In this document: positions 1-64,000 of the stretch, one piece after another
How positions within the stretch are numbered: position 1 is the stretch's first letter
Layout of the letters: each line of letters opens with the position of its first letter
From: Haliotis rufescens
Lineage: Eukaryota
Assembly (NCBI RefSeq): GCF_023055435.1
Contig: NW_025964223.1
Coordinates: 1,922,001-1,986,000, forward strand
Length of the DNA stretch: 64,000 nt
Direction of reading: 5' to 3'
The notes under the pieces: model-generated
Seen by the model: the letters and a program-made list of their open reading frames with translations, nothing else
What the model was told of the DNA's origin: nothing
Databases searched by the model: none
Translations under genes and position numbers: made by a program

Positions 1-444
1 AAGATTGACGACCCCATACCCAGGGTAGGCTTATATAGCCGACATGCGGACCATGTGACCCGGCAAACGGACACAACCAATGAACACGCTCCTTGCATCT
101 CGGCTCTCTCAACCATGGCTTCTGCTGAGCCGAGCATGCAAGAAGCGTGGCATCGTCACATCTTCCCAGCCACTACGCCCGTGTGGGCATAAGCTTCTAC
201 ACAAGGACTACAAAGATAGGTACTACGTCAGCCGCCCAAATCCTTTTAATCTAACCCACCAGCTATATATTTCTAAATATTGACTTTAGCCAAACACAAA
301 TCCTGGGCCGACCCCAAATCTAATTACATTCCAGGTTGTTTGTTTTCTAACACCACACTCAACAATGTTCTGGCTATATGACAGCACATTTCAGGTTGTG
401 AGATATGAAGGTACTGTAGAGGGAGTGAGTTGAACACAACTTAC

Positions 445-754
445 ATGTCTTGATTGAGATCACACTTGACTTTCTGCATGCTTCGTACTGATAGCACACT
501 GGAGATTGTTGTCCAAATGTATACTTCTTGTAAAGTTTGAGTCCCACGACCTTGACCTTGTAGTTGGTCCTGGACCGACAGACAGGCAGGAGTGGGATGC
601 CAGCGCTGACCGGGGCAGACGACATCACAACGTACTCCTTCTGACTTCTCTCACAGAACACAACACACAGACCTGCCTTGCTGTCAGAAGGTCCTGTAGG
701 CTTGAGGCTGTAGTCCAGTGGTGCCTTGTGTACCACCTCCATCTCTAAGACGTC
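445..754 (-). CDS. PHYHIPL: PHYHIP-like gene A, second FN3-like exon (terminal PHYHIP_C exon lies left of the window)
   Basis: cag|GAC GTC TTA GAG ATG (DVLEMEVVHKAPLDY...SRTNYKVKVVGL...VISIKT)T|gtaagt. 310 nt, phase 0/1, same length and phases as the homologous exons of C and D. Confidence 0.85.
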
Positions 755-776
755 CTGTACATAGAAGTTAAGCCTA

Positions 777-938
777 GTGAATGAGTATGTTTTTACGCCC
801 CTTTTAGCAATATTCCAGCAATATCACGGCGGGGGACACCAGAAATGGGCTTCACACATTGTACCCATGTCGGGAATTGAACCCGGGTCTTCGGCGTGAC
901 GAGCAAACGCTTTAACCACTAGGCTACCCGACCTCCCC
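777..938 (-). mobile_element. tRNA-derived SINE family 1 (other copies ~1618-1740 -, 9491-9645 -, 15910-16042 +, 24352-24540 -, 52710-52855 -, 63849-64000 -)
   Basis: Head with A/B boxes (gtagcctagtggttaaagcg...gggttcgattcc), a shared body and a (cact)n tail; multiple dispersed copies. Confidence 0.85.
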
Positions 939-1220
939 AGAAGTTAAAGACTACTATCTTCTAAGGGCATTAAGTCATGGTCTGTGTATGTCCAACACAT
1001 TTTTAAAAATACATATATATGACCATTTTTTTTAAACGGTTTTGTTTGTTTAATGCCGCACTCAGCAATATTCCAGCTATGTGACAACAGCCTGTAAATA
1101 ATCAAGTGTAGGCCAGACTATCCAGTGTCCACAACCATCCACGCCGTCAAGGTACGAGGACACGCCATTAACCAAGTCACTGCGCCTGACCACCCGATTC
1201 ATTTAGTTGCCTACAACTAG

Positions 1221-1496
1221 CAGGGGGCACGGGTGTCCAAGTCGTCTAAGGCGCCGCGATTCGCTGTGCAGAGTTGCGTCCCTTAGGCACGCCAGAAACC
1301 TATGATTGTGGGTTCAAATCCCGATTTTGTTTCAAGGTTTTTCAGCACCATACGCGTGCTCGTGGGTTTCACCGAAGTGGTACATGTCTGAGACCTGCAC
1401 CACTTCGGGCTTTCCTCCCACATGAAGCTGACAAGCCGTGATATGACTGGAATATTGTTAAAAGCGGCGTTAAACCCAACTCACTCACTCACTCAC
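1221..1496 (+). mobile_element. tRNA-derived SINE family 4 nested inside a family-2 copy (related copy 23150-23295 -)
   Basis: tRNA-like head (ggttcaaatccc) and (cact)n tail, flanked by the near-direct repeat gcctacaac(t/c)agc. Confidence 0.7.
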
Positions 1497-2013
1497 GCCT
1501 ACAACCAGCTTTGGTTGCTGGGGATCTGTTCTATCCTGGAATTCTATCTTTGAATACTGAAACCTGGTGTGATTGATAATGACAGTCCTCTAGTTGAGGC
1601 CAGGGAATAGGCAGAACAGCAATATCACGGTGGGGGACACCAGAAATGGGCTTCACACATTGTACCCATGTCAGGAATCAAACCCAGGTCCTTGGAGTGA
1701 CGAGCGGACGCTTTAACCACTAGGCTACCTGACCACCCCAACACCATAACATGGCCAAAGTGTCCTCACATCCACATTAAGGGCTAAAACAAGGACTGGT
1801 CAGCTCAGAATACTGTGTCTGAGTGGGGTATTCATGTTAAACTGCGGCATGGTATTTCAGTAGGCTAGCACTATAAATCGGCACCAGTCTGAACTGGTAC
1901 AAGCAGCCACACACACACGTGCATGCACGTTGCTATATAAGTGAAACAGTCTTGAACACAACGTTAAACCCTCTTTCACCTCACATGTCAATATTAAGAA
2001 GATTCAAATTGGT

Positions 2014-2126
2014 CTGGGCCCACTTGCACAAAGCGATCTTAGCGCTAAGATGATTGTAACTCCCATACTTCAACATAGGCTTACGATAGTCTCAGCGCTA
2101 AGATCGCTTTGTGCAAGAGGGCCCTG
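2014..2126. mobile_element. Short palindromic MITE
   Basis: TIRs gggccc.cttgcacaaagcgatcttagcgct ... agcgctaagatcgctttgtgcaag.gggccc. Confidence 0.7.
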
Positions 2127-2244
2127 GTCCTGTGGTATATTATTGTTGACTTTCAAGTTTAAGAAAAGAATGACAATCTTGACCAACAATCCTGACGTTG
2201 GGGCTTTATGCTGCTCGTGTCTATCAACGTATCAGGTTACCTAC

Positions 2245-2324
2245 CTGTGCACCTAACATGTTTATCATTTTTCCCGGTGTAAACTGGTGAATTTTCCCTC
2301 TCAGGTCCATGGTCTTTATTCTCT
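2245..2324 (-). CDS. PHYHIPL: PHYHIP-like gene A, linker exon
   Basis: ttacag|AG AGA ATA...GCA CAG|gtaggt. 80 nt, phase 1/0, encodes (E)RIKTMDLRGKIHQFTPGKMINMLGAQ. Same length as, and similar to, the gene B linker exon. Confidence 0.8.
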
Positions 2325-2577
2325 CTGTAAGCAATGAAGCAGTCTATGTAGTTGACTCACTCAGTCACTCGAAACAAGATGGTTCTTGTACATTTAAAGT
2401 GGTAACTTAAGGTCACTTGTGTACATTGGAATGGGTGCTCTCCCTTTGTCACACTTTCTTTCAGGAGCAGAGCTCAAAGTCCGCTCAATACTTCTTGATC
2501 AAACTCTGCACAGATATCAGTTGTCTTTTGTTATTTAGGAATTTTGGATTTTTCCATTTTTTTCAGGTTCCATGACA

Positions 2578-2800
2578 ACAAGGTAGACACAATTTTATGG
2601 ATAACAACTTCTTTAATACTGTGAAAAGCGATGTTTCGGTATAGATCCCTATACCGTTGTCAAGGAAGACTTGCTTAACAACAGTATAAGGATCTATACC
2701 GAAACGTCGCTTTTCACAGTATTAAAGAAGTTGTTATCCATAAAATTGTATCTACCTTGTCATCCGTCAACTTCTAAGTAATGCCTATCAAACAATTTAT
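2578..2800. mobile_element. Inverted-repeat insertion, Penelope-like terminal remnant
   Basis: Inverted arms of about 85 bp (2578-2760); 12-bp direct repeat tccatgacaaca at 2569-2580 and 2800-2811. Confidence 0.6.
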
Positions 2801-2939
2801 CCATGACAACATTCAAATCAGTGAAAGGTCCATTTCCAGAGCATAACTGATGAACCATTTGTATTTTGACACTTTACTCACCCACACCCTGATGCTGCTT
2901 GTCCTGAACTAAGGTATAGAGTTCAGTCGAAAAGGAATT

Positions 2940-3287
2940 GTCCTGCCTATTCCTGCTTATTCCCTGGCCTCAAAAAGAGGATTGTTCTGTCTATTCCCTG
3001 GGCTCAACAAGAGGACTGTTCTGCCTATTCCTTGGTCAGGGAATAGGCAGAACAGTCCTCTTGTTGAGGTCAGGGAATAGGCAGAACAGTCCTCTTGTTG
3101 AGGTCAGGGAATAGGCAGAACAGTCCTCTTATTGAGGTCAGGGAATAGGCAGAACAGTCCTCTTGTTGAGGTCAGGGAATAGGCAGTACAGTCCTCTTGT
3201 TGAGGTCAGGGAATAGGCAGTACAGTCCTCTTGTTGAGGTCAGGGAATAGGCAGTACAGTCCTCTTGTTGAGGTCAGGGAATAAGCA
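2940..3287. repeat. 33-bp minisatellite with inverted copies at its left end
   Basis: Unit aggtcagggaataggcagaacagtcctcttgttg. Confidence 0.9.
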
Positions 3288-3361
3288 GGTAAATTCTACT
3301 GAGCTTATGCTGAAACTCAGGGACTTTAGTCCACCGGCAGAAACATCGACCCTTAACATAC

Positions 3362-3680
3362 CTTGTGGATTTGAAGCAGGAGAAATGACAACATTATCGG
3401 TTGCCTCCACCGAGTAGGAAGACACCTGGGGGGAACCGGCTTGTTCGGGGGAAACTTGCAGACCATACCCCTGAATGGTGTGCTCCTGCCCTCTGGAAAA
3501 CCCATACCATCTATACACTAGGAGGGAACTTCTTTTGAACAGACACATTTGCTCCATGGTGCCAAGGTGGTTGTTGACTGCTATCAGGATGTGAAAATTG
3601 TCCCTCCATTTTATGTTTAGCTCCAGAAACGGGAAATCAGTGACTGATGATATTAATATCAGCTTTGTTTCATATAGATT
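3362..3680 (-). CDS. PHYHIPL: PHYHIP-like gene A, first FN3-like exon
   Basis: ttacag|AAT CTA TAT (NLYETKL...LELNIKWRDNFHILIAVNNHLG...YSVEATDNVVISPASNPQ)G|gtatgt. 319 nt, phase 0/1, homologous to 21670-21994. Confidence 0.8.
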
Positions 3681-3769
3681 CTGTAAATAATGAAATTTAC
3701 ATTATTTCATTACAACAGGCAGTGAACAACAGTTCACTAAAAATTTAATTTTATTATAGAAATTGGTTC

Positions 3770-4375
3770 CATCCGTGTGTGTGTGTGCGTGCGTGCGTGT
3801 TTGTGTGCGTGTTTGTGTTTGTGTTTGTGTTTGTGTGTGTGTGTGTGCGTGTGTATGTGCATGTGTGCGTCCCAATGTAGTTTTTCGGAGCACAACTCAG
3901 AAACCGTTAAATATTTCTCTACAAAACTTTGCATGTCTATCAGACTCATGCTGAACTGGTGCCTTTTGCTATATAGGAATTTTGTAAATTTTTATTTTTT
4001 ACGTTTCCATGGCAACAAGTTGGACTTAGGTTCTATAAGGGTGCTGTTCGTTTCCGGAGCGTAACTCAAAAACTGTTAAATAATTTCTTACAAAACTTTG
4101 CATGTCTACTAGGCACATACTGAACTGGTGCCTTTTGCTATTTAGGAATTTTATAAATTTTCATTTTTTACGTTTCCATTGCAACAAGTTGGACTTAGGT
4201 TCTACAGGGGTGTGTTCGTTTCCAGAGCGTAACTCAAAAAACGTTAAATACTTTCTTACAAAACTTTGCATGTCTACTGGTCTGAGAGAATTGTTGGATC
4301 AGTTACCTGGTTTGGGACCATAACGTGTTAAAATGGGCAGGGGATATAGATGACTTTGTCAACTATACGCTTGTT
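3770..4375. mobile_element. Helentron/HINE-like non-autonomous element (GT microsatellite plus ~169-bp tandem core repeats)
   Basis: (GT)-rich tract 3773-3870, then the core acaaaactttgcatgtcta three times at ~169-bp spacing. The architecture resembles mollusc HINE/pearl-type elements. Confidence 0.55.
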
Positions 4376-4687
4376 TCATTTTTAAGTTTTCAAAATGGTC
4401 TTTGGGGTTGTGACTAATGTATTGTATGTGAAAACCATCCATTTGAGACTAAACAACCACACCATCTGTCTGAACTGTCATAGCGATCCACAGCCATCAT
4501 ATAGCTGGAATATTGCTGAGTGTGGCGTTAAACAACAAACAAACAAACATTTGAGTCTAAACAACCACACCCCCTATCCAGACTTTACAGGAAGTATTTA
4601 GTGAAGCTAACTACACACACTGATCTTGACCATTACCATATGCATTTTACTGAATGTTGTGAAGGTTTTAGAAAACACAAAATGTCA

Positions 4688-7380
4688 AGACACAAGATGT
4701 CTGTTGTTGTCATGCCACAAGATGTCTGTTGTCATGCCACAAGATGTCTGTTGTTGTCATGACACAAGATGTCTGTTGCTGTCATGCCACAAGATGTCTG
4801 TTGCTGTCATGCCACAAGATGTCTGTTGTCATGACACAAGATGTCTGTTGTCATGACACAAGATGTCTGTTGTTGTCATGACACAAGATGTCTGTTGTTG
4901 TCATGACACAAGATGTCTGTTGTTGTCATGACACAAGATGTCTGTTGTCATGACACAAGATGTCTGTTGCTGTCATGACAAAAGATGTCTGTTGTTGTCA
5001 TGACACAAGATGTATGTTGTCATGACACAAGATGTCTGTTGTCATGCCACAAGATGCATGTTGTTGTCATGACACAAGATGTCTGTTGTCATGACACAAG
5101 ATGTGTGTTGTCATGACACAAGATGCATGTTGTTGTCATGACACAAGATGTCTGTTGTTGTCATGACACAATATATCTGTTGTTGTCATGACACAAGATG
5201 TCTGTTGTTGTCATGACACAAGATGTCTGTTGTTGTCATGACACAATATATCTGTTGTTGTCATGACACAAGATGTCTGTTGTTGTCATGACGCAATATA
5301 TCTGTTGTTGTCATGACACAAGATGTCTGTTGTTGTCATGACACAAGATGTCTGTTGTTGTCATGACACAATATATCTGTTGTTGTCATGTCACAATATA
5401 TCTGTTGTTGTCATGACACAAGATGTCTATTGTTGTCATGACACAAGATGTCTGTTGTTGTCATGACACAATATATCTGTTGTTGTCATGACACAAGATG
5501 TCTGTTGTTGTCATGACACAAGATGTCTGTTGTTGTCATGACACAATATATCTGTTGTTGTCATGACACAATATATCTGTTGTTGTCATGACACAAGATG
5601 TCTATTGTTGTCATGACACAAAATGTATGTTGTTGTCATGACACAATATATCTGTTGTTGTCATGACACAATATGTCTGTTGTTGTCATGACACAAGATG
5701 CATGTTGTTGTCATGACACAAGATGTCTGTTGTTGTCATGACACAATATGTCTATTGTTGTCATGACACAAGATGTCTGTTGTTGTCATGACACAATATA
5801 TATGTTGTTGTCATGACACAAGATGTCTGTTGTTGTCATGACACAAGATGTCTGTTGTTGTCATGACACAAAATGTATGTTGTTATGACACAAGATGTCT
5901 GTTGTCATGACACAATATGTCTGTTGTTATGACACAATATGTCTGTTGTTGTTATGACACAAGATGTCTGTTGTCATGACACAAGATGCCTGTTGTTGTC
6001 ATGACACAAAATGTATGTTGTTATGACACAAGATGTCTGTTGTCATGACACAAGATGCCTGTTTTTGTCATGACACAAGATGTCTAGTGTCATGACACAA
6101 TATGTCTATTGTTGTCATGACACAAGATGTCTGTTGTTGTCATGACACAATATATCTGTTGTTGTCATGACACAAGATGTCTGTTGTTGTCATGACACAA
6201 GATGTCTGTTGTTGTCATGACACAAAATGTATGTTGTTATGACACAAGATGTCTGTTGTCATGACACAATATGTCTGTTGTTGTTATGACACAAGATGTC
6301 TGTTGTTGTTATGACACAAGATGTCTGTTGTTGTTATGACACAAGATGTCTGTTGTCATGCCACAAGATGCCTGTTGTTGTCATGACACAAAATGTATGT
6401 TGTTATGACACAAGATGTCTGTTGTCATGACACAAGATGCCTGTTGTTGTCATGACACAAGATGTCTAGTGTCATGACACAATATGTCTATTGTTGTCAT
6501 GACACAATATGTCTGTTGTTGTCATGACACAATATATCTGTTGTTGTCATGACACAAGATGTCTGTTGTTGTCATGACACAAGATGTCTGTTGTTGTCAT
6601 GACACAAGATGTCTGTTGTCATGACACAATATGTCTGTTGTTGTCGTGACACAAGATGTCTGTTGTTGTCATGACACAAAATGTATGTTGTTATGACACA
6701 AGATGTCTGTTGTCATGACACAATATGTCTGTTGTTGTTATGACACAAGATGTCTGTTGTCATGACACAATATGTCTATTGTTGTCATGACACAAGATGT
6801 CTGTTGTTGTCATGACACAATATATCTGTTGTTGTCATGACACAAGATGTATGTTGTTGTCATGACACAAGATGTCTGTTGTCATGACACAAGATGTCTG
6901 TTGTCATGCCACAAGATGTATGTTGTTGTCATGACACAAGATGTCTGTTGTCATGACACAATATGTGTGTTGTCATGACAAGAGATGTCTGTTGTCATGC
7001 CACAAGATGTGTGTTGTCATGACAAGAGATGTCTGTTGTCATGCCACAAGATGTCTGTTGTCATGCCACAAGATGTCTGTTGTCATGCCACAAGATATGT
7101 GTTGTCATGACACAAGATGTCTGTTGTCATGCCACAAGATGTCTGTTGTCATGACAAGAGATGTCTGTTGTCATGACACAAGATGTCTGTTGTCATGCCA
7201 CAAGATGTGTGTTGTCATGCCACAAGATGTGTGTTGTCATGACAAGAGATGTCTGTTGTCATGACACAAGATGTCTGTTGTCATGACACAAGATGTCTGT
7301 TGTCATGACACAAGATGTCTGTTGTCATGACACAAGATGTGTGTTGTCATGACGCAAGATGTCTGTTGTCATGGCGCAAT
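4688..7380. repeat. 21/24-bp minisatellite
   Basis: Unit gtcatgacacaagatgtctgtt(gtt), about 2.7 kb. Confidence 0.97.
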
Positions 7381-8959
7381 ATTTCTGTTGTTAATAGTTA
7401 TGTACCAGGTCAATGTAGCCAGGACTAGTGACAATTTCTAACTCTGATTTAGATATCATCAATTACATAATATATAAGGACATGGCTCCATTATGACAGG
7501 CTCCGCCATCATGCATGATAGCGGAGCTTGAAATTAAGATAAGAGATATTATTGGATGAAATGGTCGCGGATATGGAGGTACTGGTGGACTGCAGCAATG
7601 AGCTTAACCCCTTTTAAGCAACCCCAACTGCAGCAACCGTTGCCAAGCAACCCATGTTGCAATGCAGCTATCGCTGCCAGGCAAGTACCATTGCCAAACC
7701 ATGAGCGAGGGCAACTATTGTTGCCAAGCTGACCATCCGCTGTAAAGCGGACACTAAGCCATCTGCTGTAAAGCAGAATGGATAAATTGGTCCCTGCTGT
7801 AAAGCGGGAAACCCTATCCTAAATAATTTATAATTTGGGATGTATCCCAAGACACCAAATGTAACTTGTAATGCAGTCCACCAGCACCCCGCCCATCCGC
7901 AACATTTTATTCATGACAACATCATTATATACAAACATTATGCTCCAGTAAAATTCCACCAATTGACAACTGCAAAGCTTGAATAACTTGGAATTATGGA
8001 TAACAGGGTTGGTGGGTGGGTGCAACGAACTATAGATGAATGTGCGAATATAACTATGTGTTGTACGGCTGAAAGCTGGAGAGCAAGTCCTGCGTGAGCT
8101 GATGTCACGCTACAACAGGTCATAGAAAATATAAACAAACGCTCCTTTACTGGACGTGCCAAGAGCAGATCTAGGCCAGAGACGATGGCACCATGCAAAA
8201 CGGCACGGAATGAAGGTATTTCGCTGTAATAATATTAGCAACTGTGCCAAGCCTAACATAAAGGCATCTAGTTCTAATCACTAAATGCTAATATGTAGAT
8301 GTTTGCTTCTATTTCCTACCATGATTCAGGAAATTATCACAAAGAGCATCAATATTTCAGTTGTAACGTAGTACAGTGGTTGGGTCAGGTAGCCTCTCTG
8401 TCATGTCTAGAACAGTCAGACTGCTTCTGAGAAGTTAGTTCTAAACATGGTGGGCCATGAGTTAATTCAGAGTATCCCATGTCAATGGCCTTAGAACTGC
8501 AGCTTCAAAGAAATCTGTTTAAATAGTTGAATTAATTAATAAATAATCTGAAGGTGCTGCTGCGTGACATGTTACCGAGAAGCACAGTAACACCTAAATG
8601 ACCCCCCTCACATGGGTGCAGCTCTCAGGAAAGTAGTGTCATCTATTTCTTAGTACTGTGCTACTTTCTGTTTAGTTTCTAGGATTTAATATCAGAGAAT
8701 TGTGTATGCCACACATACGGGCTATAGAAACTGTGTCACGTGTTTGCATACATCCGGATTAGCATTCTTTAAAGCTGTAGGTTGTACGGAGGCTCTTATA
8801 ATATGTCATATGACTTGTGACATAGTTGCAAAGAATTTTGAACAAAAACAAGACTCAGTAGATTGACATGACATTCCAGCAGACAATTGTCATTATGAAA
8901 CGAATGGGAATACATGTTTGTTGTACTGAATATGACACAGTAAGGCATGAAGGGTGAAC

Positions 8960-9490
8960 AGAGGCACAGGACTTTCTTGTACTGCATTTGGCACAATTAG
9001 GAATCAGGGATGAATTTATGGAGGCACAGGACTTTCTTGTTCTGCATTTGGCACAATTAGAAATCAGGGATGAATTTATGGAGGCACAGGACTTTCTTGT
9101 TCTGCATTTGGCACAATTAGGAATCAGGGATGAATTTATGGAGGCACAGGACTTTCTTGTTCTGCATTTGGCACAATTAGAAATCAGGGATGAATTTATG
9201 GAGGCACAGGACTTTGTTGTACTGCATTTGGCACAATTAGAAATCAGGGATGAATGGAGAGGCACAGGACATTGTTGTACTGCATTTGGCACAATTAGGC
9301 ATCAGGGATGAATTTATGGAGGCACAGGACTTTGTTGTACTGCATTTGGCACAATTAGAAATCAGGGATGAATGGAGAGGCACAGGACATTGTTGTACTG
9401 CATTTGGCACAATTAGGAATCAGGGATGAATAGAGGCACAGGACATTGTTGTACTGGATTTGGCACAGTTAGGAATCAGGGATGAATATA
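8960..9490. repeat. ~60-bp tandem repeat, interrupted at its right end by a SINE
   Basis: Unit gaggcacaggactttcttgttctgcatttggcacaattag(g/a)aatcagggatgaatttatg. Confidence 0.95.
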
Positions 9491-9970
9491 GTGAGTGAGT
9501 GAGTATTGATTTTTAGCAATATTCCAGCAATATCAGGTCGGGGAACACTAGAAATAGGCTTCACACATTGTACCCATGTGGGGAATCGAACCTGGGTTTT
9601 CGGCGTGGCAAGCGAACACTTTAACCACAAGGCTTTCCCACCGCATGGATGAATAAAGAGGCACAGGACTTTGTTGTCACCCTGCCTGGTGCTTGTCATT
9701 TAGGTGATAAAACAAGGACTGGTCGGCTTAGAGTACACTGTGTCTGAGTGGGGTATCCATGTTAAATTGCAGCATGTTTTCTCAGCTATCACAATAAAAA
9801 TGGCATTAGTCCAGACAAGCACATGCATACTTGATACTGTATAAGAGCAAAAATCTTTAATGTGACATTAAATCCCATTTAACCTCATTGGTGCAATAAT
9901 AATGAAAGAATGCCATTGAGAAATAGATGTCAGTTTTTAGCATCATGAACATCATACAGCTTTGACAAAC

Positions 9971-10220
9971 CTGCTTCACCAGAGTGTGGAACTGAAGCAT
10001 TCTCCGATGCCTCCACAGCACATGATGCCACCAGTGGGTCTCTGACGGCGCCGGTACCTGGGTTGTCTTTCAGGTCTCTGACATCTCTCCAGGAACAGAA
10101 TACGTTCCAGATAGCCGAACTGGTTGGTGACAGCAACGAGAACACGGGACATGTTGCCCCATTTTATGTCCAACTGGTGTCACTGGTTTTAAATGAAATT
10201 ACTGATGCGTGATAACTCAG
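9971..10220 (-). pseudogene. Frameshifted relic copy of the first FN3-like exon
   Basis: Homologous peptides split across frames: SYHASVISFKTSD / QLDIKWGNMSRVLVAVTNQFGYLERILFLER / VRDLKDNPG...SCAVEASENASVPHSGEA G|gtttgt. Two deletions relative to paralogs; TAA in the entry frame. Confidence 0.7.
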
Positions 10221-10283
10221 AAGAAATATATAACTTTGTTTTTAATAATTTTTATTCTGAATAGATGTACAATCAACTCCAAT

Positions 10284-10355
10284 ATGAATGAATGAATGAA
10301 TGAATGAATGAATGAATGAATGATTGAATGAATGAATGAATGAATGAATGAATGA
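10284..10355. repeat. (GAAT)n microsatellite
   Basis: Read directly from the sequence. Confidence 0.95.
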
Positions 10356-11093
10356 AGTTCTCATTTTCAAATAAGTATGACATTAACATTCATGTTGTAT
10401 AGTCTCATTTGTGTTATTAAAATTGGAATTCTAATCAAAGCTTCAGAAGTAGATGGGTCAATTTGATACTTTTTATCCTTGTATCATAATCAAGGTCTAA
10501 ACAAAGGTATGTGGTGATTGAGTCCTGGATATTAATGATAATGGAATGAAGCTTTAAAACCCTGGTTGATCAAGGATGCTTCTCGCCCACCACACAGAGT
10601 TACACAGTATGCACACCAGCCTTACATAACTCCATAAAAAAGTAAATAAAATAAAGTCAAATCTTAAGTACGACGTCACGATATGGCTGAAATACTGCCG
10701 ATGTGACGTCAAATTTTAACTCACTCTTTCACTTTTAAGTACGTCCCAAGAACCTGTGTTTGACACAAGTTACAGGGCCATTAACTCCCATTCACTCACT
10801 GGAAACTCTAAATATGCAAACAGACCCCGTGAACATCCGGGTTAGAATTGGTCTTCAGCAGCCCATGCTTGTAATATAAGAGGCAACTAACGGATAGGTG
10901 GTCACGCTCGCTGACTTGGTTGATGCGTGTCATTGCATCCCAATTGCGTAGATCGATGCTCTTAAAGTCACTTATTGGATTATTTAATCTAGACTTGATT
11001 ATTCCCCACCTGCCTGCATGTAGCTGGAATATTGCTATATAAGCTAGCTCTCTATCAACCCTATTCATGTAGTTACTCATGCACTAATGTATA

Positions 11094-11441
11094 TACCGTA
11101 TTCGACATAATAAGCGCCCAGCGCGCTCTCAAAATTAGAAATAGGAGGCTCTTATTGGAATATTATTTTGGTGGAAAAAACAGAGTTGAAAGATAAATTT
11201 CGTGGTTTATGCTGACAGCCTGAAATGTTTATATACGACAGATATGTTTTTTCAGAATTTAATTGCCCATAATTAAGGGTGCATATAACACACGAATGCG
11301 TATTATAAGCGAATAAATAAGTCTTGTGTACATTGATCAATCGGAAGGGGTGCTAATTGGAATTGTTCACTAGCCAATATATATGCAATTATCGCCGTGG
11401 GCGCTTATAAGAGCGGGGCGCTTATTACGTCGAATACGGTA
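11094..11441. mobile_element. Tc1/mariner-type (pogo-like) MITE
   Basis: TA-bounded TIRs taccgtattcgacataataagcgccc / gggcgcttattacgtcgaatacggta. Confidence 0.8.
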
Positions 11442-11461
11442 ATAGATTCTATAGCAATTAC

Positions 11462-11473
11462 ACAATTGTCCAT
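11462..11473 (-). CDS. Candidate start micro-exon (MDNC) of gene A or of the relic copy
   Basis: aacaccATGGACAATTGT|gtaatt resembles gene B aacaccATGGAGAACCAT|gtaagt; phase 0 fits the next exon. Confidence 0.45.
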
Positions 11474-11793
11474 GGTGTTTTTGTTATTGTTAATGGCTCC
11501 TGCATTCATGCCTGTGTAACCACGCCTGTCACTGACTTGTACGTTCACTTCTTGAGGTTCTTGGTATTTCAGCCCTAAGTCCATATAAGGGAGAGGGCAA
11601 GGCCACTCCTGTGCACATAAATCATTTAATCGCTTGGTACATGAGTCTGATATAGATTAGATTGAAGGCATTTAAGGTTTATTGTTCAGTATTGTTCAGT
11701 GTTATAGTTCAAGAATAAAATGACACAAAAGATTGACTGTGTAGGCAAACTATTGATTTTCAGTGTCTTTAGTTCTCATTTTATGGATTTTAT

Positions 11794-12095
11794 AATTCAA
11801 ATACAAAACAGTATATTGAAAGAAAATTAAATAGATTTTGAAATCAGTGTGCTTTTATTCAAATACAAAACAGTATATTGAAAGAAAATTAAATAGACTT
11901 TGAAATCAGTGTGCTTTTATTCAAATACAAAACAGTATATTGAAAGAAAATTAAATAGACTTTGAAATCAGTTTGTTTTTATTCAAATACAAAACAGTAT
12001 ATTGAAAGAAAATTAAATAGACTTTGAAATCAGTGTGTTTTTATTCAAATACAAAACAGTATATTGAAAGAAAATTATATAAACTTTGAAATCAA
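11794..12095. repeat. 61-bp tandem repeat (~5 copies)
   Basis: Unit attcaaatacaaaacagtatattgaaagaaaattaaatagactttgaaatcagtgtgcttt. Confidence 0.93.
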
Positions 12096-13178
12096 GTAAA
12101 TGGCAAATTACGATAAGACATGAGGAAAACTTATCTGCACTCTGGTCTCTAATATTTCCCAATGAAAAAAATAGTATTGCTTGTAATTGTGACCTGACAT
12201 TGCCTCTTTAATTTCATGATATGCTGGGCATTGAATACTGGGCTTGACTGGGTCACACTGACACAGACAGATAATAACAAAACCTGGAATTTCCCTGAGC
12301 TATTTATAGAACAAGAGCGCATTACTCTGTGAAAGGTGTGATTATCTCTACATATCATCTGAAATATCTGCTTTGATTCTGCTGTTTGAGTCTACTTCAA
12401 GTGAAACACATTTGTTTATAAGGCACCAGATCTAGATCAATATTCTCTGTTTCCACGAAATGGACAAGTTTTGGTTTCAGTTCTTGTTAACTCTTTCACA
12501 GGGATATTGATTCTGCTTCCTGGAAATGAATTGTCAGCCATGTCTAATGACCTCTATACAGAGAAGTGTGGTCTCGTCAGTGAGGGTTGACATGAAATGT
12601 ACTTCTGTTGTGAGTTATACATCAGTCTAGTATAGACTTTAAATGTAATGTTATTTGTAAAGGGAAGGTTATACTCTAATTTCATTTTCATAGTTGTCTT
12701 GTAGCATAAACCAATGAAACCTTGGGATTGAGCCTGCGAGTGCTGATGACTGATAAATAGTCTTTTTGTCCTACAATTTGTGTGTGGAAAGTCTTGGTCA
12801 GACAAATTTTACTTTATGATGAAATAACTAAAAAATCCCTGAACTGTAAACTTGGTATTGACAGATACAGGGTTGATGAATTTATGCTAATGTGTTATTA
12901 CTGGTGACAAGACTTAGTTATGACATTGGCCAGGTACATGTTTACTGTTTTAAATAAAAAAATAAAAATTGAGAGTCTCTATGGTTACACTGACATCATT
13001 AAATTTGCTGTTTGCATTTGAGGTAATGGGAGCCGAATTGCAGGCACAAGATAGATCTCTGTGTCACACAAAATCTTTTTTGTAATATTTGAACTGATTT
13101 GAGCAAGTGGTACAGCATTTTTGAAAGTGTGACATCACTGTGTATGTAGATTTCCAAATTAAATTCACAAACTAATTT

Positions 13179-15110
13179 CAATTCAATTCAGTTTATTCAT
13201 ATATAACTAAGGTCACAGGCCCTTAGTACAGAATACATGACAATGTGGAAACGCTTACAAATGTCACAAGGATTCATTTCTGAATAACATGGTATGATAT
13301 ATAAATAGAGATAGATTTCTTACAGTCGTTTTGCTCACATGTGACATTAAAAAGATAAATTTGTGTTTATTTGGATGTACATAATATTTTTGCTCAACAT
13401 ATTTTCCCCCTTAAATTATGATATTTACAACATACAACTTCAACCATTAACCTGTGTGAACTGCATTTAAATTGTGCTAACGATATTCTGCATGTTCTTA
13501 TATTTACATCAGTTAAATAAATTTCTGCACATTTTTTCTTGTTAAAATATCTATAATATTCGTATTTGCTAGAAACATCTACAGTAGATCTCCATGTTTG
13601 AAAGTACACGTCAATAAATGTCTGTCCATTTTTTATATGAAAATGGCATGATTCTCTAGGAAATATTGGTTGTCCCAAATGTAATCATACCCTAGTTTAT
13701 ACAGTAGACATTTAACATTGTTTGCCCAATTTTGAACTCCATTTTTTCCATACAATAACATCATATTATACATTTTGGTAATCTGCTTTCATGCATTTTT
13801 AATAATTTCAACCAATATCTTATGATTTTTAAGTAGAGATATATATACAAGGGCATGCGACCACATTCACCACAAACCATTATGTTAGACGTACTATGTT
13901 TAACACCAAGAAATCTTTTACGAGCGTATAAATGTACGGATTCAATTGCTTTAGCCTCTGCAAAACCCCATATTTCCGAACCATAGGAAGGAATAGGAGC
14001 TATTTTTGTGTCAATGATTTTGAAGAAAGATTTATACACAGTCCCTAAAATTTACAAATGTCTGTAAAATTCCCAATTAGTTTGTTTTTGCTTGGATGGC
14101 TGCATTACGCATATGTCGGTTCCTTGATAATTTACTGGAACATATTACACCAAGATATTTATAAGAGGTTTCAGTTTGAAGCAAATGTCCCCGAACGTAC
14201 CACTTTTCATTCTTTGACAGCATATTTCCTTTGCTAAATACAACATTTTTTTGTCTTATCCAAATTAACATTAAGTTTCCACGTATTACAGTGTATTTCT
14301 AACTGAATTATCAAAGTTTGTGAACCTTTGGCAGTACTTGAGAACATGATTCTATCATCTGCAAATAATAACATAATTTTTTTTATTAGTTCAGGATGAA
14401 ATTGTGTACCAGTCAAAATTTCTTTTCATTTTAACTGCAAGCTCATTAATAACAACAACAAAAACAGAACAAGAAAGGGCTTTATACATATCCTTGGCGT
14501 ACACCAGTATGGCAAATAAAATAATCTGAATACACGATATTTTGTTTCACACATGATTTAACTTCCCTCTATAAATACTACATAACAATTTGCCCATTTT
14601 ATTTCTGACACAATGTGAATTAAATAGATACCATAACTAATCAAAAGCTTTAGGAAAGTCTACAAATATAGCGTACAAGTTTCCACGTTTAGGTTGAATA
14701 TACCTATCTATAACAGCCTGGAGGATAAACATATTAACAATGGTTCATTAATAATTCTAATAAATATCTTACTGAATATACTGGTTAGTGCAACCCCCCT
14801 AAAATTTATATAACACCTGTCACTGCGCCTTTCTTGTGAATTGGAACGATAGGACCAAGTGTCCAATCCTTTGGAAAGTAAGAGGTATCATTGTTGTATT
14901 AAATAATATTTCCAAATACGACAGGATGTTATCAAGAGAGTATTTAAAAAATTCTGTTATTAGTCCATCAACTCCCTGTCTTTTTAAGTTTTTCAGATTT
15001 TGAATAGCGGATTGTTTTCTTTTTGAATTGTGGAATCTAATATTTCCGTAACAAAATTGTTGCATCATTGTCAAAAAAGTTCAACTCCAAGCTATCTGTG
15101 GAATCATCAA
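13179..15110 (-). mobile_element. Degenerate, 5'-truncated non-LTR retrotransposon (RT and C-terminal region)
   Basis: Frameshifted peptides GVDGLITEFFK, LLFADD, WKLNVNLDKTK, YKYLGV, YGSEIWGF, GECGRMPL and FKCSSHRL; AATAAA plus a (ttgaa)n tail at the 3' end. A fragment of the same family lies at 31024-31168 (+). Confidence 0.9.
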
Positions 15111-16348
15111 ACTAATTATGAGTATAAGTATTATCATGGTCGTTAACTAACAACCTAAGTTGTGCAATGATGCTCAAAGCTTAAAACTATGAAAACTGTA
15201 AGAAAACGTGTTATGGTAGTTATTCATAAAATATTCTTTAATGCATAAAGTATTAAAATAAAATATCATTGTAATGTTATAAATCACCAAAATATTAAAC
15301 CATAAATACTCTGTTACATAAACCAAACCATTTCAATAATTATCTCTATTGAAACAATGTTTGATCTAACATTAATGTCATTTAAGCTATGACTTAATTT
15401 GGATATCTAAGAATCAATGTAAACAAGCCTTAAGCCCCAGAATCCAACATAAGAAACATTACAAAAAATAACATGCAACATTGTCTACATTGCTTAAATA
15501 CATAGTATTCAATACCGGTTAATTTAGGCAGCACCCTAATTGCCAAGGGCTATTCATCTTAAACATCTAGTAAATGGTTCCACATAGTTCAAAACCTCAT
15601 ATTTACATTCATCTAAATGTTAATCCCAAATGTGGTTTGTCCAACACCACCTAGCTAACCTTGTGTGATTGGGCAACCTGCCCCAACCAATGGTGGACCA
15701 TGTATACATGTAAGTTAGAATAGATATTGTCCTTCCAAGGAAAACGCTCCCTGGGAAGTGTCTCGCCATTGCTATATATATTTGTTAGCATCTTATACAT
15801 ATGATGTACATATAAATAATTCTGTGTATATTGTACACAACGTCTCTTGTTCTACTTGGCTAAGTCAGAACATGAAAGTATGATCAATGTTTAAGTGATT
15901 TGTGAAAAGAGGGGCGGTGGGGTAGCCTAGTGGCTAAAGCGTTTGCTTGTCACGCTGAAGGCCCGGGTGAAGCCCATTTCTGGTGTCCCCTGCCGCTAGA
16001 ATATTGCTAAAAGCGGCGTAAAACCATACTCACCCACTCACTTGTGAAAAGAGAACAAAATGGTAATATACTTTGATATAGCAACATTATCTATCACTGT
16101 TGTTTTGATAACAGCTAGTTTGTTATGTTGATATTTCCATAATTCGGTGTATGTACATCTTGTAGATAACAGTATCACGATAGCTTATCAAACTTGATGA
16201 AATTCATTTGAGAACACGCACATTTAAGAAAATCATACATGAACCACTGTTTCTGGGCCACAAATGTCTCATTGCTTTCACACACTGGCTTTGAAAGTGA
16301 CAGGTCAAATCATGTAGATTCCTTGTGTCAAATATCTCTGTGTGTGTG

Positions 16349-16380
<32 letters not shown>

Positions 16381-17090
16381 TGTGTGCGTGTGGGTGTGTG
16401 TGCGTGTGTGCAAGTCTGGACTGATGCCGTTTTATAGTGCTAGCCCACTGAGATACCATGCCACAGTTTAACATGAATACCCCACTCAGACACAGTATAC
16501 TGACGTCGAGCCGACCAGTCCTTGTTTTATCCCCTTAATGCCGAGCGCCAGACAGGGTAACAACAAGTACCATCTTTTAACGTCATTTGGTATGACGCGG
16601 CCGGGGATCGAACCTCCGACCTTCCGCTCTCCGGCCCAACTAATAAGACTGACACATGTAAAATAAATAGTAGAATGGTAATTCATAAAGTTTGTTGGAA
16701 AAATATATTCGTTTAGCATTTTAAAAAATATTTCTACAACCTGTCACCCCTACAATGCAAATGGCATATTCGATTTCCAAGAACAGACTTCTCTCACTGA
16801 TTTCCAAGAAATGACTTGGTGAGTCCAAACAGTGCACAACAGGTTGCGATGAACCTCTGTAGAGTACAGACTTGATGTAGTTCCACTGTAGAGTAGATAC
16901 ATTTGAAACATCCTGCTAAAGTGCTCGCAGTTCCAAATTAAAATAAGAGGTATCTAATCTACAGTGGGACTACATCAAATTTCAAAACAAAAGTAGGTTT
17001 ATCTCCTAATTAAGCCACAGTCTGTATTGATATCACATTGAGTATAAGTCAGTATTGATGATAATATGACATATCTTTTCATGTTCACAT

Positions 17091-18025
17091 TTAGAAAAAG
17101 GTGGGATGTCGTTCAAGGTTACATGTTCTGCATGATGCCTTCTTTGGAATTCCTTCTGTCCGGCTCTGACCTCTTCCTCGAGTACAAACATACTCAAAAT
17201 ACACCTTGCCCTCCCCGCATCTGCTCTGTAACCCTCTGATGTCGACATCCTCTGTGTACAAAAACTCCACATGGAACTCGTCAACCGACACCATTGTGAA
17301 TGTCTTCTTAGCCACCCTTCCTCCAGATCTGGAGTAACTGGCAGTACACTCACCCAGAGATGAAGCCAGTTGCCTAACTTGCCTGGATGGGGGTTGATAC
17401 ATGGCAGAAACAAAGTGTTCAGTACTCATGAGCCCTGTTTGTTGTGCAAGTCTGTCATGCATTGAGAAAGGCTTTCTGTATAGGTATGATGTGTCTCCCA
17501 AATCCTGGTAGGATGTTCCATCCAGAGCTATGTATGAGGGCTCTTCTTTGATGGTGAAAAAAGGATTATCCTTTAAGTCCAGTTCAATAAGTCTTCCCTC
17601 ACAGAATCTGTCTTCAGCTGATTCCTTCTTTGTGACCACAACTGTGACGTAGTGGACGACATTGTGACAGTAGAAGTCTGCAAAATACATCCTGGTGTCC
17701 CATGTAAACAGTTCCTCTGCAGGGATGAAAAGTCGTTTGTCTCCAAAGAACGAGAAGTCTGGTGGCTTCCGTGTGCGGGCATCCAGTGACCCACTGAAGA
17801 AGAGTCCGTTAATCTTCTTGTTGATCGCAGAATATGGGTCGCCATTGTTGTCCTTGATGTACTTCTCCATCACTCCACCTCTGTTGGACATGATGTGTGT
17901 GTAGTAGTGCACAGGCTTATTGCGGTAGAACTGTTTGATGGTGTATTTCCCAGGGTACCGAGACTTGCTCCGACAGTAAGTGACTGCCATGGTTTTCAGC
18001 TGTTGTAATTCCTCTTTGGACATGC
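17091..18025 (-). CDS. PHYHIPL: PHYHIP-like gene B, terminal exon (PHYHIP C-terminal domain)
   Basis: ttcag|GC ATG TCC AAA. Motifs FYRNK, YIKDNNGDP, INGLFFS, FFGDKRL, YFADFYC..HYVTVV, DRFCE.RL.ELD...NPF, VEFLYTEDVD and CRTCN match the PHYHIP/PHYHIPL family as I recall it. Stop TAA at 17091-17093. Reconstructed gene = 1725 nt, 574 aa. Confidence 0.93.
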
Positions 18026-18246
18026 CTGAAAGATGAAGAATGTCATGTGCCAAAACTTCCTGAAAAGGTCTGTCTTATCTCTGTTATTGTGTGCTAAATA
18101 TTTTATTTACATGCTACCCCATTGTATCCGGATTCTAATTTTCTCACTTTCAGTTTTCAGGATTTTAAAATAATGTCATAAAAAGGAGCATTGAGAGAGT
18201 TAACAAGATCTAGGATTGAAAAAAATAAAAAATATGTCCAACTTAC

Positions 18247-18619
18247 AAGTCTTGATGGAGAAGGCTTTTGTTGATTCATGACATTCGTACAGGTAGCAGA
18301 CAGGGGATGGCTGGTCAAAACGATACACTTGGTAATCTTTGAGTCCGACAGCCCTGACCCTGTATTTGGTCCTGGACCGACAGACTGGCAGGAGTTGTAT
18401 GCCAGTGCTTACCGGGGTGGAAGACATCACAACATACTCCTTCTGACTTCCCTCACAGAACACAACACACAGACTTGCTGTACAGCTGGAATATGTTGCT
18501 GGTTGAAGGATGTAGTCTACTGGAGGTCTGTGGCCTGCCTCACTGTCAGAAGGTCCTGGAAGTTTTTGATAGTTGTTGTCCAACTGAGACCTCTCTTTCA
18601 CCTCCATCAGAAGGAGGTC
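18247..18619 (-). CDS. PHYHIPL: PHYHIP-like gene B, second FN3-like exon
   Basis: aacag|GAC CTC CTT CTG ATG...AAG ACT T|gtaagt. 373 nt, phase 0/1; contains LLPVCRSRTKYRVRAVGL. Confidence 0.87.
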
Positions 18620-19236
18620 CTGTTGAAGTTACCAAGACATTTATCAAATGAAATTTGTGGTGTGATCTTATGTAATTCAACTATTTTGAACAACATTTAA
18701 ATTTTCAAGAACTTGATGTGTGCAAGAGGATCAAACTAGTTTTGATAATGGAAATCTATGCTTCCTTTCAACTGTTTGTGGGACATATATGGATGGGTTA
18801 AAATTCACATTTCCCACATCAAAAACTCAATTGATGAATTTACTTGATGACAACCACACACAATTTTACTATTTTACGTTATATACGCTTTTCCATTGGG
18901 TGAGAGGCGCTTTCCATAGGGCGAAAGGCCAGTCACAGGTATGAAAATATAGTTATGTGAAAAAAAAATGAGAATTCACATTCACTGTGTGAGTTCATTG
19001 AAGTATGAACGTTTCAACATGCAGTTTGGCCCTTGCTGTCTCAAGGTTCATACTCCAATTAACTCAGTCAAAGTGAAAGTTTAATTCTTAAATCTTGCCC
19101 AATCTTCAGCCCACGTCAAGGTGTTCTATACTGTAGATATTACTCAACGTGTTAGGCTTTGTGCATGAAGTTCTAAACCCATGCACCTAGTTTTAAGAGA
19201 TCGTTTCAATTGCATGCAAGGACACCCCGTGCTTAC

Positions 19237-19316
19237 CTGTGTCTTGAGCATGTCGATCATTCTGTCACTAAAGAAATGATATTGGGAAACACCCAGGTCT
19301 ACGACTTCTACCCTCT
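19237..19316 (-). CDS. PHYHIPL: PHYHIP-like gene B, linker exon
   Basis: ttgcag|AG AGG GTA...ACA CAG|gtaagc. 80 nt, phase 1/0, encodes (E)RVEVVDLGVSQYHFFSDRMIDMLKTQ. Confidence 0.82.
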
Positions 19317-19555
19317 CTGCAATAAATGAATACGTTTACTCTGTGCTGTCAGATTGAGGTATTAGATATCATGTTATTAATTGCTGAGAGCAGTGTTAAA
19401 CAACGAACAAACAAACAACCAGATTGAGTTATACATGTATTCCTACATATACCCTCCATAAAATGAAGGTGATGTTTGATAATTACAGATGATTACTGAA
19501 ATACAATGGGAGAGTGATGGTGATGGATGGATAAGAAGGACAAGGTGTAACATAC

Positions 19556-20193
19556 TAATCAACAGAACATGTTGGCGGTGTATTGTAAGGGTGTAAACAA
19601 CCAACAGAACATGTTGGCGGTGTATTGTAAGGGTGCGAACAACCAATAGAACATGTTGGCGGTGTATTGTAAGGGTGCGAACAACCAACAGAACATGTTG
19701 GCAGTGTATTGTAAGGGTGCGAACAACCAACAGAACACGTTGGCAGTGTATTGTAAGGGTGCGAACAACCAACAGAACATGTTGGCGGTGTATTGTAAGG
19801 GTGTAAACAACCAACAGAACATGTTGGCGGTGTATTGTAAGGGTGCGAACAACCAACAGAACATGTTGGCGGTGTATTGTAAGGGTGTAAACAACCAACA
19901 GAACATGTTGGCGGTGTATTGTAAGGGTGCGAACAACCAACAGAACACGTTGGCAGTGTATTGTAAGGGTGCGAACAACCAACAGAACATGTTGGCGGTG
20001 TATTGTAAGGGTGCGAACAACCAACAGAACATGTTGGCGGTGTATTGTAAGGGTGCGAACAACCAACAGAACACGTTGGCAGTGTATTGTAAGGGTGCGA
20101 ACAACCAACAGAACATGTTGGCGGTGTATTGTAAGGGTGTAAACAACCAACAGAACTTGTTGGCGGTGTATTGTAAGGGTGCGAACAACCAAC
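19556..20193. repeat. 42-bp minisatellite in a gene B intron
   Basis: Unit aaccaacagaacatgttggcggtgtattgtaagggtgcgaac. Confidence 0.97.
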
Positions 20194-20883
20194 GAGCCAT
20201 TACTGATCCAGTCATCTGAAATGTCCTCTAGCAGTGCCTGGTCCAGTTCGGTTTAAGTAAATGTGTTTAGCGACGGCGTACACGTCTCCCAAGCATGTCC
20301 ATGGGGTGCTTTCTTGGGGAAAGGGTCAGGACTGATGGCTAGTCAATGCATTCGGGGGATGTTTTTGCTACTGGAAGTAGTCAGTTACGATACCTCTCGC
20401 TAAAACCTACCAGTTTGAAGCATGCGAATAGCCCTTATGTGTTAATCACATTGTAGATGACACGTTCCTATCCTGATCGCATACAGTGCATTAAAGCACT
20501 AGTAGAGATTTTACGTGGTGCTATGGCTAAATAAAATTAACAATACTAATGTCTGAGAGAGATTTGACGACTTTTCACTGAAGTGTTCCCCACGGAGAAA
20601 TTGCATGGTTTGACGACCGATCATAACATGAATACTTTACAATCCCCTACTTTTTAGGAGAGCATATATTTATGCTAATTTGCGAAAATAAATCAATATT
20701 TTAATCTCAAATAAATATTTGGTTTTATGATACTGGACATTTGGTAATTGTTCAAGGCATTTCAAACTGACACCATCTGTTTTGTTGAGGTTATGTTGAA
20801 GCCTCGTCCCATCTACCGCTTTATTCAGTGGATAATGCGGGAAACAAGGGGATTGTCGGTGATAGGTTCATAGCACACCTATC

Positions 20884-21374
20884 CAATCTCACTAAAATCA
20901 GATCTACGTTCTCGCTACCGCTAAGCAGAGATCTGAGGACATCCCATTACGGTTCACATCATAACGACCTTCCATCCAACCAATCAGAGCGTCGCTTATC
21001 AGATCATGAAACTGACAGTCAGAATGTGTTTTCTCATCATGCAACCTCGAAAGATGTAACAGAGGTAACGACAGTTACGTTTTTTTGACAATCTAGGCCA
21101 TCTATAAGCCATTCCAGAATGTTCTTTTGATTAGTTGTAAAAGTTTTAATCGAGAATACGTCAAAATATGTTTCGAAACGTAGTCGCCAAGTTCAAACTA
21201 GTGTCGTAAAGCTAAAAAAAGCTGCCTCCTGGTTGGCTCATATCAATTTCTTGTCAATCATTTCACTGGTTGGTCAAAGTTCGCGAACGGTCGTTCTGAC
21301 GTGAACCGTAATGGAATGTCCTCAGATCTTTAAATAGCGGTAGCGAAAACTAAGTTCTGATTTTAATGAGATTG
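20884..21374. mobile_element. MITE with ~75-bp TIRs and 10-bp TSD (Mutator-like)
   Basis: caatctcactaaaatcaga...tctgattttaatgagattg, flanked by cacacctatc at 20874-20883 and 21375-21384. Confidence 0.85.
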
Positions 21375-21669
21375 CACACCTATCCAGCTGAAGACCACTG
21401 CCTAGTGGATAGAGCGTCTGCCAGGAGTGCAGAAGGACCGTGCATCATAACAAGGTGTTAAAGGATCCCACTTATTACCATGCCTAGTTCTCAGCATTAA
21501 GGGTATAAAGGGACTCGGAGTCAGTATACTGTGTCTGAGTGGAGTATCCTTGTTAAACTACGGCATGGTATCTCAGTACGCCAGCACTATCAAACCAGCA
21601 TTCATCTGGATTAATACAAGTAGCCACACACACACACACACACACTAAAACCGACAAATATTGACCTAC

Positions 21670-21994
21670 CTTGAAGTCCAGAAACTCGAGAAATGACAAC
21701 TTTCTTTCCTGCCTCCACAGAGTAGACTGTAGCAGGCGAGGGTCTGACTTGATTTGTTGGGGTGGACTGTCTCAGGCCAAAAACCTCGATAGTATACTGC
21801 TCAGAGTTTGAAAATCCTGAACAACGTAAACGATTGACTTTGCTCCTTTCAAACAGCGTAAGTCTTTTCAATTGGCCAAGCTGGTCACTGACTGTCACAA
21901 GTACCTTGGACATGTCATGCCATTTTATGGTCAGCTTCAGTGATGGAGGATCGGCTTCAGTAGTCACGAATTCAAGATATGATTGGTAGGAGTT
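21670..21994 (-). CDS. PHYHIPL: PHYHIP-like gene B, first FN3-like exon
   Basis: ttccag|AAC TCC TAC (NSYQSYLEF...LTIKWHDMSKVLVTV...SGFSNSEQYTIEVFGL...SGLQ)G|gtaggt. 325 nt, phase 0/1. Confidence 0.83.
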
Positions 21995-22166
21995 CTGGAA
22001 AAAGAATAGATACTTAGAGAAAGTTTTCAGTCTTTTTAACAAGAGGAATGACACTAAAGCATCATAAATACACTTGCCACACTTGCTGTTGGTAAAGTAA
22101 TTTATATAAATTTTAAGGTTAAAACTGTACATTTATCACCAGGACACTGTTGACAGCATTACTTAC

Positions 22167-22178
22167 ATGGTTCTCCAT
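22167..22178 (-). CDS. PHYHIPL: PHYHIP-like gene B, start micro-exon (MENH)
   Basis: Kozak-like accATGG, then AGAACCAT|gtaagt (consensus donor); phase 0. Confidence 0.65.
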
Positions 22179-22338
22179 GGTGTTGAGTGCGAGGCTGTCA
22201 GTGCACAATGTGGCAGTAATGTCTGCTTGATTACAGGTATATGCACAGGTACACAGGTTTGTCGCCAGTCGCTGATTGATCGGAGATACGAATGTGAAGG
22301 GTTGGATGTCGTCAGATCTATTTCTAGGTATGAAACCA

Positions 22339-22363
22339 GTGTACTTCCCAGTGGTGATTCCCC
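22339..22363. promoter_or_regulatory. Paired kB/Rel-like sites upstream of gene B
   Basis: gtgtacttccc-agt-ggtgattcccc; same spacing as the pair upstream of C and D. Confidence 0.45.
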
Positions 22364-23820
22364 TTATTGAACATTATGGTAAGTGAGATAATACATATAT
22401 ACACACACAGTGGTGCATTGAATACTTGGAATAATGGAGTTTCACAGAAATGAAACCAAAAGTTGTCCATTTCAAGGAAGAAGGACTGTCTCCTGGCCTA
22501 GATGGAGAGTGGGGTTCAATCCCCGGCCGAATTTTACAAAACGTTGTTTAAAAAATGGTACTTGTTGTTACCCTGTCTGGCGCTCGGCTAAAACAAGGAC
22601 TGGTCGGCTCGGGGAAAAAATATTTAGCGTCTGAGTTGGGTATTCATGTCAAACTGTGGCATGGTATCTCAGTGGGCTGGCACTATAGAATTGGCATTCG
22701 TCCGCACTCACGTGCTATATTAGTCCAATAATCATGGACGCGACGTTAAACCTCATTTCACCTCACCTCCAGAAAGTAATGACTATTGATTAATTCACTG
22801 CTCACCACTGGTGCAACATGAGGGCACATGTTGACCTGTTTGATACTGCTGTACAAGCTTAAACTGAAACTCAAACAAGAGTAATTATATCATAATAACA
22901 TTATCAGTAAGTGGATACTGCAAGCGTTGTGTGCGCAGTGTTACCATCTGCTGTTTAACATGGGTACCCCAATCACACACATTTATAATACTGACGTAGA
23001 GATAACCAGCTTTTCTTCCCTTGATGCAGAATGCCAGGCAGGGTAACAAAAAATACCATAATTTAACATATTTTGGCATGACGTGGCAAGGGATCGAACC
23101 ACCGAGCCCCCACTCCGGGCAGACACTCTTTCAACTTGACCACGGAAGCAGTCCTAAAATTTATCTGATTTATTACGAGAAACGAAAGGTTCATAGTTTC
23201 TTAATCGGGGCGTACCGGGATTCGAACCCACAATCATTGGTTTCTGGCGTGCCCAAGGGACGCAACTCTGCACAGCGAATCGCACCTGTGCCCCCGCTTA
23301 ATACATTAGAACTTCAACCGAGAAAGTATTATGGCTGTAGCTTAATATGTAAGTTAGTTAATAGTGCTTCCAGTTTGGATTATGTCCCTTCCTGTATTGA
23401 AAAACAAGTTGCATACCAAACACTTTTCATTGTATCATAATGTTGAGCAAAGTCATTTTTGCTTTTGCCTTTAAGTATATTACTTCCTGTTTCATATGAC
23501 ATATGAAGATCAAACAAACAAAAACCTATCACTCAAGCAGAGTCACCAAGATATACATTCTGTGGGCATAGCTGAGAAAGTTTCAAAAGCAAATGTAATT
23601 TCGGTTGTGCCTTTAATTGTCGCCCTCTCTGGCTACAGAAAGCATTTTAAGACAGGTGGAACCATGGAATTTTCAGCCTTGATAACTGTGCTTCGGGGAT
23701 GAGTTCTATTGGTTTGAGCCGTCGCCTGCAAGCAAAACAGTACATAGGTGTACAGTGATGAAGTTTCAAATAAAATACTACAAAGGTTTTTGTTTGGCCT
23801 TACACCACACCCTCTGGCAG

Positions 23821-24135
23821 ACCCGTGAAGATCCGGGGTAGAATAGGTCTTCAGCAACCCATGCTTGTCTCCCCCGTGAAGATCCGGGGTAGAATAGGTC
23901 TTCAGCAACCCATGCTTGTCTCCCCCGTGAAGATCCGGGGTAGAATAGGTCTTCAGCAACCCATGCTTGTCTCCCCCGTGAAGATCCGGGGTAGAATAGG
24001 TCTTCAGCAACCCATGCTTGTCTCCCCCGTGAAGATCCGGGGTAGAATAGGTCTTCAGCAACCCATGCTTGTCTCCCCCGTGAAGATCCGGGGTAGAATA
24101 GGTCTTCAGCAACCCATGCTTGCCATAAAAGGCGA
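23821..24135 (+). repeat. Tandem array (~6 copies, ~51 bp) of the 5' end of SINE-like family 2
   Basis: Unit ccgtgaagatccggggtagaataggtcttcagcaacccatgcttgtctccc, continuing into ...gccataaaaggcgact. Confidence 0.9.
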
Positions 24136-25485
24136 CTATGCTTGTAGCTCTGTGGTCATTGACTTCGTCCTACATCTGACCAAAGGTACGGATAACTGAG
24201 AGTTTGGAAGACAGGTTCCCTGAAAGAGCTCACAATGAACAAGGGAAACCTCACGTCCATAATGGCTGCCAACTTATATGACATCAGTCCAAGAAAAAGA
24301 TGACTGGCATCCGATGCCACTATAACGTGCTGTGATGGACCGTTATTAGATGAGTGAGTGAGTGAGTGAGTAGGGTTTTACGCGAGTATGGTTTTACTCC
24401 GCTTATAGCAATATTCAAGCAATATCACGGCGAAGGACACCAGAAATGGGCTTCACACATTGTACGCATGTCGGGAATCGAACCCGGGTCTTCGGCGTGA
24501 CGAGCGAAAGCTTAAACCACTAGGCTACCCAACCGCCCCGTTATTGGATGGTGTGCAGAGGAGCTATGTAAGGTAAATAAAAACTACATATTCATAAGAA
24601 ATCTACGATTCTACGATTGATTCAGTTTATTGTTTTTCAAGGCCATATGACCCATTTTACATACATGTTTATTATACAGTAATCTTATATTGCACCTGCA
24701 GCATGATGTTTGGGTAACATTACATCTCCGGCTTATTGTAAATACTTTATGCATATATTTTGACAGATGAAATATGTTCTCAAATATTCTACAATTATTT
24801 ATAGACATATCGTGGGCATGGTAGTTTGTTAAACTTTACAACGTGTCCGTGAATCGTTATACAGAGGACATACGAAACAAACGTGCTTTTCATCTTCTAG
24901 ACATGAAAGTAGAGAGAGTCTCCATCACCTACATTGCATTTACCTTTACGTACGTTTTTAACACCAAAGGTATTATATCCACTTCTAAATTTTATCCAGG
25001 CCTTCTGTGTTAAAGTACATTAATATTTTGGACATACGATTCAAACTGAAGTTCTGATGTCATGGTGGAAAAAAATAACAGTGATCGTTCATCTATGAGA
25101 AGTGAATGAATGTTTTATGTATCAGCCAAGGATACGTTTTTTTCAGAACAAAGATAAATGCTTCTTTATCACCAACTCCCTGGGATATCCTACATGCCCG
25201 AAGCCGTAACTAGACACCAGTTTCTAATATGAGAAGCCCAATTTAAGTATTTCCTATCACAGGCATCATATAGCATTCAATAACACTGGTGCGAGTGTCT
25301 ATATGTGGACAAAGATAAAACACGCCACATAATATATCTTATGTTAGATGCCATAATATTTTATAGACAATATAAAGTTCTTTAAAATCCTGTGGCACTG
25401 TAGGATCTATTACATCTCTTTCAGACCAGGACAAATTGGTTTGGATAACATCAAACAATCTGTTAACAATCTCAGCACAAGTTGA

Positions 25486-26010
25486 CATCTTCGCGAATCA
25501 AGGGAGTTAACTGACTACAAAAGTCCAGTTTCCACCCTTGCCGAACTACGCTGGAATTCCGGGGCTCGATTGTAGCGCCACCAGTGGATATTACGAGCTA
25601 TGTCCCTCTATGTCCTTCCTATTGACCGATCAGATTCCACCTCTCACATCACTTGCATTTGCTTTAAATGACATGGCGGTGCCCAGTCAAGACGATCGAT
25701 CGATAATCAAGGTCTATATTGTAATAAAACGGGTCTTACCTCGCGAAGTGCATCAAATCATTTGAGCACATTTGATTAAAAACATGAAAAAGATTTGGAA
25801 AGCATCTGTCGACGCCCAGTTGACAGTACACATGCTTTACAAATCCTGCAATCGGTCGAAATCTGCACGTTGAAATCCATGTTGTTTAGAACAGGATGTC
25901 CAGTTCGATACGCGAAATCCAGCCAAAATGTAACTCCTGAATACCAGCCTAGTTCGGCAAGGGTGGAAACTGGACTTTAAGTCAGTTAACTCCCTTGCCT
26001 TGGGAAGATG
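25486..26010. mobile_element. MITE family with ~55-bp TIRs (other copies 54222-54705, 62127-62760 with nested SINE, partial 50905-51095)
   Basis: catcttc...aagggagttaactgact..aaagtccagtttccacccttgccgaact and its reverse complement at the right end. Confidence 0.8.
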
Positions 26011-26296
26011 CACTTAACAAGTGGACAAGACAGAGTCACTCGTATATAGTTACAGCATGCCCTCTAGAAACTGTCACATCCCAAAACGTCTTGAATGATT
26101 AAGCCTGCAAGGTTCATGCGGTGGCGCTAAATTCCAATGGTTGCCACCAACAGCGTTCAACATTTTACCAGCGCTTCAGTTTTTGGCTGCCTCTAACAAT
26201 TACTACAAATACCTCACAGTACCTACAAATATATTTACAACTATCCCCACTGCCACGTTACATTCTTCAAGAGGAGAAAGTGTGAATGCCGTGAAA

Positions 26297-27266
26297 ACTT
26301 TCTTGAACATTGCCGATTTCAAGGAGAAAGTTGACCCATCACTCTTGAACATTGCCGATTTCAAGGAGAGAGTAAACCTATCACTCTTGAACATTGCCGA
26401 TTTCAAGGAGAAAGTTGACCCATCACTCTTGAACATTGCCGATTTCAAGGAGAAAGTTGACCCATCACTCTTGAACATTGCCGATTTCAAGGAGAAAGTA
26501 AACCCTTCACTCTTGAACATTGACGATTTCAAGGAGAAAGTAAACCCATTACTCTTGAACATTGACGATTTCAAGGAGAAAGTAAACCCATCACTCTTGA
26601 ACATTGACGATTTCAAGGAGAGAGTTCACCCAACACTCTTGAGCATTGCCGATTTCAAGGAGAAAGTACACCCAACACTCTTGAATATTGACGATTTCAA
26701 GGAGAGAGTGCACCCAACACTCTTGAACATTGCCGATTTCAAGGAGAAAGTACACCCAACACTCTTGAACAATGACGATTTCAAGGAGAAAGTACACCCG
26801 ACACTCTTGAACATTACCGATTTCAAGGAGAAAGTACACCCAACACTCTTGAACATTGCCGATTTCAAGGAGAGAGTACACCCAACACTCTTGAACATTG
26901 CCGATTTCAAGGAGAAAGTAAACCCATCACTCTTGAACATTGACGATTTCATGGAGAGAGTACACCCAACACTCTTGAACATTGCCGATTTCAAGGAGAG
27001 AGTACACCCAACACTCTTGAACATTGCCGATTTCAAGGAGAAAGTACACCCAACACTCTTGAACATTGCCGATTTCAAGGAGAGAGTACACCCAACACTC
27101 TTGAACAATGACGATTTCAAGGAGAAAGTACACCCGACACTCTTGAACATTGCCGATTTCAAGGAGAGAGTACACCCAACACTCTTGAACATTGCCGATT
27201 TCAAGGAGAAAGTTAACCCATCACTCTTGAACATTGACGATTTCATGGAGAAAGTACACCCAGCAC
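26297..27266. repeat. 42-bp minisatellite
   Basis: Unit actcttgaacattgccgatttcaaggagaaagtacacccaac. Confidence 0.97.
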
Positions 27267-27299
27267 TCTATTAGAAAAAAACATTAAATACATATACCG

Positions 27300-27525
27300 C
27301 ATGCTGGAGAACTGCCTTTGTATTCTGATCCAATCAAATGACTCCAGAAAGAGCATCGTTTTGGCCAAAAAATTAGTGGGAGGGACTTCTACATCAGAAA
27401 TATTGTTCAGCCACACCAGAAATATCATAAGTTGCTTTTGTTTGTAGGAACTGTAAAATTTGCAACAGCTTCTACTCTTGCTTTGATCAGTTGTACCTGA
27501 TCCTGTCTGACTACCCGAGTGCCTG
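27300..27525 (-). mobile_element. Highly degenerate Ty3/Gypsy pol (RT C-terminal) fragment
   Basis: Frameshifted QVQLIKARVEAVANFTVPTNK..LMIFL...SDVEVPPTNFLAK resembles the Gypsy motif KVEAI..FP.P..KK.L..FLG....PLT.LL.K. Confidence 0.5.
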
Positions 27526-28957
27526 AGCTAATGCACTTTTTGCGAATGTCCGATGCAATTCCCTATCTTGACTTAAACCATATGTTTTTTTAGGTGAACA
27601 ATGAACTTATATTTGTATGTGTTTGTGACACTTGCCACCGGTGGGCAGGATACGATCACCTTTTCGCGAACACCTAGTATCATCACTGTTTGATAGTGAT
27701 TCATAAACACATGCTCATGATATAGTCGGAATTCCTTTTTCATATTCAAATGACACTACCTTGCTTGTTTTCGGCGGCTAGGAGTTTGGACAATGTTGTC
27801 AGTTTCACTGACTTCTTATCAATCATTCATGACTTTGTGTGATGGCAATTAGGTGACTTACATTGAGAGGTATGGGTTCGAATCCTGAATGGGACTCAAC
27901 CTATAAAAGTACTAGAATTTGTATTAAGAACCTGTTATCCCAAATAGAACATATGTTACATTTGACCACTTTCTAAAAGGCATGGGATATTCACATCACT
28001 CAAGGACTATGGAATCTAACACTGTGACCAGAGATGGGTAGCAACTCGAAAATCCTGTCTCCAGGATGGAAATTTCTTTTTTTAATTTTTTTTTTTATCA
28101 TAGGTTCTCAATGATAACCTTATAATTCCCTGGTTACACCAACATTCTGCAGAAATCTAGTTCGGATAGTAGACACATAGTCTAATAAATATAAATCTGA
28201 TTGTCATTAAGCCATTGTCCTTTCACATGCTCAATGGGACTGAGCCCTAATAGTTCTTGAACTGACACTGCAAACAACAGCAACAACAAATGCCTTCCTA
28301 CTCCTTTTCAGTTTCAAAGGAAAACCATTTTATGAGTCTGATCTTTCAAATGCACCTTCTGACCCAGGGTGATATTTAAAGCATTAGATTTGACCTGTCT
28401 AACATGACCTGCTGAAACAACCCTGACGTGAAGTCCTTGATCAGACGTATCTACTTAGGGTTAACCAACAATGGAGAGAAAAAACTTGATCTAAGCCTTA
28501 ACGTTAGCTGGCGTAACATTTGATCTCACTGGAATATTGACCCGACTGAAGGGCTCTCCAAAAGCTGGCTAGACAGAGGCAAGGCAAGCGGGAATTGTCT
28601 GATGAGGTTTTCCTACCGCCTGAAATTTGAAACATCCTGAGGGGAAGCAGAATGAGTCTCAACATAAACAACCAGTAATGGTGACTAACCAATTTGAGGG
28701 TATAAACAATAATCACAAAACAGGCAGTAGTTATAAAGAGAATTTTGTATAACCTCGTCAAAAGTATAGCACCACCAAGATATTTTGATAATCAGAAAAG
28801 ACATGGGTAAGAAGAAGCTGGAAAGCGAGACATAAGCAATGAAAAGTGTTACTTAATGTCAAATAAGATGGTGATTTTATGACAAATAGGAAAAAACAGC
28901 ATTTGCAAAGAAAAATAACAACTTCATTCATTAGTAACTACAAGGACTGTAATTGGG

Positions 28958-30502
28958 GATCATTAGAGTCAGTATAAGTATGGTAACAGTCAGGAATGAG
29001 ATGGACAGATCCTTAGAGTCAGTATAAGTATGGTAACAGTCAAGAATGAGGTGGACAGATCATTAGAGTCAGTATAAGTATGGTAACAGTCAGGAATGAG
29101 GTGGACAGATCATTAGAGTCAGTATAAGTATGGTAACAGTCAGGAATGAGGTGGACAGATCATTAGTGTCAGTATAAGTATGGTAACAGTCAGGAATGAG
29201 GTGGACAGATCATTAGAGTCAGTATAAGTATGGTAACAGTCAGGAATGAGATGGACAGATCATTAGAGTCAGTATAAGTATGGTAACAGTCAGGAATGAG
29301 ATGGACAGATCATTAGTGTCAGTATAAGTATGGTAACAGTCAGGAATGAGGTGGACAGATCATTAGAGTCAGTATAAGTGTGGTAACAGTCAGGAATGAG
29401 GTGGACAGATCATTAGAGTCAGTATAAGTATGGTAACAGTCAGGAATGAGGTGGACAGATCATTAGAGTCAGTATAAGTATGGTAACAGTCAGGAATGAG
29501 GTGGACAAATCATTAGAGTCAGTATAAGTATGGTAACAGTCAGGAATGAGATGGACAGATCATAAGAGTCAGTATAAGTATGGTAACAATCGGGAATGAG
29601 GTGGACAGATCATTAGAGTCAGTATAAGTATGGTAACAGTCAGAAATGAGATGGACAGATCATTAAAGTCAGTATAAGTATGGTAACAGTCAGGAATGAG
29701 ATGGACAGATCATTAGAGTCAGTATAAGTATGGTAACAGTCAGGAATGAGGTGGACAGATCATTAGAGTCAGTAAAAGTATGGTAACAGTCAGGAATGAG
29801 ATGGACAGATCATTAGAGTCAGTATAAGTATGGTAACAGTCAGGAATGAGGTGGACAGATCATTAGAGTCAGTATAAGTATGGTTACAGTCAGGAATGAG
29901 ATGGACAGATCATTAGAGTCAGTATAAGTATGGTAACAGTCAGGAATGAGATGGACAGATCATTAGAGTCAGTATAAGTATGGTAACAGTCAGGAATGAG
30001 ATGGACAGATCATTAGAGTCAGTATAAGTATGGTAACAGTCAGGAATGAGGTGGACAGATCATTAGAGTCAGTATAAGTATCGTAACAGTCAGTAATGAG
30101 GTGGACAGATCATTAGAGTCAGTAAAAGTATGGTAACAGTCAGGAATGAGATGGACAGATCATTAGAGTCAGTATAAGTATGGTAACAGTCAGGAATGAG
30201 GTGGACAGATCATTAGAGTCAGTATAAGTATGGTAACAGTCAGGAATGAGGTGGACAGATCATTAGAGTCAGTATAAGTATGGTAACAGTCAGGAATGAG
30301 GTGGACAGATCATTAGTGTCAGTATAAGTATGGTAACAGTCAGGAATGAGGTGGACAGATCATTAGAGTCAGTATAAGTATGGTAACAGTCAGGAATGAG
30401 ATGGACAGATCATTAGAGTCAGTATAAGTATGGTAACAGTCAGGAATGAGATGGACAGATCATTAGTGTCAGTATAAGTATGGTAACAGTCAGGAATGAG
30501 AT
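28958..30502. repeat. 50-bp minisatellite (~31 units)
   Basis: Unit gatcattagagtcagtataagtatggtaacagtcaggaatgaggtggaca. Confidence 0.97.
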
Positions 30503-30564
30503 CCACACATACATGTGTCACATACATGTTAACCATGTCACAGTTAAATGATCAACAGTGTAAG

Positions 30565-30676
30565 TCAATACCTGGTGTAGCCACCCCGTACACGGATCAC
30601 ATCCGCAAAATGCCTCCTCGAGTCTCCACATCTGACGCAGGATCCTCCACTGAGGGATGTGATGCCATTCCTGAAT
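30565..30676 (-). mobile_element. Tc1 transposase C-terminal remnant
   Basis: QEWHHIPQWRIL... / ...DVIRVRGGYTRY*, the typical Tc1 C-terminus; paralogous to 38998-39095. Confidence 0.75.
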
Positions 30677-31168
30677 AACGCGTCTGTAAGTATCCTACAT
30701 AGTCCATGTTGTAGGCAGTGTCTGATTCACCCATTAAAACTTTCTCTTATGCATAGATATATTCACCACGTCCATAAATAACATCTAAATTCATTGGCTG
30801 TTGAAATAATAAAGTGAACTTATGGGTTTGACAGTCTTTCCTCATTTGATTGGGTCAGAGACGAATATAAGACGTCAGTGCCAGAGAACAACCAGTCTCG
30901 ATTATCCGCGGAAACATGTTCCATTGGGCGCAAAAGGCAAAATAGATGTGAAAATTAGTGATGACATCAGGCGAAAAGGGTAGGCATGTCCAACCCTATC
31001 AGTATAACACACACACACACACACCTTCCTATGGTTCGGAAATATTGGGTTTTGCAGAGGCTAAAGCGTTTGAATCCGTATATTTTTCGCTCGTAAAAGA
31101 TTTCTTGGTGTTAAACATAGTACGTCTAACATAATGGTTTGTGGTGAATGCGGTCGCAAGCCCTTGTA

Positions 31169-31323
31169 NNNNNNNNNNNNNNNNNNNNNNNNNNNNNNNN
31201 NNNNNNNNNNNNNNNNNNNNNNNNNNNNNNNNNNNNNNNNNNNNNNNNNNNNNNNNNNNNNNNNNNNNNNNNNNNNNNNNNNNNNNNNNNNNNNNNNNNN
31301 NNNNNNNNNNNNNNNNNNNNNNN
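31169..31323. other. Assembly gap (155 N) followed by a CA-rich microsatellite (31324-31518)
   Basis: Run of N. Confidence 0.99.
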
Positions 31324-31797
31324 NGACACACACACACTCACTCACTGACACACACACACACTGACACACGAACACTCACTGACACACACACACTCACTGA
31401 CACACACACTCACTGACACACACACACTCACTCACTGACACACACACACTCACTCACTGACACACACACACACTCACTCACTGACACACACACACACTGA
31501 CACACAGACACACACACAAAATTTGCATAAAAAACGTAAGTGTTTGTTGTCTGACACACTGCAGCAGTACTGCGATGCGACGGCGGCCTGTAAACCAGCC
31601 AGACAATCAAGTGATGGGCCATAACATCCACACACGATAAGGCAGGAACCGTAGCCTACATTTCAATACAACTCACAGATATTTGACTGGCCCCAAACAG
31701 GAAAGGTATGATCCATAACAGTCGTCCTTCTAAATCTCACACACAAAGGGTTCCAACACGACAAAACAGAGTTGAAAGGGGGTTTTACGTCGCGTTT

Positions 31798-31851
<54 letters not shown>

Positions 31852-33374
31852 TGTCATGTATGTTTTACTTTACAAGACATTTTAAAATTTAAATAAGAGT
31901 ATATAACATAGTTGCTTTGGAGCATGTTGGAAAAGACCACCCTTCAAGGACCTCTGGACTGAAGCTGATCCGGGTGGGCTGCTTTTGTCATTTGTATTTT
32001 TATGGTGACGTCAACCAAGGTTCAGTTCAATTTTACTGACTAGTGTACGTTGCATGTTTTTAAGATTATTTCGCTGATCCACATACATATGTGTGGCTGC
32101 TTGTACTTGTTCAGACATATTCTGGTTCACTATACTGACTCAGACACATAATACTGATTCTGAGCCGGCCAGTCCTTGTTTAATCCCCATAATGCCTTGC
32201 GCTAGGCAGGGTAACAACAAGTATCATATTTTGACGTCTTTTGGTATGACGCGGACAGGGAATCGAACCGTGGAGGTTCCTCTGTCCACTACCCCACGGA
32301 GGTGGTCGCAGTTCACAGGAGTTGATCGTGTCAGAAAGCAGGATAGAAGCCAGAGTCTTGTGTTCCTTTAAGAAATTGACTCTTGGGTTTAGTCATCTGT
32401 TCATTACACACCCAAACAATAAATAACTGCACGGCTAAAAAATATTAATTTATTAAAAAACGATGTCATAAGAACAACATGAACAAGTATAAACGTTTTG
32501 GCTTGATAATATCACAAAATGAGGAAATACGTGTACAAAATAGATTCATACAAAAATATTCATGGCTATGATCACGTGATAAGAGATGAATATAAATAGA
32601 AACATTATGGTGAAGCATGTTAAATCTCAACGTGTAATTGCTATGCGATCATGATAACATAGGATTTAGTTGTGCAGTCGATCAATAAAGATTGCACTAA
32701 TGCAAGTACTTAACTAACACAATCATGACAAACATTATTCCACACGGAATCAGTGTATAACTTACAAATATCACCGATTTAGTCCTTTGTTCATTACACA
32801 CCTAAAGGATAAATAACTGAAGGATTAAAAAAATAATTTCATCCAAAAAACACCCTATGACAACAACCATCAACTAGTATAACAGATTTGACATGGAAAT
32901 ATCACAAAATGTAGAAATATGAGTACATATTAAATAGAATTAAACACAAAATATGTATGGCAATGATCACGATGATAAGAGATAAATATAGGCAGAAACA
33001 ATTCTGAAGCCTACGGTTATACTATCAGTCAGATTCATTCAAATAAGATTAAAGTAACACAACACATATTACAAATAGCACATATAGAAGGCATATAATT
33101 CAGTTGGCATTCACAAAAGGCATTTGTTCTGTCATTAAGAGAATGAAAGCCCTTCCATATTCAAAAGAAGTCTCTGCAAAAAGAGGCGTCGACCGTAAGA
33201 ATCAGACTCTATCACGAGTTTGTGTTTATGAAGCACTATCAAATAGTGATGATACCAGGTGTTTATGAATCACTATCAAATACCAGGTGTTCTCCAAAAA
33301 TGGTTAGCGTGATGTCATACAAGCATATAACCTCATTTCAAGTCACCCCTTGTATGCAACTCATCATGTTCGGG

Positions 33375-34153
33375 TTAAGGGTCAAAGCTGCAGTCTGGAC
33401 AGTCAAGCTTCTTAGGAATTCCCTCCTTCTTGCTGCGTCCCCTCCCCCGGACACGGACATGTTTAAAATACACCTTGTCCTCCCCACACTTGTCCATCAA
33501 GCCCCTGATGTCGACATCCTCCGTGTACAGAAACTCCACATGGAACTTGTTGACAGACACCATCGTGAACGTCTTCGGAACATCTTTCTGTCTGGACATG
33601 GAACTTCTCGAGTATCCTCTAAGAATGTCTTCAATTTTTCGTGAGCATGATACAAACTGTGACATGAGTGTGGTGTCTTCTCTGACAGTGAAAAATGGGT
33701 TGAGGTGCAAATCCAGTTCAGGAAGCCTCCCCTCACTGAATCTGTCTTCAGCTGATCCCATCTTTGTGACCACAACTGTGACGTAATGTGTTTCCTTGTG
33801 ACAGTAAAAGTCTGAGAAGTACATCCTGGTGTCTGATGTGAACAGTTCCTCCACCGGGATGAAAAGACGTCTGTTTCCGAAGAAGGAGAAGTTCGGTATT
33901 TTCTTTTTGTTCTTTGATCCGCTGAAGAAGAGGCCATTGATTTTGTTGTTGATTGGACAATATGGGTCGCCATTGTTGTCCTTCAGGTACTTCTCCATCA
34001 CTCCAGCTCTGTTGGACATGATGTTATCATAGTAGGACTCAGGTTTGTTGCGGTAGAACTTCGTAACATTATATCTGCCTGGAGTTTGCAGGTTCTTGGA
34101 ACAAAAGGTCTTTGCTTTGTCCAGAAGCTGCTGGAGATCTGCCTTAGTATTGC
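33375..34153 (-). CDS. PHYHIPL: PHYHIP-like gene C, terminal exon (PHYHIP C-terminal domain)
   Basis: ttacag|GC AAT ACT AAG. 779 nt; FYRNK, YLKDNNGDP, GLFFSGS, YFSDFYCHKETHY, HVEFLYTEDVD, CPDC. Reconstructed gene about 494-497 aa. Confidence 0.93.
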
Positions 34154-34387
34154 CTGTAAACAAGGGAGGAAAGGGGAATATTCAAAATAAACGTTAACTT
34201 TATGTATATTCACGTGACATATTCACAGGCAGGTATACAGTGAAATCTTTTTAATCATTGACATTTGACGACTTGAGCCGATTCTAGAACACACAACAAC
34301 CTTTTCCTCTCTTTCCTCACCAAAACACAGTTGAAAGTGGAGTTTAAACTCACTTATTGTTGACAAATGAAAGCAAAGTCAACTTAC

Positions 34388-34697
34388 ATGTCTTGACAGT
34401 GATGGTGTCTGATCCACCAGTTGGTGTGTAGTCCTGACACACAGCTGACCGTTGTCCAGTTTGGTCCACACTGGAACCTGTGAGTCCCACGACCTTGACC
34501 TTGTAGTTGGTCCTGGACCGACAGACAGGCAGGAGTGGGATGCTGGCGCTGACCGGGGCAGACGACATCACAACGTACTCCTTCTGACTTCTCTCACAGA
34601 ACACAACACACAGACCTGCCTCGCTGTCAGAAGGTCCTGTAGGCTTGAGGCTGTAGTCCAGTGGTGGCTTGTGCTCAACCTCCATCTCAAGTCGATC
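34388..34697 (-). CDS. PHYHIPL: PHYHIP-like gene C, second FN3-like exon
   Basis: ttcag|GAT CGA CTT GAG ATG...AAG ACA T|gtaagt; 310 nt. Confidence 0.87.
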
Positions 34698-34982
34698 CTG
34701 AAAATGATATTTTGTCATCAAAATGAAGGGTCTTCAATTTCTCAAACAAAGTTTGATAATTTCATATCCTGATAAAATACAGAATACCAAAGAAAAATAA
34801 TCTCAATTAGTTTCCTTTAATGTGAGTCAAAACAGGGATATCCAATTAAAACTAAAATACATGTGTGTATCTATTCAGAACGTAAAGTAAAACTACATGT
34901 TTTTAAATGCTTCTCGTCAGACTCTATGTGGCTGGACAACACAGACAGAACAAACGGCAAGACACGAGGACTCCTCACTCAC

Positions 34983-35047
34983 CTGAGTCTCCCCCAACAG
35001 GTGCATCACGTGACCAAGTGAGGAGAACCCACAACTCAAGTCCAACT
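34983..35047 (-). CDS. PHYHIPL: PHYHIP-like gene C, linker exon
   Basis: ttcacag|AG TTG GAC...ACT CAG|gtgagt. 65 nt, phase 1/0, encodes (E)LDLSCGFSSLGHVMHLLGETQ. Confidence 0.8.
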
Positions 35048-35856
35048 CTGTGAAACAAAGAGGAAAACATCATTATTATTATTGTTCATACATGTGAAGG
35101 AAATATGCCATGTATATGAACTTGAAATATTTTGCCCAAACATTCGTGTTTCACTGGGCTTCTGATTCAAATATCGGTGCATCTCCAAATGCCATGCACC
35201 ACCCAAGTATCCTAAAGTAAGTTCGAGTGTCTGTACAACAATACAAGGACATCAAAGTGCATGGTGTATGATAGTAGTAAGGGAAATGGCACAATACGTT
35301 TCCTGAAAATATATACAAGGGGTTGAGACATTTTGTAAGATCACATTTGTCATTTGCTTTGATAGACTACATATCCAAAAAACAAAATTGTGTTCATTCC
35401 ATGTATTGTGTCACAGTTTTGCTGTCAGATATGCACAGTAGACCCTCACAAGACCGGACCCTGTTAATCCGGTCACATGTCAAGTTGTTGGAGTGGTATA
35501 TATGTATTCAAAGGAACACATGATTCAATAATCAGGAAATTTGTTAATCTAGAATTTCTTTAAACAGTACTGTCATGTTAGAAAATGTTTCATTGTGTAG
35601 TAAAGCTTCAAAACGTAGTGTTCCACCCTGTTCAGTGGGAGGGTGTTTGAGGATCAAATGAAGACATGAAACAGGTTTTCTTCAGTCTAAGTGAAATGTT
35701 CTCAACAGACATACATTTAACCTGAATGAGATTAACATAACATAAATTCACCTAAAATTCTACTGATCAATTATGATTACAAAACAGTTATGACTTATAT
35801 ATAAGAACAGATCACGATTTCTGTATAATTTGTTAAATAAAACAATTTTCCCATAC

Positions 35857-36169
35857 CTTGTGTCTGGTAAGTTGGAGAAATGACAAGTTTGCGAGTTGTT
35901 TCCACAGTATACGATGTTGCCAAGGGGTATCTGTCGCTGCTCTGTCCAGTGTCAATCTTCAGTCCGAACACCTGGACTGTGTCCAGATCCGGGACTGACC
36001 GCTCCATATCATTGCCAGCCTTCAGAACAAACAGGTGCTTGAGTGACCCCCGTCGGTTGTTGACTGCAAGCATCACGTGGGATATATCCTTCCCACACTT
36101 GATGTGTACTCTCAATACTGGACGGGAGTATTTATTTGTTTTCAGCGATATCCACGATTCTGATGAATT
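35857..36169 (-). CDS. PHYHIPL: PHYHIP-like gene C, first FN3-like exon
   Basis: tttcag|AAT TCA TCA GAA (NSSESWISLK...VQVFGL...YTVETTRKLVISPTYQTQ)G|gtatgg; 313 nt. Confidence 0.83.
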
Positions 36170-36776
36170 CTGAAAAAACTAAGAAGCAAAACAAGCATGT
36201 TATTTTTGTCTGAAGTGAGGGTTGGATTAAAATCAGAATCAATACATTTCCTTGCATAATTTTAGATTTTCACTATCTAATGTCTAACTACAAGAATAAA
36301 AGCCAATGAATATATAGCTGATCTGATGCTGTTTAAAACATTTACATGCATTTTCTAATTGAATTCTCAGGTGGTAACATTGTTATTTGATTGCACACAT
36401 ATTGTGACCAGGTAACCTTTTTTATGTTTTGAGAACAATTACGTTGAGGTAAGTACATGAATTATGAACTATAGCGATCACTGTAAACAATACCTGTAAT
36501 TACGAATGTCAAAATGTAACAATATATGTTTGTCTTGACTAATAAAGTGACATTAGACGTGCAGTAACTGGTGAGAAGAAAACCTTGACAGGTAAGAGAC
36601 ACTTAGATACCACGATGCCTGTCAGTCCCTTGAATGCCACTTAAAGAGATTCCAGGTCTATTACAATAAACAATCCAATTTCTGTTAGACAATTATTGAA
36701 ATCCTAACATATTATACTTGATGCACCAACAACATATTTTGATCAGAAGAATGAAAACTGCCCTTACAATGCTTAC

Positions 36777-36794
36777 ACATCTATGTTCTTCCAT
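36777..36794 (-). CDS. PHYHIPL: PHYHIP-like gene C, start micro-exon (MEEHRC; alternative donor gives exon end at 36768)
   Basis: aagATGGAAGAACATAGATGT|gtaagcatt|gtaagg. Both donors are phase 0. TATAAG lies about 40 nt upstream. Confidence 0.6.
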
Positions 36795-36893
36795 CTTGTT
36801 CAGTTGTATTCAATGATGTGAGTTCGTCATAGCTTATATGCACAACCCTGTCACTCCTATTGATAGCCAGGGGATTGCATGTTGGGAAACTGC

Positions 36894-36917
36894 TGGTTTT
36901 CCCAAAGGGGATTCCCC
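36894..36917. promoter_or_regulatory. Paired kB/Rel sites upstream of gene C
   Basis: tggttttccc (GGGAAAACCA on minus) + aaa + GGGGATTCCCC, a canonical kB site, 100-125 nt upstream of the ATG. Confidence 0.6.
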
Positions 36918-37380
36918 TAAAGAAGCTTCTCGTCTGACCTTCATCTTGGCCTGGGAGGTGTTATTGGCGCTATCAGAGGTATTACCTGACACAGGTGACC
37001 AGTGTTAGGATGTGTGTGTGTATTTATATAACATCCGGCTTGTATCTGACCTGTGTATTCAGATATTATTTATCATTGTGGTGTTTAACACTGCAGTCCA
37101 ACCACACATGGACAAACTGCTATCAGCAGGTCATTGTAACCTGGTAATCCCGAACTATTTTTAGAACAAGGTTACAACAGCTGAAAGTTAAATGCACTGC
37201 GCACAAAGAGCTTGCATCGTTTGACTTTATGTGAGTAGAATACCAAGATAGACATTTGTTTAATGTTATAGATACTGCTTGATCTTATGTATATTGAAAT
37301 TGGAATATGTATTTAATAGTTAGAATTTTATTTCAGAATGTCCATAAATTATGAAATCAGTCATTGTTATTTTATGATAA

Positions 37381-38445
37381 GTGGTGGAGACTGGATACAA
37401 CTTGAGCGTATGTGGTGGAGACTGGACACAACTTGAGGGTATGTGGTGGAGACTGGACACAACTTGAGGGTATGTGGTGGAGACTGGACACAACTTGAGG
37501 GTAAGTGGTGGAGACTGGACACAACTTGATGGTATGTGGTGGGGACTGGACACAACTTGAGGGTATGTGGTGGAGACTGGACACAACTTGAGGGTATGTG
37601 GTGGAGACTGAACACAACTTGAGGGTATGTGGTGGGGGTTGGGACTGGACACAACTTGAGGGTTTGTGGTGGGGGTGGGTACTGGACACAACTTGAGGGT
37701 ATGTGGTGGAGACTGGACACAACTTGAGGGTATGTGGTGGAGACTGGACACAACTTGAGAGTATGTGGTGGAGACTGGACACAACTTGAGAGTATATGGT
37801 GGAGACTGGACACAACTTGAGGGTATGTGGTGGAGACTGGACACAACTTGAGGGTAAGTGGTGGAGACTGGACACAACTTGATGGTATGTGGTGGGGACT
37901 GGACACAACTTGAGGGTATGTGGTGGAGACTGGACACAACTTGAGGGTATGTGGTGGAGACTGGACACAACTTGAGGGTATGTGGTGGAGACTGGACACA
38001 ACTTGAGGGTATGTGGTGGAGACTGGATACAACTTGAGGGTATGTGGTGGAGACTGGATACAACTTGAGCGTATGTGGTGGGGACTGGACACAACTTGAG
38101 GGTATGTGGTGGAGACTGGATACAACTTGAGCGTATGTGGTGGAGACTGGATACAACTTGAGGGTATGTGGTGGAGACTGGATACAACTTGAGGGTATGT
38201 GGTGGAGACTGGACACAACTTGAGGGTATGTGGTGGAGACTGGACACAACTTGAGAGTATGTGGTGGAGACTGGATACAACTTGAGCGTATGTGGTGGAG
38301 ACTGGACACAACTTGAGAGTATGTGGTGGAGACTGGACACAACTTGAGAGTATGTGGTGGAGACTGGACACAACTTGAGGGTATGTGGTGGAGACTGGAC
38401 ACAACTTGAGGGTATGTGGTGGGGGTTGGGACCGGACCCAACTTG
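37381..38445. repeat. 31-bp minisatellite upstream of gene C
   Basis: Unit gtggtggagactggacacaacttgagggtat. Confidence 0.97.
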
Positions 38446-38997
38446 AAGGTACGTTGTTAGGACTGGAATGGATCATTGAAATAATGTACTCACACATTTA
38501 ATAATGACACGACTGAAAAAAGCTCTTCAAACGCTGATGTAGGATTGAAAGGGTCAGGAGGAATTATCTGATTAAGTTTTCCTACCACCTGACATGCATG
38601 CCAAAAGTCTCAGAAAACTTGGAAACATCATGACGCAGACTAGTTTTGTGGGAAGCAAAATGAGTCTCCGCATAAACAACTGAAAAGGATAACTAACGAT
38701 GATAAACAACAATCACAAAACATTCAGAAGTTACAAAGAGAATTTTATATACACCTCGTCAAAAGGATCGCACCAAGGTTTTTGATAATCAGAAAAGAGA
38801 TTGGTAAGGAGAAGCTGGAAAGCGAAACTAAAGCAATGAAAACTGTTACTTGATGTCCAATAAGATGTTGATTTTATGACTAATAGGAAACATAAGCATT
38901 TGTAAAGAAAAACAAATTATTCGCAAGCGACTACAAGGACTGTAATTTGGGATCAATACTGGCTGTATAAGTAAGGTAACTGTCCATAATGAGATTG

Positions 38998-40090
38998 TGG
39001 CCACCCTGTACACGGATCACATTCGCAAGACGTTTTACATGCATAACATCAGACCCCTGATCCTCAACTGAGGGATGTGTTGCCATTCTTGATGCAGTGC
39101 CTAAGTCAATTCTTGGAGATTCTGCACTGGAGGGTGCCTGGCACAAAGCCTACCTCCCAACTGATCCCATAGATGATCCGTTAGATTTGGGTCTGGACTT
39201 CGAGAAGGCCAAAGCAGAGTCTCAATGGCGTTGTTCTGGTGATGGTCTGTCTCAGGAAGTGCTCAGTTGGATCGGGCACAGTCGTCCATGAAGACTGGAC
39301 GTGTGGCAAGTGCAAAGTTATCAACATGAGGCACAACAAAACCGTCCAATGTTGTATCTTCACTATCTTGGTACCTTTTCCATTTAATGTCCCCTGAACT
39401 GTGACTAAATCAAGTTTACAACCAAAGGAGCAACAACCCCGTACCATTCCCGAGCCGCCGCCACATGCTACTATTTCCTGGATGTTGCGCTGATGATAAG
39501 ATGTTCCTCTTTGGCTCCAGAGACGAGTCCTGCCATCAGTGCGTGGCTAAACAGTCCCGAATGTATTGGGGTGAGAGTCCAATTGGTCTTCTGATCCTTA
39601 ATCCTGTTTGTATTCATTCGACGCCTGGTGGTACTGAGGGACACTCTGTTGTGGGAAGAACAGTGCAAGTTGAAGTTGGCAGACGTTTTGTCATTTCTGG
39701 CACTAGTCTACCGTAGAAATCCCGATATCGGCCAGTTCCTAACATGTCCAGTCAATGGGTGTTTTTAAATGAGCCGATTGATTACCTTTTCGTTTATGTT
39801 CAACACGGTGGCAATAACTCGACATGATATGCCAGTTTGGTGCACGCCAGTGATTTGCCATCCTAGATTTTCTGGGACGTCATTAAACATGAATTTCTCT
39901 GTAGAGACCCCTAAGGTGTGCAAACGGCTCGCAGAAAGACACTCACAAGGTTGGGCAGTGTAGGAGGCTACCATTATACAGGCAGATGATGTGTCAACAC
40001 TCAGTGTACCATTTGAAAACCTCTACATTGAAAATAAACTCTCATTTACACATCAAACTGGGTGGTGCGATACTTTTGACGAGTTGTGTA
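38998..40090 (-). mobile_element. Degenerate Tc1/mariner transposon
   Basis: WQITGVHQTGISCRVIATVLNIN (HTH), TDGRTRLW...GGGSGMVRGCCSFGCKLDLVTVQGTLNG, VVPHVDN..LATRPVFMDD, ALHQEWQHIPQ...VIRVQGG; TIR-like end acttttgacgagttgtgta. Confidence 0.85.
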
Positions 40091-41026
40091 TATGTTTAAA
40101 CGCTCGTAAAAGTGCAACATTTTACTGCACGTTACTTTAGCTTCACTGAGCTGTCTTAAAGTGTGCATAGCGATAATCCGTGCGTTGATACAAGGTGAAT
40201 ACAGACGTGTGTGTTAAAGAGGGGTTCTCGGAAACAACTCAATCCGCTTGTCAATCACGTTATCATCAGTGGCCTCAGACATGCAATGCCAACTACTGAT
40301 TGACCTTGTCTTGTTCCGTGTGAACTCGTCCTCCTTCTTCATCAAACAACCAAGGCAAAATTCTCTGGAAATGATCTTGCTTAGCTCCAAACTGTAACAA
40401 CATGTCTGTGAGTATTCCACATTGTGTATGTTGTAGGCAGTGTCTAATTCATTCACTAAAACGTTCTCTTATGCATAGATATATTCACCACGTCCATGCA
40501 TAACATTTCAATTCATGGGCTGTTGAAATAATGATGTGAACTGACAGTCTACTCATTTGATTGGGTCGCTGACGAATATAAGACGTCAACACCAGAGGAA
40601 ACCAGACTCGGTTATCCGCGGAAACATATTCCATTGGGCGCAAGAGGCAAAATACATGTGGAAATTAGTCATGACACCAGGCAAAAAGGATAAGCCTACC
40701 GGTATCACAAACACACAATGTGCATAAAAAACGTAAGTATTTGTTGTCTGACACTCTGCAGCAGTACTGCGATGCGACGGCGGCCTGTAAACAAACCATT
40801 CAATCAAGTGATGGACCATAAAATCCACACACGATAAGCCAGGAACCGAAGCCTACATTTCAATACGACTCACAGATATCTGACAATCCCTAACAGGATA
40901 TGTATGAACTATAACACTCGTACGTCTAAATCTCAAACATAAAGAGTTCCAACATGACAAAACTCAACCTGAACTTTTTGATAATGGATGAGGTGAGTTT
41001 GAATGGGGTTTTACGTCACGTTTGGG

Positions 41027-41103
<77 letters not shown>

Positions 41104-43189
41104 ACATAGTTGCTTAGGGGCATGTTGGAAAAGACCACCCTCCAAGGACCTCTGGACTGAAGCTGATCAGGGTGGGTTGCTTTTGTCATTTGTTTTTTTA
41201 TGGTGACATCAACCAAGATTCCGCTGTATTTTACTGACTGGTGTGTGTTGCATGTTTGAGATTATTTCGCTCACCTACATACATGTGTGTGGCTGCTTGC
41301 TTGATGCTGCTTCTGGTTCAGACTCACTATACTGACTCATACACATAATACTGATTCTGAGCCGGCCAGTCCTTGTTTAATCCCCATAATGCCTTGCGCT
41401 AGGCAGGGTAACAACAAGTATCATGTTTTGACGTATTCTGGTATGAAGCGGAGAGGGAATCGAACCGTGGACTTTCCTCTGTCCAGGCAGAGGCTCTGTC
41501 CACTACCCCACGGAGGTGGTCGCAGTTCACAGGAGTTGATCGGAGTTTAAGAAATTGACTCTTGGGTTTAGTCATCTGTTCATTACACACCCAAACAATA
41601 AATAACTGCAGGGCTAACAAAATATTAATTTATTAAAAAACGATGTCATAAGAACAACATGAACAAGTATAAACGTTTTGGCTTGATAATATCACAAAAT
41701 GTAGAAATACGTGTACAAAATAGATTCATACAAAAATATTCATTGCTATGATCACGTGATAAGAGATGAATATAAATAGAAACATTATGGTGAAGCCTAC
41801 GTTAATACTTTGGGCCAGATTTGTTCCAACAAGATTAAAGAAACACAACCCATATTTCAAGTAGCACAAAGCTTGCTGCTACAATCATGAAAATGTCACA
41901 AAATGTAGACATACGAGTATATGTTAAAAGCATAGAAAGCATATACAGAGCTATAATCATGATGATAAGAAATGAATAGAAATAGAAATAATATCGCAAA
42001 GTCTGCTGTAATACTATCAGCAAAATAAAATAAACATATTTGTTCAAACATAACAAATATTTACAACATTGATAACAATGAAAATCATGAAAATATCACA
42101 TGGTGGATTGACAAACGTAACCAACAAACTCGACCGGGAACTATGACGGACACTGTATTAATAGACGTTCTATTTTCAGGCATGTCATAACAGATAAAAA
42201 AGAAACACGGTACACATTATGACTAAAACTGGTGAAGCAATATTACCTTCTTTGATGTGTTTGATACAACTGCCAACACACAATGCGTCATCACATACAG
42301 AAATGGGATATTTATACATAAAACTATTGCACTGAAGAGAGGCATGGAATGGACACAGAAAAAAAACACATGTTAAATCTCAACGTGTAATTGCTATGAG
42401 ATCATGATAACATAGGATTTAGTTGTGCAGTCGATCAATAAAGATTGCACTAATGCAAGTACTTAACTAACACAATCATTACAAACATTATTCCACACGG
42501 AATCAGTGTATAACTTACAAATGTGACACTGGAAGCCAGCACCGATTTAGTCCTTTGTTCATTACACACCTAAAAGATAAATAACTGAAGGATTAAAAAA
42601 AATAATTTCATCCAAAAAACACCCTATGACAACAACCATCAACTAGTATAACAGATTTGACATGGAAATATCACAAAATGTAGAAATATGTGTACATATT
42701 AGATAGAATTAAACACAAAATATGTATGGCAATGATCACGATGATAAGAGATAAATATAGGCAGAAACAATTCTGAAGCCTACGGTTATACTATCAGTCA
42801 GATTCATTCAAATAAGATTAAAGTAACACAACACATATTACAAATAGCACATAGAGGAGGCATATAATTCAGTTGGCATTCACAAAAGGCATTTGTTCTG
42901 TCATTAAGAGAATGAAAGCCCTTCCATATTCAAAAGAAGTCTCTGCTAAAAGAGGCGTCGACCGTAAGAATCAGACTCTATCACGAGTTTGTGTTTATGA
43001 AGCACTATCAAATAGTGACGACACCAGGTGTTTATGAATCACTATCAAATAGTGACGACACCAGGTGTTTATGAATCACTATCAAATAGTGACGATACCA
43101 GGTGTTCTCCAAAAATGGTTAGCGTGATGTCATACAGGCATATAACCTCATTTCATGTCACCCCTTGGATGCAACTCATCATGTTCGGG

Positions 43190-43968
43190 TTAAGGGTCAA
43201 AGCTGCAGTCTGGACAGTCAAGCTTCTTAGGAATTCCCTCCTTCTTGCTGCGTCCCCTCCCACGGACACGGACATGTTTAAAATACACCTTGTCCTCCCC
43301 ACACTTGTCCATCAAGCCCCTGATGTCGACATCCTCCGTGTACAGAAACTCCACATGGAACTTGTTGACAGACACCATCTTGAACGTCTTCGGAACATCT
43401 TTCTGTCTGGACATGGAACTTCTCGAGTATCCTCTAAGAATGTCTTCAACTTTTCGTGAGCATGATACAAACTGTGACATGAGTGTGGGGCCTTCTCTGA
43501 CAGTGAAAAATGGGTTGAGGTGCAAATCCAGTTCAGGAAGCCTCCCCTCACTGAATCTGTCTTCAGCTGATCCCCTCTTTGTGACCACAACTGTGACGTA
43601 ATGTGTTTCCTTGTGACAGTAAAAGTCTGAGAAGTACATCCTGGTGTCTGATGTGAACAGTTCCTCCACCGGGATGAAAAGACGTCTGTTTCCGAAGAAG
43701 GAGAAGTTCGGTATTTTCTTTTTGTTCTTTGATCCGCTGAAGAAGAGGCCATTGATTGTGTTGTTGATTGGACAATATGGGTCGCCATTGTTGTCCTTCA
43801 GGTACTTCTCCATCACTCCAGCTCTGTTGGACATGATGTTATCATAGTAGGACTCAGGTTTGTTGCGGTAGAACCTCGTAACATTATATCTGCCTGGAGT
43901 TTGCAGGTTCTTGGAACAAAAGGTCTTTGCTTTGTCCAGAAGCTGCTGGAGATCTGCCTTAGTATTGC
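43190..43968 (-). CDS. PHYHIPL: PHYHIP-like gene D, terminal exon (PHYHIP C-terminal domain)
   Basis: 779 nt; 8 nt differences from the gene C exon by manual comparison. Confidence 0.93.
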
Positions 43969-44202
43969 CTGTAAACAAGGGAGGAAAGGGGAATATTCAA
44001 AATAAACGTTAACTTTATGTATATTCACGTGACATATTCACAGGCAGGTATACAGTGAAATCTTTTTAATCATTGACATTTGACGACTTGAGCCGATTCT
44101 AGAACACACAACAACCTTTTCCTCTCTTTCCTCACCAAAACACAGTTGAAAGTGGAGTTTAAACTCACTTATTGTTGACAAATGAAAGCAAAGTCAACTT
44201 AC

Positions 44203-44512
44203 ATGTCTTGACAGTGATGGTGTCTGATCCACCAGTTGGTGTGTAGTCCTGACACACAGCTGACCGTTGTCCAGTTTGGTCCACACTGGAACCTGTGAGT
44301 CCCACGACCTTGACCTTGTAGTTGGTCCTGGACCGACAGACAGGCAGGAGTGGGATGCTGGCGCTGACCGGGGCAGACGACATCACAACGTACTCCTTCT
44401 GACTTCTCTCACAGAACACAACACACAGACCTGCCTCGCTGTCAGAAGGTCCTGTAGGCTTGAGGCTGTAGTCCAGTGGTGGCTTGTGTACCACCTCCAT
44501 CTCTAATCGATC
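44203..44512 (-). CDS. PHYHIPL: PHYHIP-like gene D, second FN3-like exon
   Basis: ttcag|GAT CGA TTA GAG ATG...ACA T|gtaagt; 310 nt. Confidence 0.87.
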
Positions 44513-44796
44513 CTGAAATTGACATTTTGTCATCAAAATGAAGGGTCTTCAATTTCTCAAACAAAGTTTGATAATTTCATATCCTGATAAAATACAGAAT
44601 ACCAAAGACAAAATCTCAATTTGTTTCCTTAAATGTGAGTCAAAACAGGGATATCCAATTAAAACTGAAGAATACATGTGTGTATCTATTCAGAACGTAT
44701 AGTAATACTCATGTTTTTAAATGCTTCTCGTCAGACTCTATGTGGCTGGACAACACAGACAGAACAAACGGCAAGACACGAGGACTCCTCACTCAC

Positions 44797-44861
44797 CTGA
44801 GTCTCCCCCAACAGGTGCATCACGTGACCAAGAGAGGAGAACCCACAACTCAAGTCCAACT
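44797..44861 (-). CDS. PHYHIPL: PHYHIP-like gene D, linker exon
   Basis: 65 nt, bounded by AG/GT, near-identical to 34983-35047. Confidence 0.8.
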
Positions 44862-45602
44862 CTGTGAAACAAAGAGGAAAACATTATTATTCTTATTGTT
44901 CATACATGTGAAGGAAATATGCCATGTATATGAACTTGAAATATTTTGCCCAAACATTCGTGTTTCACTGGGCTTCTGATTCAAATATCGGTGCATCTCC
45001 AAATGTCATGCACCACCCAAGTATCCTATAGTAAGTTCGAGTGTCTGTACAACAATACAAGGACATCAAAGGGCATGGTGTATGATATTAGTAAGGGAAA
45101 TGGCACAATACGTTTCCTGAAAATATATACAAGGGGTTGAGACATTTTGTAAGATCACATTTGTCATTTGCTTTGATAGACTACATATCCAAAAAACAAA
45201 ATTGTGTTCATTCCATGTATTGTGTCACAGTTTTGCTGTCAGATATGCACAGTAGACCCTCACAAGACCGGACCCTGTTCATAAATTTGTTAATCTAGAA
45301 TTTCTTTAAAAAGTACTGTCATGTTAGAAAATGTTTCATTGTGTAGTTAAGCTTCAAAACGTAGTGTTCCACCCTGTTCAGTGGGAGGGTGTTTGAGGAT
45401 CAAATGAAGACATGAAACAGGTTTTCTTCAGTCTAAGTGAAATGTTCTCAACAGACATACATTTAACCTGAATGAGATTAACATAACATAAATTCACCTA
45501 AAATTCTACTGATCAATTATGATTACAAAACAGTTATGACTTATATATAAGAACAGATCACGATTTCTGTATAATTTGTTAAATAAAACAATTTTCTCAT
45601 AC

Positions 45603-45915
45603 CTTGTGTCTGGTAAGTTGGAGAGATGACAAGTTTGCGAGTTGTTTCCACAGTATACGATGTTGCAAAGGGGTATCTGTCGCCGCTCTGTCCAGTGTCA
45701 ATCTTCAGTCCGAACACCTGGACTGTGACCAGATCCGGGACTGACCGCTCCATATCCTTGCCAGCCTTCAGAACAAACAGGTGCTTGAGTGACCCCCGTC
45801 GGTTGTTGACTGCAAGCATCACGTGGGATATATCCTTCCCACACTTGATGTGTACACTCAATACTGGACGGGAGTATTTATTTGTTTTCAGTGATATCCA
45901 CGATTCTGATGAATT
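45603..45915 (-). CDS. PHYHIPL: PHYHIP-like gene D, first FN3-like exon
   Basis: 313 nt, bounded by AG/GT, near-identical to 35857-36169. Confidence 0.83.
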
Positions 45916-46521
45916 CTGAAAAAACTAAGAAGACAAAACGAGCATGTTATTTTTGTCTGAAGTGAGGGTTGGATTAAAATCAGAATCAATACATTTCCTT
46001 GCATAATTTTAGATTTTCACTATCTAATGTCTAACTACAAGAATAATAGCCAATGAATATATAGCTGATCTGATGCTGTTTAAAACATTTACATGCATTT
46101 TCTAATTGAATTCTCAGGTGGTAACATTGTTATTTGATTGCACACATATAGTGACCAAGTAACCTGTTTGATGTTTTGAGAACAATTACGTTGAGGTAAG
46201 TACATGAATTGTGAACTATAGCGATCACTGTAAACAATACCTGTAATTACGAGTGTCAAAATGTAACAATATATGTTTGTCTTGACTAATAAAGTGATAT
46301 TAGACGTGCAGTAACTGCTGGGAAGAAAACCTTGAGAGGTAAGACACTTAGATACCACGATGCCTGTCAGTCCCTTGAATGCCACTTAAAGAGATTCCAG
46401 GTCTATTACAATAAACAATCCAATTTCTGTTAGACAATTATTGAAATCCTAACATATTATACTTGATGCACCAACAACATATTTTGATCAGAAGAATGAA
46501 AACTGCCCTTACCATGCTTAC

Positions 46522-46539
46522 ATGTCTATGTTCTTCCAT
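46522..46539 (-). CDS. PHYHIPL: PHYHIP-like gene D, start micro-exon (MEEHRH; alternative donor gives exon end at 46513)
   Basis: aagATGGAAGAACATAGACAT|gtaagcatg|gtaagg. Confidence 0.6.
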
Positions 46540-46638
46540 CTTGTTCAGTAGTATTCAATGATGTGAGTTCGTCATATCTTATATGCACAGCCCTGTCACT
46601 CCTATTGATAGCCAGGGGACTGCAGTGTGGGAAACTGC

Positions 46639-46662
46639 TGGTTTTCCCAAAGGGGATTCCCC
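46639..46662. promoter_or_regulatory. Paired kB/Rel sites upstream of gene D
   Basis: tggttttccc-aaa-ggggattcccc, identical to gene C. Confidence 0.6.
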
Positions 46663-47110
46663 TAAAGAAGCTTCTCGTCTGACCTTCATCTTGGCCTGGG
46701 AGGTGTTATTGGCGCTATCAGACTCATTACCAGACACAGGTGATCAGTGTGTGGATGTGTGTGTGTATTCATATAACATCCGGCTTGTATCTGACGGGTG
46801 TATTCAGATATTATGTATCATTTTGGTGTTTAACACTGCAGTCCAACCACACATGGACAAACTGCTATCAGCAGGTCATTGTAACCTGGTAATCCCGAAC
46901 TAATTTTAGAATAAGGTTACAACAGCTGAAAGTTAAATGCACTGCGCACAAAGAGCTTGCATCGTTTGACTGACGTTGAGTAGGATACCAAGATGTTATA
47001 GATACTGCTTGATCTTGTGTATATTGAAATTGGAATATCTATTTAATAGTTAGAATTTTATTTCAGAATGTCCATAAATTATGAAATCAGTCATTGTTGT
47101 TTTATAATAA

Positions 47111-50100
47111 GTGGTGGGGACTGGATACAATTTGAGGTTATGTGGTGGAGACTGGACACAACTTGAGGGTATGTGGTGGGGACTGGACACAACTTGAGGG
47201 TATGTGGTGGAGACTGGACACAACTTGAGGGTATGTGGTGGAGACTGGACACAACTTGAGAGTATGTGGTGGAGACTGGACACAACTTGAGGGTATGTGG
47301 TGGAGACTGGACACAACTTGAGGGTATGTGGTGGGGACTGGACACAACTTGAGGGTATGTGGTGGAGACTGGACACAACTTGAGGGTATGTGGTGGGGAC
47401 TGGACACAACTTGAGGGTATGTGGAGGGGACTGGACACAAGTTGAGGGTATGTGGTGGGGACTGGACACAACTTGAGGGTATGTGGTGGGGACTGGACAC
47501 AACTTGAGGGTATGTGGAGGGGACTGGACACAGCTTGAGGGTATGTGGTGGGGGTTGGGACTGGACGCAACTTGAGAGTATGTGGTGGAGACTGGACACA
47601 ACTTGAGGGTATGTGGTGGGGACTGGACACAACTTGAGGGTATGTGGTGGGGACTGGACACAACTTGAGGGTATGTGGAGGGGACTGGACACAGCTTGAG
47701 GGTATGTGGTGGGGGTTGGGACTGGACGCAACTTGAGAGTATGTGGTGGAGACTGGACACAACCTGAGGGTATGTGGTGGAGACTGAACACAACTTGAGG
47801 GTATGTGGTGGGGACTGGACACAACTTGAGAGTATGTGGTGGGGACTGGACACAACTTGAGGGTATGTGGTGGGGGTGGGGACTGGACACAACTTGAGGG
47901 TATGTGGTGGAGACTGGACACAACTTGAGGGTATGTGGTGGAGACTGGACACAACTTTAGGGTATGTGGTGGGGACTGGACACAACTTGAGGGTATGCGG
48001 TGATGACTGGACACAGCTTGAGGGTATGCGTTGAGGACTGGACACAACTTGAGGGTATGTGGTGGAGACTGGACACAACTTGAGGGTATGTGGTGGAGAC
48101 TGGACACAACTTGAGGGTATGTGGTGGGGACTGGACACAACTTGAGGGTATGTGGTGGAGACTGGACACAACTTGAGAGTATGTGGTGGAGACTGGACAC
48201 AACTTGAGGGTATGTGGTGGAGACTGGACACAACTTGAGGGTATGTGGTGGGGACTGGACACAACTTGAGGGTATGTGGTGGGGACTGGACACAACTTGA
48301 GGGTATGTGGTGGGGACTGGACACAGCTTGAGGGTATGTGGTGGGGGTTGGGACTGGACGCAACTTGAGAGTATGTGGTGGAGACTGGACACAACTTGAG
48401 GGTATGTGGTGGGGACTGGACACAACTTGAGAGTATGTGGTGGGGACTGGACACAACTTGAGGGTATGTGGTGGGGGTGGGGACTGGACACAACTTGAGA
48501 GTATGTGGTGGAGACTGGACACAACTTGAGGGTATGTGGTGGGGACTGGACACAACTTGAGGGTATGTGGTGGGGACTGGACACAACTTGAGGGAATGTG
48601 GTGGGGACTGGACACAACTTGAGGGTATGCGGTGAGGACTGGACACAGCTTGAGGGTATGCGTTGAGGACTGGACACAACTTGAGAGTATGTGGTGGAGA
48701 CTGGACAATACTTGAGGGTATGTGGTGGAGACTGGACACAACTTGAGAGTATGTGGTGGAGACTGGACACAACTTGAGGGTATGTGGTGGAGACTGGACA
48801 CAACTTGAGGGTATGTGGTGGGGACTGGACACAACTTGAGGGTATGTGGTGGGGACTGGACACAACTTGAGGGTATGTGGTGGGGACTGGACACAGCTTG
48901 AGGGTATGTGGTGGGGACTGGACACAGCTTGAGGGTATGTGGTGGGGACTGGACACAGCTTGAGGGTATGTGGTGGGGGTTGGGACTGGACACAACTTGA
49001 GCGTATGTGGTGGAGACTGGACACAACCTGAGGGTATGTGGTGGAGACTGAACACAACTTGAGGGTATGTGGTGGGGACTGGACACAACTTGAGAGTATG
49101 TGGTGGGGACTGGACACAACTTGAGGGTATGTGGTGGGGGTGGGGACTGGACACAACTTGAGGGTATGTGGTGGAGACTGGACACAACTTGAGGGTATGT
49201 GGTGGAGACTGGACACAACTTGAGGGTATGTGGTGGGGACTGGACACAACTTGAGGGTATGTGGTGGGGACTGGACACAACTTGAGGGTATGTGGTGGGG
49301 ACTGGACACAACTTGAGGGTATGTGGTGGAGACTGGACACAACTTGAGAGTATGTGGTGGAGACTGGACACAACCTGAGGGTATGTGGTGGGGACTGGAC
49401 ACAACTTGAGGGTATGTGGTGGGGACTGGACACAACTTGAGGGTATGTAGTGGGGACTGGACACAACTTGAGGGTATGTGGTGGGGACTGGACACAACTT
49501 GAGGGTATGTGGTGGGGGTTGGGACTGGACACAACTTGAGAGTATGTGGTGGAGACTGGACACAACTTGAGGGTATGTGGTGGGGACTGGACACAGCTTG
49601 AGGGTATGTGGTGGGGGTTGGGACTGGACACAACTTGAGGGTATGTGGTGGGGACTGGACACAACTTGAGGGTATGTGGTGGGGACTGGACACAACTTGA
49701 GGGTATGCGGTGAGGACTGGACACAACTTGAGGGTATGTGGTGGAGACTGGACACAACTTGAGAGTATGTGGTGGAGACTGGACACAACTTGAGGGTATG
49801 TGGTGGGGACTGGACACAGCTTGAGGGTATGTGGTGGGGGTTGGGACTGGACACAACTTGAGGGTATGTGGTGGGGACTGGACACACCTGTGTATGGGGA
49901 GGGTGGGGGTGGAGGGGGTGGGGGTGGACTGGACACACCTGTGTATGGGGAGGGTGGGGGTGGAGGGGGGGTGGACTGGACATACCTGTGTATGGGGAGG
50001 GTGGGGGTGGAGGGGGGGTGGACTGGACACACCTGTGTATGGGGAGGGTGGGGGTGGAGGGGGGGTGGACTGGACACACCTGTGTATGGGGAGGGTGGGG

Positions 50101-50190
50101 GTGGAGGGGGGGTGGACTGGACACACCTGTGTATGGGGAGGGTTGGGGTGGGGACTGGACACACCTGTGTATTGGGAGGGTGGGGGTAGT
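47111..50190. repeat. 31-bp minisatellite upstream of gene D, grading into a ~47-bp G-rich unit (49880-50190)
   Basis: Same unit as 37381-38445; terminal unit tggactggacacacctgtgtatggggagggtgggggtggaggggggg. Confidence 0.97.
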
Positions 50191-53100
50191 TTAATGCTGC
50201 ACGCTGCAATGTTCCATGTATACGAGTCTGGGAAGATGACCCAGTGTTTGAGCACCGATCCACCTTACCAGGTACATTTACACGCTACCAACCAAGTCAC
50301 TCATCCAAACCATTCGATTCATTAAGTTTTCTCCTACGACACGCATTTCTTACTTGGGACAAATTCCATCCTGGAATTAGAACTATGTCTATCAGTACAT
50401 CAAAATGCGCAATAGACTTCTTAAATTAGTTGTTACAATGCTATTACACAAAGAATGAGAGAATTCACAATTGACATGTTAGATTCAGTAGTTACATATC
50501 AAGCATCTATCACACTATCAGTGACACATTCTGAATGGTTTGAAATTAAGTACATCTTTAAATGTGTCATAGTATTAATATTCTTAATAGTGTTTCGTGA
50601 ACTTTTTTTAACCTGCGATGGTGTATTTATATTTCCATTTCAGTTATTATCGACAAGTTCAAATAGTTTTTAAAATGACAACAAATTATCCCTATACGGT
50701 TGTTCTTGCCAACTTCAATTCCTTAATGCTGTTGCCTTGCAAAGTCTGTCGCAGCAGATTCGCCCTGATTATGTTCCTAGATAAGTCAGCACAATATATA
50801 CCCGTAAAGTTGATTGCTTTCTTAATAAGCGCACTCGTGGGTTTCACCAAAGTGATAAACGTTGGAGACCTGCATCCTGTTAAAAGCGGCGTTTAACCCA
50901 CTTTCAGGCAAGGGCGTTAACTCACTATGGATGTCCAGTTTCCATATTGCCGAATTAGGATGGAATTCCTGATTTACGTTTTGGTTAGACTAACGAGTCT
51001 ATGCATAGTCCAATCAAAATCGCCTTGTCAATCAAATTCCAGCCTCGTTCGGCGAGGGTGGAAAATGGACTTTTATAGTCAACGCCATTGCTCGTGAAAT
51101 TGCGTTAAACCCAACACACGCACACTGTCAGAGTTTGTTTGTTTGTTGTTTAACGCCGAAATCAGCAATATTCCAGCTATTTGACGGCGCCCTTAAAAAT
51201 TATCGAGTCTGGACCAGACAATCCAGTGATTGACATCATGAGCATTGATCCACGCAATTTGGATACAATGACATGCATCAACCAAGTCAGCGAGCCTGAC
51301 CACCCGATCCCGTTGGTCGCCTTTTATGGGAAGCATGAATTGCTGAAGTACCTATTCTACCCCGGATCTTCACGGGTCCAATGTCAGAGAAACAGTTACA
51401 TACTCATATCCACAAACAGCATAGATAACTGTTTCATATTTATGAAGCATTTATTCCATTTTGTTGATGTCTTTTTAATCATGTTTTGTTTATATTTTTG
51501 GGTTTCAGGTAACAGTTGCTTGGATGAAAGAAGATGCCACAGAAATAATTCCATGTTTTTTATCTTATTCCAGACACAAAATTACTGCTTATTATTTTTC
51601 TGTGAAAGAAAAAGCGGACAATTTGTTATATTTTTGCACAAATATTTTGTTCCGGAAATCCAGTGACAAGTACTTTTCCTTTTTTTATGGTAAAACAAAC
51701 TTAATCGTTACAAGTATTATCTGCAACAAATTATTAATTTAAAAAAACTCCCAATATTTTCCCCTTCAGACGGGAGATAATCTTCATCAACAACATACAT
51801 TTTGGCAGTCATCAGGAGGTGTGGTGAGGTGAAATTGGGTTTAACGTCGCGTCCAAGATTATTGCACTTATATAGGGATGCGCATGCACGTGTATGTGTG
51901 TGTGTTGCTGCTTGTACTAGTCCGGACTGATGCTGATTAATAGTGCAAGCCCACTGAGATACCATGCCGCAGTTTAACATGAGTACCCCACTCAGACACA
52001 GTATGCCGAGTCCTAGCCGACTAGTCCCTGCTTTATCCCCTTAACACCAAGCGCCAGGCAGGGTAACAACAAGTACCATATATTAACGTCTTTAGGTATG
52101 ACTCGGACTGTGATCGACTGTGATCTACCACTACCAGGGAGGCGGTCTCATCAGGATGTGTTGCTGTGTCTCTGAGCTTGGAGGAAGGATGGACATGTTG
52201 GTGACATGTCGGTGATGATAGATCCGGTTGGAGTATTCTGTCACAAGGACATCAAGTGACATGTCACAGCAAGGTTGTTTGTTTGGTTGGTTGGTTGTTT
52301 AATGCGGCACTCAGCAAAATTCCAACTATGTATAACTTCAAGCACAATATACTGCACATGAGCACAACACAAATTATTTTTTTATGGATAGAAAAATAAA
52401 TGCAACAAAAAATCTTATTTTCTTGTGCTGTATTTTACAGTTTGTTGTCCAGCTCAAACTTAACCACAAAACCAATTTTCACAAACGTTAAAATATAAAA
52501 TTTTGAATACCAATTTGGTTGAATTCTGCTACATCGAGTTACTATATAGCCTCTCTAGATCCTGAACAATATTAGTTTCCCTTCTGCCCAGCCCTAACTG
52601 TATTGCTATAGCCCTGAAGTCTCCACAGATTCACTCCCATCTCACTGGGGTTCTTTCTTTCTAAATGTAATTGTTGTTTCTATCAAAATAATTTATTTTC
52701 AGAGACTAAGTGAGTATGGTTTTACGCTGCTTTTAGCAATATCACGTTGGGGACACCAGAAATGGGCTTCACACATTGTACCCATGTCGGGAATCGAACC
52801 CGGGTCTTTGGGGTGACGAGCGAACGCTTTAAACTAGGCTACCCGACCGCCCCCTTCAGAGACTAAGGGTTTGTCTAAGTTACTATCATGTTGTTATATT
52901 CCATAACTAAAATTCAATGCTTTTGTTATCTCACAGAATTAATCAGTTTAACAATGATTGAACTTCTGATAAAATTCACACCTCATCTCATTCAGTAAGC
53001 CGTTTTTATAGTCCTGACAGGTTTCATAATGGTTAATAATAGAATGCTCTTTGGCCATGTTGGCAACACTCCCGTGTGAGTTATCTCCCTTACCTCTGCC

Positions 53101-53449
53101 CTAACACAGAACACATTCTCGGAATCTAAAACTGAAACTGTTGGTTTTTCCACCACCAACCTACTTGAATGTCATATTCCCTTCTCTGATAGCACACCTT
53201 CCCGATTGATCTGCATTTCACTGTGTGTTTGACTTAGGCCCAAAAAAATAATAGTCTTGGTTCTCAGGCACTACCCGCATCATCATAATGTTCACAGCAC
53301 GTTTCATTTTTATTTCCATTTTTAAAACAGAAAAACAAAAATCCTTTAATATTCCAAGCCTAACAGTAGTCAAATACTGTATTCCAGTATTTTACTCATC
53401 AAGGAATACATTTATGAAGGGAGGCCCTTTTACACTACTGTTTGTTTTG

Positions 53450-53806
53450 TTACACATGTTTATTTGGTTACACATCTGTTTGTTTGGTTACACATCTGTT
53501 TGGTTACAAATCTGTTTGTTTGATTACACATCTGTTTGTTTGGTTACACATCTGTTTATTTGGTTACACATCTGTTTGTTTGGTTACACATCTGTTTGTT
53601 TGGTTACACATCTGTTTGGTTACACATCTGTTTGTTTGATTACACATCTGTTTGTTTGGTTACACATCTGTTTGTTTGATTACACATCTGTTTGTTTGGT
53701 TACACATCTGTTTGTTTGGTTACACATCTGTTTATTTGGTTACACATCTGTTTGTTTGGTTACACATCTGTTTATTTGGTTACACATCTGTTTATTTGGT
53801 TACATA
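53450..53806. repeat. ~21-bp minisatellite
   Basis: Unit ttggttacacatctgtttgtt. Confidence 0.95.
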
Positions 53807-56799
53807 CTAGCTTGAACAACCCAAAAAAACACACCACCCACCCGCACTATATTTTTAAAAGCCATTGCCTGAGAACCAATTATTTTATTTGTTTAAGCCG
53901 TACATGACTCAATCCTTCAGTATAGTTTCTGATAACACCTGGAGTGGCCCAGATTGTACCTGTTTGCCACTGTTGGGCAACCAGCAAACCTGGTTTTGGT
54001 GCTGCCAAATTGTGAATCAACATCAAGATGAATCTGGAAGTGAATACCAACAAATGAGGACAGCAGTCAGAGGCAAATATGAACCTTGACATGTCGCTGA
54101 GCAACCTGAGCCCTCGACATATGCGCACGGTTCCTCTTCAACACAACATGTGCTTCGTATGCTGTGCTTGATGGGTGGTGCTTGGTTTTGTGTTCAGTAC
54201 CATTTCCTCCACCAAGGACGCCATCCTCCGGAGGCAAGGCAGTTAATTGACTGTGAAAGTCCAGTTTACACCCTTGTCGAACTAGGCAGGAATTTCTGGG
54301 CTTGATAGTAGAGCCACCCGTGGCCATTACAAGTCATGTCCCTTCTATGTCCCCACTACTGACCAATCAGATTCTACCTTTCATATATCTTGCATCAAAC
54401 AAAATTGCGGCGGCCAGTCAAGATGATTCATCGATAATAGGTTCCTTATTGTGACAAAACGGGTTTTACCTTGGGAAGGGCATTAAATCACTTGAGCATC
54501 TTGATTATAAACATGAAAAAATTCGGAAAATATCTGTTGATGCCCAGTTGACGGTACATATGCTCTGCATATCCTGCAATCAAACGAATTGGACTATGCA
54601 TAGACTCATTAGTCAAGCCAAAATATAACTCCATAATTGCGCCTAGTTCGGTAAAGGTGGAAACGACTTTTAAAGCGAGTTAACTCACTTGCCTCGGGAA
54701 GATGCAACCATCATCATCAACACAAACCCCATCACAAACGTCACCCAACCATTGAAACAAACAAAATGCACAAAAAGAAAGAAGTATGTTTTTATTGAGG
54801 CTTGACTAACTTCAACATACACACTTGAGACAGTCAGTACAGAGACCTTCACAGAAGCAGTCCTAAACACAGATGTCGTGTGGGGGGTTTGTCTATAGAA
54901 GCATAGAAGTGAGCAGTCATTGCTGTAACATACACCATGATGGGATGTCTAGCTTTGGGGATGGTTGACTTGTGACAGCACCTTAAATAGCATCAGTTAT
55001 ACTACTCAAAAGAAGATAAACATGATAAAGAACAGCCATTTTTTCCATGTGAGTATTGTTAATCTGTCATGCCATGAACATCCCATGACAGATTAACTAT
55101 AATCATGTGAAATAGTCATGTGCTCTTTAGCTTCTTTAGAGTAGCATATATTGTGGCTAGAGCAGTATAGATGATGACCACTCTAGCGAAACCAAGGGGT
55201 ATGGTGTTGACAAACCAACTCTGGATTTGAACCAATAAGAACTGGCTCCTGGCCTGGCTAAGGGACACAACTCTGCTGTAATTTGCACTGCCTCAGACCA
55301 CTAAGCCACTGTGCCCCATCAAGCTTTGACAACAGGTTAAAGTGTTTCAAACATTAAAACAAAGCGTGCTATTAAATCTGTACCCATGACCTTTTTGCCC
55401 ATTGCCTGGTGCTACGGTATCATAGTTCTCAGCATAAGGGTGGTGGATAAAGGCATAGTCTATGTCCTAATGACAGTTGTTAGTCTGCTGGATTAACAAA
55501 TATGTGTGTAATGCTTCAGTCCTCATGAAACAGAACAAAACAACTGGTCAGCCTTAGAAGTTTGTGTTTTTCTAAAGTCAAGTCCAGAGGACTAATCCAA
55601 AAGTGATGTCACAAGTCTTCAGAGTTCATAGACTATGGTTCTAAGATCACAGCATTGAGAACTTTTGAAGCAGTGTTAGAAATTGTCACTAGTCCTATAG
55701 TCCTTGCCAAACTACCTAATAGTTAAGGTATCATACTATAGAACTTTGCCCTTTTAAAGGGTTTTGCTATATGTGAACATCATAAGGACTAGTGGACTAA
55801 AACAGTTAGTTTCTATCACTGTTGAAGTGTTATAGCCCTCATATGTTGCTAGCCCTTCAGGACTACCATTATTGGATGTTTAGTTGTCCTGGTCGCAACT
55901 TGGTAGTCTCAGGCCAGCAGACAAGCATGAATTGCAAAGACTGCTGGTAACAAAGCCCATGATTCTTGTGAGATACCAGCTGGTGAATAATCCAATGATT
56001 TCATTTCTACCATTCCTGCATGAAGTGGCACATTATCACAGCAGTGTCATCAACAGCTACATCAGGCTCATCCAGATGCCTGGATCTGGAGGACGCGATT
56101 CATCCATGATTGAGTGAGTGTAACAATCTACTGGGGTTCGAACTAACAACAACACAGCCAGCCACACAGAACTATCACATAGAGCATAAAATATGTTATC
56201 TACAATAAGAACACACACTCAAGAGTCTCCTGACTATGACTGCCACTGGGCGGCCAACCTTACAAACCTTAAAAAGATTAACAAAAGGCATTAAAAAAAC
56301 ATTGTCCCTCCTGTCCACTGTGCCCAGCTGGCATCCAGTGAAAGTAGTTGTTATGAATGGTTGGTTTGTTGTTTAACGCCACACTCAGCAATACTCCAGC
56401 TGTATGACGGCGGTCTGTAAATAATCAACTCTGGACCAGACAATCCAGTGACTGATATCATGAGCATCGATCCACGCAATTGGGATCGATGACATGCTTC
56501 AACCAAGTCAGCGAGCCTGACCACCCGATCCCGTTTGTTGTAATGAAAGGAAATAAGTTTTGTTTTTGTCTAATATGTTTTTTAAGAATAATTACTAGTT
56601 GTGTGGAATACAAGACTGATCATGACCTTGACATTGGTGCAGTGGAAGTAAACTGTCGAAAGCCGCTGAAAGTCTTTTGTCATGGCAGTAGTTCATGCTC
56701 ATATATTGGCAAGTGAGTGCATGTTGTTTAAAACATTGTCCTAAGTAACATCACAAGGATCTGTAATTACTCAAGGTTGTCTCATCTATTACTTAATTT

Positions 56800-57167
56800 A
56801 GGTGAGGTGAGGTGAGGTGGTGAGGTGAGATGGGGTTTAACGTCACGTCCAAGATTATTGCACTTATATAGCGACGTGCATGCACGTGTGTGTGTGTGTG
56901 TGGCTGCTTGTACTAGTCCGGACTGATGCCGATTTATAGTGCTAGCTCACTGAGATACCATGCCGCAGTTTAACATGAATACCCCACTCAGACACAGTAT
57001 ACTGACTCCGAGCCGACCAGTCCTTGTTTTAGCCCCTTAATGCCGAGCGCCAGACAGAGTAACAACAAGTACCATCTTTTAACGTCTTTTGGTATGACGC
57101 GGCCGGGGATTGAACCAGGACCTTCTGCTCTCCGGGCGGACGCTCTACCACTAGACCACAGAGGCGG
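56800..57167 (-). mobile_element. tRNA-derived SINE family 3, full-length copy (others ~1775-1983, 9680-9890, 16410-16635, 21395-21640, 22485-22770, 32090-32310, 41285-41520, 51815-52145, 63034-63355)
   Basis: tRNA-like head ggtctagtggtagagcg...ggttcaatcccc, body gtcataccaaaagacgttaaaagatggtact..., and (cacct)n tail. Confidence 0.85.
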
Positions 57168-58358
57168 TTATATAATTTAGGTAATTGAATATCAAGATCG
57201 ATCAGTCTGCGAGTCCTAGCGTGAATGTCACAATTTGTTTCGGGTAAGATGTCCTGGTACCACAAATCTGCCTGTGCGAATAAGCACCCTTTACAAACTT
57301 CTAGTCAAATCTGTAATTAACTTTTTGGACTCATTGACAGAAAATTTACAAAACAGTCGATATTTTCTTCCCGAGAACACAAGTGTAGAAGGAGAATGTA
57401 GCTGCCCAGTAATTGGGATCACTAATGTATTAGTTGCGTCAATGAGCATTTCTGATTAAATGCAATGTTTTTATACTTACCTGACGCTACACCTATAGCA
57501 CAGTGTAGCGTCAGGTAAGGTAAAACATTTACTTACATTGTATGATTTTAAATGTTGCCTCACTTTGTCAATTTTCAAAGTGTCCATGGTGCTTATTATG
57601 GCAAAAACGGTATCTAAAGAAATGGTGGCTAATTCTCTTGAATAACTTTAGTCTGTTTGAAGCCAAACAAATCTTTGACACATTTCGACCAAAGATCCAA
57701 TTCTCACACACGTTTCACTACAAATCACAGCCTTGCGTTGGTGTCAAATCAGTTTCTCTAGCCTAGTCTAGCAAAGCATAAATAGGGTCCCATCACACCA
57801 CGGGGACATCAACATGTACATCTCTATACAATCAACATCCAATACACATAAAAAACAAAGAAAAACAATACGAAACTCTGAGATCACACAACAATATCTC
57901 GTGTGGTTGAGTACCAGATTGTTAATGATACTGAATGATGTATACAAATCTACTTCTACCACTACATGGGCATGTATCTGATACTCCTACACAGGCAAAT
58001 ACACAACTTCACGAAAGAAAAAACTGCATCTGGTATAAATATAGAATTGTTTCAATAAGTTCAATCAAGCAGAAGTGTAGCAATCTCTCCGTTTGCTTCA
58101 GACAAAGCCATTTAGTGCACAAACATTACTTATAATTACTGATATAATTTTCCCAAGCTCCACTTATATGAAAGTGTATAGTTAAGACATTGCAACTGTT
58201 GTCCATGTGTTCAGAATAAGCGAGTAAGGAGGTTTGCCATATTTAGCCATATTGCAACTATAAAATGACAGGGAAGACAAAGAAGAGGCCTCCCACATTG
58301 GCGGAGTTCAACACAGGCTTCCTCACTGCCCACTGCCCCAACATATAATGACCTAGGG

Positions 58359-60950
58359 ATACAGAAGACACATCGTGATGGCCTCCTGTGCATACAGAAG
58401 GCATATCGTGATGGGTTCTGTGCATACAGAAGGCATATCGTAATGGCCTCCCGTGCATACAGAAGACACATCGTGATGGCCTCCTGTGCATACAGAAGAC
58501 ACATCGTGATGGCCTCCTGTGCATACAGAAGACATATCATGATGGCCTCCTGTGCATACAGAAGACATATCATGATGGCCTCCCGTGCATACAGAAGACA
58601 TATTGTGATGGCCTCCTGTGCATACAGAAGACATATCGTGATGGCCTCCTGTGCATACAGAAGGCATATCGTGATGGGTTCTGTGCATACAGAAGACATA
58701 TTGTGATGGCCTCCTGTGCATACAGAAGACATATCATGATGGCCTCCCGTGCATACAGAAGACATATTGTGATGGCCTCCTGTGCATACAGAAGACATAT
58801 CATGATGGCCTCCCGTGCATACAGAAGACATATTGTGATGGCCTCCTGTGCATACAGAAGACATATCATGATGGCCTCCCGTGCATACAGAAGACATATT
58901 GTGATGGCCTCCTGTGCATACAGAAGACACATCGTGATGGCCTCCTGTGCATACAGAAGGCATATCGTGATGGGTTCTGTGCGTACAGAAGGCATATCGT
59001 AATGGCCTCCCGTGCATACAGAAGACATATTGTGATGGCCTCCTGTGCATACAGAAGACACATCGTGATGGCCTCCTGTGCATACAGAAGACACATCATG
59101 ACGGCCTTCTGAGCATACAGAAGACATATCATGATGGCCTCCTGTGCATACAGAAGACATATCGTGATGGCCTCCCGTGCATACAGAAGACATATTGTGA
59201 TGGCCTCCTGTGCATACAGAAGACATATCGTGATGGCCTCCCATGCATACAGAAGACATATCGTGATGGCCTCCCGTGCATACAGAAGACATATTGTGAT
59301 GGCCTCCTGTGCATACAGAAGACATATCGTGATGGCCTCCCGTGGATACAGAAGGCATATCGTGATGGGTTCTGTGCATACAGAAGGCATATCGTGATGG
59401 CCTCCTGTGCATACAGAAGACATATCGTGATGGCCTCCCGTGCATACAGAAGACATATTGTGATGGCCTCCTGTGCATACAGAAGACATATCGTGATGGC
59501 CTCCCGTGCATACAGAAGACATATTGTGATGGCCTCCTGTGCATACAGAAGACATATCGTGATGGCCTCCTGTGCATACAGAAGACACATCGTGATGGCC
59601 TCCTGTGCATACAGAAGACATATCGTGATGGCCTCCTGTGCATATAGAAGACACATCATGATGGCCTTCTGTGCATACAGAAGACATATCATAATGGCCT
59701 CCTGTGCATACAGAAGACACATCGTGATGGCCTCCTGTGCATACAGAAGACACATCATGATGGCCTTCTGAGCATACAGAAGACATATCATGATGGCCTC
59801 CTGTGCATACAGAAGACATATCGTGATGGCCTCCCGTGCATACAGAAGACATATTGTGATGGCCTCCTGTGCATACAGAAGACATATCGTGATGGCCTCC
59901 TGTGCATACAGAAGACACATCGTGATGGCCTCCTGTGCATACAGAAGACATATCGTGATGGCCTCCTGTGCATACAGAAGACATTTTGTGATGGCCTCCC
60001 GTGGATACAGAAGGCATATCGTGATGGGTTCTGTGCATACAGAAGGCATATCGTGATGGCCTCCTGTGCATACAGAAGACATATCGTGATGGCCTCCCGT
60101 GCATACAGAAGACATATTGTGATGGCCTCCTGTGCATACAGAAGACATATCGTGATGGCCTCCCGTGCATACAGAAGACATATTGTGATGGCCTCCTGTG
60201 CATACAGAAGACATATCGTGATGGCCTCCTGTGCATACAGAAGACACATCGTGATGGCCTCCTGTGCATACAGAAGACATATCGTGATGGCCTCCTGTGC
60301 ATATAGAAGACACATCATGATGGCCTCCTGTGCATACAGAAGACACATCGTGATGGCCTCCTGTGCATACAGAAGACACATCATGATGGCCTTCTGAGCA
60401 TACAGAAGACATATCATGATGGCCTCCTGTGCATACAGAAGACATATCGTGATGGCCTCCTGTGCATACAGAAGACACATCGTGACATATCGTGATGGCC
60501 TCCCGTGCATACAGAAGACATATTGTGATGGCCTCCTGTGCATACAGAAGACACATCGTGACATATCGTGATGGCCTCCCGTGCATACAGAAGACATATT
60601 GTGATGGCCTCCTGTGCATACAGAAGACATATCGTGATGGCCTCCTGTGCATACAGAAGACACATCGTGATGGCCTCCTGTGCATACAGAAGACATATCG
60701 TGATGGCCTCCTGTGCATACAGAAGACATTTTGTGATGGCCTCCTGTGCATACAGAAGACATATCGTGATGGCCTCCTGTGCATACAGAAGACATTTTGT
60801 GATGGCCTCCTGTGCATGCAGAAGACATATCGTGACTGTTCCATGTACATACAGAAGACAAAACATAATCAGCCCATGTGCAGAGGTCATATCAAGACAG
60901 CAACCTGTGCATACAGAGGACACATCGAGACTGCCACCCGTATATACAGG
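58359..60950. repeat. 33-bp minisatellite immediately 3' of the ATE1 stop codon
   Basis: Unit gtgatggcctcctgtgcatacagaagacatatc. Confidence 0.97.
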
Positions 60951-60982
60951 AGATCTTGGAGTCTGGTTGAAATCCCCAGGAT

Positions 60983-61161
60983 CTACTTCCTGAACAGCAA
61001 CATCCGCTCCGCACATGTCTTCCCTGCCAACATGGCATACTCCTTCACTTCTGCCTCATCGTTAGCGTTGGGTTTCATGAAACTGTACACCTCGTACGGC
61101 ATGGCCTCAGAGTCGTACAGAACCAGTACTCGATCAAGGTCAATGTTGCTGTTGTCATCAC
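60983..61161 (-). CDS. ATE1: Arginyl-tRNA--protein transferase 1, last coding exon
   Basis: ttgcag|GT GAT GAC...(DDNSNIDLDRVLVLYDSEAMPYEVYSFMKPNANDEAEVKEYAMLAGKTCAERMLLFRK*) matches the animal ATE1 C-terminus (...CSERMLLFRN). Missing from the ORF track. Confidence 0.92.
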
Positions 61162-61347
61162 CTGCAACACCAACAACACATGAGCATCTTCTCTCTCTCT
61201 CTACACCACACAGTCTTCATGCTCTTGTTCTGTTAAGGGATTTTGTTTCATGAGATTTGTGTGCACACAGAACTCCAAAAGCTTCTTAATGTAATATCTT
61301 CATTCTACTAAAAGAGCAGTGGACATGCCATATGGTGTATGACAAAG

Positions 61348-61600
61348 GACCCGTGAAGGTCCAGGGTAGAACAGGTCTTCAGCAACCAATGCTTGCCGTA
61401 AAAGGTGATTTTGCTTGTTTTAAAAGGCAACTAACGGGATCGCTGACTTGGTCGATGCATGTCATTGTATCCCAATTACGTGGATCGATGCTCATGATGT
61501 CAATCACTGGACTGTCTGGTCCAGACTCGATTGTTTACAGACCGCCGTAATATAGCTGGAATATTGCTGAGTGCGGCGTTAAACTACAAACAAATAAACA
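61348..61600 (+). mobile_element. SINE-like family 2 (others ~1039-1540 - interrupted, 10823-11040 +, 51134-51378 -, 56360-56535 -, 62180-62385 +)
   Basis: acccgtgaag...cttcagcaacc...ctggtccagactcgatt...tagctggaatattgctgagtgcggcgttaaac followed by (aaac)n; dispersed copies. Confidence 0.8.
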
Positions 61601-61699
61601 AACTGTACAACAAAGCTTCTTCTATGGGTTAGTTCATGGTTGATTATGTGCTGCAACAACATGGACTCTTAACCACCACACCACTCTGTTCAGCTTTGT

Positions 61700-61879
61700 G
61701 GCACGCACCTACACCATCTGACCGTAACTAGGATCTCAGGACATGCACCAACACCATCTGACCTTAACTAGGATCTCAGGACACGCACCTACAACATCCG
61801 ACCTTAACTAGCATCTCAGGACACGCACCTACACCATCCGACCTTAACTAGGATCTCAGGACACACACCTACACCATCC
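61700..61879. repeat. 40-bp tandem repeat (~4.5 copies) overlapping an ATE1 splice donor
   Basis: Unit gacacgcacctacaccatccgaccttaactaggatctcag. Confidence 0.92.
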
Positions 61880-61986
61880 TCTTCTAGTCTGGCATAGCGA
61901 CTGGCATCCAGCTTGGGCCGACACTTCTCAATGGAGACCCAGGTGTAGGCCTCGGGACAAGCCAGGAAGGAAGGATAGTACTGACC
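61869..61986 (-). CDS. ATE1: ATE1, penultimate coding exon
   Basis: tttcag|GQYYPSFLACPEAYTWVSIEKCRPKLDASRYARLEEDGV G|gtgtgt, phase 0/1. A donor 6 nt upstream is also in phase. Confidence 0.92.
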
Positions 61987-62680
61987 CTGAAACAACAGCA
62001 TCAATGTAAGTTCATGACACAGCCCAGCATCTGTACAGCCACTCAGTCTGTGATGCCAGTTATTTATAGCACTGAAGATTATCTCTGAAAATCACAAATA
62101 TCATATGTCAGCTGCTTCTGAATGTGACATCTTCCTGATGCAAGGGAGATAACTGACTAGAAAAGTCCAGTTTCGACCTTTGCCTGTCGTAAGAGGCGAC
62201 TACCAGGATCGGGCGGTCAGTCTCGCTGACTTGGTTGATGCATGTCATCGTATCCCAATTGTGTGGATCGATGCTCATAACATCAATCACGGGATTGTCT
62301 GGTCCAGACTCGATTATTTACCGCCGTCATATAGCTGGAATATTGCTGAGTGCAGTGTTAACAACAAACCAACAAACCAACAAACCTTGCCGAACTAGAC
62401 TGGAATTTTGTGGCTCAATCGTAGCACCACCAATGACTATTACAAGTTATGTCCCTTCTATGTCCCCCCTTTTGACCAATCAGATTCCACCTCTCATATC
62501 ATTTGTATTTGCTTCAAACAAAATGGAAACGCCGAGTCAAAACAATCTGAATGATAATCAAGATCCAATAAAAATAAAATGGGTCTCGCGAAGTGCATAA
62601 TATCATTCAAGCACCTTCACTACAAACATGAAAAGATTTGGAAAATATCTGTTGACGCCCAGTTGATGGTACACATGTTA

Positions 62681-62992
<312 letters not shown>

Positions 62993-64000
62993 TTATCACT
63001 GAGTCAGCATCACTGAACGTTACATACAACACTAGGTGAGGTGAAATAGGGTTTAATGTCGCATCCAAGATTATTGCACTTATATAGCGATGTGCATGCA
63101 CGTATGTATGTGGCTGTGCTTGTATAAGTCCGGACCTATGCCGATTTTATAGTGCTAGCCCACTGAGATACCATGCTGCAGTTTAACATGAATACCCCAC
63201 TCAGACACAGTATACTCTGAGTCGACCAGTCCTTGTTTTAGCCCTTAATGCCCAGCATCAGACAGAGTATCATCTTTTGGTATGACACGGCCTGGGATCG
63301 AATCCCAGACCTTCTGCTCTCTGGGGGATGCTCTACCACTAGACCACGGAGGGGGTCACATACAACAACGAAACCAGTCAGGTGACATAATGAAAGCCAT
63401 ATGACCAGAGATTTATCAAGGTTTCTAAACTAAGCACACTTGGCAATCAAATTGTGAAAGTTCTTTATTTTGTTAAAAGTTGGGATTTTTAAAAGTTCTT
63501 ATTGGCATAATTTCAGCGGTATTAACATTGCAATCAATGGAATAATGTAAAACTAATCATTTTAGAACTAAGTGGGTCAAGTAGCCCTTGAGAATTTCTT
63601 CCATGGTATTTGGAACTGAATCTAGAGATCCCTAACTTCATCTTTTAACATGAGGGTAATGATGACGACCCCTTGACTGCCATGCTTAATTCAAACAATG
63701 CTAAGCACTGAAGCCTCTTACTCCTTATTTGTCCTTTATCAGTGAAAACCAAGTTACCACTACAAAGCCGTTACATTAGTTACAATTATATGAACATGAA
63801 TTCGGAAGTTTTTACTACTACAGTAAACTTCGGTTGTAACAAACTCAAGTGAGTGAGTGAGTATTTTTTTACACCACTTTTTGCAATATTCCAGCAATAT
63901 CATGGCAGAGGTCACCAGAAATGGGCTTCACACATTGTGCCCATGTGGGAATCGAACCCGGGTCTTCAGTTTGACGAGCAAACGCTTTAACCACTAGGCT

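Follow-up and report, generated by a model that had tools for sequence, protein, structure and literature searches.

What might a mollusc do with a tandem array of PHYHIP-family genes? No biochemical activity is known for the conserved animal proteins PHYHIP and PHYHIPL, or for the domain PHYHIP_C in any animal from nematodes to humans. In Haliotis rufescens, a stretch of 64,000 nucleotides (contig NW_025964223.1, positions 1,922,001 to 1,986,000; hereafter the window) had been read as an expanded, diversifying array of such genes with the hallmarks of an inducible immune-effector locus. The questions are whether this array is real, how it has evolved, and whether its products could be inducible cytosolic enzymes, as that original prediction held.

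Organisation and transcription of the array

The locus is a genuine, transcribed tandem array of PHYHIP-family genes. Five genes (gene0, A, B, C and D) lie in one orientation, all on the minus strand, over about 78 kb; the 64-kb window contains B, C, D and most of gene A, and gene0 is found about 20 kb further left. At least four same-strand genes and a relic exon had been predicted, and these are joined by a fifth gene. Within the window Pfam recognises three last exons encoding the C-terminal domain PHYHIP_C (PF19281), all on the minus strand: those of gene B (17091-18025; E 8e-31, 107.8 bits), gene C (33375-34153; E 1.2e-29, 103.9 bits) and gene D (43190-43968; E 6e-29, 101.6 bits), each above the gathering cut-off of 27 bits. 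Gene A and gene0 were matched in a whole-genome search, which returned at least 21 PHYHIP_C matches across the genome, the five local ones included. The family-invariant elements YRNK, KDxNGD, GLFF, FxDFYC...H, the strand glutamate of VE-x-x-YTE and the C-terminal C-x-x-C are present in all five genes, and 183 family members show them without variation.

Genes B, C and D each have five exons and are intact from start to stop codon. Gene B (17091-22178, minus strand, 574 residues) is a homology model with exons at 22178-22167, 21994-21670, 19316-19237, 18619-18247 and 18025-17091. Gene C (33375-36794, minus strand, 500 residues) has exons at 36794-36768, 36178-35857, 35047-34983, 34697-34388 and 34153-33375, and gene D (43190-46539, minus strand, 500 residues) at 46539-46513, 45924-45603, 44861-44797, 44512-44203 and 43968-43190. 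In gene A, for which no exon 1 was found, the homology model is open across exons 2-5 on the minus strand; exons 2-4 lie at 3680-3362, 2324-2245 and 754-445, while the PHYHIP_C exon 5 falls outside the window, 0.85-1.67 kb before its first letter (-847 to -1670; G000:C445:1920669-1921073). The predicted sharing of exon structure is evident throughout, with identical phases, GT-AG sites everywhere and similar lengths (exon 2, 319-325 nt; exon 3, 65 or 80 nt; exon 4, 310 or 373 nt; exon 5, 779-935 nt). The small exon 3 came to light through RNA joints and was possibly overlooked in the original prediction.

Transcription is documented for several members. In gene C the joints between exons 2 and 3, 3 and 4, and 4 and 5 are found spliced in four RNA-derived contig sets, and in gene D a D-specific junction of exons 1 and 2 occurs in RNA contigs, with an exact 13-mer match at 46513-46525. 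Sequence specific to gene A and to gene0 also appears in RNA-derived contigs, as loose ends (that of gene A at 34481).

A concern with any such array is that C and D could be two haplotypes of one gene misassembled in tandem, so that the array is smaller than it appears. Between the two genes coding sequence differs by just 1.6% and the non-coding sequence nearby by 2.4%, values that alleles of marine molluscs can also reach, and the C copy has its left edge 1.4 kb away from an assembly gap (31169-31324, in the B-C intergenic spacer, with no exon across it). We nevertheless consider a misassembly very improbable: C, D and the 3.9-kb spacer between them are contiguous on the right-hand side of the gap, and C-type and D-type letters are both present among the RNA contigs. 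Self-BLAST resolves a tandem pair of units, each about 9.75 kb long (28642-48197). Identity is 94-96% between their gene parts (32616-38467 and 42369-48197) but only 80-83% between their spacer parts (28642-32616 and 38650-42368). This difference is what is expected of an old tandem unit in which the gene part was homogenised later, and the minisatellite arrays of the two spacers, moreover, differ threefold in length. The gap itself sits within a 524-bp insertion, made up of a retroelement fragment and a microsatellite, which the paralogous spacer left of D does not have.

Mosaic evolution of the array

The members are of differing age. As predicted, their divergence ranges from near-identity, between C and D (97% in protein, 98.4% in coding sequence), to the 53% protein identity of B and C; synonymous divergence (dS) runs from 0.02 for C-D to more than 1.2 for B-C. 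Along the genes dS is patchy. For A and B it is 0.08 in the PHYHIP_C core as against more than 1.2 elsewhere, and for A and C/D it is 0.06-0.12 in the 5' part of exon 4, with values of 0.7-3 outside the conversion tracts. This patchiness, together with sliding identity, confirms the gene conversion that had been proposed and shows it to be mosaic. Conversion keeps the PHYHIP_C core and part of the second N-terminal domain near-identical between some paralogs, while the first domain, the 3' part of the second and an insert within PHYHIP_C diverge freely.

Loss has left one mark in the window, an exon 2-like pseudo-exon at about 9990-10180 on the minus strand. A tblastn search with the B model recovers it at E 2e-5, and three-frame translation shows it to be frameshifted and interrupted by stop codons. 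Pseudogenisation can thus be upheld for this relic and for fragments elsewhere in the genome, but not for B, C and D, which are intact, or for the open exons 2-5 of gene A. The array has evolved by tandem duplication, by loss, of which the single relic is the trace, and by gene conversion in patches, in agreement with the birth-and-death pattern predicted for it.

In the gene tree the five local genes form a clade with 99% support, inside which only two database relatives fall. Together with the 21 or more genomic matches, this clade speaks for the lineage-specific expansion that had been suggested, but the family has also expanded in Mytilus and Lamellibrachia, and the tree indicates independent, tandem expansions in several lophotrochozoans.

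The term 'diversifying', taken to mean positive selection, is unsupported, because every regional pairwise dN/dS is below 1 (0.11-0.89 over the aligned regions, the insert being unalignable). Between C and D the ratio is 0.68, from 17 non-synonymous and 7 synonymous differences, which fits neutrality and not positive selection. The array might consist of ordinary, non-enzymatic PHYHIP-type adaptors, multiplied by neutral birth-and-death, whose functions are tissue-specific and unrelated to immunity. We take this to be a real possibility, although on balance a somewhat doubtful one. It is favoured by ratios of 0.1-0.9, in which positive selection leaves no trace, and by a literature search that found no invertebrate immune work on the PHYHIP family; vertebrate PHYHIP and PHYHIPL are described only as interaction or binding partners, and the papers that the search listed deal with brain and cancer. 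Repeated tandem expansion in lophotrochozoans would, on the other hand, be unusual for a housekeeping adaptor.

kB-like elements in the promoters

Paired kB-type promoter sites had been predicted, and B, C and D do share, on the gene strand, a composite kB-like motif GGGGAATCMCC-N3-GGGAA upstream of a TATA-like box. In the gene C promoter (36834-36917, minus strand) the kB-like palindrome GGGGAATCCCC at 36917-36907 is followed by GGGAAAACC at 36903-36895 and a TATA-like box at 36844-36834; in that of gene D (46579-46662, minus strand) GGGGAATCCCC lies at 46662-46652, GGGAAAACC at 46648-46640 and the TATA-like box at about 46589-46579. The gene B promoter (22236-22363, minus strand) carries GGGGAATCACC-ACT-GGGAA at 22363-22345 and the TATA-like GTGCATATACC at 22246-22236, GGGGAATCACC (22353-22363) being a one-mismatch copy of GGGGAATCCCC. 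Measured from the TATA-like box, the kB-like site is 73 nt upstream in both C and D, and 117 nt upstream in B.

Genome-wide the composite motif is rare: three of its six sites in the 1.33-Gb genome are those at B, C and D, and a reversed control contains none. The simple kB consensus is not above chance across the whole window (9 matches against 6.2 expected), and a search around A and gene0, the promoters of which were not located, gave no match to the composite motif. If the genes are adaptors, the kB-like motif could serve another factor or be an ancestral remnant that plays no part in infection; its retention in B, as a palindrome plus a GGGAA half-site within a promoter that otherwise defies alignment with the C and D promoters, weighs against that account.

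Domain plan and variable insert

The encoded proteins, of 500-574 residues, have two N-terminal beta-rich domains followed by PHYHIP_C. B, C and D have neither a signal peptide nor a membrane segment, as had been anticipated: in a hydropathy scan the highest 19-residue value is 1.47, and the N-terminus is not hydrophobic. Pfam does not recognise fn3 in the products of exon 2 or exon 4, and hhalign against the N-termini of relatives gave no match for the N-terminal domains of the array, in which only a beta-strand pattern is visible. For the domain encoded by exon 4, AlphaFold gave a prediction too low in confidence to be used (pLDDT 44.5).

The hypervariable insert predicted in the C-terminal domain is confirmed by alignment. 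It comprises 82 residues in gene B (17300-17555, minus strand) and 37 each in C (about 33570-33680) and D (about 43385-43495), also on the minus strand; it is specific to the subfamily of the array and cannot be aligned between paralogs. In the gene C model its pLDDT is about 60, compared with more than 90 on both flanks, and it is probably disordered.

A possible ADP-ribosyltransferase-like core

The exon 5 domain of gene C, by contrast with its insert, is modelled with confidence (pLDDT 90.6). In a structure search of 48,161 chains, all 43 that reached a Z of at least 2 belong to the ADP-ribosyltransferase (ART) superfamily (PARPs, DarT, Tpt1/KptA and the pertussis-, scabin- and diphtheria-type toxins), which is the sole fold class matched; the best match (Z 4.1, rmsd 3.6 Å over 95 residues) is below the 7-8 at which the tool's usual noise level lies. 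Foldseek, with top matches at E 0.03 or weaker, agrees, as does a second look, and no ART family was recovered by sequence or language-model searches with the domain. Across sets of 50 and 133 diverse family members R34, E206, C117, H122, C251 and C254 are never or hardly ever replaced; the arginine is kept in 131 of 131 and the glutamate in 128 of 133. In the predicted model Arg34 lies in the first core strand and Glu206 in a late strand; judged from the starts of the aligned ranges, rather than from residue-level superposition, the arginine would correspond to PARP1 His862, pertussis toxin Arg9 and scabin Arg77. The position of Ser77, the third candidate residue of an R-S-E triad, is occupied by serine in just 26 of the 50 members of one set and 69 of the 133 of the other.

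Taken together, the confident model, the exclusively ART fold matches and the conserved Arg, Glu and Cys-His-Cys-Cys residues point to NAD binding or NAD use by PHYHIP_C. That it is an enzyme domain, as originally proposed, is weakly supported: fold and conserved Arg/Glu form a coherent picture, and the Z scores of 4.1 or less, which equally suit an adaptor, speak against it. Family-wide invariance of the charged R34, K57, R95, D114 and E206 weighs against adaptors, since it suggests an active or ligand site and not a variable interface. In its strongest form, PHYHIP_C would be an unrecognised, highly divergent ART-superfamily enzyme domain, and the array a set of NF-kB-inducible cytosolic ADP-ribosyltransferases in which the N-terminal domains and the insert retarget a conserved core; we think this unlikely. 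Equally improbable in our view is a catalytically dead, ART-like pseudo-enzyme that reads or senses NAD, ADP-ribose or modified proteins, with the array diversifying the coupling of the sensor. In its favour, ART-only fold matches go with an unconserved STS-type position, and ART-like non-enzymes (for example AvrPphF ORF2, Agrobacterium 6b and the PARP-like domain of RCD1) are among the matches; the Arg and Glu that catalysis would need, however, are almost never lost.

Proposed mechanism and its significance

The reading that we tentatively prefer, and to which we give a little short of an even chance, combines a real, evolving array with stress- or infection-dependent transcription and a cytosolic core with variable targeting parts. 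In response to stress or infection, a factor of the Rel/NF-kB type would drive transcription. The invariant PHYHIP_C core, with its predicted ART-like fold, first-strand Arg, late-strand Glu and Cys-His-Cys-Cys cluster, would act as an NAD-binding or NAD-using module in the cytosol, and the choice of partner or target would fall to the variable parts, namely the N-terminal domains and the insert.

For the PHYHIP/PHYHIPL family this provides a testable hypothesis of NAD binding or use. The locus also documents a multigene family with intracellular products in which tandem duplication and patchwise conversion occur together with a variable insert peculiar to the subfamily and a kept kB-like promoter element. 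Should induction prove true, the genes would form a novel class of candidate effectors in a mollusc of commercial and ecological importance; should there be none, the locus would still be a clean example of concerted evolution limited to a domain core.

Comparison with known systems

Vertebrate PHYHIP and PHYHIPL share with the array PHYHIP_C (102-108 bits in the array against the cut-off of 27), the family-invariant residues, the lack of a signal peptide and a beta-rich region before the domain. They have FN3 followed by PHYHIP_C, whereas the array has two N-terminal domains, neither of which Pfam or profile comparison identifies as FN3, and, unlike them, an insert of 37-82 residues within PHYHIP_C and the kB-like promoter motif. 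Vertebrates have two dispersed genes, compared with five in tandem and at least 21 genome-wide in Haliotis rufescens. Closer to hand, the PHYHIP-like proteins of Mytilus, Lamellibrachia, Gigantopelta, Patella and Lottia (P0005-P0041) have the same domain at 33-43% identity to the array and likewise form species-specific clades; some of those of Mytilus (430-451 residues) also have two-domain N-termini. They differ in having no long insert and N-terminal domains that are not detectably similar, and the array forms a well-supported clade of its own.

Relative to the ART superfamily, PHYHIP_C shows no sequence similarity that the searches could detect, Z scores of 2-4.1 and no conservation of the middle motif, and it has a Cys-His-Cys-Cys cluster and an N-terminal helix as extras. 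Among invertebrate defence families, the snail FREPs, sea-urchin Sp185/333 and bivalve C1q-domain genes evolve by birth-and-death and gene conversion, and the array resembles them in its tandem arrangement, mosaic conversion, hypervariable segment beside a conserved core, and relics. Those families are secreted and their induction is documented, whereas the products of the array are non-secreted and known here from sequence and RNA contigs; if the ART reading is correct, the array would be an intracellular, enzyme-based counterpart to the secreted multigene defence families of invertebrates.

Organisation of the array and gene models

All PHYHIP-related coding sequence in the window lies on the minus strand, and the last-exon ORFs of three genes, B (17091-18053), C (33375-34163) and D (43190-43978), match the Pfam family PHYHIP_C (PF19281) with E values of 8e-31, 1.2e-29 and 6e-29, respectively. 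The same-strand array of the original prediction is thus confirmed, with its orientation corrected to minus. When the whole genome (1.33 Gb, 615 contigs) was searched with the family model, at least 21 PHYHIP_C matches were found. Five are local, at 1.891, 1.921, 1.940, 1.956 and 1.965 Mb of C445, the contig that carries the window at 1922001-1986000; these place the last exon of gene A 0.85-1.67 kb before the window start and a fifth gene, gene0, further to the left. Ten others are clustered on contig C179, three lie at 18.6 Mb on C445 and the remainder are scattered. At least four genes had been predicted within the window; B, C and D are there, while A is only partly inside and has its last exon outside. 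An additional gene, gene0, and an additional small exon 3 further correct the prediction.

Genes C and D each have five exons on the minus strand and encode 500 aa (C: exon 1 36794-36768, exon 2 36178-35857, exon 3 35047-34983, exon 4 34697-34388, exon 5 34153-33375; D: 46539-46513, 45924-45603, 44861-44797, 44512-44203 and 43968-43190). The model of gene B, built from homology only, encodes 574 aa on the same strand (22178-22167, 21994-21670, 19316-19237, 18619-18247 and 18025-17091). Gene A, also on the minus strand, encodes at least 510 aa without a located exon 1; its exons 2 to 5 lie at 3680-3362, 2324-2245, 754-445 and -847 to -1670, negative coordinates being before the window start. 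GT-AG sites and open frames are found throughout the models of A, B, C and D. Gene0 extends at least from -31818 to -18225. Exon 1 and the promoter of A and of gene0 were not found by similarity, by kB-like or TATA-like patterns or by a mini-exon pattern. Joined spliced models, made from window coordinates, were used for frame checks, dN/dS and local tblastn; database, family and fold analyses were run exon by exon.

Genes C and D each have an in-frame ATG, in good context and 24 nt ahead of the donor of exon 1, from which the N-terminus begins MEEHR. The ATG-to-ATT change at the end of gene C exon 1 is therefore irrelevant, and loss of the start codon in gene C was rejected.

Two neighbouring features may be recorded here. 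The stop codon of gene A is followed by three tandem 103-nt copies of that gene's last 22 codons (-1705 to -1976). At the other end, an ORF on the minus strand at 62678-62992 matches Pfam ATE_C, the C-terminus of arginine-tRNA-protein transferase (E 3.8e-9), and probably belongs, as an exon, to an ATE1-type gene that borders the array.

Transcription

Contigs from four runs flagged as probable RNA were compared over 33000-37375. They contain the minus-strand GT-AG joints 34152|34387, 34696|34982 and 35047|35857, which define exons 5, 4 and 2 as well as the small exon 3 (35047-34983) and show that the four runs are cDNA-derived. A 12-letter loose end past 36179 has its exact match upstream of D, at 46513-46525, and C differs there at two letters; this identifies exon 1 and shows that at least D is transcribed. 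At the C/D-diagnostic sites of exon 2, the RNA contigs carry mostly D-type letters, with C-type letters at others. Loose ends at 34481 continue into A-specific sequence, and those at 34688 and 34496 into gene0-specific sequence, including the gene0 exon 3-exon 4 junction, so that A and gene0 are also transcribed.

Just downstream of the gene C 3' end, at 33146-33291, the RNA contigs reach a summed depth of 266-1150 with many loose ends, and probably represents a dispersed repeat that many loci express. Of the 31-mers sampled from the gene C region, 30-81% are present in runs labelled as other organisms (organisms B, C and D; runs X6, X8, X10-X12, X17 and X18), so that near-identical copies exist in related taxa or in samples that are mislabelled or hybrid.

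Duplication, gene conversion and selection

Genes C and D form two tandem units of about 9.75 kb each. Their gene parts, promoter included (32616-38467 and 42369-48197), are 94-96% identical, whereas the spacer parts are only 80-83% identical; within 33000-37375, substitutions amount to 1.6% of coding and 2.4% of non-coding positions. An old tandem duplication, with recent homogenisation of the gene part, would explain this pattern. It argues against the alternative that C and D are two haplotypes of one gene placed in tandem as an artefact of assembly.

Synonymous divergence and sliding identity reveal mosaics produced by gene conversion in the array. A and B are 90-100% identical, with a dS of 0.08, over a tract that starts about 70 nt into intron 4 and takes in the first 160 codons of exon 5; outside this tract their dS exceeds 1.2. 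Over about 200 nt in the 5' part of exon 4, A is 95-100% identical to C and D, and also to gene0 (dS 0.06-0.12), and identity falls to 50-60% in the 3' part of that exon. A predicted relic exon was also borne out: an exon 2-like stretch at about 10180-9990 on the minus strand is matched by the B model (E 2e-5), needs a frameshift and has stop codons ahead of it. No further relic exons were found at E below 5. The conversion tracts and this relic show that the array evolves by birth-and-death with conversion, as had been proposed.

Diversifying selection, also part of the original prediction, was not shown. Regional pairwise dN/dS among array paralogs demonstrated no positive selection and stayed below 1 in all regions: 0.11-0.60 in the PHYHIP_C parts, 0.8-0.9 in the 3' part of domain 2 (the second of two N-terminal beta-rich domains) for A and B against C and D, and 0.26-0.49 in domain 1, where C-D gives 0.80 on just five non-synonymous and two synonymous differences. 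For the whole C and D coding sequences the value is 0.68 (17 non-synonymous and 7 synonymous differences), which is compatible with neutrality and only marginally above 0.3 (p 0.04). The array shows rapid divergence and, in places, relaxed constraint.

No gene is interrupted by the assembly gap at 31169-31324, which has a truncated retroelement-like ORF on one side and a CA-rich microsatellite on the other. The spacers left of C (28642-32616) and left of D (38650-42368) are paralogous, and the gap falls in a 524-bp stretch without an exon that is absent from the D-side spacer. Retroelement-like ORF fragments bearing the motif YGSEIWGF...MVCGECGR occur twice, at 13394-15074 (minus strand) and 31029-31168 (plus strand), one of them cut by the gap.

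The tandem-repeat content of the locus is unusually high. The C and D promoters each have, 0.6 kb upstream, an array of a 31-bp minisatellite, at 37381-38422 (1 kb) and 47111-50187 (2.8 kb, with an additional 47-bp array). These arrays produce long but spurious ORFs on the two strands, and they differ threefold in length between units that are otherwise 94-96% identical. Six more long minisatellite arrays, spread over introns and spacers of the gene array and the sequence outside it, lie at 4683-7369, 8961-9487, 19560-20193, 26301-27269, 28958-30500 and 58359-60860, with units of 25, 60, 42, 42, 50 and 33 bp, respectively.

Expansion of the family

The predicted lineage expansion is upheld by the number of genomic matches and by the PHYHIP_C tree, in which the five local genes and two unnamed database proteins form one clade (support 99). 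One of these two proteins shares 91% identity with gene0, of which it is presumably the orthologue from a related species. A further twelve copies fall in a clade of their own that consists exclusively of copies from this genome (support 98), and Lamellibrachia and Mytilus have PHYHIP_C expansions of their own in a tree whose sampling is biased, its relatives having been collected with gene C as query. The array proteins have their closest named relatives among molluscs and annelids. When 1.84 billion representatives were searched with a profile, 891 clusters (50% identity) were returned at E <=1e-3; the diversity of the family far exceeds what the two vertebrate genes suggest. No relevant literature was found on invertebrate PHYHIP, on abalone or on PHYHIP together with ADP-ribosylation.

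The second cluster (G000:C179:2783567-2902152) contains ten PHYHIP_C exons, in a clade made solely of this genome's copies. Two of its ORFs, L004 and L009, run on into long acidic or Gly-Ser-Asn-Gln-rich tandem-repeat tails.

Promoters

The promoters of C and D carry GGGGAATCCCC-TTT-GGGAAAACC and, 73 nt downstream of it, a TATA-like box, GTGCATATAAG, itself about 41-45 nt upstream of the ATG. Gene B keeps this order and orientation with GGGGAATCACC-ACT-GGGAAGTAC and GTGCATATACC; the remainder of its promoter is unalignable with that of C or D. The plain kB consensus is not above chance in the window (9 found against 6.2 expected, eight of the nine coming from two palindromes). The composite motif GGGGAATCMCC-N3-GGGAA has six sites in the whole genome and none in a reversed control, and half of the six are the B, C and D promoters. 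C and D being copies of each other, this represents two independent observations rather than three. The paired kB-type sites that had been predicted thus hold as a conserved kB-like footprint at B, C and D, with a putative regulatory role. A quick look at the other three sites revealed no recognisable gene; at one of them, L027 (G000:C334:19012671-19012689, minus strand), a possible first-exon donor (AAT|GTAAGT) lies about 45 nt downstream.

Protein domains and the predicted fold

The observations behind the original prediction hold with these corrections, and its interpretation is partly supported. The expansion, the birth-and-death mode with conversion and the conserved kB-like footprint are established; inducibility by pathogens is hypothetical. 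That the products are not secreted was sustained: B, C and D have hydrophilic N-termini and the hydropathy of every 19-residue window stays at or below 1.47, making a cytosolic or nuclear location likely from the sequence.

The predicted hypervariable insert in the C-terminal domain is present between the NPFFT motif and the KTF-M-SV strand, and measures 37 residues in C and D, 50 in A, 57 in gene0 and 82 in B. Where measurable, the equivalent linker in the genome's other copies is about 14-22 residues. The inserts of A and B cannot be aligned, though the PHYHIP_C core upstream is 90% identical in protein; those of A and gene0 are rich in Ser, Thr, Pro and Gly. In the gene C model pLDDT is about 60 in the insert and above 90 around it.

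Pfam found no domain in the exon 2 and exon 4 products. An AlphaFold model of the exon 4 domain, made with four paralogs, was unusable (pLDDT 44.5), and hhalign of this domain against the N-termini of relatives gave no match. The gene C exon 5 product, modelled with 50 aligned relatives, was predicted confidently (pLDDT 90.6, pTM 0.86). With this model Foldseek returned nothing at E <=1e-3, its best weak matches being diphtheria toxin, exotoxin A, cholix, OspC3 and PARPs. A fold search independent of Foldseek gave 43 of 48,161 chains at Z >=2, and every one of these is a member of the ADP-ribosyltransferase (ART) superfamily. They include DarT, Tpt1/KptA, PARP1/2/3/4/16, tankyrases, pertussis and Plt toxins, scabin, pierisin, Rhs ART toxins, CopC/OspC3, Arr, SPN, Tne2 and ART-like non-enzymes; re-examination of the Foldseek candidates agrees with them. 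The best match (Z 4.1, rmsd 3.6 A over 95 residues) is below the usual noise level of the tool, so that it is the exclusivity of the match list, and no single match, that carries the argument. The PHYHIP_C alignment profile matched no PDB sequence, Pfam at E up to 10 reported no ART family in any of the 50 members, ESM Atlas look-alikes were unrelated, with few shared features and no ART link, and no paper was found that connects PHYHIP with ADP-ribosylation. Taken together, PHYHIP_C probably adopts an ART-superfamily fold. Structural support for the enzyme reading is weak, and catalytic activity appears possible though less likely than not.

Across the 50 relatives and 133 further representatives, R34, K57, R95, D114, C117, H122, E206, C251 and C254 (numbered in the gene C exon 5 product) are invariant or nearly so, and position 77 is Ser in only about half of the members. 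Counting from the starts of the aligned ranges, R34 would take the place of His862 in PARP1, Arg9 in pertussis toxin and Arg77 in scabin.

Follow-up and report, generated by a model that had tools for sequence, protein, structure and literature searches.

A PHYHIP-like gene of Haliotis rufescens encodes a PHYHIP_C domain with a predicted ADP-ribosyltransferase-superfamily fold and a likely R-F-E pocket

The window analysed here, a 64,000-nucleotide stretch of the Haliotis rufescens genome, covers much of a series of five head-to-tail PHYHIP-like copies, two of which extend beyond its left edge. Gene B (17091..22178, minus strand) comprises five coding exons (22167-22178, 21670-21994, 19237-19316, 18247-18619 and 17091-18025) and four GT..AG introns, and its exons translate exactly to the 574-residue protein XP_046332187.2 (LOC124115306; P0156). 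All four splice joints were seen in contigs belonging to three runs of a single study, which are guessed to be RNA, and a fourth run covers the last exon only; the splice joints constitute the transcript support, the B stretch being present in none of the runs on record as RNA. The last exon (17091..18025, minus strand), part of a single open frame (17091-18074), encodes the entire PHYHIP_C domain (Pfam PF19281, E 8e-31), for which we predict an ADP-ribosyltransferase (ART)-superfamily fold. The N-terminal half of the protein consists of two beta-rich domains in which a Pfam search recognised no domain; as Pfam fn3 was found in 7 of 145 aligned relatives, we infer that they are FN3-like. A search of the B sequence found neither a hydrophobic N-terminus nor a membrane segment. 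Within PHYHIP_C, B carries an insertion of ~70-80 residues (17319..17522, minus strand) that is disordered in the model (pLDDT <50 across residues 181-229) and longer than in nearly all relatives, with an N153-E253 spacing of 100 compared to 18-34 in most of them; contigs cover this region without differences. Long minisatellite arrays, a source of spurious open frames, occupy window positions 19560-20200, 26099-27274, 37320-38500, 47050-50284 and 58200-61250.

The neighbouring paralogs C (33375..36178) and D (43190..45924) are also encoded on the minus strand, with last exons at about 33375-34153 (Arg codon 34050-34052, Glu codon 33534-33536) and at 43190-43968 (Arg codon 43865-43867, Glu codon 43349-43351), respectively. 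Upstream exons of paralog A were recovered by tblastn (443..3680, minus strand), its PHYHIP_C exon (locus L010) lying just left of the window. Paralog D is a recent duplicate of C, the duplication of ~10 kb relating 33222-38422 to 43028-48158 (97.9% across 2255 bp). Their domain exons differ by one synonymous and seven non-synonymous changes, too few for selection to be called, and dN/dS is 0.23-0.36 in the other nine of ten pairs among the five copies. Both last exons encode Ser at position 141 (B numbering), which is Cys in 240/242 relatives. An orphan fragment (9975-10217, minus strand), similar to the first large exon of the paralog left of the window and bearing an in-frame stop, is probably a relic.

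Genome-wide, PHYHIP_C yields 21 matches (20 without internal stops), mostly clustered on two contigs. A second tandem cluster, on contig C179, holds at least nine copies (L002-L004, L007-L009, L014, L016 and L020), which carry G or N at position 77 and are without the 262-269 helix; some bear long repetitive tails. Two tandem PHYHIP_C domains occur in proteins P0018, P0191 and P0192; the two-domain proteins of Haliotis rubra may be fused gene models. The tandem expansion of gene copies hints at a possible role in conflict or defence. The same genome contains four or five ARTC-type (PF01129) single-exon genes with R-STS-E motifs (L058-L061; three or four clustered on C90), along with PARP-domain exon clusters on contigs C35, C13 and C24 (50 PF00644 matches in all).

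An earlier note had drawn attention to the motifs FYRN, GLFFSGS and FHVEFLY, in this order in B, C and D, and we located all three in that order on the minus strand (starts at 17930, 17807 and 17276 in B; 34058, 33935 and 33545 in C; 43873, 43750 and 43360 in D), with the B glutamate codon at 17265-17267 as the note had placed it. The note cautioned that short motifs can match by chance. In 20,000 shuffles each of B and C, a loose R-S-E regular expression matched 565 of the B sequences, or 302 once spacing was limited, and 222 of the C sequences, or 99 under such limits. Because this order arises by chance in 1.5-2.8% and 0.5-1.1% of shuffles, respectively, and because B, C and D are paralogs rather than independent observations, motif order alone is only modest evidence.

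To describe conservation across the family, 282 proteins were reduced to 277 domains of >=150 aa, of which 242 were kept at <80% identity. Membership is clear, with the B, C and D domains matching PHYHIP_C at E of about 1e-29 to 1e-30 and a profile match of 107.7 bits compared to the curated cut-off of 27. Arg34 of FYRN (17922..17924, this and all following positions on the minus strand), the predicted NAD-binding residue of strand 1, occurs in 224/227 domains with no His among the rest, and Glu253 (17265..17267), the predicted catalytic glutamate of strand 5, in 228/236, the remainder being D, Q or H. Within the GLFFSGS strand (17787..17807), F75 (17799-17801) is present in 226/239 (His in 6), S77 (17793-17795) in 95/241 (A, G, M, N, L and C being common) and S79 in 46/232. 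Among 213 domains with all positions, R-F-E is found in 193, R-S77-E in 82 and R-SxS-E in 19, and the S-x-S of B, C and D, which the note had taken as the triad strand feature, is a sub-family trait only. Also near-invariant are the polar residues of a K57-D58-x-N-G-D62 loop (17838..17855; K57 236/237, G61 237/238, D62 222/238), a putative donor loop; N68 and G73; an S91-x-F/Y93-G94-x-x-R97 segment (17733..17753; S91 237/242, F/Y93 240/242, G94 241/242, R97 238/242), which may supply a second nicotinamide-stacking aromatic and begin strand 3; D116, C119 and H124 (17652..17678; 239/242, 242/242 and 241/242); C141, N153 and K294; and a C-terminal CxxC (17121..17132; C298 226/230, C301 228/229). 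D116 is a candidate acceptor-binding residue, and C119/H124 are candidate zinc ligands together with C298/C301.

The structure prediction and fold search that the note had named beforehand pointed to the ART superfamily. An AF2 model of the B domain had a pLDDT of 84.9, and on two occasions all 40 of 40 fold hits in a library of 48,161 came from this one superfamily. The best matches were Tpt1/KptA and DUF952 (2jqn), with top Z of 4.0 and 3.6 and lowest rmsd of 2.9-3.7 A; Scabin, pertussis, PltA, CARDS and pierisin were among the weak hits, with Z below DarT/Tpt1, and neither list includes cholera toxin, C3, VIP2 or ART2 chains, whose absence is no evidence. By start offsets, Arg34, itself on a DSSP strand, corresponds in a dozen unrelated ARTs to the residue on strand 1; the positions include PARP1 862, pertussis S1 9, Scabin 77 and ExoA 440, presumably all strand-1 residues. 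Glu253, on model strand 250-256, falls by approximate end offsets, after correction for an 8-residue helix, on DarT1 152, DarT2 160 and CopC 324-325, the first two of which we take to be the strand-5 Glu. Searches by sequence gave no comparable link: phmmer of the domain against the PDB had no match at E<=10, PDB hmmsearch gave no ART link (5 chance matches), no ART family was among the 25 of 44 families listed by Pfam for 145 members, PHROGs returned 22 singletons with no ART link, and HHalign against the PARP-type (10 sequences) and ARTC-type (4) fragments of this genome stayed below 1% probability. ESM Atlas returned unnamed clusters only (0.90-0.92) and was uninformative.

Which residue occupies triad position 2 can be approached through Table 1 of a 2021 survey of ART-like domains in humans (PMC7955679), which equates the S-x-S of ARTC with the Y-F-A/S of PARPs and lists YFA/YFS/YLS for PARP-type members and H-H-V for TRPT1. 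F75-F76-[S/A/G] fits the Y-F-A/S pattern, so that S77 would be its variable third position. Against small reference sets from exons of this genome, F75 scores 11.2 relative to PARP-type strand 2 (10 sequences; Y113 scores 12.5, above F75) and S77 -2.6 relative to ARTC-type strand 2 (4 sequences). Chain order, together with coevolving pairs (M52-F75, Y55-L74, I56-N72, L74-F93, F32-L98, K54-D259), favours 72-77, a DSSP strand that ends at 77, as strand 2; this coevolution analysis (277 domains) is noisy, recovering strand 1-3 and loop-strand 2 pairs but no clear strand order to set beside the 4-5-2 / 1-3-6 order of ARTs. The triad is probably R-F-E (Arg34-Phe75-Glu253) and not R-S-E.

Our preferred reading, of moderate confidence, is that PHYHIP_C is a very divergent ART-superfamily member and likely a cytosolic NAD+-consuming mono-ADP-ribosyltransferase. 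NAD+ would sit between strands 1, 2 and 5, with Arg34 gripping its phosphates, Phe75 and Phe/Tyr93 on either side of the nicotinamide, and Glu253 holding the ribose 2'-OH and promoting nicotinamide release. Position 251 is variable across the family (W/H/R/T/L; His in B, C and D), hence there is no Q/E-x-E; with neither Glu nor Gln two positions ahead of Glu253, we infer that D116 and the K57/D58/D62 loop may hold the acceptor, an analogy drawn from the spacing of DarT1 N104/R52/D54 and CopC D230/D172. The two FN3-like beta domains could choose the target, to which a single ADP-ribose would be passed, and C119/H124/C298/C301 could form a structural zinc site.

A less probable reading keeps the ART fold and drops the transfer, making the domain an NAD+ glycohydrolase, like SPN or Tne2 (both among the fold hits), or a non-catalytic NAD/ADP-ribose-binding scaffold. 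Pseudoenzymes usually lose polar pocket residues, whereas here the full set, including E253 and D116, is near-invariant, and an invariant D116-type residue would point to an acceptor site. In favour of this reading, the Q/E at position -2 of E253 is absent, and humans have inactive ART-like domains in PARP13 and TASOR (PMC7955679, Table 1). That PHYHIP_C is a true R-S-E ART of the cholera/pertussis clade, with S77 as the triad serine, is improbable given the scarcity of S77 and of R-SxS-E, the opposed profile scores of S77 and F75 and a model strand that stops at 77; of the note's proposal of a NAD+-using ART-like fold of cholera-toxin-clade R-S-E type, then, the ART-superfamily fold stood as a prediction and the clade did not, the domain likely working in an ART-like manner through an R-F-E triad. 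Similarly improbable is a novel zinc-binding alpha/beta fold whose twisted sheet resembles ARTs by chance, in view of the uniform fold hits and the placement of Arg34. Most speculative, and very doubtful, is the proposal that all PHYHIP proteins, human PHYHIP and PHYHIPL among them, are unrecognised active animal ARTs whose architecture is CopC/OspC3-like, with an R-F-E triad and an invariant D62/D116 pair; they could perform a non-canonical modification of arginine, for example ADP-riboxanation (to our knowledge so far restricted to bacterial effectors), and their tandem expansion in molluscs could serve defence.

PHYHIP_C likely defines a new ART family, very divergent and with an R-F-E pocket, and its predicted ART-like fold suggests that PHYHIP proteins may be overlooked NAD-using enzymes. 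Titles and abstract openings in the literature revealed no PHYHIP-ART link (prior automatic annotation may exist), the papers matching both subjects being unrelated gene lists, the sources consulted reported no fold, enzyme function or biochemical activity for the PHYHIP family, the main texts of PMC7955679 and PMC11377751 do not mention PHYHIP, and Table 1 of the former does not include it; PMC8883491 notes the clam CARP-1, which is of the ARTC class and acts on DNA, as the ART known from shellfish. The named family members belong to gastropods, bivalves, Lingula and nematodes; homolog searches returned no vertebrate PHYHIP by name, the domain being assigned to vertebrates by Pfam membership, and a search for viral relatives gave 60 pattern matches, none of them confirmed. 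If PHYHIP_C is an ART with such a hybrid pocket, it would represent a new animal ART family (molluscs, brachiopods, nematodes and, by Pfam, vertebrates) and a further departure from the division of ARTs into two classes, H-Y-E and R-S-E.

Relative to the PHYHIP/PHYHIPL family (PF19281) at large, the abalone copies are expanded and have two divergent N-terminal beta domains that Pfam misses, B also bearing its long insertion. PHYHIP_C shares with cholera/pertussis-clade ARTC enzymes an aromatic-Arg on strand 1 and a late Glu followed by hydrophobics, but lacks a conserved S-x-S, the Q/E-x-E and a signal peptide. The PARP clade (ARTD, H-Y-E) has a strand-1 His (H-G-T/S) where PHYHIP_C has Arg. 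Tpt1/KptA and DUF952 lack the catalytic Glu, whereas this residue is retained in PHYHIP_C, which is roughly double their size; the few relatives with His at position 75 recall such H-H-h enzymes. Compared to the CopC/OspC3 ADP-riboxanases (7xn4, 7wr5; H-F-E triad; rmsd 5-6 A), PHYHIP_C has Arg instead of His, F/L instead of His two residues after Glu and no ankyrin domain, and the Asp pair is equivalent by spacing only. Finally, DarT1 and DarT2 (8baq, 7omv), DNA ADP-ribosyltransferases whose DNA targeting is a DarT trait, have His on strand 1 where PHYHIP_C has Arg, and PHYHIP_C differs from them further in its putative zinc site and in having no antitoxin neighbour.

Follow-up and report, generated by a model that had tools for sequence, protein, structure and literature searches.

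A candidate Rel/NF-kB site cassette in the proximal promoters of PHYHIP-like genes of Haliotis rufescens

Three PHYHIP-like genes of the abalone Haliotis rufescens, called here B, C and D, carry a short cassette of kB-type sites in their proximal promoters. The shared block is real and inherited. At a confidence just short of even, we favour the reading that this cassette is an inherited proximal promoter module which likely binds Rel/NF-kB dimers and switches the three genes on in immune signalling.

Gene cluster and architecture of the cassette

In the window, i.e. the whole 64-kb stretch of DNA that was analysed, genes A, B, C and D are all located on the minus strand. Gene A (LOC124115312) is present in part at the left end. 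Gene B (LOC124115306; 17091-22178) begins with an exon 1 encoding MENH and contains a PHYHIP_C domain, gene C (LOC124115310; 33375-36794) has five coding exons, the coding part of exon 1 (36768-36794) specifying MEEHRCVSI, and a C-terminal PHYHIP_C domain (PF19281), and gene D (LOC124115309; 43190-46539) is a tandem copy nearly identical to C. Exons 4 and 5 of B show 100% identity to Haliotis rufescens LOC124115306, and 500 of the 503 residues of C and D, read exon by exon, matched LOC124115310 and LOC124115309. The last exons of B and C resemble PHYHIP/PHYHIPL, with PHYHIP_C matches of 103.8 and 107.7 bits (curated cut-off 27); the abalone genes differ from this family by their tandem expansion and their rapidly evolving N-terminal exons, in which paralog types share 32-39% identity.

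The tandem unit of C and D measures about 9.8 kb (28642-38467 versus 38650-48197) and is 94-96% identical over gene and promoter and 77-83% downstream. A long minisatellite with a unit of about 30 nt (37370-38450 and 47100-50200) starts about 450 nt upstream of the two kB sites in each gene and reaches about 1.1 kb in C and 3 kb in D. H. cracherodii also has two copies, which pair with each other in an exon-5 tree; concerted evolution or separate duplications may account for the two pairs. Exon 4 of gene A (538-757) is 95-98% identical to that of C and D (34481-34700 and 44296-44506) over about 210 nt, with 37/40 and 39/41 fourfold sites identical, unlike exon 2, where identity is only about 51%; this pattern points to recent gene conversion between old paralogs. 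Upstream of the cluster, an exon of arginyl-tRNA-protein transferase (ATE_C, 37.6 bits) was found at 62678-62992 (minus).

On the coding strand, C and D both read GGGGAATCCCC-TTT-GGGAAAACCA from 123 to 100 nt above the ATG. An earlier note had reported this pair, as TGGTTTTCCC-AAA-GGGGATTCCCC, above the ATG and a TATA-like box, and it is indeed present at 36894-36917 in C and, with the same letters, at 46639-46662 in D (both minus). Site 1 of gene C, GGGGAATCCCC (36907-36917, minus), has no mismatch to the canonical NF-kB/Rel consensus GGGRNWYYCC on either strand, in agreement with its description as a canonical kB site. Site 2, GGGAAAACCA (36894-36903, minus), stands head-to-tail with it, about 14 nt apart. 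A third kB-like site, GGGAAACTGC (36884-36893, plus; one mismatch), which the note had not listed, faces site 2; gene B retains just its GAAAC. Below the sites follow an ATCAAT box (36859-36864, minus), found in the same order in B, C and D but weak evidence alone because the minus strand of the window holds 19 copies, and the TATA-like block TGTGCATATA (36835-36844, minus), followed by AG. The corresponding block of D is located at 46580-46589 (minus). In both genes 45 nt separate the start of the TATA-like box from the ATG, and the sites stand 55-80 nt above the box. The C/D sites are kB sites as good as sequence alone can give. The gene C cassette (36870-36917) is moreover an imperfect inverted repeat, with 19/32 positions matching its own reverse strand, which yields four inward-facing kB-like words. 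A 51-nt stretch folds at z -2.4 (4/200 shuffles), but a hairpin reading was rejected since the palindromic sites account for the fold.

In gene B the coding strand reads GGGGAATCACC-ACT-GGGAAGTACA, 185 to 162 nt above the ATG. The string reported for 22339-22363 is present, but its second half is no consensus kB site. Site 1, GGGGAATCACC (22353-22363, minus), matches the kB consensus with one mismatch, whereas site 2, GGGAAGTACA, fits none of four consensus patterns at up to one mismatch, so that the tandem pair does not extend to B and a match of both sites to a Rel consensus in each independent lineage breaks at this site. The remaining cassette (22332-22352, minus) consists of GGGAA, one half of site 2, and GAAAC, all that is left of site 3; gene B retains about one and a half sites. 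The changes between B and C spare the G-rich halves (GGGGAATC, 8/8 identical; GGGAA, 5/5 identical) and affect 2/3 spacer positions, 3/5 positions in the 3' half of site 2 and a single position of site 1. The TATA-like block of B (22238-22247, minus) is followed by CC, giving a weaker TATA; it starts 64 nt above the ATG, with the sites about 100-120 nt above it.

A single perfect kB 10-mer, GGGAAATTCC, was found at 12286-12295 (minus), with no start exon attached. The sequence reported for 12285-12295 therefore exists, but its placement upstream of the gene A start exon found no support. A broken exon-2 fragment of a further paralog (9975-10217, minus; LOC124115314-like, with stops and frame changes) lies between the site and gene A, and a search of 3700-17000 with exon patterns and sliding alignment did not reveal a start exon or homologous promoter of A (best score 22.6, versus 28.8 for B-C). 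On the coding strand, moreover, the TATAAATA of this region occurs upstream of the site. For these reasons the site is not tied to gene A. A 43-nt block of the same region (12451-12493) is repeated in inverted orientation above gene B (22479-22437; 81%, E 1.8e-7) and holds AANTGAAACC, presumably an IRF-like half-site; the DNA around 12 kb may be what is left of a rearranged promoter.

The proximal-promoter position of the C/D sites is supported by a spliced RNA contig and by the RefSeq models, which start at the ATGs of B, C and D. In the contig, from run X15, the end of exon 1 is joined to exon 2, with the D letters at 5/5 listed differences. The cassette has a TATA-like box and a spliced exon 1 below it; the contigs mark splicing, not transcription start. 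An N-terminal extension of the H. asinina protein model aligns without gaps to 21 codons above the C ATG, TATA region included, so that the spacing within the core promoter seems to be kept. Both the H. asinina and the H. rubra model begin above the second ATG, and the H. asinina one crosses the TATA-like box; this may reflect an overrun of the annotation or point to a start further up. The segment 36795-36857 (minus) is in frame with both 5' extensions, and a further ATG at 36830, closed by a stop in the same frame, could form a uORF provided that it is transcribed. Four of 24 listed runs were compared with the window. Among them, the DNA run X6 spans the C promoter from 36769 to 37226 with no listed difference, and is too close to the window to inform on conservation. 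Three RNA-type runs, a label guessed by the program, gave no contig over 36769-37300; since exon 1 itself was missed too, this gap says nothing on the start site. A metagenome scan returned, among 114 candidate stretches, two distant loci, short, with 32-34% identity and one ORF each.

Descent of the cassette and its conservation

The promoters had been described as otherwise unalignable. This does not hold for their proximal parts: TGTGCATATA and ATCAAT follow one another in the same way in B and C, and the two promoters align above the null in 8/8 scoring schemes (p 0.0005-0.044, against real-sequence and shuffled nulls, with bounds set post hoc, after the cassette had been seen). The window contains five copies of TGTGCATATA with its TATA-like box, three of them above the B, C and D ATGs and the other two in a tandem repeat on the opposite strand. 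Fixed 330-nt windows of B and C gave no significant alignment (p 0.088), nor did 330-nt local alignment with the pair masked (p 0.77), a 20-nt ungapped probe of the TATA region (11/20) or the DNA further upstream (p 0.31). When the 24-nt pair of C, defined from the consensus alone, was compared with B, 18/24 positions were identical, a score that none of 125,554 other positions attained; the block is therefore homologous. It extends without gaps to 32 nt (23/32) and is the best non-self match on both strands.

C and D are 95-100% identical throughout, leaving B versus C/D as the sole independent comparison. With 584/616 identical promoter positions (introns, 97-100%), C and D count as one observation, and their unchanged 24-nt pair means little because 201 nt hold just 10 differences. 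The split between B and C is old, since in a tree of 17 rows, where Mytilus, Pecten and Gigantopelta sit on long branches, the C-type genes from four species, among them H. rubra and H. asinina, form a starred clade with B outside.

The neutral expectation was taken from fourfold-degenerate sites, of which 10/22, 18/30 and 33/62 are identical between B and C in separate exons (pooled 61/114), so that neutral identity is still about 50%. Against the pooled rate, 18/24 gives p 0.026, with a range of 0.003-0.096 by exon, the upper value being obtained at the exon-4 rate of 0.60. The cassette would thus exceed neutral identity by a modest margin, and that selection rather than descent alone has kept it is less clear. 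A minority but serious weight is given to the possibility that the promoters are simply homologous, the cassette being their least-eroded stretch and the perfect kB site of C and D a product of chance. The excess varies with the exon used, the cassette boundaries were set after inspection, and an old conversion tract could yield the block because the paralogs exchange DNA, as exon 4 of A versus C/D illustrates. Opposed to such neutral survival are the gapless 32 nt, the changes that avoid the G-rich halves, and the adjoining intron 1, which is unalignable between B and C (p 0.61; p 0.02 under one cheap-gap scheme).

Chance expectation bears on the same alternative from both sides. The scan against a shuffled background that the earlier note had proposed gave no enrichment of GGGRNNYYCC: nine matches were counted versus a shuffle mean of 6.17, and 23/100 shuffles reached nine. 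Perfect GGGRNWYYCC sites number three in 64 kb, two of them being the C and D copies, and such a site appears in 1.0% of 100,000 simulated 200-nt stretches. A perfect site with another perfect 9- or 10-mer no more than 25 nt away, the second motif having been picked after the site was seen, arose in 1/100,000, a rarity that speaks against a purely neutral origin. ISRE-type patterns were neither enriched in the window nor present at C or D. Of the phylogenetic footprint of NF-kB control that had been proposed, what stands is a homologous block with a site in proximal-promoter position; it rests on one comparison, in which site 2 of B is degenerate and the excess modest.

Candidate factors acting on the cassette

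If the favoured Rel/NF-kB reading is correct, the common ancestor of the PHYHIP-like genes B, C and D would have passed on the proximal promoter module. One Rel dimer would occupy site 1 of each gene; C and D would take up another on site 2, some 14 nt further on, and perhaps one more on the facing site, gene B being a weaker, one-site version. Activation of the pathway releases Rel from IkB, and the freed Rel would drive transcription, which would begin about 25-30 nt downstream of the TATA box. The HIV-1 LTR pair is a tandem kB enhancer, likewise with two head-to-tail sites about 14 nt apart near a TATA box; the C/D sites differ from it in being of different types and in having a third site that faces them. 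GGGGATTCCCC is also the p50-type site of the MHC class I enhancer.

Molluscs possess Rel- and p50/p105-type genes (PMC11432056), and in EMSA the Rel protein of a pearl oyster binds promoter DNA used as a probe (PMC4497715). The Nacrein promoter, bound by Pf-Rel in that study, is also a mollusc promoter with predicted kB sites; it differs in belonging to a shell-matrix gene, in having scattered single sites and in having been studied experimentally, whereas the abalone cassette, in this comparison as in those with the HIV-1 pair and the canonical consensus, is known from its letters.

The expression data at hand run against simple induction. In the hepatopancreas of H. diversicolor, 12 h after Vibrio harveyi, 5/5 transcripts annotated as PHYHIP-like fall in down-regulated clusters (PMC8290317, supplement 2; see also the review PMC12943528). 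This count comes from a shared-DEG table of one DEG group, from which a sixth "phytanoyl" row, a PhyH enzyme, was dropped, and the transcripts are not assignable to B, C or D because they come without sequence. We consider it improbable that Rel binds but represses, with p50-type homodimers, or Rel and a co-repressor, holding the genes down or lowering them on infection. The 5/5 decrease would suit such repression, as would GGGGATTCCCC, a p50-homodimer site, and site 2 of C and D, whose 9-nt core is identical to GGGAAAACC, the Dorsal motif of Drosophila zen; this is a repressor motif of a developmental silencer in the fly, and an A at position 6 marks repressor motifs (PMC3239199). The position-6 rule however comes from the fly and may not carry over to molluscs, and site 1 reads as activator type on one strand and as repressor type on the other. 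The C/D motif differs from that of zen in having a perfect kB site next to it and a TATA box below, and its counterpart in B is degenerate. The H. diversicolor data themselves cover one tissue at one time and show more decreases than increases overall (803 versus 289 in L12).

It seems equally improbable that another factor uses the conserved letters, CSL/Su(H) acting on the TGGGAA kept in B, C and D, Schnurri/HIVEP on GGGGATTCCCC, or NFAT5. TGGGAA is exactly what B retains of site 2, and D has TGTGGGAA at site 3; paired Su(H) sites, however, are spaced by 15-17 nt, versus about 10 nt between the facing TGGGAA words of C, and it is the complete kB 11-mer that is best preserved. Overall, the inherited block and the textbook kB site of C and D lend partial support to the NF-kB reading of the earlier note, which is held back by the single independent comparison, the reduced site set of B, the modest conservation excess and the decreased expression in H. 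diversicolor.

The PHYHIP-like products

The C-terminal domain of the product is predicted to adopt a divergent ADP-ribosyltransferase-like fold, with DarT, Tpt1/KptA, PARP, scabin and CC0527 among the nearest known systems. In the putative R-S-E or H-Y-E triad, R and E are found in 60/60 sequences, on strands, and S in 19/19 in A1 and 23/60 in A2, spatial closeness aside. A search of the ESM Atlas returned mixed, unrelated families, and a search of the open-access literature retrieved no paper that connects PHYHIP genes with immunity in molluscs or with an ADP-ribosyltransferase fold. It is a rather unlikely but consequential proposal that the abalone cluster comprises Rel/NF-kB-controlled, duplicating and converting immune effectors with an unrecognised ADP-ribosyltransferase-fold, NAD-using C-terminal domain.

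As a kB site the cassette is ordinary; it offers a clean candidate for direct control by Rel in abalone, and the natural pair of strong (C, D) and weak (B) promoters suits a reporter comparison. The promoters of B, C and D are likely tied to immune signalling, an ordinary kind of control, and the cassette matters more for the genes it would control. The PHYHIP family is poorly understood and without known chemistry. If immune control and the fold both hold, they would provide a testable enzyme hypothesis for this family, and the proposal, if true, would give the first biochemical activity for the PHYHIP family as a whole, including PHYHIP and PHYHIPL of humans.
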